IMG/VR virus record: IMGVR_UViG_3300023269_000003
Coordinates: 1 to 35,140 of that record
Length of the DNA stretch: 35,140 nucleotides
Strand: one strand, 5' to 3'
Origin: a virus
Taxonomy: Duplodnaviria > Caudoviricetes
Part shown: positions 1 through 35,140 of the stretch, piece by piece
How positions within the stretch are numbered: position 1 is the stretch's first letter
Layout: each line of letters begins with the position of its first letter
Translations under genes and position numbers: made by a program
Notes under the pieces: generated by a model
What the model was told of the DNA's origin: nothing
Database searches by the model: none
Seen by the model: only the letters and a program-made list of their open reading frames with translations

Positions 1-165
1 AAGATCCGAGGGGGTCAACCAGATCCTACCGGCAACACCTGGGCTGAGCTTGAGTTCAAGGGCTACAAGATGTCCTTCCGAGATGTCACTATCGATGAGA
101 TCAGTGCTCCAGAACAGGAGTGGGACGACGAACGAAGAGCACAGGAGGAATTGCAATGGGGCTGA
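1..165 (+). CDS. C-terminal end of probable DnaB-like helicase (partial, 5' end outside window)
   Basis: Frame 1 is open from base 1: KIRGGQPDPTGNTWAELEFKGYKMSFRD...*; resembles the K-x-RGG..DP.G C-terminus of L5-type DnaB-like helicases; lies upstream of Endo VII and primase. Confidence 0.6.
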   Translation, partial: KIRGGQPDPTGNTWAELEFKGYKMSFRDVTIDEISAPEQEWDDERRAQEELQWG

Positions 166-353
166 AGTTGAACGACCCCATCTGGATATTGGGTCAGATC
201 GAAGGCTACTTCGATCGATACATGGATGTCCGTGATCCATACGGGCGGGTCATGGTTGGGGTTCCCTCCCTTCGGGGAGGGGTTCCCGCAATCGTTCCAC
301 GTGAGTGGATCACCCCACGAGATGATTGGATGGCCAACCGTGGTAAGACGTGA
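156..353 (+). CDS. hypothetical protein (65 aa)
   Basis: GGAGGA RBS, ATG at 156, overlaps the helicase stop. Confidence 0.65.
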   Translation: MGLKLNDPIWILGQIEGYFDRYMDVRDPYGRVMVGVPSLRGGVPAIVPREWITPRDDWMANRGKT

Positions 354-525
354 GTATGTTGACGTCTGCCCTGCTTGCCACACTGTGTACCGAGGGTACA
401 AGGAGGCGGCCGTGCAGAACCAAGCAGAGAACTGCGCAACCCGTTGTTCTCCCAAGGATGAATCTGGTGCACCATCTCTGGATGAGGCGCTGAAGAAAGC
501 ACGAGAGGAATTGGGTGACTGGTAA
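340..525 (+). CDS. small CxxC protein (61 aa)
   Basis: GTG at 340; CPAC...CATRC; stop overlaps next ATG (TAATG). Confidence 0.55.
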   Translation: MVRREYVDVCPACHTVYRGYKEAAVQNQAENCATRCSPKDESGAPSLDEALKKAREELGDW

Positions 526-1043
526 TGGCCCGTGCAAGAAGGGCACGGAGCCCTGCGACGAAGAAACCCTCTGCGAAGACGCAGAACGACTCCTCAACTA
601 CGACTGGTCTATCGAGTTCTTCTACCAAGCCATGCAAAGGGTGTGGCTCTACGACCAGGAAGCTCACGGCACCAGGGCCACGATGCGCGACATGCCACAG
701 AGACCGCCGTACTACCGTCCAGTTGGCCCGTAGACTGGCGTACGTGGCTAAGCAGTATGGTCTGACCCCAGAGCAGTACCAAGCCCTCTGGGACGCACAG
801 GAGGGCAAGTGCTACATCTGTAAGAGGAACAAGGGCAACTGTGTAGACCACGATCACAAGTGCTGCCCCGGAAAGACCTCGTGCGGTAAGTGTGTTCGTG
901 GATTGCTCTGCAATCCGTGCAACAAGGGTGTCCTTGGGCACTTGCGTGACAATGTGCAATCACTGATCAGGGCAATCACGTACCTGATGTTTCCCCCAGC
1001 CCACAAGGTGTTCGAAAAACTGAAGGAGAGTAACGATGAGTGA
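525..1043 (+). CDS. Endonuclease VII-family protein
   Basis: YGLT..QY..L...QEGKCYIC...VDHDH...VRGLLC..CN..LG motif. Confidence 0.9.
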   Translation: MARARRARSPATKKPSAKTQNDSSTTTGLSSSSTKPCKGCGSTTRKLTAPGPRCATCHRDRRTTVQLARRLAYVAKQYGLTPEQYQALWDAQEGKCYICKRNKGNCVDHDHKCCPGKTSCGKCVRGLLCNPCNKGVLGHLRDNVQSLIRAITYLMFPPAHKVFEKLKESNDE

Positions 1044-1542
1044 CTACAAGCCGACCCAGCTCATGCTTGACTGGCACGCGGCCCTTCTGGAAGAGGGCCG
1101 CAAGCAGACGACCGGCACGTTGGGCAAGATGGAGAAGGATGGGACCGTGTCGAACTGTTGCCTCGGAGTTCTTTCCGAGGTTGCCGGGAACGTCGGCAAG
1201 CAGTGGTCCACGGGAGATCCTGACTTCCCGTTGTCTTCGACCCTGAAGTACGACGGGCCTAGCGCGAATGGTGATGTTTCCATGCCTTCGACGCACCTCA
1301 TTGCGGAGGTGCTGGGCCTGAACGACAGCTTCACCTTCCCTGGTGATGTACAGGTGGGTGTCGATGTCTACGGCACCAAGGTGAACGCGGCCGACCTGAA
1401 CGACGACTGGGGTTGGTCTTTCGAAGAGATCGCAGTCCAGTTGAAGACCGTGTACATCGATGGCACGGGTAACCCGATGGAATACACCATCGAAGAGTTG
1501 GACAGGAACGAGCGGTCGGACGATGACGACTGCGGATACTGA
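1036..1542 (+). CDS. hypothetical phage protein (CCLGV motif)
   Basis: AAGGAG RBS, 168 aa ORF coupled to Endo VII. Confidence 0.8.
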   Translation: MSDYKPTQLMLDWHAALLEEGRKQTTGTLGKMEKDGTVSNCCLGVLSEVAGNVGKQWSTGDPDFPLSSTLKYDGPSANGDVSMPSTHLIAEVLGLNDSFTFPGDVQVGVDVYGTKVNAADLNDDWGWSFEEIAVQLKTVYIDGTGNPMEYTIEELDRNERSDDDDCGY

Positions 1543-1551
1543 AAGGTAGAA

Positions 1552-1635
1552 ATGACGAAGCAGTGCATTTTCGGCGGTGAATGTATCGATGGGTGCGAGG
1601 TTGGCACCGAGGTACAGGAAAACGACGAAGACTAG
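1552..1635 (+). CDS. 27-aa Cys/acidic microprotein MTKQCIFGGECIDGCEVGTEVQENDED
   Basis: AAGGT RBS then ATG; fills the gap between CDS and ribozyme. Confidence 0.55.
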   Translation: MTKQCIFGGECIDGCEVGTEVQENDED

Positions 1636-1637
1636 CA

Positions 1638-1689
1638 GGGCGAAACGCCGGGAGGCGTCCACGGGTTGGTCCCGTGCCGATGAGCCCAA
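1638..1689 (+). ncRNA. type II hammerhead ribozyme (U4C core variant)
   Basis: gggc-GAAA-cgcc(ggga)ggcg-UC^cacggg(uuggu)cccgug-CCGAUGA-gccc; all three helices pair; GUC triplet at 1657-1659. Confidence 0.8.
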
Positions 1690-1700
1690 GGGAGGTGAGC

Positions 1701-1820
1701 ATGGATTGTCCCAAAGGCGGTGAGTGCCCCGATCCCGAGGCCTGTCTGCAAGGCGCACCGTGTGAAGTAGTTGTCTACTGGACCGACGTAATGAAGGAGC
1801 GGAAGAATGACGAACGCTGA
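1701..1820 (+). CDS. 39-aa Cys-rich microprotein MDCPKGGECPDPEACLQGAPC...
   Basis: GGAGGTGA RBS before ATG 1701; four Cys in C-x5 spacing. Confidence 0.7.
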   Translation: MDCPKGGECPDPEACLQGAPCEVVVYWTDVMKERKNDER

Positions 1821-2019
1821 AGGTACCGAGGCTCTGAACATCTTCTCCGCATGGTTCGAGGAAGACCACCCTGCGGGTTACTACACCCGTGGAGAGGGTT
1901 ATAACCACAACTGGAAGCTGACCGTGGAAGATGGGGTTGGCATTCTCAGGGTTGTCATGGAAGACATGCACACCCTGGACTCCGAGGAGTTCGAGTGGAC
2001 CCTGAACCTCCGATCGTAA
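1807..2019 (+). CDS. hypothetical protein (70 aa)
   Basis: AAGGAG RBS, acidic ORF overlapping its neighbours. Confidence 0.7.
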   Translation: MTNAEGTEALNIFSAWFEEDHPAGYYTRGEGYNHNWKLTVEDGVGILRVVMEDMHTLDSEEFEWTLNLRS

Positions 2020-2369
2020 CCCTACTGCGGAAGTGGTTCCCGGACTGGGAACCACCCCGTGGTAACCGAACGTGGGTCCCGTGTCTCTGTCCTTTCCACG
2101 CGGAGACACGGGCTTCTGCTTCCATATCTCTTGAACTCAATGCTTTCACCTGTCACGGATGTGGCATGAAGGGTGGGATTGTCAATCTGATCATGCGAAA
2201 GGAGGGCCTGAAGTTTGCAGAAGCCCAGCAGTACGCAGCTAGCTTTCTTGATGGAAGCTACGTCCCGATACCACCACAGCCTAAGCGGAAGCAGGGCCGA
2301 AGAGTATTTGGAAAGCCGAGGACTGAAGGGGGAAGACCTCAGAAAGTTCCGGCTTGGCGTAGTAGATGA
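1995..2369 (+). CDS. DNA primase zinc-binding (CHC2) subunit
   Basis: CPFH.E..ASAS......FTCHGCG.KG.I..LIM..EG..F.EA; GGAG RBS. Confidence 0.88.
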   Translation: MDPEPPIVTLLRKWFPDWEPPRGNRTWVPCLCPFHAETRASASISLELNAFTCHGCGMKGGIVNLIMRKEGLKFAEAQQYAASFLDGSYVPIPPQPKRKQGRRVFGKPRTEGGRPQKVPAWRSR

Positions 2370-2886
2370 CCCCATGCCTGGGCACGACATGTACAAGGGG
2401 TGGCTTGCCATTCCCTACATGAGGTGGAGTCCAGGACAGGGCTGGACCGTGATCACCATGCGCTTCAGGTGCTTGGAAGACCACGACCACGGACGTCATG
2501 GTAAGTACATGGCCCACCCCGGAAGTCAGATTCACATCTACAACACTCTGGCAGTGCTGGGAAGCAACGATGAGATTTGTATTTGTGAAGGGGAGATCGA
2601 TGCTATCACGGCGTCTATCCACGGCTTGCCGTCCGTAGGTATTCCAGGTCGCGAGAACTGGAAGTCTCACTTCTACCGCATGTTCGTAGGGTACGAGAAG
2701 ATTTACATCTTGGCCGATGGTGACCAAGCAGGTAAAGACTTTGCCTACGATGTAGTCAAGACCCTGCCCAAGGCACGGATCATCAATATGCCCGAAGGTG
2801 AAGACGTTAACTCAACGGCCAAGAAGTTTGGCGTGAACGCCATACTCAAGAGAATGGGGAAGCTGGATGCCGGAAGCGTCGCTTGA
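2215..2886 (+). CDS. DNA primase TOPRIM subunit
   Basis: YL..RG, ICEGEID.I, DGD.AG, EGEDVN motifs; true start uncertain. Confidence 0.9.
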   Translation: MQKPSSTQLAFLMEATSRYHHSLSGSRAEEYLESRGLKGEDLRKFRLGVVDDPMPGHDMYKGWLAIPYMRWSPGQGWTVITMRFRCLEDHDHGRHGKYMAHPGSQIHIYNTLAVLGSNDEICICEGEIDAITASIHGLPSVGIPGRENWKSHFYRMFVGYEKIYILADGDQAGKDFAYDVVKTLPKARIINMPEGEDVNSTAKKFGVNAILKRMGKLDAGSVA

Positions 2887-3067
2887 ATCTCGTGTGTCCA
2901 TCCAGTTTGACTGGGGCCAGGTGTTCCTGAGCGTTCCTGAGGCACGAGAGTTGCGAGAACAGTTGGACGATGTATTGCCACTCGAAGACGATGTGGTGCA
3001 CAACAAGAGTGGGCACTTTGGTTTCGGACCACTCGACGATTACGAAGAGGAGCACGACTGTGAGTGA
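2867..3067 (+). CDS. hypothetical protein
   Basis: Coupled ORF with LSVPEARELREQL helix. Confidence 0.65.
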   Translation: MPEASLESRVSIQFDWGQVFLSVPEARELREQLDDVLPLEDDVVHNKSGHFGFGPLDDYEEEHDCE

Positions 3068-3203
3068 CAACGAGGTTGCAGTTCGCAAGGCAGTAGAGAT
3101 CGACATCAACTACGACACCTATGTCTTGTCCAACGATGAGGCTATCGAACTCATGGAGAACCTGGCAAAGGTTCTCGGGTTCAAGATCGTGGGTAACGCG
3201 TGA
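3060..3203 (+). CDS. hypothetical protein (47 aa)
   Basis: GAGGAG RBS, GTG at 3060, GTGA overlap with the next gene. Confidence 0.65.
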   Translation: MSDNEVAVRKAVEIDINYDTYVLSNDEAIELMENLAKVLGFKIVGNA

Positions 3204-3940
3204 AGATCCTCACGGTAGATATCGAGACCGCCCCCAATGGTGGGTGGATCTGGGACCTGTGGAACCAGAACATTTCCCTTGCCCAACTCCGTGAGAACGT
3301 AAGGATTCTCTGCTTTGCTGCCAAGTGGTACGGAGAGGACAAGATCATGTTCTACTCCGAGTTCCACGACGGGGCAGACGCCATGATCAAGGCAGCATGG
3401 GACCTCCTGAACGAGGCTGATGCGGTTGTCACCTACAACGGTGACGCTTTCGACCTGAAGCACTTCAATCGAGAGTTCTTTGTGAGGGAGCTACCGCCTC
3501 CTGCCCCCTACGAGAGGATCGACCTCTACAAGGTCGTCAAGTCTCAGTTCAAGTTCGCTTCCAACAAGTTGGACCACGTGTCCGACCAGATCGAGATCGG
3601 CAACAAGGTCAAGCACGCGGGCTTTGGTCTCTGGATTCGTTGTATGAACAACGAGGCTTCCGCCTGGGAGGAGATGAAGACCTATAACGTAGGGGACGTG
3701 GACCTCACGGAGAAGCTGTACAAGCGGCTTGTTCCTTGGATCTCCAAGCATCCCAACATGGGTCTTTACGAAGACGACATCGAAGAGGACGTGTGCCCCA
3801 ACTGCTCAAGCGTGAATCTCCAGCGTCGTGGCTTCCGTAAGGTTGGGCTCTCTGAGTTCCAGCAGTACCAGTGCCAGGATTGCTACGCTTGGTCGCGGAG
3901 TGGCAAGGCCACGAACCGTGTCGATCTCCGTCCCGCATAG
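3200..3940 (+). CDS. DEDD/RNase H-like 3'-5' exonuclease with C-terminal Zn ribbon
   Basis: DIET, YNG..FD, YN..DV motifs; CPNC...CQDC. Confidence 0.88.
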   Translation: MKILTVDIETAPNGGWIWDLWNQNISLAQLRENVRILCFAAKWYGEDKIMFYSEFHDGADAMIKAAWDLLNEADAVVTYNGDAFDLKHFNREFFVRELPPPAPYERIDLYKVVKSQFKFASNKLDHVSDQIEIGNKVKHAGFGLWIRCMNNEASAWEEMKTYNVGDVDLTEKLYKRLVPWISKHPNMGLYEDDIEEDVCPNCSSVNLQRRGFRKVGLSEFQQYQCQDCYAWSRSGKATNRVDLRPA

Positions 3941-3953
3941 AAACGAGAACACA

Positions 3954-4553
3954 ATGAACTACGACGATATCCCGGAGGAATTCTACAGGGCCGTGGAACG
4001 AGCGGCCCGGAACACTGCGGAGAAGTGGCCCCTAGAAGAGTGGGAAGACCTAGGACAGGACGTATGGGTGCTTCTCTTGGAGAAGCCGAACACCTTGGAT
4101 AAGTGCCTTGAGGCTGATAACCCAGCTCCAATGCTGTCGCGGATTGCTGGACAGATTGCGGCTGAGAATCAGTTGAAGAGGAACTTGTTCCAGGGCAAGA
4201 ACCCCTACAACCCAACGCAAGTTCGTTCCATGCTTACGGCAGGGGTCCTGAAGGACTACAACGTGGTAACCGTAAGTGAGTCTCACGACCTATCCTATGG
4301 CATGATGGATCTGAAGAAAGCGAACGACGATTACTTCCGGATCGTTGTGGACAAATTCAAAAAGGATCAGGAGGTTGCCGACACGAAGAAGGTCACACGA
4401 GCTATCGACAAGCTCACGGATCTGATGAACATCACTGTTCTCAAGGCACCCAAGTACCACGATGGGCCTGGCGCTCGTAAGGCTATGTCTAACGAGAAAG
4501 CACAGTGGATCACACAGGTCCAGATGAATCATCTGGACGGTTGGAATGGCTGA
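3954..4553 (+). CDS. sigma-factor-like / DNA-binding protein
   Basis: EDL.QDVW..LLE region-2-like motif; synteny with L5-type phages. Confidence 0.6.
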   Translation: MNYDDIPEEFYRAVERAARNTAEKWPLEEWEDLGQDVWVLLLEKPNTLDKCLEADNPAPMLSRIAGQIAAENQLKRNLFQGKNPYNPTQVRSMLTAGVLKDYNVVTVSESHDLSYGMMDLKKANDDYFRIVVDKFKKDQEVADTKKVTRAIDKLTDLMNITVLKAPKYHDGPGARKAMSNEKAQWITQVQMNHLDGWNG

Positions 4554-4644
4554 TCCCAAAGAAGACGAAGAAGAGCAGGAAGAAGCTCAACCTGTGGTTG
4601 CGACACAGGCTGAGTTGAACGAAAAGTACGGCTGGAACCGCTGA
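4546..4644 (+). CDS. 32-aa acidic microprotein MADPKEDEEEQEE...
   Basis: ATG overlaps previous gene end; M-x-D-P start shared with the 12.2-13.1 kb peptides. Confidence 0.55.
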   Translation: MADPKEDEEEQEEAQPVVATQAELNEKYGWNR

Positions 4645-4670
4645 CACGTAACTAACAAAGGATGAAACAC

Positions 4671-5210
4671 ATGGCTAACGCCAAGAAGGACCCGTTCGAC
4701 ACCCCTCCTTTTGATGTTGAGCCTGACCAGGATTCTGTGCCTGGTGGGGATGAGGCTCAGACCGATGTGTGGGGTGCTGGTGACGGTGCCAAGAACACGA
4801 CCGTTGTTCTTCCTCCTCAGGAAGGCAAGGTAACGGTCACCCTCAAGGGTGGTATTGGGTACGGTGTTCCGTGGGTCGTGATCCACGCCAACGATGTGCC
4901 GGACGCGCTTGCGCAGATGTCCGACAAGGAGCTTCCTGCGCTGCTTGAGAAGGCTCAGAAGGCTACGGAGTTCTTCGCTAGCAAGGAAGTGAAGCCGACC
5001 CCTACGGAAACCCCTCAGGGGGGCTCTCAGACCCGATCTGGGCAGCCCGCTGCGTCGGGTGCCGGTCAGGGTGGTGCAACCCGGACGTGCAAGCACGGCC
5101 AGATGCTCCCTAAGTCTGGTGTGAGCCAGAAGACCGGTAAGGCCTGGAGCGGGTTCTTCTGCCCCACTCCTCGGGACGCCCCGGACCAGTGCAAGCCTCA
5201 GTTCGACTAA
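4671..5210 (+). CDS. conserved protein upstream of DNA polymerase, C-terminal Zn-finger (possible ssDNA-binding)
   Basis: CKHG.M..KSG...GK.WSGFFCP.....QC; AAGGA RBS; function inferred only. Confidence 0.7.
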   Translation: MANAKKDPFDTPPFDVEPDQDSVPGGDEAQTDVWGAGDGAKNTTVVLPPQEGKVTVTLKGGIGYGVPWVVIHANDVPDALAQMSDKELPALLEKAQKATEFFASKEVKPTPTETPQGGSQTRSGQPAASGAGQGGATRTCKHGQMLPKSGVSQKTGKAWSGFFCPTPRDAPDQCKPQFD

Positions 5211-5218
5211 GTCACCTT

Positions 5219-5246
5219 GAAGGAGGGGTCTTCGGACCCCTCCTTT
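5219..5246 (+). terminator. intrinsic terminator-like hairpin
   Basis: aaggaggggtc-TTCG-gacccctcctt followed by t; short U tract. Confidence 0.65.
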
Positions 5247-5265
5247 GCCTCCCGGAAGGAACGGA

Positions 5266-7077
5266 ATGCAAACATGGACACTCCATGTTCAGGGTGACCC
5301 GGTCAAGATTCGTCGTGTTGAGTCTATCGAAGACCTGGAACTGTTTAAGGAATTTGTTCGGAAGAACCTCCGTGTCTTGGCGTTTGATACGGAGACCACA
5401 GGGCTCGATATTTACTCAAGAGGATACCGCCTTCGCCTAGTTCAGTTTGGAAACCAACATGAAGCATGGGTTATTCCCGTTGAACTAGGTGGAGAGTACA
5501 TCACGGTCACCATTCAGACCCTTAGGGCTGTGGAGAAGTTGGTAGGGAAGAACCTTCCCTTCGACTTCAAGGTGATCGACAGGTGTTTGGGTGTCCCGAT
5601 GGAAGAACTGTGGCCCAAGGCTATCGACATCGAGATCCAGGCCAAGCTCATCGATCCTCGTGCCCCTGAAAAGGGCGGGATTGGTGTGTCCTTGGAGGAT
5701 CTGGTTCGTCATTACTTGGATAGGGATCTGGCAGACGATGTCAAGGGTCTCATGTCCAAGTTGGCCAAGGAGCACAAGACAACCAAGGCGAAAATCTTCG
5801 AGAAGATCAGCCTGGACCACCCGGAGTACAACATCTATGCGGGGATGGACACCATCTTCCCTGCACGCATTGTGGGGATGCAGTCTAAACTGATCCCCGC
5901 CTCTGCTGGTAAGCTCATGGCTTTCGAGCACGAGCTTGCCGAAGTGTGTTCGTACATGGATCGCGGGGGCTTCCTCCTTGATCTGGAATACACCCAAGGC
6001 CTGTCTCTTCACCTCCATGAGGAAGAGGAGAAGTACACACAGATCGCAGCGCGGTTTGGTTGCGAGAATGTGAACTCTACCGAACAGGTAGCAGAGGTTC
6101 TGCTCTACCGTGGTGTGAAACTGAAGGAACGTACCCCGACCGGCAAGATCCAGGTGTCCAAGACAATCCTGGATAAGCTGGTGAAAGAAGGGGACGAGTT
6201 TGCCAACGCAGTACAGCAAGCGAAGAAGGCTCGGAAGTGGCGTACCACGTGGGTTGATGGCTTCCTGAACAACATGGACGACGATGGTAGGTGCCATGCA
6301 TCTATCAACACGCTTCAGGCTCGTACAGGTCGTATGTCGATCACAGGTATTCCGGCTCAGACGCTCCCTGCGTCTGACTTCACGATCCGCAAGTGCTTTG
6401 TGGCCGACGAGGGTCATTCGATCGTCTCCGTGGACTACAAGGGGCAGGAACTACGTGTTCTGGCAGCCCTGAGCGGTGACAAGACGATGATCCAAGCTTT
6501 TGCCAGTGATTCCAACCTGCACTTGATGACCGCGCAAGCTGCGTTTGGTGACCATGTCCTGAAGGACACCAAGGAGTACAAGGCTGGAAAGATTACCAAC
6601 TTCGCTAGGGTCTTTGGTGGGGGTGCCAAGGTCGTTGCAGAACAGACCGGACTCACCTTCATGCAAGCCAAGCGGGTAGTAGAGGCATTCGACAAGCGGT
6701 ATCCCGGAGTGACAAGCTACGCGGATAAGTTGTCTGCTATCGCCAAGCGGGATGGGTTCATTACCACCCACTTTGGTCGTAGACTCCCGGTTGATCCTGA
6801 CCGGAGCTACAGTGCCTTGAACTACATGGTCCAGTCTAGCTCCAGGGACATCACGTGTCGTGGAATTCTGAGGGCTTACCGTGAGGGCTACGGTCCTTAC
6901 ATGAGACTCCCAATCCACGATGAACTACTCCTCTCGATGCCGACACCACGTGCGGAATGGGGAGCACAGCAGGTTGCACGACTCATGTCCGAGAAATTGG
7001 GTGTCGTCTTCATTGACACCGATGCTGAAGTTGGGCGTAGGTCGTGGGGAAGTTTGTACTCGGAAGACGTTGACTAA
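5266..7077 (+). CDS. polA: family A DNA polymerase with 3'-5' exonuclease domain
   Basis: DTETTG, YAGMD, TGRMS, DY...ELR, K..NF, N..VQ, IHDE motifs. Confidence 0.95.
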   Translation: MQTWTLHVQGDPVKIRRVESIEDLELFKEFVRKNLRVLAFDTETTGLDIYSRGYRLRLVQFGNQHEAWVIPVELGGEYITVTIQTLRAVEKLVGKNLPFDFKVIDRCLGVPMEELWPKAIDIEIQAKLIDPRAPEKGGIGVSLEDLVRHYLDRDLADDVKGLMSKLAKEHKTTKAKIFEKISLDHPEYNIYAGMDTIFPARIVGMQSKLIPASAGKLMAFEHELAEVCSYMDRGGFLLDLEYTQGLSLHLHEEEEKYTQIAARFGCENVNSTEQVAEVLLYRGVKLKERTPTGKIQVSKTILDKLVKEGDEFANAVQQAKKARKWRTTWVDGFLNNMDDDGRCHASINTLQARTGRMSITGIPAQTLPASDFTIRKCFVADEGHSIVSVDYKGQELRVLAALSGDKTMIQAFASDSNLHLMTAQAAFGDHVLKDTKEYKAGKITNFARVFGGGAKVVAEQTGLTFMQAKRVVEAFDKRYPGVTSYADKLSAIAKRDGFITTHFGRRLPVDPDRSYSALNYMVQSSSRDITCRGILRAYREGYGPYMRLPIHDELLLSMPTPRAEWGAQQVARLMSEKLGVVFIDTDAEVGRRSWGSLYSEDVD

Positions 7078-7078
7078 T

Positions 7079-7105
7079 GGGAAGGCCCTTCGGGGCCTCC
7101 CTTAA
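7079..7105 (+). terminator. hairpin after DNA polymerase
   Basis: gggaaggccc-TTCG-gggcctccc then ttaa; weak U tract. Confidence 0.5.
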
Positions 7106-7120
7106 TAGAGGAGAAATACA

Positions 7121-7345
7121 GTGGATATCACCACCAAGGAACTGTTCGATCTGTACCTGGGCAAGTTCGAGGCCATCGGTATCGGCATCACGGATGCCCT
7201 GGACGACTTCACAGACGAGCTGGAAGATTTCCACCCTGGGTCTAAGAACCTTCACGGCATGACCATGATGCTCCGGGTTGCTCAGGTCCAGGCGTTGCAG
7301 ACCATTGCTGTGGGCATTAAGGCCCTGATTGAGGAGGAGAACTAA
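7121..7345 (+). CDS. hypothetical protein
   Basis: GAGGAG RBS, GTG start. Confidence 0.75.
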   Translation: MDITTKELFDLYLGKFEAIGIGITDALDDFTDELEDFHPGSKNLHGMTMMLRVAQVQALQTIAVGIKALIEEEN

Positions 7346-7346
7346 C

Positions 7347-7727
7347 ATGGGATGGAACAGCCCCGACATTTACAACCAGCCGGAACACTTCGGAATCAAG
7401 CCGATCGGTGAGTTCGAATGGAGTCAGCCCGACTACTCCTTCGACTTCACGGTTGTGTGGCAGAGCACGGAAGACCCCAGCCTGTTCTACTGGGCGCGGG
7501 ACTCGGGTTGTTCCTGCCCTTCTCCGTTCGAAAGCTACACCACCCTGGAAGGCGACGACTGGGACCCGGTGTACAAGGGAACCAAGCACGAGGCTATCGC
7601 AGCTTGTCTTGAGGCCTTGGAAGAGCTTCGTCCGAAGGAAGGTAACGAGAACTACTACGCGGGGGCTAACTTCCGCAACGCAGAACCCCAGATCCTTGAA
7701 CTAGTCGGAAAGCTGGTGCAACTCTAA
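7347..7727 (+). CDS. hypothetical phage protein (DSGCSCPSPF motif)
   Basis: GAGGAG RBS, ATG 7347. Confidence 0.8.
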   Translation: MGWNSPDIYNQPEHFGIKPIGEFEWSQPDYSFDFTVVWQSTEDPSLFYWARDSGCSCPSPFESYTTLEGDDWDPVYKGTKHEAIAACLEALEELRPKEGNENYYAGANFRNAEPQILELVGKLVQL

Positions 7728-8053
7728 TGGGACAGATCGAATACAGCACGAACAACTCGGGTGGGTCCTGGTGGCTCACGGACGAAGACTGGTACGCGCT
7801 GGAAGAGGCGGGCTGGACTGTCCAGTGGGAGAAGGACATCAAGGACAAGCTGTTCAAGGACAGCAATAGCCCAGACCGTTGGTTGGGTGCTCTTGCCACC
7901 AAGGCGACCTTCCCTGGTGATGACTTCGAAGAGGCTGTGCGTTCCTTCGAGAACGCTACGGACCAGCACGCAAACGACCAAGGCTGTGACTGCTGTGGAC
8001 AACCCCACAGCTTCACCCGCATTGACGACAATGGGAACTGGAGCTGGTACTAG
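7727..8053 (+). CDS. hypothetical protein (YSTNNSGGSWWL...GCDCCGQPHSF)
   Basis: TAATG coupling. Confidence 0.8.
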   Translation: MGQIEYSTNNSGGSWWLTDEDWYALEEAGWTVQWEKDIKDKLFKDSNSPDRWLGALATKATFPGDDFEEAVRSFENATDQHANDQGCDCCGQPHSFTRIDDNGNWSWY

Positions 8054-8841
8054 TGCCAAACGCACTTCATGAGGCCTGGGAACTCCTGGCAAACGTCTCC
8101 GAGGGGGACTGGTCTCTCCAGTCCCCCTCTTGGCAGGCGGATACCGAAGACTGGAGGAACCGCTACATGGGTTCCGAGAAGCACTCAGGAGAGGTTGGTT
8201 TCATCAAGTGGCCTTCTACTCCGCGCTGGCACAAGGGTCTGACCATCACGGAGAAGATCGATGGGACCAACGCGTGCATCCGAATCCTTGACGGGAAGGT
8301 CACGGCACAGTCTCGCAAGCGATTGATTCGTGTGGGCGACGACAACTTCGGTTTCGCTGCCTGGGTTGAGGAGAACAAGGATGAGCTGACCAAGCTGCTT
8401 GGTTATGGTGTTCACTTCGGTGAGTGGTTCGGTGAGGGAATCCAGAAGAACCCTCTGGGTATCGAAGGGAAGCGCTTCGCGCTGTTCTCTCCGTGGAAGT
8501 TCCAGGGCACCCAGAAGCTTGACATCGAAGAATCCGATCTTGTGGAGTTCGTTCCGGTCCTCTTCGAGGGTCAGGCCGACTTCATGACTATTCCCACTGT
8601 GCTCACGAACCTGGGACACTTTGGTAGTCGGGTTGCGGGAGCAGCACGGTATGTCCCTGAATCGTTTGATGGTCCGGTTGGCGACTTCACTGTTGCCAAC
8701 AAGGCTGAGGGCATCATCGTGTGGCACCGTGAGACCCAGCAGAAGTACAAGATCCTGCTGGAGAATGACGCTATCCACAAGGGGCAGGTACCTCAGATTG
8801 ACTTCGAGGGGTTGTCCAAGGAGCCCAGGGGATTCGCGTGA
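8053..8841 (+). CDS. RNA ligase (Rnl2-like nucleotidyltransferase)
   Basis: motif I EKIDGTN, QSR, FGEW.G.GIQ, F.LF, EGII, K.L; alternative start ATG 8167. Confidence 0.85.
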   Translation: MPNALHEAWELLANVSEGDWSLQSPSWQADTEDWRNRYMGSEKHSGEVGFIKWPSTPRWHKGLTITEKIDGTNACIRILDGKVTAQSRKRLIRVGDDNFGFAAWVEENKDELTKLLGYGVHFGEWFGEGIQKNPLGIEGKRFALFSPWKFQGTQKLDIEESDLVEFVPVLFEGQADFMTIPTVLTNLGHFGSRVAGAARYVPESFDGPVGDFTVANKAEGIIVWHRETQQKYKILLENDAIHKGQVPQIDFEGLSKEPRGFA

Positions 8842-8990
8842 AGTTGGACGGGGAGGGGAGTCTGTTCTTCAGGCTCCCCCGCTCGGCTCGAATCCTGATG
8901 GATAGCTGGGCAGAAGCAACGATCGTGATGACCGAAGAGCAAGCCTGTGAACTCAGGGACGAACTGATTCGACACCTAGGAGACGCATGA
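8838..8990 (+). CDS. hypothetical protein (50 aa)
   Basis: GTGA overlap at start, ATGA overlap at end; MTEEQACELRDEL helix. Confidence 0.55.
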   Translation: MKLDGEGSLFFRLPRSARILMDSWAEATIVMTEEQACELRDELIRHLGDA

Positions 8991-9262
8991 ACGTCAATGT
9001 AACCACCAGCGGAGGACGATCTCAGATCGCAGTAGGGAGCAGCAACGTGGTTCAGAGCATGTTGGGCACAGGAAACGTAACCGACGAGGATCTGAAGGGG
9101 TACATCGAGTTCCTTTACGAGGAAGAGACTGTCGATGTGGAGAACTCCACGGTTTGGGAAGCGGCTGAGTCGTTCTTTGGCCACGACCTGAACCAGGCAC
9201 AGCTTGACCGGGTCTTCGCGCTTATGCGTGACGCCAAGGTTGAGGTGAACGTGAAGTGGTAG
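8987..9262 (+). CDS. hypothetical protein
   Basis: AGGAG RBS, coupled. Confidence 0.75.
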   Translation: MNVNVTTSGGRSQIAVGSSNVVQSMLGTGNVTDEDLKGYIEFLYEEETVDVENSTVWEAAESFFGHDLNQAQLDRVFALMRDAKVEVNVKW

Positions 9263-9444
9263 TCACCGAACGGGAAGAGATCGTGGTCTATTTCGAGAAA
9301 CCACGACGCTGGCAGGGAGTTCTCAATCTCCCTGTCGGGTTTTCCGAGATGGAATACGACGAGCAAAATGAAATCATCCAGGCGTTGATGGACACGAGGC
9401 TGTTGCCTCCTGCCATTGACTACTGGGACTACGCGGGGAGTTAG
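9256..9444 (+). CDS. hypothetical protein
   Basis: GAGGTG RBS, GTG start. Confidence 0.65.
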   Translation: MVVTEREEIVVYFEKPRRWQGVLNLPVGFSEMEYDEQNEIIQALMDTRLLPPAIDYWDYAGS

Positions 9445-9454
9445 ATTGAAGAAC

Positions 9455-9523
9455 ATGAGACCTCTTGTTGCTGTTGTGGTTCTTTCTGCCATCCTTGCTG
9501 TGTCGCTGGTGTGGATGCACTAG
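9455..9523 (+). CDS. 22-aa single-TM micropeptide MRPLVAVVVLSAILAVSLVWMH
   Basis: Fills the gap; TAGTG overlap with the methyltransferase start. Confidence 0.5.
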   Translation: MRPLVAVVVLSAILAVSLVWMH

Positions 9524-10050
9524 TGCCATACAGTGACCAGGAGGGAAAGGACTACTCCCGGATGAAGATCCGGGATGCCAATCCAGTCTGGGTGTGGGAC
9601 ATCGGGCCGGGTGCGGGAACGTACTCGGACCTGATGTTCGATATGCACGCTTCCTACCGCACATGGACTGCGGTAGAAATCTGGGAGCCCTACGTCGAGA
9701 GGTTCAATCTCCGAGACAAGTACGATGAGGTAATCATCGGTAACGTCATGGACATCGAACTTCCCGACCACACCACAGAGGATGGTCTGGTAATCCTGGG
9801 GGATGTTCTCGAACACCTCATGGAAGATCAGGCTCGTGAGCTTATCGTTCGATGCAAGAACAGTTTCAGGTACATGCTGGTGTCCCTTCCTATCATCCAT
9901 GCCCCTCAGGGCACGGTGTACGGTAATCCCTACGAGGCACATCTGAAGCACTGGACCTTTGACGAAATGCACGCTGCTATGGGGCACTGCGAGGCCTTGA
10001 AGGGTCACACCCTTGGCGTCTACTGGTGGGACAGGGAGATCAATGGCTAG
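9523..10050 (+). CDS. class I SAM-dependent methyltransferase
   Basis: DIGPGAG, AVEIW, GDVLEH motifs. Confidence 0.85.
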   Translation: MPYSDQEGKDYSRMKIRDANPVWVWDIGPGAGTYSDLMFDMHASYRTWTAVEIWEPYVERFNLRDKYDEVIIGNVMDIELPDHTTEDGLVILGDVLEHLMEDQARELIVRCKNSFRYMLVSLPIIHAPQGTVYGNPYEAHLKHWTFDEMHAAMGHCEALKGHTLGVYWWDREING

Positions 10051-10192
10051 GGGAAATCCGGTTGGTGATTTCAACACCTCCGGCCAAGGTAAGTGCTGGT
10101 TTTGTGGTGGCTATTTCCCGGAAGCGTGGCTAGCAAACCACGCGGCTGGGTGCGACAAGAATCCAGACAACCAGGAAGAAGAGAATGAGTAA
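10043..10192 (+). CDS. 49-aa C2HC zinc-finger microprotein
   Basis: GGGAG RBS; CWFC-x11-H-x3-C; acidic tail. Confidence 0.65.
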   Translation: MARGNPVGDFNTSGQGKCWFCGGYFPEAWLANHAAGCDKNPDNQEEENE

Positions 10193-10201
10193 GGTAAGCG
10201 C

Positions 10202-10429
10202 TTGTTAAGCTACATCCTGGGCATATCCGGGGCTGTCAGCTTCCTGCTGGTGCTGAAGAACAACGTTACAGGCCTGTGGTTGGGACTTGGGAACCAGTTC
10301 GTCTGGACTTTCTATGCTCTGACCACAGGCCAGTATGGTTTCCTCTTCAGCGTAGCCCTGTTCGGCCCTATCAACATGTATGGGCTTATCCAGCACTTCA
10401 AAAAGAAGGGGGATAGTAACGATGAGTGA
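10202..10429 (+). CDS. small membrane protein, PnuC-like
   Basis: About three hydrophobic segments, W.LG..NQ..W..Y pattern. Confidence 0.6.
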   Translation: MLSYILGISGAVSFLLVLKNNVTGLWLGLGNQFVWTFYALTTGQYGFLFSVALFGPINMYGLIQHFKKKGDSNDE

Positions 10430-10661
10430 CGAACTAATGTTCGAGCGGTACGACGATAACACCGTGGTCATCAAAGGTCCCGTACCTCAGTTCACTAGAA
10501 TGACGTGGGAATTCATCCAGGCTTCTGACCCCCAATATGTCAAGTTCCACGGGGAGCACGTTATCTTCCTGGACAAGGTCACCTATCGCATAACCGGGGT
10601 TGATGACACTGGTTGTGTACTCCTAGAGTTGTTGGAGGATGGTTTCAGTGACTCTCGATGA
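10422..10661 (+). CDS. hypothetical protein
   Basis: AAGGGGG RBS, ATG 10422. Confidence 0.7.
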   Translation: MSDELMFERYDDNTVVIKGPVPQFTRMTWEFIQASDPQYVKFHGEHVIFLDKVTYRITGVDDTGCVLLELLEDGFSDSR

Positions 10662-10818
10662 TCTAGCAGACGAGATTGCCAAGTTGATGGCCCTCGCCAG
10701 GTGTGGGTGTTCTGTCTATATGGACGGTAAACACTTGCCAACCCAGAAGGAACGTGTGGAAGCTATGTACTTGGCCCACACCTTCTACCAGCACCACCCA
10801 GAATTGGAATTCACGTGA
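10648..10818 (+). CDS. hypothetical protein (56 aa)
   Basis: GGAGG RBS, GTG 10648. Confidence 0.6.
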   Translation: MTLDDLADEIAKLMALARCGCSVYMDGKHLPTQKERVEAMYLAHTFYQHHPELEFT

Positions 10819-10904
10819 TTAAGTGGATGTACGACTGCCCTGATTGCGGGGCGTTCAGGGGCACCGGTCCTTGTCCTAACGGCTGCGACGCGAAGAAGGA
10901 CTGA
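10815..10904 (+). CDS. 29-aa Cys4 microprotein MIKWMYDCPDCGAFRGTGPCPNGCDAKKD
   Basis: GTGA coupling; fills the gap. Confidence 0.55.
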   Translation: MIKWMYDCPDCGAFRGTGPCPNGCDAKKD

Positions 10905-10905
10905 T

Positions 10906-11403
10906 ATGCGATACTGGTATGACACCGAGTTCTACGAGGATGGCGAGAAGATCAACCTGATCTCCTTCGGTATCGTGGCCGAAGATGGTCGCGAACTATA
11001 CTTGGAGAACGCCAACTTTAATTGGGGCATCGTCCCAGACGACCATTGGATCTGGGAGAACGTGTACCCGCACCTCACCCATCAGCGCACCCTGAAGAAC
11101 CAGATGGCCAACAAGATTCGCAAGTTCATCACGATGGACGGTACGGAGTTCGACAATCAGCTCTGGGGCTACTACAGCTCGTACGATCATGTCGTTCTGG
11201 CCCAGCTCTTCGGGCGAATGGTTGACATGCCGGTCGGAGTTCCGTGGTACACCAACGATGTCAAGCAACTCATGGTGTCGATGGGTGTCAAGGAGCTACC
11301 ACTTCAGGATGAGGTACACCACCACGCCTTGTCTGACGCGAGGTGGACCCGTAAGGCCTACATGTACTTGGCTGACATGTGGGCAAGCGAAAACGACTTC
11401 TAG
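10906..11403 (+). CDS. DEDDh 3'-5' exoribonuclease (Rv2179c/RNase AS-like)
   Basis: YDTEF.EDG..I.LISFGIVAEDGRE.Y, W.YY..YDHV, HHAL.DARW. Confidence 0.88.
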   Translation: MRYWYDTEFYEDGEKINLISFGIVAEDGRELYLENANFNWGIVPDDHWIWENVYPHLTHQRTLKNQMANKIRKFITMDGTEFDNQLWGYYSSYDHVVLAQLFGRMVDMPVGVPWYTNDVKQLMVSMGVKELPLQDEVHHHALSDARWTRKAYMYLADMWASENDF

Positions 11404-11411
11404 GAGGAACC

Positions 11412-11666
11412 ATGAATAAGGCTCTCAGCGCCTCTGTGGCGCTCGTACTAGCCCTGGGGATGGTAGCCTGTGGGGCTGCCCCCATCAGGGGCTCACAGCC
11501 CTTCTCAGGGCGTCCTGACACGGTGCTGGACAAGTTCCGCACCCCGGACAACCGGTCCGATGTCATTCTGTTCTGTCGGAACGGGGACTACTACGTCTAC
11601 ATGGACGGTTCCAGGTCTGGTTCGCTGAACCAGTACCGCAACGACGAAAGGTGTGTTGGCAAGTGA
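11412..11666 (+). CDS. lipoprotein
   Basis: AGGAGG RBS; signal peptide with lipobox MVAC. Confidence 0.75.
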   Translation: MNKALSASVALVLALGMVACGAAPIRGSQPFSGRPDTVLDKFRTPDNRSDVILFCRNGDYYVYMDGSRSGSLNQYRNDERCVGK

Positions 11667-11764
11667 GTTGGACCTGTTTCATTTGTGGTGCTTCGATCAC
11701 AACCGACAATGCTGTGCTGTTCTCCAAGCTGGTAGACGCACACCAGAGCAGGTGTAAAGATTGA
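11663..11764 (+). CDS. 33-aa zinc-finger microprotein MSWTCFICG...DAHQSRCKD
   Basis: GTGA coupling; paralog of the next ORF. Confidence 0.65.
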   Translation: MSWTCFICGASITTDNAVLFSKLVDAHQSRCKD

Positions 11765-11868
11765 CCTGGACTTGTGTATGTGGCTACAGCGTGACCAACG
11801 ATGACACCTCGGTTGTGTCCAAGGCAATGGATGCGCATGTAAGGACGTGCATCATGCTCCAGACCTAA
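11761..11868 (+). CDS. 35-aa zinc-finger microprotein MTWTCVCG...DAHVRTC
   Basis: TTGA coupling; paralog of the previous ORF. Confidence 0.65.
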   Translation: MTWTCVCGYSVTNDDTSVVSKAMDAHVRTCIMLQT

Positions 11869-11878
11869 GGATGGTGAC

Positions 11879-12037
11879 ATGAGCCCGTGGCCTCAACCCA
11901 CTGAAGATGGGGCGATGTGTGGGATCTGTCTTTACTGGTTTCATATCGACCTGTTAGCAACCGATCCAGAAGACGGCCGGAAGGTGGATGTTTGTGTCGC
12001 CTGCTGGCAGTGGGAGCAAGAGGAAATGAAGAAGTGA
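11879..12037 (+). CDS. 52-aa CxxC...CxxC protein
   Basis: AAGGA/GGTGA RBS; CGIC...CVAC. Confidence 0.65.
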   Translation: MSPWPQPTEDGAMCGICLYWFHIDLLATDPEDGRKVDVCVACWQWEQEEMKK

Positions 12038-12150
12038 GTGAGTGGATCTGTGACCGGTGCGGAGGACGCGATGCGGCCTCCTGCCCGGAGACCTGTACCG
12101 GAAGAGGGTGGGGAGAAAATGGGTGCCAACTGGTGCTACGTATGTGGTAA
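12034..12150 (+). CDS. 38-aa Cys-rich microprotein MSEWICDRCGG...
   Basis: GTGA coupling, GAGGA upstream. Confidence 0.55.
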   Translation: MSEWICDRCGGRDAASCPETCTGRGWGENGCQLVLRMW

Positions 12151-12184
12151 GTTCAAGGGATACGGAGGCTGCACGCATGGGTGA
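12119..12184 (+). CDS. 21-aa microprotein MGANWCYVCGKFKGYGGCTHG
   Basis: GGGGAG RBS; CxxC-x8-CxH; overlaps the previous ORF by 32 nt. Confidence 0.45.
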   Translation: MGANWCYVCGKFKGYGGCTHG

Positions 12185-12260
12185 CCCCGAGGACTTAACC
12201 GATGAACTGTTAGATCGACTGGAAGAGACTGTTGAACGACTCCTAGGAGAAGGACGATGA
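12177..12260 (+). CDS. 27-aa acidic microprotein MGDPEDLTDELLDRLEE...
   Basis: GGAGG RBS; ATGA coupling to next. Confidence 0.65.
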   Translation: MGDPEDLTDELLDRLEETVERLLGEGR

Positions 12261-12364
12261 CCGATCCCAACGGTAACGCACTGAGCGAGGAAGAGCAGCA
12301 AGCAATCCGAGACGCTATCGGTGACGAAGCAGCAGACAAGTACATCTGGAGTGAAGATGACTGA
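12257..12364 (+). CDS. 35-aa acidic microprotein MTDPNGNALSEEEQQ...
   Basis: AGGAG RBS, ATGA coupling. Confidence 0.65.
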   Translation: MTDPNGNALSEEEQQAIRDAIGDEAADKYIWSEDD

Positions 12365-12437
12365 CCCGAAGAAGGACGACAAGCAGGACGATGACGAAGA
12401 TGACATCAAGGAAGGCGTCCAGTGGGGTTGGGCATGA
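12357..12437 (+). CDS. 26-aa acidic microprotein MTDPKKDDKQDDDEDDIKEGVQWGWA
   Basis: GGAG RBS, 8-nt overlap. Confidence 0.6.
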   Translation: MTDPKKDDKQDDDEDDIKEGVQWGWA

Positions 12438-12526
12438 CCAATCCTGACGACGAGCGCTTACAGGAGTTCATCCGTGAACTCGACGAGCAGGTTCCTAGAT
12501 ACCCAGAGACAGACGAAGACGACTGA
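12434..12526 (+). CDS. 30-aa acidic microprotein MTNPDDERLQEFIRELDE...
   Basis: ATGA coupling. Confidence 0.6.
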   Translation: MTNPDDERLQEFIRELDEQVPRYPETDEDD

Positions 12527-12609
12527 TGTGTAGACACTGCGAGCAACGCTCCGCAGACGAAACCCTAGACCAGATATTCGATGAGCAGGAGGAAGCAAGT
12601 GGCGGGTAA
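12526..12609 (+). CDS. 27-aa microprotein MCRHCEQRSADETLDQIFDEQEEASGG
   Basis: TGATG coupling. Confidence 0.55.
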   Translation: MCRHCEQRSADETLDQIFDEQEEASGG

Positions 12610-12709
12610 GCACAGAGCAAACGGTGAGGGCGAGTTCTCCGATGAGGAGCTGGACAGGCTCTGGAAGGACATGGAAGATAACGCTGAGGAAGACCCCGAG
12701 GACGACTAA
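12599..12709 (+). CDS. 36-aa acidic microprotein MAGKHRANGEGEFSDEELDRLW...
   Basis: AGGAGG RBS, GTG start. Confidence 0.65.
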   Translation: MAGKHRANGEGEFSDEELDRLWKDMEDNAEEDPEDD

Positions 12710-12849
12710 TGACGATGCACCCCTGCCCCGGATGCAACGCATCTGGTATGCAAGGTGACTACGTCTGCTCAGATTGTGGTGGTGAACGGTACTTCTTCTC
12801 TCCGTACAGTGCACCACCAGACAACGGAGACGACGATGACGACGATTAG
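12709..12849 (+). CDS. 46-aa CxxC...CxxC microprotein with poly-Asp tail
   Basis: TAATG coupling, GAGG RBS; CPGC...CSDC. Confidence 0.65.
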   Translation: MTMHPCPGCNASGMQGDYVCSDCGGERYFFSPYSAPPDNGDDDDDD

Positions 12850-13060
12850 GAAGCAGGTGGGAGGAACACACTACAACTCCCACCGGTTCATGCCTTTCGA
12901 CATCATCGACGAGTACGGCCTTGACTTCTATGAGGGCAACGCCGTGAAGTACCTCCTCCGCAAGAGGAAGGGTAGCGTCGAAGACCGAAAGGTAGACCTG
13001 GAGAAGGCCATCCACTACATAGAAGAGGTGATCAAACGCCTTGAGCAACCCGACCAGTGA
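12836..13060 (+). CDS. DUF3310 (T7 gp1.7-like putative nucleotide kinase)
   Basis: QVGG.HY, GNAVKYL.R, DL.KA.HY motifs. Confidence 0.85.
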   Translation: MTTIRKQVGGTHYNSHRFMPFDIIDEYGLDFYEGNAVKYLLRKRKGSVEDRKVDLEKAIHYIEEVIKRLEQPDQ

Positions 13061-13133
13061 AGGGGACCAGGAAGACGACCTGGACCTTAAGGACTATATC
13101 GACGTCCTGAACGGTGAGTTCTTCATCGAGTAG
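13041..13133 (+). CDS. 30-aa acidic microprotein MSNPTSEGDQEDDLDL...
   Basis: GAGGTG upstream of TTG; ends just before the terminator. Confidence 0.45.
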   Translation: MSNPTSEGDQEDDLDLKDYIDVLNGEFFIE

Positions 13134-13140
13134 CACAAAC

Positions 13141-13179
13141 AAGAAAAGCCCCCTCCCAATTTGGGAGGGGGCTCTTTTT
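13141..13179. terminator. bidirectional intrinsic terminator between convergent arms
   Basis: aagaaaa-gccccctccc-aattt-gggagggggc-tcttttt. Confidence 0.9.
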
Positions 13180-13190
13180 GCGTTTCTAGG

Positions 13191-13409
13191 TTACTTCACT
13201 ACCGATGGGCTCTGGGGAGCGCCAACATTCTTCAGGGCCAGACCCTTCAGCACGACCAGAACGGCACCACCAAGGCCAACCCCTAGGGCTGCCTTCCAGT
13301 CCGTCTCAATCACGTTGAAGAACTCCATACCCAAAACCGACAGTGCACCAGCACTGAAGCCCTGTACCGTCTCTTCGGCAAGGGCCTTCCAATAGGCTGC
13401 GGTCCACAT
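13191..13409 (-). CDS. holin (r1t-like)
   Basis: MWT..YWKA.AE..V..F, DW..ALG; two TM segments. Confidence 0.75.
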   Translation of the reverse strand: MWTAAYWKALAEETVQGFSAGALSVLGMEFFNVIETDWKAALGVGLGGAVLVVLKGLALKNVGAPQSPSVVK

Positions 13410-13422
13410 AATTCCTACTTTC

Positions 13423-13713
13423 CTAGTTGGTCAGCAACAGGGCAACTGTGACACCCACAACCACCGGGAACACAAGGGCGGTCATAATTGCCCAAAATGC
13501 CTGCCTGGAGGCTGTTACCCTACTGAGTCGTTCAGCTTCGAACTTTACTTCCAACGCCGTCAAGTCGTTGCGCAGGTCTGCAATCTGGTGCGCATGGGTC
13601 GAAGATTCGACGTCGTGTCTGTTGATGTAGTCCCCGAGTTTGTCACCCAAGGACCTGATCTCGGTATACAGTTCTGTCATTCCGATGGAATGCACATTAC
13701 CATCCTCCGTCAT
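13423..13713 (-). CDS. membrane protein (coiled coil + C-terminal TM), possible lysis accessory
   Basis: GGAGG RBS before ATG 13713; C-terminal hydrophobic helix. Confidence 0.7.
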   Translation of the reverse strand: MTEDGNVHSIGMTELYTEIRSLGDKLGDYINRHDVESSTHAHQIADLRNDLTALEVKFEAERLSRVTASRQAFWAIMTALVFPVVVGVTVALLLTN

Positions 13714-13726
13714 TAGGCCCTCCGGT

Positions 13727-14299
13727 TTATGTAGCACCCAGGTATTCAACCAGCATGAAACTATGCTGGTCCGTGGTGTTGGAGAACGTGGTCAGGTTAC
13801 CGCCCGTGTTCTGGTTACACCAGAGTGAAATGTGGTCGGTCGTACCATTCACCAGGATGGTAGCCGTGGAGATGGACGACAAAGCCACAAAGCCGGACGA
13901 GTAGAGCTGCTTGTCCTGGTAGGTGGACGAACCAACCACCAGCGCATTGTTCTTTCGGAACTGGCCAAGGAACTGACCCGTACCAGCAGCCGGGAAGCAG
14001 ATGCCGCCCGTGCATCGGTATCGACCAGCAACCGTAGGCGTGATCCGACTCGCGTTGGACACGTTGGAATGCCAGTTCAGTGGATCTACCACTTCGGCAT
14101 CGAAGTTGATGGCCGTAGGGGTAAGACTGGCGATGGTTTGTACACCAAAGCTGGTCTGGTAAACATGGCAGTAGGCCTGGTTGCCTACAACCGCGTTCAT
14201 TCGAGCATCAAGGTCCAGGATGTTGCTGACAACCTTGTTGTATTCGCTAGAAGAAGCTACCTGACCTGTTACGGCCGGTGCCATAGCTACGAAAGCCAT
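13727..14299 (-). CDS. minor tail / receptor-binding protein (C1q-like beta domain)
   Basis: TAATG coupling; F...DP...SRIT....GRY pattern; end of tail module. Confidence 0.65.
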   Translation of the reverse strand: MAFVAMAPAVTGQVASSSEYNKVVSNILDLDARMNAVVGNQAYCHVYQTSFGVQTIASLTPTAINFDAEVVDPLNWHSNVSNASRITPTVAGRYRCTGGICFPAAGTGQFLGQFRKNNALVVGSSTYQDKQLYSSGFVALSSISTATILVNGTTDHISLWCNQNTGGNLTTFSNTTDQHSFMLVEYLGAT

Positions 14300-16734
14300 T
14301 AGTAACCCCAAACGAGAGTGCTATCCCAAAGACCATACTGGGCGTCATCCCATAGGCCACCGGTTAGACGAGTCAACTGGACGGTAAGGACATCGATAAG
14401 ACCGGTGTTCACGTCGAACGTCCGGTTGATGCCGTAAATCTGTGCTGCGAAGCGCTCACCCAGACCCGAACGATCTCGGATCTCGATGGTATCGCCACGC
14501 TGGAGGCGCGGATCACCTGGAATGGAGATCGTGTCTGCTACTGGAACAGGTTCAACGGTCTCACCCAACAAACGGGCCACCATGTTGTTATGGTTGTAGG
14601 CATCCGACACCCAGTTACCCGAGATGAGCAAGGAACGAGCCCCATACTTACCCACAGACGTCGTATTGGCCGACATTTCAGCCGTAGGAGGCCTAGCACC
14701 CGTGACGGTACCCCCGACATGCAAGGCGGGCTGTCCTTCGTCTGTGGCGAACCTAGCCGGTACGTCATAGCCATTACGCATCTTCAGAACCAGTCGGTTC
14801 TGTGGGTCGAATGAGGCCAGAACTTCCAGGCCACTGATGAGGTTGTCTGCTTCCTGCCACACGCCATTCAGGAGATACTGCGGCACGTAGCCGTGAGGCA
14901 CGTCGTCGTTCCATACCGGGAACCCGTAGATGTTCGCAGGGTTCGTGGAGTAGTGGTAGACCGCCTCAGGAGAAGGAGTCTGAGTTTCCTGTGAGTCGAA
15001 CACGAACGTTCGGCTCTCTCCGGGCTGGAGAATGAACTGATCAATACCATCGGCAACAAAGCTTGCCGCACCATAGGCCACCCTTGCGGTGCCCTCAACG
15101 GATACGACATTTCGTACCGAATCCAGGGAGTTGGTAAACCCTAGCGACGTCAGATCGTCTAGGTAGAAGTTCCTTACTGGGTTGTTACGTAGCATTTGCA
15201 TACGTTCCATGTTCCAGAAGTTGAACTTACCATTCTCATCCCAAAATACCGAACCAAACTCAGCTTCGGCTACATCAGAAATCAAATTCCAAGCGTCCTG
15301 GGAACGAACCTGGGGGAAGAAGGAGTGCTTGACCAATCCCTTGTCCACCGTAGCCGCATACTTGGCCTGTCGGTTCCCCCACTGGGCCGTCTGGGTAGCA
15401 GCGTTGGTGCCACCAAAGTTGGTCGAAACCCAGTAGATGTCCTGAAGACCCTGTCGGCGAAGAACGTGAACGAAACCCTGGTAGGCGTCTGCCACGCCAC
15501 CCCACGAGATGGGAGCACCAACAACCGTGTAGTCAGCCCCGGTCTGGTTAACCCCTGCCTTGATCCAGGCCTTCACGCCCGAAGCGTGGAAGGCTTCCCA
15601 GGCGATGTTTACACGAACGCCGTCGAGACCGGTTGGGATATTGATCTTAGCCGTAGTCTGAACCAGAGCCACACTTGGCTTCACAAACCTGGACCATACC
15701 TGTCCGGCACCCATCCATGCTTCCATGTAGTACCCATCACCGATGTTGATTTCCATGATGAGCTGGTCTGGTGCAGTCTTGTAGTAATCCTTGTTCCGCC
15801 CATTCGTGATGAGCGTGAATCCAAAGAACTGTGCCGCAATGGAGTTAACATAATCACGATCGGCTGCCCAGTAGTAGTTCGAGTGGCCTAGCGTGTCGTC
15901 CATCGTGTTGAACGCCAGTGGCTTGTTCGTGGGGATTGGAGAATCAGGATGTGGTAGCCCGATCTGGTCGTACATCTGCACGTTGTGCAGCGGAGTCTTT
16001 GGGAAATCCTGAGTGTTCCAGTTGTCTACAAGACCAACGTTCGGAACCCAAGAACCAGCCCCGGAAATCCATAGCTGAGTCTGGGTAGCCCTGTCGGTGG
16101 ACGAAATACCGTTCTCAGCCTGCGTTGCAGGCCTGTAGGGGCTTGCAGAGGCGTCGGAAAGCTTCAAAGCGTGGTCGATAACCCACTGACCATCGGCATA
16201 CTGGGACTCGACTACACCCAAACCCTGATGGAACTCGAATAGAGCCCAGGTTGGGAGCGTGATAGGCCTACGAAGCATCTCTACACGGTCTAGTGCCGTG
16301 ATTTCTACTTCACCAGAGCCCCGGTCAGGGGAAATCTGTCGGATATTGCCGACGAACTGAGGATACCAGACGGTTCCGATGGCCGTCTTCATCCCGAGGT
16401 CGTACTTAATCTCCACACCGATGGTGTTCAACGGGTTGATAGGAGATCCAGCCCTGTATGGACTGAAAATAGCGTCCAAACCCAAACCGTTTCGCTGCCC
16501 AGACAGGGTTACCGTGAGCTGGACCGAAGAAGAGCCCTCGACCGTACTGAGTTCAGTAGGAAGAGAGCCCTTCAACGATCCATCCGTGTTGGCAGACTGC
16601 ACATACGCAGACATGTCGGTCATAGCGTGGTTGTAGGAGCCGTTACGGTTCCAGTCGACTCGAAGACGAGCCGTGAACCTACGCTCAGGGCTGGTTACCG
16701 CTAGTGCGGCATCAGCACCGCCTTGTGTCTGCAT
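14299..16734 (-). CDS. large minor tail (hub/baseplate) protein
   Basis: 811 aa; AEAEFG.VFWDE.G.F.F, GDPRLQ.GD; position in tail module. Confidence 0.8.
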   Translation of the reverse strand: MQTQGGADAALAVTSPERRFTARLRVDWNRNGSYNHAMTDMSAYVQSANTDGSLKGSLPTELSTVEGSSSVQLTVTLSGQRNGLGLDAIFSPYRAGSPINPLNTIGVEIKYDLGMKTAIGTVWYPQFVGNIRQISPDRGSGEVEITALDRVEMLRRPITLPTWALFEFHQGLGVVESQYADGQWVIDHALKLSDASASPYRPATQAENGISSTDRATQTQLWISGAGSWVPNVGLVDNWNTQDFPKTPLHNVQMYDQIGLPHPDSPIPTNKPLAFNTMDDTLGHSNYYWAADRDYVNSIAAQFFGFTLITNGRNKDYYKTAPDQLIMEINIGDGYYMEAWMGAGQVWSRFVKPSVALVQTTAKINIPTGLDGVRVNIAWEAFHASGVKAWIKAGVNQTGADYTVVGAPISWGGVADAYQGFVHVLRRQGLQDIYWVSTNFGGTNAATQTAQWGNRQAKYAATVDKGLVKHSFFPQVRSQDAWNLISDVAEAEFGSVFWDENGKFNFWNMERMQMLRNNPVRNFYLDDLTSLGFTNSLDSVRNVVSVEGTARVAYGAASFVADGIDQFILQPGESRTFVFDSQETQTPSPEAVYHYSTNPANIYGFPVWNDDVPHGYVPQYLLNGVWQEADNLISGLEVLASFDPQNRLVLKMRNGYDVPARFATDEGQPALHVGGTVTGARPPTAEMSANTTSVGKYGARSLLISGNWVSDAYNHNNMVARLLGETVEPVPVADTISIPGDPRLQRGDTIEIRDRSGLGERFAAQIYGINRTFDVNTGLIDVLTVQLTRLTGGLWDDAQYGLWDSTLVWGY

Positions 16735-16735
16735 T

Positions 16736-17563
16736 TTATGCCTCCAATAGGCCTAGGGTTGCGTTCATCAAAGGATACCTAGGCGAAGTCGCAGGCATCT
16801 GGTCGATCAATACCATAAGGTCTCCACCCCCCTGATCCCAAGCAGTGGCGGACGACCCTAGTTCTACCTGGGCGGCTGCAATACGCGTCTCCACGGTGGA
16901 AGCCGAGTACATCGCAAAGAATCCCAGGTACGCACCTGCTGGAGGAGTTCCAGTCAGGGGGAAGCGAGTCCATGTGTTGGTCACAGCAGCAGACCCACTT
17001 GTGGACGACAGATACACGTTGTACTTGTCGTACCAGTCGATGGCGGTTGTCATTGTGAACGACGAGTTACCCTTGAGGTAAACCGAAGCTGTAATGGCTT
17101 GGCCTGGAGTACATGTAAACTTCTTGTCCGCGTCCCAACGAGCTGTAGACGTGCCCACACGGTTGTACCACCGTACGGACTGCCAGCCTGGACCTGCGGC
17201 TGTTGGCCAATCGGCCACCCAATCTGCTGTACCCGCATCGAAATACAGAGCACGGTTTTGCATGGGTTCCATGTTGCACGAAGCAGCATAGATTGTTAGC
17301 TTGTTCTTACGTAGTGGGTTGATCAACCGGTGAGGACCCGGAATGTGACGGGTGTGAAGAGCCTGGAGCCAACGGTAGTCGGCTTCATCCAGGTAATCCA
17401 TCGTGAGATCGATATTCGTCTTCACACCCGTGACGTCCATAGTCCTAGCACCGTTGAGACCCTGATGAACCCCACCGTAACGAACCTCGGTGATGTTGAT
17501 CCCCGTTTCCGGGGTCACCAGTTCACGGAGGTCACCAGGGGGACCCAAGAGCCAGGAAACCAT
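16736..17563 (-). CDS. minor tail protein (Dit-like with carbohydrate-binding insert)
   Basis: Directly after tape measure; TASVY.K...W.R...QVELGS.AT.W. Confidence 0.7.
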   Translation of the reverse strand: MVSWLLGPPGDLRELVTPETGINITEVRYGGVHQGLNGARTMDVTGVKTNIDLTMDYLDEADYRWLQALHTRHIPGPHRLINPLRKNKLTIYAASCNMEPMQNRALYFDAGTADWVADWPTAAGPGWQSVRWYNRVGTSTARWDADKKFTCTPGQAITASVYLKGNSSFTMTTAIDWYDKYNVYLSSTSGSAAVTNTWTRFPLTGTPPAGAYLGFFAMYSASTVETRIAAAQVELGSSATAWDQGGGDLMVLIDQMPATSPRYPLMNATLGLLEA

Positions 17564-19851
17564 TAACGCCTCTCATTCCTACGGTTAGTACGGTTCACCA
17601 AGCGGGTTACGCCGTTGGCGTCTAGTTCAACAGACCAGCCTTCCAGGGCACTGGCCACCTTGTCACCGATAGAGCCGAAGCCCTCGGAAGACACAGCAGC
17701 TTCAATGTCCATAGCGTTCTGGGTCTGTCCCATGACGTCCTCAATCGCACGAAGCGCTGTAGGAGCACCCTGTTCCATACCCTTAGCCCAGTCTGTCATC
17801 AGGGCCTTACCCGAGTAGGTGGTGTATCCCGTTCCGGAGAACGGACCAACCTTGGCGGGAGAGAACGGGAAGAAGTCTCGTACGGCATTGACCACAGATG
17901 CGGCCTTGTCCTTGGCGGCCTGGATCATAGACCCAATACCGTCAATGAAGCCCTGGATCAGCCTTCGACCCGACTCCGAGAGAATCTTACCCGTGTCACC
18001 AAACGCACCCAGGATTCGAGCAGGCAAGCCCAGGAAGAACTCTACGGCCAACTTCAGCGCGCCTTCGATAACTCCGAGGAGAATATCCAGGGCACCCTTG
18101 GCCATTGTCTTCAGGCCTTCCCACATCTTGTCCCAGTCGCCTGTGATGAGACCCGTGAAGAACGTGATGACACCACCGATGAAGTCAAACGCACCCGCGA
18201 TGATGTCCTTGATGGGGCCAATGACAGCGGTTACGATGTCCAAGAACGACTGGAATGCGGGGATCGTCTTGTCGATGATCCACGAAACAATGTCGATGAA
18301 CGGTGGAATGAACTCGGTGAGCTTTTCGATCACGCCTACCAGTACCGGCACGAGTGCCTTTACTGCGTCAACCAGAAGCGGCAGAACTTCCTCTGCCAGC
18401 CTCAGGAAGTGCGGCATGAGCTGGATCAGGATGTCGATGATGGCCTGGAAGATCACGGCTGCCAGTTCGATCAGCGGTGGAATCAGCGGCATGAGGGCCG
18501 CAACCAACTGAACGATAAACTGGATAAGCGCGTCGATCAATGGCATCAAGACGACAAGAGCCTGCAACAGCGCAGCACCAACTACTTCGGCGAGTTGGGT
18601 GAATAGGCCCACCAGCGGTGCAATGAGAGGCTGGATAGCCGTCAAAGCCGCTAGCAGGATCGTACCCAGGATCTTCGCAACTACCTCCAGCAGAGGAGCC
18701 AGAGCCGTTAGGGCTCCGTCTACCAACTGGAAGAACACCTCAGCCAACTGGGTAAACGCGGGCATCAGGGCATCAATGATCGGAACCAGTGCCTTGAGTG
18801 CGTTGCCCAGGAGATTGAAGATCACCTCAGACAGAATCGTCAGAGCAGGCATAAGTGCTACCAGTGCGTCTCCGAAACCCTGTAGGAGATTGGAGATAGG
18901 TCCACCCAGGATGGTCATAGCCTGTAGGCCTGCACCAAAGAGCTGGGTAAACACGTTCAGCAGCGTGCCTGTAACCTCTGCCAATCCTTCGATCGCCTTG
19001 GCGAACGTCCCCGAAGCTACAGCAGAGTTGATCATCTGCTCAAATGAATTGGTGAATTCGTTGATGACATTGCCTAGCTCCCCGAAGAGCTTGGAGCCCT
19101 CGCTTGCAAGGGTCAGCAAGATCCGGGTGAACGATTCAATGCCGGGCTGGATCTGGGTAAAGAACTTGCCGGTGTTGGCGAGGAAGACCTCAATCTGTTC
19201 CATCCCCTTGGCAGACGTCACTACGTTCGTGAACCCCTGAGCAAGGGAGATAAGCCCTTCAGCGACCTGGTTAAGGCCCGTTTCCAGGACTGGGAAGATC
19301 GTGTTGAGCTGCTGGAAGACCGGAGTCAATCCCTTTTCGAACGTCGCAGACAGCGACGCCTTAAGCTTCTCGATGGAAGGTCCGAATACTTCGGCTGCCT
19401 TCTTGATACCGTCCATACCCAAAGCAACAGCCGCGAAGGCTGCTCCCAGCAGGAACAACAGCGAAGGCAAACCTGCTAGCAAGGTTGCGATCAAAGCAAG
19501 CGCAGGTGCCAACAGCACCAGAACAGCAACACCAATCAGGGCGAACCTACTCATGTGTGAGAAGCCCTCGCCTGCGGAGTTAGCAGAGCTGCCAATCTTG
19601 CTCAACTTCTTGGATAGGTCGCCATCCTGGTCGATATTGATCTTTACGTTCTTGTCCAGGGCGTCAAGCTTCTTCTTCAGAAGAGTTAGTTGCGCGGATG
19701 CCTTGGTCGTGTCGGCCGTAACCGGAATTTCGACCTTGAGATCCTTCTGAATCTTCTTTAGCTGAGCCTGTAGCTCCTGCTTAAACTTGGAGGTATCCGG
19801 TACAACCTTGACGGATACGCGACCAATGGTAGAGCCGCCAGGGCTGCTCAT
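17563..19851 (-). CDS. tape measure protein
   Basis: IGRVSVKVVPDT start, amphipathic repeats, FSPAK.GP; follows chaperones. Confidence 0.93.
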   Translation of the reverse strand: MSSPGGSTIGRVSVKVVPDTSKFKQELQAQLKKIQKDLKVEIPVTADTTKASAQLTLLKKKLDALDKNVKINIDQDGDLSKKLSKIGSSANSAGEGFSHMSRFALIGVAVLVLLAPALALIATLLAGLPSLLFLLGAAFAAVALGMDGIKKAAEVFGPSIEKLKASLSATFEKGLTPVFQQLNTIFPVLETGLNQVAEGLISLAQGFTNVVTSAKGMEQIEVFLANTGKFFTQIQPGIESFTRILLTLASEGSKLFGELGNVINEFTNSFEQMINSAVASGTFAKAIEGLAEVTGTLLNVFTQLFGAGLQAMTILGGPISNLLQGFGDALVALMPALTILSEVIFNLLGNALKALVPIIDALMPAFTQLAEVFFQLVDGALTALAPLLEVVAKILGTILLAALTAIQPLIAPLVGLFTQLAEVVGAALLQALVVLMPLIDALIQFIVQLVAALMPLIPPLIELAAVIFQAIIDILIQLMPHFLRLAEEVLPLLVDAVKALVPVLVGVIEKLTEFIPPFIDIVSWIIDKTIPAFQSFLDIVTAVIGPIKDIIAGAFDFIGGVITFFTGLITGDWDKMWEGLKTMAKGALDILLGVIEGALKLAVEFFLGLPARILGAFGDTGKILSESGRRLIQGFIDGIGSMIQAAKDKAASVVNAVRDFFPFSPAKVGPFSGTGYTTYSGKALMTDWAKGMEQGAPTALRAIEDVMGQTQNAMDIEAAVSSEGFGSIGDKVASALEGWSVELDANGVTRLVNRTNRRNERR

Positions 19852-19853
19852 GT

Positions 19854-20258
19854 TTATCCTCCCTTAGCCTTCTTTGCGGCTAGCTGCCTACGGAACGGGT
19901 TGTTCTGGGCAGCATCCTTGTTGATCCGCTTAGGCCTAGGAGTCGGCTTCGGTGCCTTTGGCTTCCTCTTGGAGTTAGCCGCTGCTGTCACGTACGCCAC
20001 CTGGTTAACGGAGTCGATGAGGTTGGCCATAAAGTATCTGTCCACGTCCCATCCCAAAAACTGGTCACCACCCCGAAGAACGGCAACGGTGCGAGACGCC
20101 AGGGGGAGTTGATTGATAAGCACAAGAATGGTAGACGGCTCGTATCCCGAACCGTCCCTCATTATGTCAACAAGGTTGAGACCGTACTCGTGCTGGAAAT
20201 CTGCGAGGATAGCCTCACCAGCCTTGTCGATTAGGCGGGCGAGGGCGATGCTTCCCCC
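19854..20258 (-). CDS. tail assembly chaperone, -1 frameshift extension (G-T)
   Basis: Open -1 frame entered at GGGGGAA; ...AILADFQHEYGLNL...GWD.DRY. Confidence 0.8.
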   Translation of the reverse strand, partial: GGSIALARLIDKAGEAILADFQHEYGLNLVDIMRDGSGYEPSTILVLINQLPLASRTVAVLRGGDQFLGWDVDRYFMANLIDSVNQVAYVTAAANSKRKPKAPKPTPRPKRINKDAAQNNPFRRQLAAKKAKGG

Positions 20259-20587
20259 GCCGAAGTCACCTCTACCCACTTCTCCAGGAGCATCTGTACC
20301 CTGAGCAGATCGTGACCCAGAAGCGCGATGAGCTGAGGACCCTTGCCGTGGTCGGTTACCGTCGAGAGAACCGTCTCCATCCCGGCCAGAATCACCGACT
20401 CGTCTAGGTCGTTCTCGTCAACCGAGTCCAGCGTCTTGAGCTGTTCGGTAACCAGCGCACGCTCAGAAGCCGACAGACGGAGCACCTGACGGAGCACATA
20501 ACGGTCGGAACCAGCGTGGAAGTAGAATGGGGCGTACTTGGACTCAATCGCGTTGTTGAGGTCATCAAGCGTGAAAACGTTGGACAT
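20231..20587 (-). CDS. tail assembly chaperone (G)
   Basis: MSNVFTLDDL...KYAP; between major tail and tape measure. Confidence 0.88.
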   Translation of the reverse strand: MSNVFTLDDLNNAIESKYAPFYFHAGSDRYVLRQVLRLSASERALVTEQLKTLDSVDENDLDESVILAGMETVLSTVTDHGKGPQLIALLGHDLLRVQMLLEKWVEVTSAGEASPSPA

Positions 20588-20625
20588 GGCGAACCCTTCA
20601 AGTTTGTGTGGTTGGGGACCCAGAG

Positions 20626-20669
20626 AAAAAAGGGGAGCACGGCGGGTCCGCCAGGAACCGTGCTCCCCC
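20626..20669 (-). terminator. intrinsic terminator after major tail gene
   Basis: ggggagcacgg/ccgtgctcccc stem plus six U on the minus strand. Confidence 0.85.
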
Positions 20670-20676
20670 TTACCGA

Positions 20677-21255
20677 TTACGAGTGGTTAACTCCGGTGTC
20701 GGTAGACACCCATGCGAACAGCGGATCGGTCGAGTTCTTGAGGAACGTCGCACGAAGTGGCATGTACGCAAACTCATCGATAGCCAACTCCATTGCGTCC
20801 TCACGTCGGATAGCAACCTTCGGAGCCCATAGGGCAATGTTGGTCGTACCGTCAATGATGACGATCAGAATAGCCTTCTCGATTGGCGAGGTCGGGGCGG
20901 ACTGAACCTCGAACACACCTTCCGTAGCGCCACCATCGGCGACGGAGTAGTACAGACCCAACACGGTGTCGTCAAACTGGTGCGCGTTGAAGGTCACGTA
21001 GTCGGTCGATACCTCGGTAACAACCTCTCGGAGAGAAGCGTTCTGCCAGGTACCCTTTACTTCGGTGTCACCACCATCAAAGCCGAACACCGGGAGTTCG
21101 TCACGGGCCGTGTGGCCAATGGAAACCCACGTCGCAAGACCGACAGCAGGGTTAAACGTGTCGATAGCTCCAGGGGTCGGACGAGCCGTACCGGTTGGAG
21201 CGAGGAGGATGTACCCCCTTGCCGGTGTAATTACGGCGACATCATTTTCTGCCAT
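20677..21255 (-). CDS. major tail protein
   Basis: MAEND.AV....GY...AP.GT, GHT...LP.FGFDGGD.E..GTWQ. Confidence 0.9.
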   Translation of the reverse strand: MAENDVAVITPARGYILLAPTGTARPTPGAIDTFNPAVGLATWVSIGHTARDELPVFGFDGGDTEVKGTWQNASLREVVTEVSTDYVTFNAHQFDDTVLGLYYSVADGGATEGVFEVQSAPTSPIEKAILIVIIDGTTNIALWAPKVAIRREDAMELAIDEFAYMPLRATFLKNSTDPLFAWVSTDTGVNHS

Positions 21256-21272
21256 TCTGGCATACTCCTAAT

Positions 21273-21689
21273 CTATTTTGCGGGACGTAGTCCCAACTGG
21301 ATGAGGCCCTGAATACGCCAGGTGTCGTCGTAAGGGCTGTCAAACTGGGTAGGGCCAAACGTCTCGAAGTACGAGTGGATATACCCAGCAGGTGTGGTGG
21401 TCTGATTCAACCACGCCTCATACAGGATCTCACGGGCCTGGAGATACAGGTATTCTGTGTCTACCAACCCCACGTCTGTATAGGCGGTTAGTTCGATTAC
21501 GGGCTTGTCAAGCCTCTGGGGGTCAACAGGTAGTCCTCCCAGACGTCGGACGTTGATAACCGGCCACTCACGGCCGTGGTCAACATCTGCCATCCAAGAA
21601 CCTACAGTCACAGACGGGTCAAGCCTGTCACGTAGGAGAGGCAGAACTACGGACTGGATACGGGACATCTTTGGAACGATGACCGCCAC
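21273..21689 (-). CDS. tail terminator protein
   Basis: RIQ.VVLP.LR, INVRR.GG, WRIQGLI.LG.RP; synteny. Confidence 0.8.
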   Translation of the reverse strand: MAVIVPKMSRIQSVVLPLLRDRLDPSVTVGSWMADVDHGREWPVINVRRLGGLPVDPQRLDKPVIELTAYTDVGLVDTEYLYLQAREILYEAWLNQTTTPAGYIHSYFETFGPTQFDSPYDDTWRIQGLIQLGLRPAK

Positions 21690-21700
21690 GTTCTACCTCC

Positions 21701-22006
21701 TTAGAGAAGTCGGGAAAGGATGTACAGGCCGTGGACATACCCACCACGGTGGTTCATATGACCAAACTCCACACTCATAGGTGCGGAGCCTGTCATTGCA
21801 ATCTCGTAGTCCAAGAAGCCATACTTGACGGACATGTTCTTCTTGATTTCGATCTTATGATCACCTGTGTTGTAATGCCCTGCCAAGGCTGCCTTTGCGA
21901 TGTTACCCAGGCGATTGGCCTGGGATCGTACTTCGCTCTGGACCTCGGGTTGCTGTGAAATGATTTTGTTCATGGCCTTCTGGCCAATTAATCGCAGCGT
22001 CGGCAT
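21701..22006 (-). CDS. neck / tail completion protein
   Basis: A.SVEFGH...GLYIL motif; synteny. Confidence 0.7.
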   Translation of the reverse strand: MPTLRLIGQKAMNKIISQQPEVQSEVRSQANRLGNIAKAALAGHYNTGDHKIEIKKNMSVKYGFLDYEIAMTGSAPMSVEFGHMNHRGGYVHGLYILSRLL

Positions 22007-22359
22007 TAGTTACGCCTGATGATGTAGTCGGTATGTGCCGTGTTATTGGAGCCGTTGTACCTACGAGGCTTACCAATAACAGACCATCGCACACCAAGCC
22101 ACTCAACTTGGGCCTGAGCCCCCAGGTCTTCTGTCCAGGAGCGAGGTAGCCTGAGACGATAAACCTGTTCGGACTCGAAACCTTCGTTGTCCTGTTCGGC
22201 ACGCCTTGCGGACGTACCGGACTGCGCGGCTAGCTGCACTGCGGCGATGGTGGACACACCAACGTTGCCTGCGCGGGTAATCGTGTTTCCGTCTGCGTCG
22301 GTCGTTTCGACCTCTTGAAAGATGATTACGGTCTCTCGACCGGTATCTAGGAGACTCAC
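22006..22359 (-). CDS. head-to-tail stopper
   Basis: GTG 22359 MSLLD..., SGTSARRAEQDNEGFESE.VY, LGAQ..VEW.G. Confidence 0.85.
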   Translation of the reverse strand: MSLLDTGRETVIIFQEVETTDADGNTITRAGNVGVSTIAAVQLAAQSGTSARRAEQDNEGFESEQVYRLRLPRSWTEDLGAQAQVEWLGVRWSVIGKPRRYNGSNNTAHTDYIIRRN

Positions 22360-22775
22360 GTAGGCCAACTCCCAACATCTTCCCACGGATAAGGAGGGAA
22401 GTTGTGTGTGTAGGGGCCGATGTAAGGACGGATGACATAAGCCCCCGCACGGACTCCCAAGAGAGCCCATTCGGATGCGAGAATATCGATACGTCCCGAT
22501 GCAACCTTGACGCTGATCTGGTACGAGTAGTTTCCGTCTGTTTCAGCGGTATACCCATCTGGGTTTCGGATGAGACGCAGAATCGCTTCTGCCTCAACCA
22601 TGATGACTACTTCGACATCCAGACTGCCGTCTGCCACGCGGGCATCCAGGTCTGGAATACGGCTACGGATCAGCAATTCCACGTCGTTGAGACGGGTCTG
22701 AACTACCGTGGTTTCCCCGGCTTCCAGTGGCCTACCGAGCCTGTCTACTACATCTTGAACACTCGCGTATGCCAC
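22356..22775 (-). CDS. head-to-tail adaptor
   Basis: YAS..DV..RLGR.L, RNPDGY..ETDGNYSY. Confidence 0.88.
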   Translation of the reverse strand: MAYASVQDVVDRLGRPLEAGETTVVQTRLNDVELLIRSRIPDLDARVADGSLDVEVVIMVEAEAILRLIRNPDGYTAETDGNYSYQISVKVASGRIDILASEWALLGVRAGAYVIRPYIGPYTHNFPPYPWEDVGSWPT

Positions 22776-22784
22776 CCGGACTCC

Positions 22785-23006
22785 TTAGAACGTGGTTGGC
22801 TTCAGCACGGAACGAATCAGTGCCATGAAACCGGTCTGTAGATCGGTGCGGGCAATAGCAGCCCAGCGCTTGTCGGTCGCCTCACGGGCGAACACCTGGT
22901 CTACCTTCTCACCAACCTGAATCGCTAGTTCCTTCAGCTCGTTGGTCAGATCGATCTCGTCCTGGGACAGATCGCGGTATCCAGTAATCGGTGCGGACTT
23001 AGTCAT
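22785..23006 (-). CDS. acb2: Acb2-like anti-CBASS cyclic-oligonucleotide sponge
   Basis: ITGYRDLSQDEIDLTNELK...RWAAIARTDLQTGFMALIRSVLKPTTF closely follows the Acb2/T4 Vs.4 pattern. Confidence 0.88.
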   Translation of the reverse strand: MTKSAPITGYRDLSQDEIDLTNELKELAIQVGEKVDQVFAREATDKRWAAIARTDLQTGFMALIRSVLKPTTF

Positions 23007-23181
23007 TGACAACCTTCTTGGGTCGGCCCGGCTTGCGCTTGGCAGGAACGGGCTCTGAGACGTCTTCTACGGGCATTGGTTCGTCTGGGATACGCTTCCA
23101 CCCGAAGTAGGTAGAAAGTCGCACAGCGGCCGTTTCAGAGGCCTCTACGACGATCCCAGCGTCAGTCTTCATCAGTACCAT
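22999..23181 (-). CDS. small head-module protein with basic tail
   Basis: 60 aa, KRKPGRPKK; position matches the small post-capsid gene of L5-type phages. Confidence 0.65.
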   Translation of the reverse strand: MVLMKTDAGIVVEASETAAVRLSTYFGWKRIPDEPMPVEDVSEPVPAKRKPGRPKKVVND

Positions 23182-24136
23182 GTACTAGCCTTTCAAGTTC
23201 GGAGACCCAATGGGCCAACTCTGGCTTGGGGTCTAGTTCTGCCGATCGCTTGCGGGCTAGCACTGAAGCTGCTTCCCACTCCTTTGGTTCCAGGAGACGT
23301 CGGATCTCGGATTCGTATTTGTCGATGTCGTCACGGTCCACGAAGAGACCGAACGGACCCTGGGACTCCTTGAGTCCGGGGGTGGGGTGTGCGATAACCG
23401 GGATACCAGAAGCCAGAGCTTCAACACCGGCCATGCCGTAAGACTCGTAAAACGATGGCATCAGGAGAATGCGGGTCTTGGACCACACATCGTCCTTCAT
23501 GTTGCTGGTCTGCTTGACCAACTCGATGTTCTTCAAATGCTTTGGGGGATACATCTGCTCACCATGCGCGCCCTCAACAGCCAAGAACTCCACATCCGGC
23601 ATACGCCGTGCCAACTCATAGAGAATCCCGGAGCCCTTGTGCACATTGAGGTTCACCAAGGTGACCTTGTTTCCTGGGGATGTCCGGTGTTGCCCTGCGA
23701 AGACGGGGGGATGCACAATAGTGTGCGCCATCCCCGGACGCTTCAACTTCTCCATAAGCCATTCCGTGTTGAAAACAACGAAGTCTGGTTCGATGTCCAG
23801 AGTTTGTTGAATACCGGACAGGTCATTATGGCAGATGAACACGAACGGAATCTCTCGCTTGGCAGCGATGTTCTTGGCCCGATACACATTGTCATGGTGG
23901 GAAATGATGACATCAGGCTTCCAGGACATGATGTCCTGTCGTGCGTAGATGATGTTGGTGACCAGAACGTCTACACCCTCATACTCGTAACGTGGTGGCG
24001 CTTCGGGCATGACGGTTGCGTAGACCTGGACTGTGTGCCCGGCTTCGATCAATTCCTTGACCATCGCATGGAGCATCGTTTCGGAGCCCGCATTGCGGTA
24101 AGGAACGTAGAAGTGGACGAATACGGCTACACGCAT
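23162..24136 (-). CDS. glycosyltransferase (GT-B fold, GT4-like)
   Basis: AGSE..LH, KG, LLMPS.YESYG.AGVEALASGIPVI. Confidence 0.9.
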   Translation of the reverse strand: MRVAVFVHFYVPYRNAGSETMLHAMVKELIEAGHTVQVYATVMPEAPPRYEYEGVDVLVTNIIYARQDIMSWKPDVIISHHDNVYRAKNIAAKREIPFVFICHNDLSGIQQTLDIEPDFVVFNTEWLMEKLKRPGMAHTIVHPPVFAGQHRTSPGNKVTLVNLNVHKGSGILYELARRMPDVEFLAVEGAHGEQMYPPKHLKNIELVKQTSNMKDDVWSKTRILLMPSFYESYGMAGVEALASGIPVIAHPTPGLKESQGPFGLFVDRDDIDKYESEIRRLLEPKEWEAASVLARKRSAELDPKPELAHWVSELERLVHGTDED

Positions 24137-24157
24137 TGGCGGACTCCTGTGGTCGGG

Positions 24158-24184
24158 AAAGGGGGAGGCCCGAAGACCTCCCCC
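24158..24184 (-). terminator. terminator-like hairpin after major capsid gene
   Basis: GGGGGAGGUC-UUCG-GGCCUCCCCC-UUU on the minus strand. Confidence 0.7.
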
Positions 24185-24196
24185 AACCCCTGTCGA

Positions 24197-25195
24197 TTAG
24201 CTACCCGATGGGTTCGTGAACTTCACGAAGCCGTCCAGGTTACCCACGATCCAACCGAACGTTACTTCGATCAGCAGGGCAATCTGGTTGGTCTGCCACA
24301 TGGAGATGCTGGATACACCATCCGTTAGCGTGGCCTGGTCCGAAATCTTGATACGGACCTCGTCAGCGAAGCCCCAACGAAGCTGCGAGAAGTCGCCACC
24401 GATGATCTGGGTCGTAGAGGCCGTAGCCGCGCCCAGGTCACCCTTGACAGCCTTACCGTACTCCGCAGGGAAGCCGAGGATGTTGCCTCGGGTCGCGTTG
24501 AAGTTGATCCCAGCCGGGTTCTGAAGGTTACCGTTGGCGTCGCGCTCCGCACCCTCACGGATGAGGCGTGCACGGAAGCGAGAGTCAACCGCCCAACCAT
24601 CGAAGTCGGTCTCAGGGTCAATCATCTCGTAGCCCGCGATCAGCTCGTCGTAGAGATTGCCTGGGCCTGGAACGGTGTCCAGGTTGACCACGTTCGTGGT
24701 GTTGTTCAGAACGTTCGTGGAAGTGATACCCTGGAGGGCACCACCCGTGAGAGGCTGCTTACCGTGGAAGACCGCGAGGTCGATACCACGACCGATCGCC
24801 AGAGCCATGTCGGACTGGATCTTGCTGTAGAAACCCTGTGGGTTCGTACGAGCAAACTCCTCAGACACGGTGACAATCGTGGCCAGCTTGATCGGGCTGA
24901 AGGACTGGGTGTCCCACGCAACGCCCGACAGTGGCTTCAGACCACCCTCTCGGAGCGCGTTGGTCGTACCAGTACCTACCTGGCCAACCTCAGGACGCTT
25001 CGTCTGGACCGGGATTACGGTCTCACCGTACGAGACGGGGATTCGCTCACCCAGACGCAGGACAAGAGAGGTCTCCTGAGCCTGCTCAAAAATAGCCCCT
25101 ACGATCTCCGGTGGGAGAAGGTCATCGGGGACGTACGCCAAACGACCCTGGTGGTTGTTGGTCGTATTCGGCGCGAGTTCGTTGATCATTGCCAT
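24197..25195 (-). CDS. major capsid protein (HK97 fold)
   Basis: P.KLATIVTVSEEF, GDFSQ..WG, SMWQ.N.IA...E..FG; after scaffold. Confidence 0.93.
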   Translation of the reverse strand: MAMINELAPNTTNNHQGRLAYVPDDLLPPEIVGAIFEQAQETSLVLRLGERIPVSYGETVIPVQTKRPEVGQVGTGTTNALREGGLKPLSGVAWDTQSFSPIKLATIVTVSEEFARTNPQGFYSKIQSDMALAIGRGIDLAVFHGKQPLTGGALQGITSTNVLNNTTNVVNLDTVPGPGNLYDELIAGYEMIDPETDFDGWAVDSRFRARLIREGAERDANGNLQNPAGINFNATRGNILGFPAEYGKAVKGDLGAATASTTQIIGGDFSQLRWGFADEVRIKISDQATLTDGVSSISMWQTNQIALLIEVTFGWIVGNLDGFVKFTNPSGS

Positions 25196-25206
25196 TGTGG
25201 CATTCC

Positions 25207-25701
25207 TTACTTCTTGAGGTTAGTCTGGACCATGTCGGCAAACAGCTCAGCCGGGGTCTTAACGCCACTAGCGTTTCCACCCGCACCCTGGGACTTGTCG
25301 GTTGCACGCTGCCTTCCGGCAGGAGAACCAAACATGTCCTTGAGCTGAGTGGCATGGGCCTTCAGCTCGTCCTCGGTGCTGCCCTTGAGCAGGTCTGCAA
25401 ATACAACGGCCTGTTCACCCGGAACTTCAGCCGCAATGGCAACCTTGAGCTTGGTCAGCCCGGTTACCGCATTGTCACGCTCCGCCGCAATGGCGGTCTT
25501 CTCGGAAGCCAGTGCCTTAAGCTGCTCGTCGTAGGCCTTGGAGGTCTCAGCCTTTGCTTCATCAGCGGCGGTCTGAGCCTTTAGGCGGTACTTAGCCGCT
25601 TCGGCGTTGGCATCGGAGATAGCCCGACGAGCCCAATCCGGTAGCGCATCAGTGTTCTGCGTGCCGGTGGTGGTCGTGGCGGACTGGTTATCGTCGGACA
25701 T
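25207..25701 (-). CDS. capsid scaffolding protein
   Basis: LPDWAR....AN.EAAKYR, L.G.TE.EL..HA; synteny. Confidence 0.85.
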   Translation of the reverse strand: MSDDNQSATTTTGTQNTDALPDWARRAISDANAEAAKYRLKAQTAADEAKAETSKAYDEQLKALASEKTAIAAERDNAVTGLTKLKVAIAAEVPGEQAVVFADLLKGSTEDELKAHATQLKDMFGSPAGRQRATDKSQGAGGNASGVKTPAELFADMVQTNLKK

Positions 25702-25744
25702 TATGACTCCTGGTCATGTTAGGTGAGATCGGCTCCAGGCCGAC

Positions 25745-26539
25745 CTATTTGACTACTGCAAATTCTGAGGGGTCTACGTGGTTGTCTTCGATAGCACGAC
25801 GGAATGCGTTAAGAGCATCCCGCCCGGAGAGGCCCTTGGTTACTTCCTTCCACGTCTTCTGTGCTTCCAGGTAATCGTCTCGACCCTGCCAATCATTGCG
25901 GTCAAAGACTGGGACTACCTTGCAGTCACAGTTGGGGTGGAACCTTGTCATCAGCTCGTTGAAAGCTTCAGTATCGCCTTCGTCCAGGATCTCAAGGGCT
26001 GTCGTATCGTCCGTGTTCAAACCGGCCGACTCTGCGGACTGGTAGACCGGACCTCGTGAGACCAGCATCAAGCAGAAACCACAGGTTTCGCGCCCGGTAG
26101 CTACCCGCGCCCAACCCACTGCGGAACTGTCACGATCGACAGCGTTACGGATGGTCCTGCGACCACCGTTCTCTACTTCCTTGACTGCCCTGAACCCAGC
26201 CTGGATCGCTTGACCCAGAGTAGTTTCGTTGAGCTGGAACGACTTCTTGGCTGGAAGCATAGCTTCGTAGAACCAGTCGTACTCATATCCTGCTAGATCA
26301 ACGTCGAAACGCTCATCTTCGTCTGTGTGACGTTCCCGTTGGGTATCGTAGTACTCCCTTGCGAGCTGAGCACTTTCCCGACGAGCCTCATTGACAAGTG
26401 GGAAAATGCTCCGAACGATGTCCCCCCACACCTGCGACGTGAGGGGGATCAACAAAAAGGGAAGTAGTACCGCCAACACGACCCGCATTACACGGGCCGA
26501 AATGCTACGCTGCCTTCTGTGAAGTTCCGTTAGCAGCAT
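25745..26539 (-). CDS. capsid maturation / MuF-like head morphogenesis protein
   Basis: WARVATGRETC.FCLMLVSRGPVY, HPNCDC.VVPVF. Confidence 0.8.
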   Translation of the reverse strand: MLLTELHRRQRSISARVMRVVLAVLLPFLLIPLTSQVWGDIVRSIFPLVNEARRESAQLAREYYDTQRERHTDEDERFDVDLAGYEYDWFYEAMLPAKKSFQLNETTLGQAIQAGFRAVKEVENGGRRTIRNAVDRDSSAVGWARVATGRETCGFCLMLVSRGPVYQSAESAGLNTDDTTALEILDEGDTEAFNELMTRFHPNCDCKVVPVFDRNDWQGRDDYLEAQKTWKEVTKGLSGRDALNAFRRAIEDNHVDPSEFAVVK

Positions 26540-27908
26540 TGGGGTCTACCTTTCCGATCTGCTCGTTGGCCTTCGCAGTGCCATCAAGCAGAAGTGCGTT
26601 CATCTGGGCTACGGGGTCGTCCTGGTCCCACACACGCATCTGCTTGCGCTGGACATCGGAGTAACCCATCTCGATACGTGCCTGCTCAACCGGAATGATT
26701 CCAGCCTGCTGAAGCTTGACAACGCCGTCAGACTTAGCCGCGAACGTTGGGGTGGAAGGATCACGCCATACCGATTCGAGTTGGTAAGCATCCTTGGGGA
26801 TCTCACCGTCCATGACCAGCATTCCGAGACGCATGGCATCTTCCCAGGCCTGCCCGAACATACGGGCCTTGCGTTCGGTCTTCTTTACCAGTCGCGATTC
26901 GGCCGACTTGATGGCCTCAGCACTCGCCGGGTTCTCCGAGGAGAAGGAGAGATACTGTGGGGGCAAACCCGTGTACGAAGCTACCTGCTTGGCAAGCTCC
27001 TGAAGGGACTCGGTAAAGTTCCGCAGATCCGCAGCAGAAAATTGCATACCCTTGCCGTTCTCATTCTCGAACGCGAGGATACGAGCCATATAGGCTTCCA
27101 TAGCAGCGCCGGGATTGTCAGGGTCGGTAGGTAGTTCGTCTCGATCGATACCAAAGAGCACACGCTGTGGGATGGCCATAAGCTCGGAGGCGGTCTGAAG
27201 GTTCATCATGATTCGGGAAGCAGCATCCGTTGCCGAACGAAGCTCCAGGGTGATCTCAGACTTGCCGTACGCCTCGGTGAGACGTTCCCGATTCAGGAGT
27301 TGGGTAGCAAGTACCCGTCCCAGATCGTGCTTAATGACTTCATCGACCTTCCACTGAGCGAAAGGACCACCACGGGCGAGGTATACCGTCCTGTCTGGCA
27401 GGAGCAGCGTCGCCATGTCTTCCTTGGGAATGGTGGGATGCTTGTAGAGCCTGAGCGCTTCGGTCAACTTCTTGGTTCGCTTGTCCTGCTTCGCAATGAA
27501 GTTGAAAGGGGACTCAACACGGATGATAGGGATATCCGGGTTGTCGTCGTCCTCACCAGGTGCGGCCACGGTGATATACGAAACACCGTGGATCATTGCC
27601 TCAAGGTGTCCTAGACCCGACTCGGCGTCCAGGAAGTTCGCCTGCCACCAAGAGCGGAGACGTTCGTCTACCTCTGCCTGGTCTGCGTTACGGAAGTCTT
27701 CCAGGTCCAGTCGCTCTTCAAGACTGTCCAGGTACATTCGAGGCCAACCAATAGCCGCCGTCATGTGGCGCAGCTCAGGGGGCGTACTCAACCCCAGGGT
27801 CTTGAGTCGATATTCCGACTCGTAGTAAGCCTGATTCTCCTTCAACTTGCCCTTGCGGCCGTTGAGTGCGTTGATCAGGTCGTCTACTTGCTTATCGTAT
27901 TCGCTCAC
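26505..27908 (-). CDS. portal protein
   Basis: YYE...R, IGWPR.Y.D, G.SEI, LPPQYL...NPASAEAI, WRDPSTPT. Confidence 0.93.
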   Translation of the reverse strand: MSEYDKQVDDLINALNGRKGKLKENQAYYESEYRLKTLGLSTPPELRHMTAAIGWPRMYLDSLEERLDLEDFRNADQAEVDERLRSWWQANFLDAESGLGHLEAMIHGVSYITVAAPGEDDDNPDIPIIRVESPFNFIAKQDKRTKKLTEALRLYKHPTIPKEDMATLLLPDRTVYLARGGPFAQWKVDEVIKHDLGRVLATQLLNRERLTEAYGKSEITLELRSATDAASRIMMNLQTASELMAIPQRVLFGIDRDELPTDPDNPGAAMEAYMARILAFENENGKGMQFSAADLRNFTESLQELAKQVASYTGLPPQYLSFSSENPASAEAIKSAESRLVKKTERKARMFGQAWEDAMRLGMLVMDGEIPKDAYQLESVWRDPSTPTFAAKSDGVVKLQQAGIIPVEQARIEMGYSDVQRKQMRVWDQDDPVAQMNALLLDGTAKANEQIGKVDPNAANGTSQKAA

Positions 27909-29584
27909 CTTAGGATTGCCACCCCCTTCTTCTTGTTGTTCTTACCCATCAGGAACTCCTGTCGTGCTCCAAAAGCGAGAACCGCACAGACCGCAGCGTC
28001 GATCTTGCGGGAGCTGTCTTTTGTCGCCTTGCTGATGGAGATTCCAAAGTTGTTTGGACGCCGGATGGCGTTCAATACGTGTCGTCGTAGCGCAACGTCT
28101 CCGTTGTGCACTAGTTCTCGTTCGATCACAGCATCCTGGAAGCGCTCGCAGTCGAGAGTGAACGCCTTGATGTTGGACCGCATGTCATACGCGATTGGGT
28201 GCTTGGCCGTGGCCTTGTGCTTGAGCTTCTTACCGTACTTGGCACCCCATGCATCGACATACGATTCGAATTCCTTGACGTCAGACCTGAAGGCCACCAC
28301 ATCGTACTGAGCGAACGCCCAGTCGACCGTGTTGTTCACGTCCTCACGAGGAACCTCACCACCATACTTCTCGGGATTCCAAATCTTGATCGGGAAGATA
28401 GCCGCGTCTTCGACTCGGCAAGCCACAAGGGCCGTCCAGTCGGAAGACTTACTTCCGTCGAAGCCCATCGTGATCCTGTCGCCCTTTTCCAGACGCCTAA
28501 CGTCTACCGACATGCACTTGTCCCACTCACGAGGAGAGACCCAAGCGTCTTCGGCTGCGTTGATCTGGTTCAGGAACTTGCGTCGGGACTCTGTGACGTC
28601 TTCTCGGACGTCCAGGATGGATTCTACGATGATCTCGGTATCCAGCCAGTCAGCGTCACCCTTGCAGATTTCCAGACCCTCACGGAGCTTCTGAACGGCT
28701 GCCTCGTAGGCCTCGGGATCTTCGATGAGTTCCGCGATCTCGCCTACAGGCGTGTCGGCAGGTGCTTCGAGTGCGTCATACAGGAACTTAGTGTCAACAG
28801 CCTCACCGGAGTGAACCTGCTGCCAGGCGTCCCAGTCTCGTTCTGCGTCGGATTCCTCACCAGGACGATGAGCGTTGCAGATCGATAGCGAACGACACGA
28901 GGCGTAAGCACCCTTGGTCACGTTACCTCGGATGATGTTGGCCATCTCAAGACCCTGGTTGGATTCGATCCACCACTGGGTCTCGTTCTTGATCACGAAG
29001 GTAGGACGCTTGCCCTCAAGCGCCAGAGGCGAAGAGGTAACCGACTCGATCATTCCACCCGCACGCGAGTAGATAATGGTCTTGTGAACATCCAGGCCGA
29101 AATCTTCCTTCAACTGCTTGGACGCCATAGCCGGAAACAGGGTAAACGTGTTACGCGTCTGGTCCTGCGATACGGCTGCGATCTGAATCCAGGCTGAGGC
29201 CTTGGCCTTGCCTACGGGCTTACCCGTCTTGGGGTCCCAGTGGCTAAACTGGACAGGTCCGCAAAGCTCTGCAAGTGCCATAGCAGCGGCAAGGGGGTCC
29301 TTACCCCATCCCTTAAGCCTGCGTAGCAAGCCATTTCGATAGAGAAAGCGTCCCGTATTCTCATCAACTGCGTACCACCAGCATAGAAAGCGATACTGTT
29401 CGAACGTAACTACAAAATTCTCTCCCGCGTTAGGCCCGGAAGGCTGAATGACGTACTTCCACATCCAGTTGACAATTTCGTCGCCTAGCGTGAATTCAGG
29501 TAGGTAGAACCCACCCGACTCAAGAGTCTGCCAGGTGGGGCCTACAACGTGGGCCGGTGTGGGAGCAAGAGGTGGCGAACCCAT
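27905..29584 (-). CDS. terL: terminase large subunit
   Basis: R.KGWGKDP Walker A, AAVS..QT.NT, GFDGS...D.TAL, KIDAAV. Confidence 0.95.
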   Translation of the reverse strand: MGSPPLAPTPAHVVGPTWQTLESGGFYLPEFTLGDEIVNWMWKYVIQPSGPNAGENFVVTFEQYRFLCWWYAVDENTGRFLYRNGLLRRLKGWGKDPLAAAMALAELCGPVQFSHWDPKTGKPVGKAKASAWIQIAAVSQDQTRNTFTLFPAMASKQLKEDFGLDVHKTIIYSRAGGMIESVTSSPLALEGKRPTFVIKNETQWWIESNQGLEMANIIRGNVTKGAYASCRSLSICNAHRPGEESDAERDWDAWQQVHSGEAVDTKFLYDALEAPADTPVGEIAELIEDPEAYEAAVQKLREGLEICKGDADWLDTEIIVESILDVREDVTESRRKFLNQINAAEDAWVSPREWDKCMSVDVRRLEKGDRITMGFDGSKSSDWTALVACRVEDAAIFPIKIWNPEKYGGEVPREDVNNTVDWAFAQYDVVAFRSDVKEFESYVDAWGAKYGKKLKHKATAKHPIAYDMRSNIKAFTLDCERFQDAVIERELVHNGDVALRRHVLNAIRRPNNFGISISKATKDSSRKIDAAVCAVLAFGARQEFLMGKNNKKKGVAILR

Positions 29585-29592
29585 TGTGCTCC

Positions 29593-30705
29593 TTAGTTGA
29601 TCTGGCCTAGGTTCTTGACCTGCCAGTAGAATGGGAAGGTTGCGGACGCATACAGCGTCCCTGCGTTTGCTGACTTGTTTCCAAGCACGAACACCACATC
29701 CGAACCGTCCAGGTCCCCTGCTTCAACGACAAAACCTCGCGAAGAGGTAATAGTGTTGAACGGAGGCGGATACCAACCGGGGTCGCCTTCCACTGCTGGA
29801 GTAGAAGTACCCGTCGACATCCAACGTACGGCCGTAGACCCAACCCTTACCGCTGCGTCGAAGAACGACTGTGTATTGTCACCCTTCATGCCGTGGATAG
29901 AAATCTCCACCCAATCCCCTACAGCAGCGGGAATGGAGAGGACGAAATCGAGTGGCAGTCCGTTGGGTTGCCCCGGAAGGGCAAAAGATCCGCTCGTGTT
30001 TGGAAGCGGAGTCACGTTGCCGGATGTGATTCGCTCATACCTAACCTTGGGGCGTGCGGCTGCGATAGCCGCTGTCACCGCTGAAGTGTCTGCCTTAGTG
30101 GCCAGACCCGAGGTTAGCTGAGAAGTAGTAGCGTAAGAGCCTGACGGTTGCTTTCCGTCAAGCGCCGTGCTGAGTCCTGTGACATCCGAAATGGCGTGAG
30201 TGTGGACAATTCCTGCGTACCTTGCATCACCACGGGCGTTATTGTGGTATTGCGGATGGTCGTCATCAGATAGCCCTGTAAGAGAACCGTGATCAGTGAC
30301 TCCTCCTCCACCGCCTCCAGGGACGAAGATGTTTCCGTACTGGTCTGGGAAGTGTCCATTCACGCTCCTCACGGGATCATAGAGATCCGGATCAGGAAGC
30401 AGCATCCCCACCGCGTCTGGCAGGTTTAGCGCTACACCATCAATAACTTCGATGACCTTGGTCACCCTGTACAGCTCTGAGAGCCGCACAGACACCTGAT
30501 ACAGGCCTTCGGGGAGGGTTTGGTTCAACTGACCGGCTGGGACGTCTACGACCATCTTGACGGGGATTACGACGCCGTCAGGGTCGTCTGGGATCTCAAC
30601 CGATTCGAGGAGAAGGAACACGATGGTGCCAACAGCCAAGTCACCCTTGGGCGTGTACCACGTGCCGGTAACGGTCCCTGTGGGTACCGAGGCTGGAAGT
30701 GCCAT
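29593..30705 (-). CDS. virion fibre / minor tail-like protein
   Basis: V.SVNG, DHG.LTGL.DDDHPQY, H.H.ISDV.GL...L..K fibre motifs. Confidence 0.7.
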   Translation of the reverse strand: MALPASVPTGTVTGTWYTPKGDLAVGTIVFLLLESVEIPDDPDGVVIPVKMVVDVPAGQLNQTLPEGLYQVSVRLSELYRVTKVIEVIDGVALNLPDAVGMLLPDPDLYDPVRSVNGHFPDQYGNIFVPGGGGGGVTDHGSLTGLSDDDHPQYHNNARGDARYAGIVHTHAISDVTGLSTALDGKQPSGSYATTSQLTSGLATKADTSAVTAAIAAARPKVRYERITSGNVTPLPNTSGSFALPGQPNGLPLDFVLSIPAAVGDWVEISIHGMKGDNTQSFFDAAVRVGSTAVRWMSTGTSTPAVEGDPGWYPPPFNTITSSRGFVVEAGDLDGSDVVFVLGNKSANAGTLYASATFPFYWQVKNLGQIN

Positions 30706-30727
30706 GTGCTCACAACTTTCTATAGCA

Positions 30728-30780
30728 TGTTCAATAAACGTGTCTGTTCAAATTTCCTGAACATACAGAAAAAATGAACA
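30728..30780. repeat. symmetric four-box inverted repeat (TGTTCA x2 / TGAACA x2)
   Basis: TGTTCA-N11-TGTTCA-N7-TGAACA-N11-TGAACA. Confidence 0.75.
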
Positions 30781-30784
30781 CCGG

Positions 30785-30856
30785 TCAGGATGGGTGGGAT
30801 CGAACCACCGGCCCCGCGCTTCCAAAGCGCTCACTCTACCTCTGAGCTACACCCTG
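30785..30856 (-). tRNA. tRNA-Pro(UGG)
   Basis: Cloverleaf; loop UU-UGG-AA; T-loop UUCGAUC. Confidence 0.9.
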
Positions 30857-30892
30857 ATGATGGTTGTTTAAGGGACAACCCACAAACCCTTG

Positions 30893-30965
30893 AGCCGCTA
30901 CTAGGACTTGAACCCAGAACCACCCGCTTACGAGGCGGGTGCTCTTCCATTTGAGCTACAACGGC
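30893..30965 (-). tRNA. tRNA-Thr(CGU)
   Basis: Cloverleaf; loop CU-CGU-AA. Confidence 0.92.
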
Positions 30966-30969
30966 AAAG

Positions 30970-31042
30970 CGGGGCCACGAGGGCTTGCACCTCGCACTGC
31001 GGTTTTGGAGACCGCTGTTTTGCTCACCTAAACTATGTCCCC
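30970..31042 (-). tRNA. tRNA-Trp(CCA)
   Basis: Loop CU-CCA-AA; atypical T-loop UGCAAGC; one acceptor mismatch. Confidence 0.8.
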
Positions 31043-31095
31043 TTGACTAGCACACGCAAAAGAACCGTCCGCAGTCTTTACACAAAAACACCATG

Positions 31096-31166
31096 CTGGT
31101 CGCCCTGGATTCGAACCAGGAACGCTGGGTTCAGAGCCCAGTGTGTTGCCGTTACACCAACAACCA
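31096..31166 (-). tRNA. tRNA-Gln(CUG)
   Basis: Cloverleaf; U1:A72; loop CU-CUG-AA. Confidence 0.92.
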
Positions 31167-31219
31167 TTGGTCCGTGCACACTCTTACGCAGGCGTCCCCA
31201 CTCGCGAATACACGGATTG

Positions 31220-31291
31220 TCATCCATCCAGGATTTGAACCTGGAACCTAGAGCTTAAGAGGCCCTTGCTCTACCCTTGAGCTAATGGACG
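31220..31291 (-). tRNA. tRNA-Lys(CUU)
   Basis: Cloverleaf; loop CU-CUU-AA. Confidence 0.92.
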
Positions 31292-31292
31292 G

Positions 31293-31366
31293 TCGCTCAC
31301 CCAGGTTTCGAACCTGGTACTTCCTACTCATCAGGTAGGCACTCTGACCAATTGAGTTAGCGAGCG
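31293..31366 (-). tRNA. tRNA-Ile(GAU)
   Basis: Cloverleaf; loop CU-GAU-GA (G37). Confidence 0.85.
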
Positions 31367-31375
31367 ATAAAACTA

Positions 31376-31501
31376 TCAACCATCGATCTGGCCATTGCCA
31401 TGACAGGTCGGACATACGATCTCCGTCTGACTACCGTCTGACTCACGCTGGTACACCGTACTCGATCCACCCTTGCAGGTGTAGCAATCTATCTTAGCCA
31501 C
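31376..31501 (-). CDS. 41-aa CxxC...CxxCxGxG zinc-binding microprotein inside the tRNA cluster
   Basis: AAGGAG RBS, GTG 31501: MAKIDCYTCKGG...CPTCHGNGQIDG. Confidence 0.7.
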   Translation of the reverse strand: MAKIDCYTCKGGSSTVYQRESDGSQTEIVCPTCHGNGQIDG

Positions 31502-31516
31502 TTCACTCCTTGTACG

Positions 31517-31594
31517 TGGTCGGTAAGGACGGGACTCGAACCCGCTAAGACCGGCTTCACAAACCGGTGCCTCGGCCACTTCGGCATCCTTCCT
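31517..31594 (-). tRNA. tRNA-His(GUG), imperfect acceptor stem
   Basis: Loop UU-GUG-AA; good D and T arms; CCA nearby; acceptor pairing poor. Confidence 0.7.
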
Positions 31595-31595
31595 G

Positions 31596-31667
31596 CTCCC
31601 ACAACTGGACTCGAACCAGTAACCCGCGCCTTAACAGGACGCTGCTCTGCCATTGAGCTATACGGGA
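31596..31667 (-). tRNA. tRNA-Asn(GUU)
   Basis: Cloverleaf; loop CU-GUU-AA; G73. Confidence 0.93.
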
Positions 31668-31672
31668 TTAAC

Positions 31673-31771
31673 GTGGCCGCTCGATACACCAAGTCACCGA
31701 TGGTTGTCGGGTCATTAGCATCGCTGGACCAACGGGTAGTTCCTGCCACTTCGAGTTTACTACCAACTTAG
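31673..31771 (-). ncRNA. candidate structured RNA between tRNA-Arg and tRNA-Asn
   Basis: Five complementary 5-7 bp segment pairs in about 100 nt; no family recognised. Confidence 0.4.
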
Positions 31772-31774
31772 ACG

Positions 31775-31850
31775 TCGCTCCTGAGGGATTCGAACCCCCG
31801 CAAACCCAGGTTCGTAGCCTGGTGCTCTGTCCGGACTGAGCTAAGAAGCG
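31775..31850 (-). tRNA. tRNA-Arg(ACG)
   Basis: Cloverleaf; loop CU-ACG-AA. Confidence 0.9.
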
Positions 31851-32020
31851 ATTTCTACACGGATACGATCGGCAATCCCGGACTTGAACTCTTCTACGTA
31901 GTCCATCCACTCTTGTGGCATGTTCTGCTGCCACATACCACGACTGGCTTCGATGAACCCCATATACAGGTCTTGGTACATCTTGGGCCATTCGTTGAAC
32001 TCTTCCTTGCTTGCGATCAT
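31841..32020 (-). CDS. 59-aa hypothetical protein ending inside tRNA-Arg
   Basis: GGAGG RBS, ATG 32020: MIASKEEFNEWPKMYQDLY...RVEIAS*. Confidence 0.7.
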   Translation of the reverse strand: MIASKEEFNEWPKMYQDLYMGFIEASRGMWQQNMPQEWMDYVEEFKSGIADRIRVEIAS

Positions 32021-32034
32021 CGATCCTCCGTAAG

Positions 32035-32108
32035 TGGTTACCCGCCAGGGAATCGAACCCTGATCTCCTGGGTGTAGGCCAGGAACTCTTCCTTTGAGCT
32101 AGCAGGCA
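32035..32108 (-). tRNA. tRNA-Val(UAC)
   Basis: Cloverleaf with encoded CCA; loop CC-UAC-AC (C33). Confidence 0.82.
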
Positions 32109-32111
32109 AAG

Positions 32112-32185
32112 CCGAAACGCTTGGATTTGAACCAAGAACCCGTGGCTTTTCACGCCACTGCTCTTCCAAGTTGAGCTACGTCCCG
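32112..32185 (-). tRNA. tRNA-Phe(GAA)
   Basis: Cloverleaf; loop GU-GAA-AA (G32). Confidence 0.85.
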
Positions 32186-32189
32186 TTGA

Positions 32190-32263
32190 TCCCAGTTCAA
32201 GGACTCGAACCTCGAACTCCCGAGTTACAGTCAGGCCGGTTGCCAATTACCATACAAACTGGG
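32190..32263 (-). tRNA. tRNA-Tyr(GUA), short variable loop
   Basis: Loop CU-GUA-AC; C1:G72; 4-nt variable region; irregular D arm. Confidence 0.75.
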
Positions 32264-32267
32264 ATAG

Positions 32268-32342
32268 TACCCCTCCCCAGATTCGAACTGGGAACCTTCC
32301 GGGTCTGAGCCGGACGCCTCTGCCAGGTTGGGCTAGAAGGGC
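32268..32342 (-). tRNA. tRNA-Leu(CAG), short variable loop
   Basis: Cloverleaf; loop CU-CAG-AC; 5-nt variable region. Confidence 0.82.
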
Positions 32343-32345
32343 AAA

Positions 32346-32418
32346 TACCGCACCGTGGATTTGCACCACGACAACAGGAGCTTATGAGACTCCCTGCGCA
32401 CTCCGCGCACGGTGTGTT
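32346..32418 (-). tRNA. tRNA(CAU) Met/Ile2-like, degenerate
   Basis: Loop CU-CAU-AA; minimal D arm; T-loop UGCAAAU; weak acceptor stem. Confidence 0.6.
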
Positions 32419-32483
32419 ACCCCGCTTTGATTCCCAGACGGGGGTCAACTGGGTGGGGTCATTAGACCCTCAAATCACTATGG

Positions 32484-32576
32484 CTATCGACGAGGGCAGG
32501 AGAACATGTGCTGTCCACCCTTGAGCCCGCAATCGGGGCATCCTTCGTCGCCTGGAACAAACTGGATATTACTCAC
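32484..32576 (-). CDS. 30-aa CxxC-x6-H-x3-C microprotein MSNIQFVPGDEGCPDCGLKGGQHMFSCPRR
   Basis: GTGA coupling; shared motif. Confidence 0.7.
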   Translation of the reverse strand: MSNIQFVPGDEGCPDCGLKGGQHMFSCPRR

Positions 32577-32650
32577 CACGGCCTATTCGGGCAGGTTGGG
32601 CTGTGGTTGTCGCCTAGACCGCCACACCACCTGCACTTGGTAGTCGTCAC
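32573..32650 (-). CDS. 25-aa CxxC-x6-H-x3-C microprotein MTTTKCRWCGGLGDNHSPTCPNRPW
   Basis: GTGA coupling; shared motif. Confidence 0.7.
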   Translation of the reverse strand: MTTTKCRWCGGLGDNHSPTCPNRPW

Positions 32651-32763
32651 TTGTTCTCGTTCTGTAGGTCCTTGATCACGTCACACCATGAGGCGTGTAC
32701 CCCACCGCTGTTGTGACAGGTGTCGCAGCGTTCTACGCCGTCTTCATCCTTGTACCTCAACAT
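32647..32763 (-). CDS. 38-aa CxxC-x6-H-x3-C microprotein MLRYKDEDGVERCDTCHNSGGVHASWCDVIKDLQNENK
   Basis: 7-nt overlap with upstream ORF; shared motif. Confidence 0.7.
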   Translation of the reverse strand: MLRYKDEDGVERCDTCHNSGGVHASWCDVIKDLQNENK

Positions 32764-32852
32764 GCGGGCTGATCTCTATCTGGGTTGCGGATACACCACG
32801 AGGCGTGATTACCTGCGGAGTGTCCACATTCCTTACACTTGGTGTCTGACAC
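32757..32852 (-). CDS. 31-aa CxxC-x6-H-x3-C microprotein MSDTKCKECGHSAGNHASWCIRNPDRDQPAC
   Basis: GGAG RBS, GTG 32852; shared motif. Confidence 0.7.
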   Translation of the reverse strand: MSDTKCKECGHSAGNHASWCIRNPDRDQPAC

Positions 32853-32854
32853 GT

Positions 32855-32932
32855 CTACTCCGTAGGACATTGGCCGCCGGTAGGGCAATCTTCAACCCTC
32901 GAACCACAGCCATCGCAAATTGTTGGAGCCAT
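32855..32932 (-). CDS. 25-aa Cys4 microprotein MAPTICDGCGSRVEDCPTGGQCPTE
   Basis: TAATG coupling to the lysin stop; CxxC-x6-C-x5-C. Confidence 0.65.
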   Translation of the reverse strand: MAPTICDGCGSRVEDCPTGGQCPTE

Positions 32933-33846
32933 TACTTCTTTACCAAATCCACATCTACCTTGTCTACCAAGGCGTCTGCGAGCTTGTCTACGTCAACCAC
33001 ACCCGCCGAAACACCCTTGATCAGGTCTTCCAGCTTCGTGAGTCGGGCTTCAAGCTCGGTAATTACCTGGCCCGTGGACTTACCGTTGGTTAGGTAAGGC
33101 AGGCTCAGGTCAGTACGGATATCCACAACCGCTTCGTAGAGATACTTGATGACGTTACCCGTCGACACACCGTTCGCGAGGAAGGGAATCGTCAGGTCGT
33201 TCCGTAGGTCTACGAGCGAATCATAGATGTACTGCTGCTGAGTATCGGTTAGCGCCATGAAAGGGCCTCCTGAGGTAGCGTTTCGGGCCTCCGCACGGAA
33301 GGCGTTCATGTCGATCATCTGTCCGGACCTGAAGCCGGGGTCCCACTTGCCTTCGTAACCCCTGCCGTTGACTTCACCATGTCCGCGAACAACGTTGATA
33401 TCCCCGTTGGCAAACAGATCGGCCACCGTCTTGGCGAAGACCTTGGCAGTGGAGTACTGCGCAGCCGTCATCGGCGAGACACCGGGGTAAACAATTTCAA
33501 GACCAACCGTGTAGTAATTCCGGTTGGAAGCGTAAGGACTCAAAGGTCCCTGGTTCGGACCAAAACCACCCCCCGCGTGCCATGCGACACCAGAAGCGAG
33601 GACCGTCAACGAACCATCGGCATTGCCCGCGAAGTTGGCAAGTGCCTGCCCGTACGCCCAATCCTGAGTGGACGACACAAGGCCTGCGTAGGCCGAACCA
33701 TAGTTGGAACCGGTGTGGTGGATAATGGCTCCCCGGATGTCGATCTGGGGCTTACCCTCGTTACCACGGCCGTTCCAGCCCGACCATTCGTATACTGTGA
33801 CACCACGCGCTCTCAGCGCGTTGACAAGGTCTGCAACGTCACTCAT
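32932..33846 (-). CDS. endolysin, N-acetylmuramoyl-L-alanine amidase (Amidase_2)
   Basis: IIHHTG, AWHAG, GLE, GH.E...K.DPG; repeated C-terminal region. Confidence 0.92.
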   Translation of the reverse strand: MSDVADLVNALRARGVTVYEWSGWNGRGNEGKPQIDIRGAIIHHTGSNYGSAYAGLVSSTQDWAYGQALANFAGNADGSLTVLASGVAWHAGGGFGPNQGPLSPYASNRNYYTVGLEIVYPGVSPMTAAQYSTAKVFAKTVADLFANGDINVVRGHGEVNGRGYEGKWDPGFRSGQMIDMNAFRAEARNATSGGPFMALTDTQQQYIYDSLVDLRNDLTIPFLANGVSTGNVIKYLYEAVVDIRTDLSLPYLTNGKSTGQVITELEARLTKLEDLIKGVSAGVVDVDKLADALVDKVDVDLVKK

Positions 33847-33984
33847 ATGAACCCCTTAGGGAATCTAGGACTAGGCTGTCCTGGCGTTTAACTCCAGCGG
33901 TATAGCCTAGATTGGGTTTGGAACCAACTCCGGAGGGAGTCAGCGGAGGAGAGGTACGCCACTCAACCTCCGGAGTCAGAACTC

Positions 33985-34413
33985 TTAGGATACCTTGCTG
34001 GCACGTTCCTTGAAGTAAGCAGCAATATCGGTGATCTCAGCTTCCTGACCATCACGCTCAACTTCGATCCTCACACGCCTACGGTCGCCTTCGGTGACCA
34101 ACAGGTTGGACAGCGCGGAGTTGATAGCCGCAAACATGACCGCCGAAGGCTTCTCGCCTTGGCGCATAAGCTTGTTGATGAAGTACATCACGTACCGGGC
34201 GTATTCCCAGTCGGATGGTTCATAATACTTGGCTTGTGCCGACTCCTTCAGGGAGTCGTAGAAGTTCACTACCATTGGATGTGGGTCATCCAGAGCTAGT
34301 GGTGGTGCAATAACCAGTCCGGCTGCTACTAGCTTCTCGATCGGAATGACTTCGGCATTCCGACGAACCCTCTCGTCGCTTCGCTTCGGTACTGGACCGG
34401 TAATCCCTGCCAT
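33985..34413 (-). CDS. terS: terminase small subunit
   Basis: GPVPKRSDERVRRN, YYEPSDW, LLVTEGDRRRVRIEVER. Confidence 0.85.
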   Translation of the reverse strand: MAGITGPVPKRSDERVRRNAEVIPIEKLVAAGLVIAPPLALDDPHPMVVNFYDSLKESAQAKYYEPSDWEYARYVMYFINKLMRQGEKPSAVMFAAINSALSNLLVTEGDRRRVRIEVERDGQEAEITDIAAYFKERASKVS

Positions 34414-34428
34414 TACTCCTCCTGGGAG

Positions 34429-34731
34429 CTAACGGGCCTTCCTGAGGCCCGGATGTTGTTCTCTTGGTCGTTTGGTCAACCTCTTCCTTCGGAGACGTTC
34501 TCTCAAGCCCTCTTGAGAGGACTTGATGGAGTGACAAGCAGAGCAAACTGCTTGGAGGTTGGTAAGACTATGGTCATCTCCTGGACGGATATGGTCTACC
34601 TCGGTTGCTCTGAGGGAGCAACCTTCGTATCGGAGTTGACATATACGACCATCCCTTGAGAGGATGGTCTTGCGAAGAACTCCCCAGTTAGAAGGGAGTT
34701 CCCCGACTCGGTTGGAGCTGTTCCAACCCAT
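34429..34731 (-). CDS. HNH endonuclease (packaging-associated)
   Basis: RD...CQ....C...ATEVDHI......NLQ..C..CH..KS; ATG 34731. Confidence 0.9.
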   Translation of the reverse strand: MGWNSSNRVGELPSNWGVLRKTILSRDGRICQLRYEGCSLRATEVDHIRPGDDHSLTNLQAVCSACHSIKSSQEGLRERLRRKRLTKRPREQHPGLRKAR

Positions 34732-35140
34732 ACTAACCCCTAACTGTTTATCAGGTTTTGGGAACGGTCGTGGACGACCCACTGACCGCCCCATCTTCCC
34801 GATGGGGCTAGGAGAAGGAACTCGGAGAGTTTCTTCCCTTTGGGACCTCCTCCTTTAACCCGGAGGTCTTCAAAAAATTTTACCAAGACGCCTTTGAGGG
34901 CGTCTACCGAACGATGAGTGAGGTAGTGCCCCCCTTACCCCCCAGATCAGGGGTTTTGGTGGTTTTTCCCTCTCTCACCCTGTATATACCTGCCGCAGAC
35001 ACGTGTTTTGACACAACTGTGACGAGGCTCACACATGTAACTGTGCGTGAAATATATACTTGCACGTGCAACTATGTGCCTGTTTACGCTCTGACCAGCA
35101 CTTTTGGCCTCAGCAACCCGTACGGGACCAGGGTGGCGCT
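34732..35140. other. non-coding region, probably near the physical (left) genome end
   Basis: No convincing ORF; lies upstream of HNH/TerS; hairpins and GGGGGGTAAGGGGGG on the minus strand. Confidence 0.5.

Follow-up and report, generated by a model that had tools for sequence, protein, structure and literature searches.

Small cysteine-bearing proteins have been described both in viruses and in cells. The HF1-group haloviruses Serpecor1 and Hardycor2 encode 14 and 12 CxxC proteins, respectively, of under 100 amino acids (aa) and of unknown function (PMC7230728), and 43 of 282 microproteins of Haloferax volcanii are one-domain C(P)XCG zinc-finger proteins, with zinc binding shown for HVO_0758 (PMC10716476, PMC6562870). 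In the homing endonuclease I-TevIII, fingers of the form CX2CX12-13HX3C bind one zinc each (PMC1865063). Genes of 25–26 aa can act on host processes, because Hammer 103 (26 aa) and LHTSCC 56 (25 aa), ultra-small toxic genes of cluster A mycobacteriophages, inhibit the host; unlike for the open reading frames (ORFs) described here, the main text of that paper mentions neither zinc nor cysteine for them (PMC7474061).

We analysed a stretch of 35,140 nucleotides (the window) from an uncultured phage of soil, a relative of mycobacteriophage L5. Its endolysin matches, at about 30%, are spread over several actinobacterial genera and indicate no single host genus. Sequence comparisons identify 18 very short Cys-rich frames in this phage as conserved coding genes of several unrelated families. 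As in the HF1 haloviruses, the virus is tailed and has many small CxxC proteins, none of which lies in the structural block (13.7 to 30.7 kb here). Unlike in those viruses, which have archaeal hosts, the proteins are only 21–61 aa long, many have C2HC sites, and selection and gene swapping were measured. The repertoire is much denser than in cultured relatives, although its kind has already been described in other viruses. All 13 individually named starts of the original prediction, and the five ORFs that it placed at 32484–32932 (minus strand), are present:

340..525, plus strand: ORF 340, 61-aa finger with a long loop, CxxC...CxxxC; ligand 3 is His in positional relatives
1552..1635, plus strand: ORF 1552, 27 aa, three Cys (C-x5-C-x3-C), acidic tail; 78% identity in G003
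1701..1820, plus strand: ORF 1701, 39-aa C4, C-x5-C-x5-C-x5-C
10043..10192, plus strand: ORF 10043, 49-aa acidic C2HC finger, CxxC-x11-HxxxC-xxNP; predicted beta-beta-alpha fold
10815..10904, plus strand: ORF 10815, 29-aa C4; last Cys is His in G003
11663..11764, plus strand: ORF 11663, 33-aa CxxC-x17-HxxxC finger; tandem paralogue of ORF 11761
11761..11868, plus strand: ORF 11761, 35-aa CxC-x17-HxxxC finger
11879..12037, plus strand: ORF 11879, 52-aa C4, two CxxC
12034..12150, plus strand: ORF 12034, C4; 38 aa in the window and 29 aa in both L006 and G003
12119..12184, plus strand: ORF 12119, 21-aa C3H
12526..12609, plus strand: ORF 12526, 27 aa, acidic, a single CxxC (two Cys), without a full site in one chain
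12709..12849, plus strand: ORF 12709, 46 aa, two CxxC, DnaJ-repeat-like, Asp tail
31376..31501, minus strand: ORF 31501, 41 aa, DnaJ-repeat-like, between tRNA-His and tRNA-Ile
32484..32579, minus strand: ORF 32579, 31-aa knuckle, CxxC-x6-HxxxC
32573..32650, minus strand: ORF 32650, 25-aa knuckle, CxxC-x6-HxxxC
32647..32763, minus strand: ORF 32763, 38-aa knuckle, CxxC-x6-HxxWC
32757..32870, minus strand: ORF 32870, 37-aa knuckle, CxxC-x6-HxxWC-xxNP
32855..32932, minus strand: ORF 32932, 25-aa C4; start overlaps the endolysin stop

CxxC occurs in 15 of these ORFs, and the other three (1552, 1701 and 11761) carry other Cys-rich patterns, as predicted. Four candidate Cys/His ligands are found in one chain in 16 of the 18 (three in 1552, two in 12526), in at least four unrelated ligand patterns; the largest group is the C2HC finger, CxxC...HxxxCxxNP. 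The 38-aa form of ORF 12034 accompanies a one-base difference at 12116 relative to three other runs, and for the fourth ORF of the lysin block, 32870 (37 aa) is the likelier start. ORF 1701 has relatives in G001, G003, G005, G006, G007 and G009; separately, its DNA resembles that of ORF 32763 (z 4.8).

Coding signals and selection

The ORFs lie on the coding strand of both genome arms and are mostly coupled to their neighbours, with starts −8 to +10 nt from an upstream stop in 13 cases and Shine–Dalgarno matches of at least 4 nt in 10. Nearly all had been expected to have a ribosome-binding site or a stop/start overlap, and 16 do (340 and 32870 have neither); exact tiling of the gaps was an overstatement, given the 65-nt gap before ORF 1701 and the overlaps of 14, 16 and 32 nt at ORFs 340, 32870 and 12119. 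We found no convincing excess of promoters or terminators at 30700–35140, and RNA run X24 yielded only two partial contigs and no sign of expression.

Off-frame sequence here has about 3% Cys, compared with 0.8% in long genes, so CxxC is expected by chance in about 4% of short ORFs, and a gene caller blind to Cys picked 13 of the 18 ORFs and missed 5. Both observations would suit frames that arose by chance, or non-functional spacers that maintain translational coupling. However, CxxC is present in 18 of 70 short sense-strand gap ORFs (including 7077 and 9465, which are outside the predicted set and chance-like) versus 16 of 438 antisense or nested ORFs (Fisher P = 1.6e-8). A comparison with shuffled sequence, suggested alongside the prediction, also found an excess: the gaps, 3,330 bp picked by us around the ORFs, hold 19 sense-strand CxxC, compared with 4 on the antisense strand and a shuffle mean of 4.3 (s.d. 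2.0, maximum 13), and none of 1,000 shuffles reached 19.

Conservation bears on the same question. A complete relative, G003, has orthologues of all 18 ORFs, and over 605 codons pS is 0.456 and pN 0.089 (dN/dS 0.136), with 65, 53 and 191 differences at the three codon positions. Frames and Cys codons are kept, with Cys conserved in all 18 ORFs: 60 of 61 Cys are retained, 11 of them through a TGT/TGC change, and the sole loss is Cys to His. The dN/dS of the 18 ORFs, 0.149, is lower than in large genes (0.19) and in the remaining small genes (0.30). Among the strain differences listed, 30 fall inside the ORFs: 23 are synonymous, 5 change a residue, none of them a Cys, and 2 swap GTG and ATG at proposed starts. 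These patterns indicate purifying selection on real genes, as originally proposed; the conservation in G003 and the strain differences largely refute chance frames or spacers, which we consider extremely improbable.

Many Cys-bearing peptides, in a clade enriched in zinc-like small genes, could also act as zinc sinks or thiol/redox buffers that alter metal supply in the infected cell, and sinks were among the functions first suggested. Metallothioneins are Cys-dense multi-metal clusters with about 20–30% Cys. The 18 ORFs have 63 Cys in 654 residues (9.6%), 2–5 per chain, which would suffice for one site and led us to reject a metallothionein-like sink. Cys accounts for fewer than 10% of codons, yet pN is far below pS, so residues other than Cys are conserved too, and a sink would require neither many unrelated sequences nor conserved surfaces. 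We therefore regard sinks or buffers as quite improbable.

The C2HC fingers and their relatives

Most of the 18 ORFs are likely to encode small proteins predicted to fold around one zinc ion. Interchange of Cys and His between relatives, together with the zinc-binding fingers of I-TevIII, supports probable metal sites, in line with the Zn-binding scaffolds first proposed. Like the H. volcanii microproteins, they are stand-alone, under 70 aa and mostly four-ligand; unlike those cellular proteins, defined by a pair of C(P)XCG motifs, their main families are of the C2HC type, and only ORFs 11879, 12709 and 31501, the three with two CxxC motifs, approach the C(P)XCG arrangement. Scanned against PHROGs and Pfam, the 18 ORFs matched no family above cut-off, and two C2HC families have no Pfam or PHROG model. 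The DnaJ central zinc finger (PF00684), with its CxxCxGxG repeats, was tried and rejected for ORFs 31501 (score 23.2, gathering threshold 32.7) and 12709 (14.3), which have two repeats each.

The long-loop C2HC family (A1, 24 sequences) has three invariant Cys and a His, replaced by Cys in ORF 340, around a loop of about 10 to 22 residues. Its ligand order is that of I-TevIII, an HNH endonuclease, with X11 in ORF 10043 (CX2CX11HX3C) in place of X12–13. At E ≤ 0.001 the A1 profile matched 706 proteins, many of which carry the finger in tandem, and CxxC...HxxxCxxNP occurs in 112 of 143 newly listed proteins. When 23 matches were scanned against PHROGs, 11 matched endonuclease-annotated families, 2 of them phrog_12324 over the finger region; this family (269 positions, the length of I-TevIII) probably represents I-TevIII, and none of the window ORFs matched it. 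Tblastn of ORFs 10043, 32870, 11879 and 31501 against cultured phages gave only matches at E ≥ 0.08, the best for 10043 lying inside HNH endonucleases. Unlike I-TevIII, with its tandem fingers and nuclease domain, the proteins here are single, stand-alone and acidic.

An AlphaFold model of the ORF 10043 finger is beta-beta-alpha (pLDDT 73), whereas that of the knuckle is poor (pLDDT 66, pTM 0.32). The nearest sequence and fold rows are eukaryotic C2HC fingers, namely UBZ4 (WRNIP1, RAD18), TRAF/XAF1 and CHHC (Gtsf1, U11-48K), with Foldseek r.m.s.d. of about 1 Å over 23–28 residues; all fall below significance (UBZ4 E ≥ 0.07 by profile). Individual A1 members match Pfam zf-C2HC_2, UBZ4, zf-TRAF and XAF1 weakly (best E 2e-4). 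No fold match reached E ≤ 0.001 (Z at most 3.2), a result that is no proof of a new fold; the rows listed include fingers that bind DNA, RNA and protein alike, and the ESM Atlas returned only unnamed clusters.

Candidate partners of the small proteins

We hypothesize that the ORFs are translated and that each chain would bind one Zn2+ through a C4 or C2HC set, except that of 12526 and perhaps 1552. The zinc site would be the stable core of a 21–61-aa chain, and a variable loop or helix its binding face. As stand-alone modules they would probably bind other proteins, with regulators or defence proteins of the host as likely targets; such targets, suggested in the original prediction, are plausible. 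The full reading, of 18 conserved genes in several families encoding mostly one-zinc, stand-alone protein binders with likely host targets, seems to us somewhat more probable than otherwise.

Zinc-folded nucleic-acid binders, serving as small regulators that control transcription or translation of phage or host genes, are an unlikely alternative, but one with several points in its favour. The nearest characterised motif, that of I-TevIII, is needed for DNA binding (PMC1865063), and AFV1p06 is a 59-aa DNA-binding viral finger (as cited in PMC7230728). In the PDB, the A1 profile gives weak matches to C2H2 proteins of the classical type (best E 1.7e-4 as a sum over repeats), and the knuckle cores, which contain aromatic residues, range from neutral to basic. 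However, all 24 stand-alone long-loop members are net negative (mean −1.9 over 19 cores), compared with a mean of +1.8 over the 29 cores of 8 multi-domain proteins picked by hand, most of them nuclease-like (one, P0054, matched a phosphatase-annotated family instead), and a net positive charge is found in just 2 of the 18 window ORFs. A single zinc finger, moreover, reads about three bases with low affinity. Because the largest family consists of lone acidic fingers, whereas its DNA-binding relatives are tandem and mostly basic, protein partners would be likelier than DNA, although we hold this more weakly. The charge argument is limited to the long-loop family because the four knuckle cores in the window (+2, −1, +2 and +1) are near neutral or basic.

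The knuckles might instead bind or protect tRNAs of the phage, in the way that RNA is bound by CHHC or CCHC knuckles. In the window and in G001, G003, G004 and G007 they sit within the tRNA array or immediately ahead of it; in G006 a knuckle and the stop of a probable RNA ligase gene overlap, and in Jay2Jay and EGole the ORF is flanked by RNA ligase and polynucleotide kinase. A tRNA occurs within 2 kb of 4 of 7 small stand-alone matches to the NP pattern, two of them outside this clade, and the top Foldseek row for ORF 10043 is Gtsf1 (E 0.91). Against this, none of 14 small stand-alone HxxWC matches outside this clade has a tRNA within 2 kb, the HxxWC motif also occurs in fusions with unrelated proteins, among them DUF3310 (3 of 20 scanned), and G009 has ten tRNAs and no knuckle that we could find. 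The array resembles a site of insertion, since its gaps are occupied by other, unrelated Cys ORFs as well. The pattern scan thus mostly does not support a tRNA-linked function, which we consider quite improbable.

Gene turnover and implications

G001, G007 and G009 keep only 4–6 of the 18 Cys ORFs, compared with 14–15 of 22 other small genes (tblastn), a turnover that is an upper bound because short queries lower sensitivity. In runs X9 and X13 the body of ORF 31501 is replaced (84 nt by 172 nt); a further X13 joint, skipping 10046–10169, has a 30-nt side and was left out of the count. ORFs 11663 and 11761 are alike in DNA (z 3.6). The set thus changes between relatives as whole genes are gained, lost, duplicated in tandem and swapped, and not by diversifying selection, which we rejected (dN/dS 0.14–0.16, not above 1); no template repeats of the kind used by diversity-generating retroelements (DGRs) were seen among the 20 largest repeat families of at least 60. 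Zinc-like small genes make up 24% of small genes in ten genomes of the uncultured clade versus 5% in eight other actinophages, although a Jay2Jay segment reaches 20%. The proposed diversified library therefore holds as a varied, clade-enriched repertoire, and fails as a single library under diversifying selection, given the low dN/dS and the unrelated ligand patterns. Each gene was probably selected on its own target, with neither a shared operon logic nor a diversifying machine.

More speculatively, and with rather low probability, the C2HC fingers may be a reusable endonuclease-derived scaffold: a fixed CxxC...HxxxCxxNP core with a loop of 4–22 variable residues, freed from its nuclease, acidified and swapped as whole-gene cassettes, each against a different host defence or DNA-binding protein. 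If so, it would be a natural set of 25–60-aa counter-defence binders overlooked by gene callers.

In the mostly open literature that we searched, we found no report of such a set in an actinophage or of these C2HC families. Genes of 21–50 codons are mostly missed by screens for counter-defence and host takeover, since those start from annotated genes; here 18 such small genes in 35 kb prove to be under selection, although the general kind is known. In its shorter, knuckle form the finger is a module widespread among phages. The cultured phages Jay2Jay (Streptomyces lividans; about 103,373–103,455 of its record) and Gordon (Arthrobacter ATCC 21022; about 52,166–52,243) carry stand-alone, unannotated versions, and because these phages have workable hosts, the function of the module is testable.

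Source phage and gene status of the Cys-rich ORFs

Gene order and matches place the window as a fragment of an L5/cluster-A-like actinophage. One arm carries HNH, lysin, a tRNA array, terminase (approximately 64% identity to cluster A mycobacteriophages), portal, capsid and tail, and the other primase, polymerase I and endonuclease VII. Related viral records of 54–56 kb suggest that about 20 kb is absent. Metagenomic runs containing the window come from leaf litter and soil, and cultured-phage DNA matches to 9500–14300 are limited to short stretches in a DnaQ-like gene.

Other features of the window
9562–10050 (+), SAM methyltransferase
10648–10818 (+), 56-aa ORF with a CxC...H/H pattern, kept in three relatives (G003, G007 and G008)
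12116, one extra base in the record L006 and three other runs
12177–12709 and 13041–13133 (+), six very acidic ORFs of 26–36 aa, interleaved with the Cys-rich ORFs
12836–13060 (+), DUF3310-like gene adjoining ORF 12709
23162–24136 (−), GT4-type glycosyltransferase directly after the major capsid gene
30783–32342 (−), 13 tRNA genes; three more inter-tRNA stretches are replaced in other runs

The glycosyltransferase and methyltransferase may point to virion glycosylation. The acidic ORFs are possible DNA mimics; three of them (12257, 12599, 13041) have counterparts in G001, G003, G007 and G009.

All 18 Cys-rich ORFs of the original prediction are present, 15 of them with CxxC. CxxC occurs in 18 of 70 short sense-strand gap ORFs versus 16 of 438 antisense or nested short ORFs; gaps contain 19 CxxC motifs versus 4.3 in shuffled sequence, a count that 0 of 1,000 shuffles reached. 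An SD match or coupled start is seen for 16 of the 18, and a gene caller with Cys codons set neutral chose 13. The complete relative G003, whose terminase is 93% identical to that of the window, has orthologues of all 18 and retains 60 of 61 Cys, 11 through synonymous change, with one Cys replaced by His. Over 605 codons, pS is 0.456, pN 0.089 and dN/dS 0.136; a second scoring matrix gave a dN/dS of 0.149 for the Cys-rich ORFs, the corresponding values being 0.30 for the remaining small genes (15 of 22) and 0.19 for large genes (32 of 36). Among the strain differences listed inside the ORFs (at least 30), 23 are synonymous, five change a residue and two affect start codons, which vary between GTG and ATG in the ORFs beginning at 32579 and 32870. 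ORF 12034 has 38 aa in the window and 29 aa in L006. Judged from sequence, the 18 ORFs are almost certainly real genes.

Families of predicted zinc-binding proteins

The ORFs fall into several families, and a single-zinc fold is very probable for most of them.

Families among the 18 ORFs (named by start)
Family a, long-loop C2HC fingers: 340 and 10043; 11663 and 11761 by pattern
Family b, knuckles with a short loop, CxxC-x6-HxxxC: a tandem set of four following the lysin gene
Family c, two-CxxC forms: 11879, 12709 and 31501
Family d, others: 1552, 1701, 10815, 12034, 12119, 12526 and 32932

In family a, three Cys are invariant across 24 aligned sequences, and the His position is Cys in ORF 340. 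For 10043 the predicted model (pLDDT 73) combines a hairpin with a helix; fold searches with it gave C2HC and C2H2 fingers as closest, with no significant match. The family profile has 706 matches in 1.84 billion proteins at E ≤ 0.001, many with tandem copies. Endonuclease-annotated PHROGs were hit by 11 of 23 scanned matches. Two hit phrog_12324 at positions 195–265 of 269, which we infer to be the family of I-TevIII; the I-TevIII paper gives 269 as the last residue of the enzyme and describes two CX2CX12-13HX3C fingers, with one zinc each, required for DNA binding (PMC1865063). Unlike these endonuclease-linked fingers, the stand-alone proteins are acidic, being net negative in 24 of 24, with a mean core charge of −1.9 versus +1.8 for 29 cores in eight hand-picked multi-domain matches.

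For family b, CxxCGxxxGxHxxWC has 83 loci in viral contigs versus five for a frame-broken control pattern; two contain a stop and 25 are duplicates. The 56 unique matches comprise 16 small stand-alone ORFs, the remainder being larger proteins or lacking a start, and 3 of 20 scanned knuckle matches are fused to a DUF3310-like domain. Two cultured phages have unannotated stand-alone ORFs linked by motif only: 25 aa in Arthrobacter phage Gordon (L152:1992–2069; L221), starting over the stop of gene 78, and 27 aa, CxxC-x6-HxxxC-xxNP, in Streptomyces phage Jay2Jay (L101:28374–28456), flanked by RNA ligase and polynucleotide kinase and starting over the upstream stop. The DNA of the latter matches 28 Streptomyces phage records. 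On a tRNA-related role, 0 of 14 stand-alone CxxCGxxxGxHxxWC matches outside the clade of ten uncultured relatives have a tRNA within 2 kb, against two of five for the version ending HxxxCxxNP.

That ending is common to families a and b at the motif level. It occurs in nine of ten clade genomes, with 1–5 matches each (one in G003 seems to be accidental), and in none of the five outgroup genomes. ORFs 12709 and 31501 are DnaJ-repeat-like, below cut-off. A short motif, C-x2-GG-[EQ]-C, is common to 1552, 1701 and 32932, across both arms. The 56-aa ORF at 10648–10818 is likely a 19th metal-binding microprotein. The relative G006 encodes two paralogous proteins of 83–85 aa (L075:11092–11343 and 11600–11857), each with two HG...Y.CRC..C repeats.

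Enrichment and turnover in the clade

Zinc-like genes account for 92 of 385 small genes in the ten clade genomes versus 7 of 143 in eight others (G011–G014, L5, R4, RER2 and Sonny; same caller), or 0.9–3.1 versus 0–0.4 per 10 kb; the Fisher p of 7.5e-8 is overstated because the genomes are related. The clade is enriched over cultured relatives, yet it is not unique, because a 50-kb Jay2Jay segment, picked for its small genes, is also rich (9 of 45; 1.8 per 10 kb; none ≤50 aa), as are HF1-group haloviruses, with 12–14 CxxC microproteins (PMC7230728).

Only 4–6 of the 18 ORFs were found in G001, G007 and G009 versus 14–15 of 22 other small genes, short queries biasing the former figure downward; other Cys-rich ORFs occupy the same regions. 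Sequencing runs X9 and X13 have 172 nt in place of 84 nt of ORF 31501, of which L003 has a different version, and the DNA of 11663 resembles that of 11761, as tandem duplication would give. Template repeats were not seen among the 20 families listed. The diversity thus comes from whole-gene turnover under purifying selection (dN/dS 0.136–0.149). Of the proposed 'diversified library', a varied set of several families is supported, whereas one library shaped by diversifying selection is not.

Possible partners and significance

The net acidic stand-alone cores are the main reason to favour protein partners for family a. Overall, protein partners, likely of the host, seem somewhat the better guess; we infer the step from fold to target. 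In related phages, small genes such as Hammer 103 and LHTSCC 56 can have an inhibitory effect on the host (PMC7474061). A literature search, supplements excluded, found no publication on these families, and viruses with many CxxC microproteins are already in print. New here are the measured enrichment in the clade, a family of acidic stand-alone C2HC proteins with a link to endonuclease fingers, and test cases in cultured phages.

Follow-up and report, generated by a model that had tools for sequence, protein, structure and literature searches.

The locus at positions 1638 to 1689 raises the question of whether a short intergenic segment with the three helices of a type II hammerhead ribozyme, but with the core CCGAUGA in place of the consensus CUGAUGA, is a working self-cleaving RNA, how its helices are held together and what it could do for the phage that carries it. 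The window, by which we mean the whole stretch of 35,140 nucleotides that was analysed, is a piece of a tailed-phage genome and its left part is a plus-strand replication block, in which endonuclease VII and primase genes are accompanied by genes for an exonuclease, a sigma-K-like protein and a DNA polymerase. The DNA of the primase is nearest to that of Mycobacterium and Rhodococcus phages (about 63-67% identity), and an actinobacterial host is therefore likely. This primase is encoded by two overlapping ORFs in different frames, an arrangement annotated in the same way in phages Eaglepride and RER2. The hammerhead fills the gap between the stop codon of one Cys-rich micro-ORF and the Shine-Dalgarno-like run and start codon of another, and both ORFs and the run are present where the preliminary description had placed them. 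The surrounding features are as follows.

525-1043, plus strand: endonuclease VII, in the replication block
1552-1635, plus strand: upstream micro-ORF, 27 amino acids with 3 Cys; its stop codon at 1633-1635 ends 2 bases before helix II
1688-1698, plus strand: Shine-Dalgarno-like run upstream of ATG 1701, read from the sequence
1701-1820, plus strand: downstream micro-ORF, 39 amino acids with 4 Cys, start codon ATG at 1701
1995-2886, plus strand: split DNA primase, with a zinc-binding ORF at 1995-2369 and a catalytic ORF extending to 2886 (PHROG 360 and 849)

Neither micro-ORF matches PHROG or Pfam. Both contain the motif C-x-x-GGEC-x-D, and they are 78% (1552-1635) and 85% (1701-1820) identical to their counterparts in a related phage, L001, in which a third Cys-rich micro-ORF (L001:2590-2691) lies between the two; together these could possibly be a small family of metal-binding peptides. 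A scan of positions 1-4700 with a sigma-70-like consensus, the scope of which does not extend to actinophage promoters, found no promoter. Elsewhere in the window, 13 tRNA genes are clustered on the minus strand at 30785-32342, between the endolysin and terminase regions, and an RNA ligase (PF09414) and a protein with an Rv2179c-like 3'-5' exoribonuclease domain are encoded at 8053-8841 and 10906-11403. We take the PF09414 ligase to be of the ATP-dependent type and not RtcB, and it therefore has no direct tie to hammerhead ends.

A complete type II hammerhead fold was found in one copy at 1638-1687. The helices, the GAAA, the GUC triplet, the CCGAUGA core and a CCAA at 1686-1689 are all located where they had been reported; loop I, given earlier as the four bases UUGG, has these letters but is five bases long (UUGGU). 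The parts of the ribozyme are listed here.

1637, plus strand: A directly 5' of helix II, equivalent to the loop-II A L2.4 and the predicted partner of U1666
1638-1641, plus strand: 5' strand of helix II (11.4-11.1), from the sequence and from covariation in a 110-sequence alignment
1642-1645, plus strand: GAAA, corresponding to G12-A13-A14-A15.1, from the sequence and the Rfam alignment
1646-1658, plus strand: helix III hairpin of 4 bp (1646-1649/1654-1657) with a GGGA loop, closed by the A15.1-U16.1 pair (A1645-U1658), from folds and covariation
1657-1660, plus strand: GUC triplet (1657-1659) and predicted scissile bond C1659/C1660, by hammerhead numbering applied to the sequence
1660-1676, plus strand: helix I hairpin of 6 bp (1660-1665/1671-1676), from the sequence, folds and the family alignment
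1666-1670, plus strand: loop I, five bases UUGGU, the first of which, U1666, is U1.7, from the sequence
1677-1683, plus strand: core CCGAUGA (C3, C4, G5, A6, U7, G8, A9) with the U4C change at 1678, from the sequence; the change recurs in folding relatives
1684-1687, plus strand: 3' strand of helix II (10.1-10.4), from the sequence and covariation

The minimum free energy and centroid folds of 1638-1689 are both exactly this three-way junction, at -24.6 kcal/mol. The energy by itself is unremarkable (z = -1.22), and the significance of the site comes from the core and geometry, which exceed what is obtained from shuffled sequence. A type II descriptor run over the 35-kb window returned this one site and no second type II hammerhead, while in dinucleotide shuffles of the window a loose descriptor match occurred in 4 of 300 and a match with helices of at least 4, 4 and 6 bp in 0 of 300. 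A type I/III-like core at 23175-23133 on the minus strand lacks the G10.1-C11.1 pair, lies inside ORFs and was taken as a chance match. The fold, the descriptor and the shuffles agree with the initial identification of a type II hammerhead carrying U4C. Among the positions that define the class, C3, G5, A6, G8, A9, G12, A13, A14, A15.1-U16.1, H17 and G10.1-C11.1 all have the expected bases, loops close helices I and III, and helix II is open as in type II; the exception is U4 of the strict consensus CUGANGA, where C1678 is found. Given that C4 is a published active natural variant and is allowed by CYGANGA descriptors, the element was classified as a core variant and not as a canonical member. 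Cleavage after 1659, as first proposed, fits the hammerhead numbering with GUC at 1657-1659 and remains the predicted site. Comparison with the Rfam models, which had been suggested as a check, was favourable in one respect and not in another: Hammerhead_II (RF02276) aligns to 1638-1691 with 28.1 bits (E = 0.00085 in a 351-nt search), which is below the gathering threshold of 37. Whole-window Rfam scans at gathering level and at E<=1 reported no ribozyme, and the RF02276 match appears only in the 351-nt search. From these observations the segment 1638-1687 almost certainly descends from a type II hammerhead and keeps its fold, and it probably also cleaves.

A search with the primase for close relatives gave a single close relative phage among 12 candidates, L001, with 77% primase identity. 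The 58 bases at 1634-1691 are unchanged between the two phages, compared with a mean column identity of 81% for the region. Directly after the hammerhead L001 carries, between two SD-like runs, 96 additional bases with an ORF of 33 codons, and therefore the gene 3' of the ribozyme differs between the two phages.

To describe the wider family, viral contigs were searched with a pattern made of core letters and spacings only, with C or U allowed at position 4 and with no constraint on loop I, on the base preceding helix II or on any helix II pair after the first. At least 121 stretches matched, and about 520 viral stretches in all are estimated to hold the spacing-only pattern. Among the matches listed there were 124, of which 111 were distinct; 109 of these pair fully in helices I and III and 2 were dropped. 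The lengths of helices I and III were set by the pattern and their pairing served as a selection filter, whereas helix II and the two bases discussed below were not filtered. Helix II was 4 bp long in 103 of the 109 listed relatives and 5 bp in 2. When these 109 sequences and the window were aligned (110 sequences), 99.7% of cells paired and 13 of 16 pairs had changed on both sides, far more than in shuffles and slid controls; for helix II, 99.1% of cells paired and pairs 2, 3 and 4 showed both-side changes in 55, 54 and 18 sequences. Covariation in homologous loci, the absence of which had been named as a ground for refutation, was present for the 4-bp helix II. The compact form was also found in contigs of bacterial genomes (13 folding among 37 distinct matches). 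None of 14 family loci reached the Rfam cut-off of 37, and six were reported at all, with 22.5-31.3 bits. An SD sequence and start codon followed by at least 25 codons was present within 50 bases downstream in 78 of 107 listed relatives, compared with 5 of 107 on the opposite strand.

The alignment also bears on how helices I and II are brought together. The pattern imposed neither the base immediately before helix II nor any base of loop I, yet 105 of the 109 listed relatives share an A at the former position and a U at the start of loop I, and U1.7 is present in all 105 listed relatives that have the A. A complete viral scan for members lacking the A gave 19 distinct matches, of which 13 fold, and 10 of these 13 lack the U as well; their position 1.7 is A in 9, U in 3 and C in 1, and six represent a clean U/A swap. 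The nominal Fisher p for the joint change is 3e-12, a value that overstates independence. The six swap members have helix II, the loop ends and a 3' U in common, this U being a possible alternative partner, and so may be one lineage and may use a different contact. In the window the U at 1.7 (U1666) and the A 5' of 11.4 (A1637) flank a 4-bp helix II, and we predict from this conservation that helices I and II dock by the single A1637-U1666 contact and not by a pseudoknot. The positions of the conserved A and U match those of the A(L4)-U1.7 Hoogsteen contact in the sTRSV and S. mansoni crystal structures, a contact that according to PMC11875169 was also used in the engineered fast minimal hammerhead of O'Rourke. 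PMC6155905 likewise notes that a reverse Hoogsteen pair is conserved in hammerheads. The U7 residue was reported as not essential in the trans construct of PMC11875169. U1.7 could also pair with the last loop base, which is a G, giving a wobble, in 73 of 105 listed relatives (about 70%). An A-U contact in type II is not unanticipated, since Figure S5 of PMC3088659 tallies a similar U...A motif for all three hammerhead types. Of the viroid-type loop-loop motif U-Nm-Y-N / R-Nn-A, three of four positions are present in the window (U1666, A1688 and A1637) while G1669 is not Y, which makes the motif "imperfect" in the terms of that figure.

The preliminary description had instead proposed that helix II shortens to 2 bp and lets UUGG of loop I pair with CCAA at 1686-1689, in the pseudoknot geometry of Rfam Hammerhead_II. 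All four pairs can be formed by the letters of the window copy, Rfam aligns CCAA with its pseudoknot strand, the four pairs are kept in L001, and three of them are retained in L252, the closest canonical-core relative among the matches listed, whose loop is the same. The family argues against this model, because the helix II pairs 3 and 4 that would be sacrificed covary (in 54 and 18 of the 110 sequences) while pairs in the pseudoknot register occur in 38.4% of cells. Four pairs were seen in 1 of 109 listed relatives, and the mean of 1.51 pairs was not in excess over the 1.54 in shuffled tails; among 32 U4C members four pairs were present only in the 51-mer of the window. Moreover, 2 linker bases separate helix II from the pseudoknot strand in the Rfam consensus and none do so here, and opening two helix II pairs would cost about 7 kcal/mol against -1.8 for the 4-bp duplex. 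That such a pseudoknot is at work in this copy is accordingly very unlikely. Two further pairings were considered and rejected. Pairing in any register with the tail overlapping helix II gave 18 against 12.7 (reached in 4.7% of shuffles), an excess that disappeared when the helix II bases were left out (18 against 16.8), and a 5'-flank pseudoknot (1631-1635 with loop I) is broken in L001 and shows no excess in the family.

The U4C change is rare, being found in 2 of the 109 listed relatives, the unbiased sample. In complete viral scans, 8 of 12 distinct U4C matches folded; among 10 matches with U4A/G none did, and among 10 with a change at G5 one did. A metagenome scan, in which the A and the U were imposed, gave 51 distinct matches. 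U4C is present in 28 that fold (the 51-mer of the window among them), in 2 others with a single mismatch and in 3 that do not fold; the remaining 18 carry U4A/G, and none of them folds. A loose scan for CCGAUGA gave at least 119 loci, most of those listed not folding. When pooled, the 32 distinct U4C sequences formed 24, 18 or 11 clusters at 4, 6 or 8 differences; for 9 of them the nearest neighbour is a U4 sequence, and helix II is complete in 30. Given the many clusters and the U4 nearest neighbours, and given that the other changes tested are not kept, the comparison indicates that U4C arose more than once and is retained, which is not the pattern of decay. The change itself is not new. It is the viroid variant of Ambros and Flores 1998, cited in PMC3088659 as having considerably lower activity in vitro while still supporting infection, and a 2026 survey (PMC13481778) used CYGANGA descriptors in which C or T at position 4 was allowed and observed. 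A literature search for U4C or CCGAUGA by title or start of abstract returned no paper on phage copies. The earlier suggestion that U4C tunes the cleavage rate is plausible.

Lower activity in vitro (PMC3088659) would also fit a weakened or dead ribozyme that is kept for its hairpins, as an RNA stabiliser or a spacer before the RBS, with U4C as a GC-biased and nearly neutral change. The flanks of U4C copies are indeed richer in GC (median 0.573 vs 0.497), so mutation bias may contribute, and competing folds are predicted in longer sequence context. This explanation is unlikely, however, given that the rest of the core is intact, that among folding copies U4A/G is absent and G5 changes are nearly absent, and that U4C is spread over 11-24 sequence clusters, with three copies on one contig. 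In addition, position 7 is a U in 28 of 32 U4C copies compared with 62 of 107 (p = 0.003, with no correction for relatedness or for the number of columns), a preference opposite to a drift towards GC.

The initial proposal had the primase-side transcript gain a 5'-OH end from cleavage. Primase genes do lie 335 bases downstream of the hammerhead in the window and this arrangement is kept in L001, but two small ORFs intervene between the cut site and the primase start in the window, and in L001 the 33-codon ORF is inserted straight after the ribozyme. The neighbours of other U4C loci are unrelated, with no tblastn match to the window primase proteins at the other viral U4C loci, and the descriptor detects no type II hammerhead in Rhodococcus phage RER2 and Mycobacterium phage Eaglepride, two cultured phages that carry the endonuclease VII-primase block. 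Among the loci compared, only the L001 contig matched the block of the window, with one weak primase-domain match in L069. The association with the primase is incidental, a matter of context and not of a conserved partner, and it is most improbable that cleavage specifically controls primase expression.

A role in mRNA processing, which was also part of the original proposal, remains likely from the stop-ribozyme-RBS position and from the precedent of intergenic prophage hammerheads, for which cleavage of polycistronic RNA was shown both in vitro and in E. coli (PMC3088659); the purpose of intergenic self-cleaving ribozymes in phages is still described as open (PMC6765202). We regard it as fairly probable that the locus holds a type II hammerhead of the compact form, having C4 and a helix II of 4 bp, which likely cuts polycistronic phage mRNA after C1659, probably more slowly than the canonical core, and for which an A1637-U1666 docking and no pseudoknot is predicted. 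The RNA would fold once base 1687 had been transcribed and would then cut after C1659. The 5'-OH of the downstream RNA, with the helix I hairpin directly at that end, would lie 41 bases ahead of the ATG; the upstream product would end in the helix III hairpin and a cyclic phosphate. Both 5'-OH/hairpin and hairpin/cyclic-phosphate ends resist RNase E and J. The two new ends would thus be expected to resist host nucleases, and the downstream genes would become a separately stabilised and separately initiated message, similar to the situation with RiboJ; 5' hairpins are known to increase mRNA half-life (PMC6993053). Predicted pairing probabilities of the three helices are 0.77-0.99 in an RNA ending at 1689, and with downstream sequence to 1720-1760 the predicted pairing of helix II drops to 0.05-0.34. 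Because helix II is predicted to be lost once this sequence is present, a slower C4 core together with the competing folds would cut only part of the transcripts. In the 3' cleavage product the RBS is predicted to be 32% unpaired.

The closeness of the upstream stop, which ends 2 bases short of helix II, could also mean that cutting is regulated, i.e. that ribosomes terminating at 1633-1635, or an alternative helix (1630-1636/1665-1671), gate folding and couple cleavage to translation. A stop triplet is present at most 9 bases upstream in 71 of the 109 listed relatives, compared with 50 in shuffles, and the alternative helix is part of the minimum free energy fold of 1610-1720. However, L001 breaks this helix, pairing of loop I with the 5' flank is not in excess in the family (17 vs 18.8 shuffled), and packing tight against a stop is expected for any phage intergenic element. 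We therefore consider regulated cutting distinctly unlikely, the favoured reading being the partial cutting of a long phage mRNA just ahead of the RBS, as described above.

A broader reading of the family is that a type II subclass of about 51 nt, missed by Rfam, is widespread in phages and is the natural counterpart of the engineered minimal hammerhead. Instead of docking by loop-loop interaction or by a pseudoknot, its members would join the 5' flank to loop I by a single A-U contact that can be swapped; the whole would serve as a stop-ribozyme-RBS cassette that is portable, and U4C (together with U7) would have been selected as a slow setting that determines the cut fraction of the operon message. 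As a whole we put this forward tentatively, as something that could be true but is less probable than its negation. A literature search found no paper describing the compact subclass; the type II listing in Dataset S1 of PMC3088659, which lies outside the scope of that search, may already include the subclass or U4C phage copies. The compact A-U-docked subclass may be the part that is new. A single copy adds little, as type II phage hammerheads and U4C have both been published, and the useful part is the family view, which supplies more than 100 natural sequences of fixed geometry below the Rfam cut-off and a specific A-U docking contact with natural swaps. It also supplies natural pairs that are nearly matched except at position 4, for example the window and L252, which have three other differences.

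Several other hammerheads were met among the loci searched. At L014:334-2874 (minus strand) about 2.5 kb contain nine type II hammerheads of the pseudoknot type, every one of them with an SD sequence and a start codon after it. L143:396-4596 holds an array of eight type II hammerheads whose loop I/tail pseudoknots covary, and CCGAUGA is the core in one of these. Hammerhead-like folds with the core CUGA-N-GA-U/C-G, in which helix II is preceded by an additional base or the core is shifted, were missed by the descriptor and are present in at least seven contigs (L126, L130, L132, L137, L149, L153 and L155); they may be a further recurrent core variant. In L133, L140 and L145 only the GAAA-helix III-GUC half is present, without helix I or the core and soon followed by an SD sequence and a start codon, and these could possibly be remnants of ribozymes of which deletion has spared a hairpin. 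Streptomyces phage Yara (L456:1502-1552 and 2977-3029) and phage R4 (L457:2005-2056 and 2688-2739) each carry two type II hammerheads that the records do not annotate as such; one of those in Yara has G at position 7 and a 6-base loop I. As Yara and R4 are cultured Streptomyces phages with intergenic type II hammerheads, they make the processing role accessible to study during an actual infection.

Among known systems, the closest are the type II hammerheads of bacteria and (pro)phages (RF02276; Perreault et al. 2011, PMC3088659), which are alike in the open helix II, the core and the NUH site, and also in the intergenic position between small phage genes and the mRNA processing proposed there. 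The family of the window differs in its 4-bp covarying helix II and in having no conserved pseudoknot between loop I and the 3' tail, and the window differs in C4; with 28.1 bits for the window and 31.3 for the best of the 14 family loci, all score below the RF02276 threshold of 37. HHmin-AL4:U1.7 (O'Rourke et al. 2015, as presented in PMC11875169) is alike in its 4-bp helix II, its unpaired U seven bases past the cut and its A just before 11.4. In HHmin, sTRSV and S. mansoni, however, a tetraloop closes stem II and the A is the final base of this loop, whereas stem II of the window is open and the A belongs to the 5' flank; the window copy is also natural, cis-acting and phage-borne, and its contact is read from conservation only. 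The U4C viroid hammerhead (Ambros and Flores 1998, as cited in PMC3088659) has the same core change, which here is fixed in DNA phages, in many sequence clusters and in a type II frame. The RiboJ insulator (PMC6993053, PMC8942793), which has been used in an actinobacterium, Corynebacterium (PMC8942793), offers a comparison of how the element may work only: after cutting by a hammerhead the RNA begins at a uniform 5' end, and a hairpin stands shortly before the RBS. RiboJ is engineered and placed after a promoter, whereas the hammerhead of the window is natural and lies inside an operon.

What the first reader, a model, noticed from the sequence alone, without database searches (positions are those of the whole stretch)
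32484..32932. Five coupled micro zinc-finger genes after the lysin, four with exact CxxC-x6-H-x3-C spacing
The apparent gap between lysin and tRNAs is fully tiled on the minus strand by 25, 31, 38, 25 and 30 aa ORFs linked by TAATG/GTGA or short overlaps. Cores: CKEC-GHSAGN-H-ASW-C, CDTC-HNSGGV-H-ASW-C, CRWC-GGLGDN-H-SPT-C, CPDC-GLKGGQ-H-MFS-C, and a Cys4 variant CDGC-GSRVED-C-PTGGQ-C. Fixed ligand spacing with variable loops and flanks, across different reading frames, is hard to explain by chance. It resembles a zinc knuckle (CCHC is C-x2-C-x4-H-x4-C) with different spacing. Inference: a diversified array of minimal RNA- or protein-binding modules, possibly tRNA-related, lysis-timing or anti-defence. 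I do not recognise a described system of this form.
Basis: partly seen in the sequence, partly recalled or inferred. Interest (0 to 1): 0.88.

Follow-up and report, generated by a model that had tools for sequence, protein, structure and literature searches.

The report
Free-standing nuclease-type zinc fingers heading tRNAs
A phage related to those of mycobacteria carries five back-to-back, strain-conserved genes for 25-38-residue cysteine/histidine peptides, predicted to bind zinc, that resemble the finger modules of phage homing nucleases and sit at the head of its tRNA genes, where they likely help the phage counter host defences.

Summary
Five coupled ORFs (25, 31, 38, 25, 30 aa) tile 32932-32484. 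The window's only four C-x2-C-x6-H-x3-C motifs lie there, and strain differences are mostly silent (pN/pS 0.09). The array goes with the tRNA block, not the lysin: a relative has three such genes behind a methyltransferase, one with a lost Cys.

The motif is a mobile module with no Pfam family above cut-off. It recurs as 6-19 tandem fingers on SegB-type GIY-YIG nucleases, on DUF397 and on a surface protein. A profile of the nuclease repeats ranks ORF5, ORF2 and ORF4 top among 1175 window segments, but the microproteins mostly lack the repeats' basic residues. tRNA blocks of related phages hold many other Cys-rich micro-ORFs (40 sense, 1 antisense, 1.6 expected; 9 of 19 blocks).

Best reading (0.4): zinc-stabilised minimal binders, each with its own host protein partner, carried on a counter-defence tRNA operon. 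tRNA or DNA binding is the main rival (0.3). Translation, zinc binding and targets are untested. The scan noted this array before on other DNA (e1-9714949); that note's listing does not mention the nuclease-finger link.

The parts
32855..32932 (-). ORF1, 25 aa, Cys4 (C-x2-C-x6-C-x5-C); start overlaps lysin stop (TAATG)
   Evidence: 8 silent / 4 replacement codons; start kept through an indel in L003; not matched by the CCHC profiles
32757..32852 (-). ORF2, 31 aa, C-x2-C-x6-H-x3-C, tail N-H-x2-W-C-x2-N-P-x-R; GGAG upstream of the GTG
   Evidence: 9 silent / 5 replacement; nuclease-repeat profile, 0 of 500 ligand-fixed shuffles reach it; tail profile of Vsr-like nuclease fingers, 3 of 5000 (post hoc); phrog_7051 weak
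32647..32763 (-). ORF3, 38 aa, C-x2-C-x6-H-x3-C plus predicted C-terminal helix
   Evidence: 3 silent / 0; AlphaFold2 pLDDT 70, helix 28-36; nuclease-repeat profile not significant, 41 of 500
32573..32650 (-). ORF4, 25 aa, C-x2-C-x6-H-x3-C
   Evidence: 2 silent / 0; ortholog in L224 has 12 of 15 core residues identical, 6 of the 12 codons silently changed; 2 of 500
32484..32576 (-). ORF5, 30 aa, C-P-x-C-G-x5-H-x3-C
   Evidence: 10 silent / 3; top of 1175 window segments with the nuclease-repeat profile, 0 of 500; likely ortholog in L224 has Tyr for the second Cys
32421..32454 (-). Conserved short element directly after the array (possible stem or processing signal)
   Evidence: invariant core in the 5 loci aligned, including L224; folding z only -1.25 and 0.66; no Rfam family
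32346..32413 (-). tRNA-Met(CAT)-like gene missed by ARAGORN and Rfam
   Evidence: cloverleaf-like minimum-energy fold with CAU loop in window and L224; z -0.17 and -1.77
30783..32342 (-). Block of 13 called tRNA genes, same strand as the array
31376..31501 (-). 41-aa DnaJ/anti-TRAP-like Cys4 micro-ORF between tRNA-His and tRNA-Ile; variants or other Cys micro-ORFs at this slot in L002, L003, L108
   Evidence: Pfam DnaJ_CXXCXGXG E 8e-5, below cut-off
31047..31094 (-). 15-aa C-x2-C-x4-C-x-C micro-ORF between tRNA-Gln and tRNA-Trp
   Evidence: sequence; kept in strains
32932..33846 (-). Amidase_2 endolysin upstream; neighbour, not the conserved partner
   Evidence: 50% to the L003 lysin
33985..34413 (-). 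Small terminase
   Evidence: Pfam Terminase_7 E 2e-41
34877..34906 (-). Promoter-like site upstream of HNH, small terminase, lysin, array and tRNAs
   Evidence: consensus match only, 2 found against 2.0 expected

Best explanation
The five ORFs are separate genes under purifying selection whose products likely fold around one zinc ion each and likely act as minimal binders of host proteins, probably helping the neighbouring phage tRNAs keep translation going against host defences. Shown: the frames, the coupling junctions, the selection, the gain, loss and decay of copies between relatives, the fixed position at the head of the tRNA block, and likeness of ORF2, ORF4 and ORF5 to fingers on homing-type nucleases. 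Inferred, step by step: (1) one transcript from the left end carries lysin, array and tRNAs, and stop/start overlaps give near-equal amounts of each peptide; (2) a zinc ion is what lets a 25-residue cytoplasmic peptide fold, which is why several unrelated Cys/His scaffolds fill the spacers of these tRNA blocks; (3) the CCHC finger shares ancestry with nuclease DNA-binding fingers but has mostly lost their Lys/Arg, so the surface is reused; (4) each paralog keeps its own loop and so probably has its own partner, most likely a host defence or translation-control protein.
For: Selection and coupling. Paralog-specific loops: the ORF4 ortholog in L224 keeps 12 of 15 core residues while window paralogs share 5-9 of 15. 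Turnover: 5 genes in the strain cluster, 3 in L224 with one Cys-to-Tyr, none in G003 or G004. Several scaffolds in the same setting: 40 sense against 1 antisense and 1.6 expected Cys micro-ORFs in 19 tRNA blocks; 18 in 6 of 16 blocks once the three strains are left out. Charge: net -3, 0, -3, +2, 0 against +2.6 per nuclease repeat; Lys/Arg at His+1 or +2 in 671 of 736 nuclease repeats, 2 of 31 motifs of small proteins and 0 of 4 window ORFs. The module also sits where DNA reading is unlikely: 5 copies in a sortase-anchored protein (P0006), and fused to DUF397. Phage tRNAs are proposed or shown to counter tRNA-cutting defences (PMC10264068 abstract; PMC13096335 passages).
Against: No partner, phenotype, translation or metal binding is shown. 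The best-defined relatives are fingers on DNA-cutting enzymes, which points to nucleic acid. The small-protein set was found with a profile built from these ORFs, so its lack of basic residues is partly built in. The CC-x2-C-V-F-G subfamily sits in 62 loci mostly as a single gene, often beside terminase or portal genes; only 2 of the 66 loci scanned had tRNAs, so the module as such is not tied to tRNA. 10 of 19 tRNA blocks have no such ORF. Five of 14 purified haloarchaeal C(P)XCG microproteins held no zinc (PMC11241148 abstract).
Confidence: 0.4

Rival explanations
1. Free-standing nucleic-acid readers: fingers detached from homing-nuclease DNA-binding arrays that bind the phage pre-tRNA transcript, the tRNAs or the tRNA locus, helping processing or shielding it from host anticodon nucleases or rival homing nucleases.
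For: A profile of 798 repeats from 121 nuclease-type proteins, built without window sequence, ranks ORF5, ORF2, ORF4 first of 1175 segments, beyond ligand-fixed shuffles (0, 0, 2 of 500); the domain before the repeats matches T4 SegB at 35.7 bits against a shuffle maximum of 6.6. T4 segB lies among tRNA genes. Three T4-like phages carry, between annotated tRNA genes, NUMOD3/Vsr-like nucleases whose N-terminal finger ends like ORF2 and the first L224 gene (3 and 0 of 5000). ORF2 and ORF3 keep a Trp; aromatic stacking on bases is how retroviral knuckles bind RNA (recalled).
Against: Basic residues are missing; one 15-residue finger gives little affinity; ORF3 is not significant against the repeat profile (41 of 500); ORF3 and ORF5 do not match the tail profile, ORF4 only weakly (160 of 5000); the nuclease family was found through these ORFs' own weak hits (E 0.1-10); shared glycines may be convergent knuckle geometry.
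Confidence: 0.3
2. Zinc or redox buffers: the peptides soak up or hand over metal late in infection, for instance tuning the zinc-dependent amidase and so lysis timing.
For: ORF1 is coupled to an Amidase_2 lysin (zinc dependence of that family is recalled); many unrelated Cys-rich peptides share the operon.
Against: In L224 the array follows a methyltransferase; the lysin is swapped in L003 with the array kept; non-ligand loops are conserved by paralog, which a plain sink does not need; L013 has a related lysin and no array.
Confidence: 0.1
3. Relics: a multi-finger gene, such as a homing nuclease, broke into pieces, or micro-genes duplicated, and the pieces are near-neutral or are translated only to keep ribosomes on the transcript up to the tRNAs.
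For: Likeness to nuclease arrays; homing nucleases invade tRNA clusters; one L224 copy has lost a Cys; most related phages lack the array (11 of 125 loci have the motif, 10 of them strains of one phage).
Against: pN/pS 0.09 with ligands invariant; every junction has its own start codon in window and L224; motif period is about 92-110 nt against about 23 residues (69 nt) in nuclease arrays; no GIY-YIG remnant in six frames of window, L222, L224, L108.
Confidence: 0.1
4. Packaging or assembly accessories of the late operon.
For: The array lies between small and large terminase genes; a related subfamily often lies next to terminase or portal genes.
Against: Absent from most phages with this small terminase; rapid turnover.
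Confidence: 0.07

Closest known systems
PHROG phrog_7051 (37 positions, unknown function)
   Same: Matches the CxxCG-x5-H-x3-C module: ORF2 E 0.029, nuclease repeat proteins E down to 6e-18 summed over repeats.
   Different: Only ORF2 of five scores, weakly; at E 1 the family also rings in 12 of 14 control genomes; no function attached.
Seg-type GIY-YIG homing endonucleases (T4 SegB) and zinc-finger-array homing nucleases (T5orf172/CapR type, from earlier scan notes)
   Same: A family of 174 clusters carries a SegB-like domain plus 6-19 fingers of this spacing (121 analysed). SegB sits among T4 tRNA genes (PMC2330249 listing).
   Different: The window fingers are separate genes, have no nuclease and are not basic. 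No Pfam family, CapR included, matched the repeats at E 0.01.
N-terminal C2HC finger of NUMOD3/DUF559 (Vsr-like) nucleases in tRNA clusters of T4-like phages
   Same: Tail N-H-x2-W-C-x2-N-P-x-R as in ORF2 and the first L224 gene.
   Different: Spacer of 8-17 residues, not 6; Arg at His+2 in 61%; fused to a nuclease.
One-domain zinc-finger microproteins of haloarchaea and their viruses (C(P)XCG proteins; HF1-group haloviruses)
   Same: Stand-alone proteins under 70 aa with CxxC motifs, numerous in some viruses, targets mostly unknown (PMC11241148 abstract; PMC7230728 passages).
   Different: Those have two C(P)XCG motifs; these have one CxxC plus H-x3-C, are 25-38 aa, and form a coupled array at a tRNA block.
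Retroviral-type CCHC zinc knuckle (C-x2-C-x4-H-x4-C; recalled) and Pfam zf-CCHC_6
   Same: Same ligand order and a similar CxxCGxxG first half; ORF4 scores 16.9 bits on zf-CCHC_6.
   Different: Spacing is x6/x3; below the 22-bit cut-off; not basic.
Anti-TRAP (RtpA)
   Same: Small stand-alone zinc protein that binds a protein (recalled); the DnaJ-type micro-ORFs of this tRNA block score weakly on it.
   Different: Does not match the five ORFs of the finding; all scores below cut-off.

Membership tests
Retroviral-type CCHC zinc knuckle | C-x2-C-x4-H-x4-C spacing (recalled) | tested here: not met
   x6/x3 in all four; no zf-CCHC hit, zf-CCHC_6 below cut-off
Retroviral-type CCHC zinc knuckle | Binds single-stranded RNA | not testable with these tools
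   needs a binding assay
phrog_7051 | Significant profile match | tested here: inconclusive
   ORF2 E 0.029, 14.2 bits; the other four no hit; controls ring at E 1
Finger arrays of Seg-type GIY-YIG nucleases | C-x2-C-x5/6-H-x3-C finger with CxxCG and G-x-H | tested here: met
   ORF2, ORF4, ORF5 beyond ligand-fixed shuffles; ORF3 not
Finger arrays of Seg-type GIY-YIG nucleases | GIY-YIG domain in the same chain or nearby | tested here: not met
   none in six frames of window, L222, L224, L108
Finger arrays of Seg-type GIY-YIG nucleases | Tandem fingers in one polypeptide, basic after His | tested here: not met
   separate ORFs in three frames; 0 of 4 with Lys/Arg at His+1/+2 against 671 of 736
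C2HC finger of Vsr-like tRNA-cluster nucleases | N-H-x2-W-C-x2-N-P-x-R tail | tested here: inconclusive
   ORF2 3 of 5000 and L224 first gene 0 of 5000, but the family was reached through these genes; ORF4 weak (160), ORF3 and ORF5 no
C2HC finger of Vsr-like tRNA-cluster nucleases | Spacer of 8-17 residues and a fused nuclease | tested here: not met
Haloarchaeal C(P)XCG microproteins | Stand-alone, under 70 aa | tested here: met
   25-38 aa
Haloarchaeal C(P)XCG microproteins | [quoted passage not shown] | tested here: not met
   one CxxC per ORF (definition from PMC11241148 abstract)
Zinc fingers in general | Tetrahedral zinc binding | not testable with these tools
   ligands invariant among strains; ORF3 model pLDDT 70 without metal
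Any solved fold | Structural match | tested here: inconclusive
   best Z 2.4; no Foldseek match at E 0.001
FAM221 domain (PF14753) | Pfam profile match | tested here: not met
   no hit at E 1 for any of the five

The most novel reading that the evidence does not exclude
A split polydactyl finger protein: the phage has domesticated the reading fingers of a homing nuclease as five co-translated free modules that assemble in trans on its own tRNA transcript or locus and guard it against host tRNA-cutting defences or rival homing nucleases. Phage tRNA operons would then be two-part counter-defence islands: replacement tRNAs plus a fast-turning library of hidden 12-40-residue zinc binders.
Probability: 0.12. 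Interest if true: 0.85.

Novelty: new variant of a known kind. Interest (0 to 1): 0.54.

Why it matters
These are among the smallest stand-alone predicted zinc folds, below the reach of most gene callers, and tRNA blocks of this phage clade hold several kinds of them. If they are binders of defence or translation proteins, phage tRNA clusters carry an overlooked protein arm, which bears on the old question of what such clusters do; all can be made synthetically and tested at once. The search also exposed a family of SegB-like nucleases (174 clusters) with 6-19 compact 23-residue fingers that matched no Pfam family, a candidate natural modular DNA-reading code.

Tried and rejected
Chance or shadow ORFs: rejected. 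One frameshifted gene today: rejected. Lysin coupling as the key link: rejected.

Cultured phages: blastn of the array gave one 22-nt chance hit; tblastn of ORF2, ORF5, P0035 and the first L224 gene gave nothing significant. The Vibrio and Gordonia hits followed up were not this module. PADLOC: 0 of 11 proteins. PDB sequences: none for A4, best E 0.14 for A7.

Folds: the ORF3 model gave best Z 2.4 and no Foldseek match. The single-sequence P0035 model was poor (pLDDT 51); its top hit was the I-TevI catalytic domain at E 1.0, not significant. ESM Atlas: best 0.85, unnamed clusters, a lead only.

Expression: the one RNA run found (X1, contigs) covers tRNA genes of a related phage at about 90-95% and not the array, so it says nothing on it. 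No loci were found for the nuclease-repeat family in viral contigs, so its genomic context is unseen. Host: not fixed; capsid 67% to mycobacteriophages, nearest small terminase in genomes 58% in a Pseudonocardiaceae contig, lysin scan empty.

No complex prediction was obtained for ORF2 with ORF3. No collection-wide census of tandem arrays by DNA pattern was made, so the number of arrays in public data is open.

Full report
Setting. The window is a linear virus record, 64% complete by CheckV, whose capsid is 67% identical to those of mycobacteriophages. On the minus strand the left end runs HNH, small terminase, Amidase_2 lysin, the array, 13 called tRNAs, a tail-like protein and a 559-aa gene that I read as large terminase without scanning it. 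One promoter-like site precedes HNH; it is no more than chance predicts. The host is not known.

Observation. The five ORFs are as described. The strict motif C-x2-C-x6-H-x3-C occurs four times in the window's six frames, all here and on one strand; 7 of 5000 region shuffles had one copy and none had two. Five loci at 93-99% small-terminase identity carry the four motif ORFs. Using three of them (L001, L002, L003), 37 of 51 changes fall on third positions, 32 codons change silently and 12 not, no ligand changes, and pN/pS against L003 is 0.09. ORF3 and ORF4 contribute only 3 and 2 changes. A 1-nt indel at the lysin stop keeps a start codon for ORF1. Translation itself is not shown.

What the array travels with. 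In L003 the lysin is 50% identical to the window's while the small terminase is 93% and the array is kept. L224 (complete 54.7-kb record G001, small terminase 81%) has three coupled genes of 33, 24 and 24 aa, joined to a methyltransferase gene that lies between lysin and array. Its second gene is the ORF4 ortholog, with 12 of 15 core residues identical and 6 of those 12 codons silently changed; window paralogs share 5-9 of 15. Its third gene has Tyr for the second Cys. In both phages a short conserved element and a tRNA-Met-like gene follow. Of 125 loci fetched with small-terminase or tail-protein alignments (sense strand, many redundant), 11 hold the motif: 10 strain copies with four and L224 with two. 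G003 and G004 have none genome-wide. The array is therefore narrow, changes in copy number, and goes with the tRNA block.

The wider setting. In 19 tRNA blocks that I picked as one per lineage, Cys-rich ORFs of at most 50 aa number 40 on the tRNA strand, 1 on the other, against 1.6 in shuffles; 9 blocks have them and 10 do not. Three blocks are strains of this phage (22 of the 40); without them it is 18 in 6 of 16, and one L225 ORF overlaps a tRNA and is probably spurious. They are of several kinds: DnaJ/anti-TRAP-like, C-x2-C-xn-C-x-C, and C-x2-C-x4-H-xn-C. L225 has six in a row. The window has two more (31376-31501, 31047-31094).

The module elsewhere. A profile of the four CCHC ORFs and five relatives found 37 proteins among 1.84 billion. 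The exact spacing appears in stand-alone proteins of 31-37 aa, at the C-terminus of DUF397 proteins, five times in a sortase-anchored protein, as the fixed N-terminal part of phage proteins with free tails, and in tandem on larger proteins. The fixed-N-terminus subfamily gave 62 loci. Among 66 loci scanned, 5 had two copies and 2 had tRNAs (neither of these with a strict motif ORF), and 9 of 59 neighbours scanned matched terminase or portal families. The tandem type gave 174 clusters. In 121 analysed there are 6-19 fingers (median 11); 856 of 1400 have the x6 spacer and 419 have x5; the usual linker is 8. The 115 residues before the repeats match T4 SegB at 35.7 bits (300 shuffles, best 6.6), and 107 of 118 have its YxGSG motif. 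These are Seg-type GIY-YIG proteins, and by position the fingers are likely their DNA-binding part (inference). A profile of 798 such repeats, free of window sequence, ranks ORF5, ORF2 and ORF4 first among 1175 six-frame segments. With ligands fixed and the rest shuffled, 0, 0 and 2 of 500 reach the real scores; for ORF3, 41 of 500 do. Shared glycines could be convergent.

A second link came from weak tblastn hits (E 0.1-10). T4-like phages of Acinetobacter, Providencia and Klebsiella carry, between annotated tRNA genes, 218-225-aa NUMOD3 plus Vsr-like proteins with an N-terminal C2HC finger; an Enterobacter phage has a like protein, with no tRNA annotated in the stretch shown. In 119 homologs, seeds left out, 49 have the finger, with spacers of 8-17. 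Its tail profile matches ORF2 (3 of 5000) and the first L224 gene (0 of 5000), ORF4 weakly (160) and ORF3, ORF5 and the second L224 gene not at all. This test is post hoc.

Against DNA reading by the free fingers. Nuclease repeats carry +2.6 per 22 residues and Lys/Arg after His in 671 of 736. The window ORFs carry -3, 0, -3, +2, 0 and none has Lys/Arg there; small-protein motifs have it in 2 of 31, a set biased by my query. No GIY-YIG remnant lies in the window or three relatives.

Mechanism. I commit at 0.4 to zinc-stabilised minimal protein binders carried on a counter-defence tRNA operon. The grounds are paralog-specific loops under selection, quick gain and loss, several unrelated scaffolds in the same slots, loss of basic residues, and use of the module in non-DNA settings. 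Nucleic-acid binding stands at 0.3, metal buffering at 0.1, relic at 0.1, packaging aid at 0.07. That the genes are real and bind a metal I put near 0.85. No partner, metal or phenotype was measured.

Literature. Searches of open-access full text listed no paper on this spacing or on such arrays at phage tRNA clusters; subscription papers are largely outside that library, and I read no supplements, where small-ORF lists may hold these genes. Seen: PMC7230728 passages, PMC13096335 passages, PMC11241148 and PMC10264068 abstract and outline, PMC2330249, PMC3239194 and PMC3664794 search listing only. Retroviral knuckle spacing and RNA binding, anti-TRAP function and amidase zinc use are recalled. 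Earlier scan notes report this array in another genome (e1-9714949) and other Cys/His arrays at phage tRNA clusters; they are unchecked leads, not support.

Verdict. A real, undescribed variant of stand-alone zinc-finger microproteins, with a plausible kinship to homing-nuclease fingers and an open function. Interest 0.54.

Noticed in passing
proteins P0005, P0007, P0009, P0017, P0035, P0054-P0169: Family of SegB-like GIY-YIG proteins (174 clusters) with 6-19 compact, basic C-x2-C-x5/6-H-x3-C fingers; several hits share one longest-contig length, suggesting paralogs in a genome; the five scanned had no Pfam match to the repeats. Genomic context not obtained.
   Followed up: partly
window 31675-31730 (-), between tRNA-Arg and tRNA-Asn; L002, L003, L108, L224, L225: Conserved two-stem RNA element with an internal loop and a free inner hairpin, directly 5' of tRNA-Asn; 9 invariant pairs, no Rfam family.
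   Followed up: partly
window 32421-32454 (-); L002, L003, L108, L224: Invariant short element right after the array and before the first tRNA; possible stem, pseudoknot or processing signal; folding not better than shuffles.
   Followed up: partly
window 32346-32413 (-): tRNA-Met(CAT)-like gene missed by ARAGORN and Rfam; replaced by a different copy in L002 and L003.
   Followed up: partly
L002 about 2775-2850 and L003 about 2855-2928: An extra 75-nt structured-looking insert before tRNA-Leu, absent from the window; no Rfam match at gathering score.
   Followed up: no
L225 255-748: Six closely packed Cys-rich micro-ORFs of 14-39 aa between tRNA-Asn and tRNA-Pro, of other scaffolds than the finding's.
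   Followed up: partly
L236 2447-3124, L237 2465-3133, L238 2465-3121: Nucleases annotated as hypothetical (C2HC finger, NUMOD3, Vsr-like) between tRNA genes of T4-like phages, in the SegB-like position.
   Followed up: partly
L042-L103: Phage subfamily with a fixed N-terminal CC-x2-C-V-F-G finger and a freely varying tail, often next to terminase-like or portal genes.
   Followed up: partly
L032 2827-3060; P0002, P0003, P0030: DUF397 proteins with this finger fused at the C-terminus, and close stand-alone 31-37 aa versions.
   Followed up: partly
window 31841-32020 (-): 59-aa ORF without cysteines between tRNA-Val and tRNA-Arg, absent from L003; no family.
   Followed up: no
window about 10790-10840 (+): A further loose C-P-x-C-G motif in the replication arm.
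   Followed up: no
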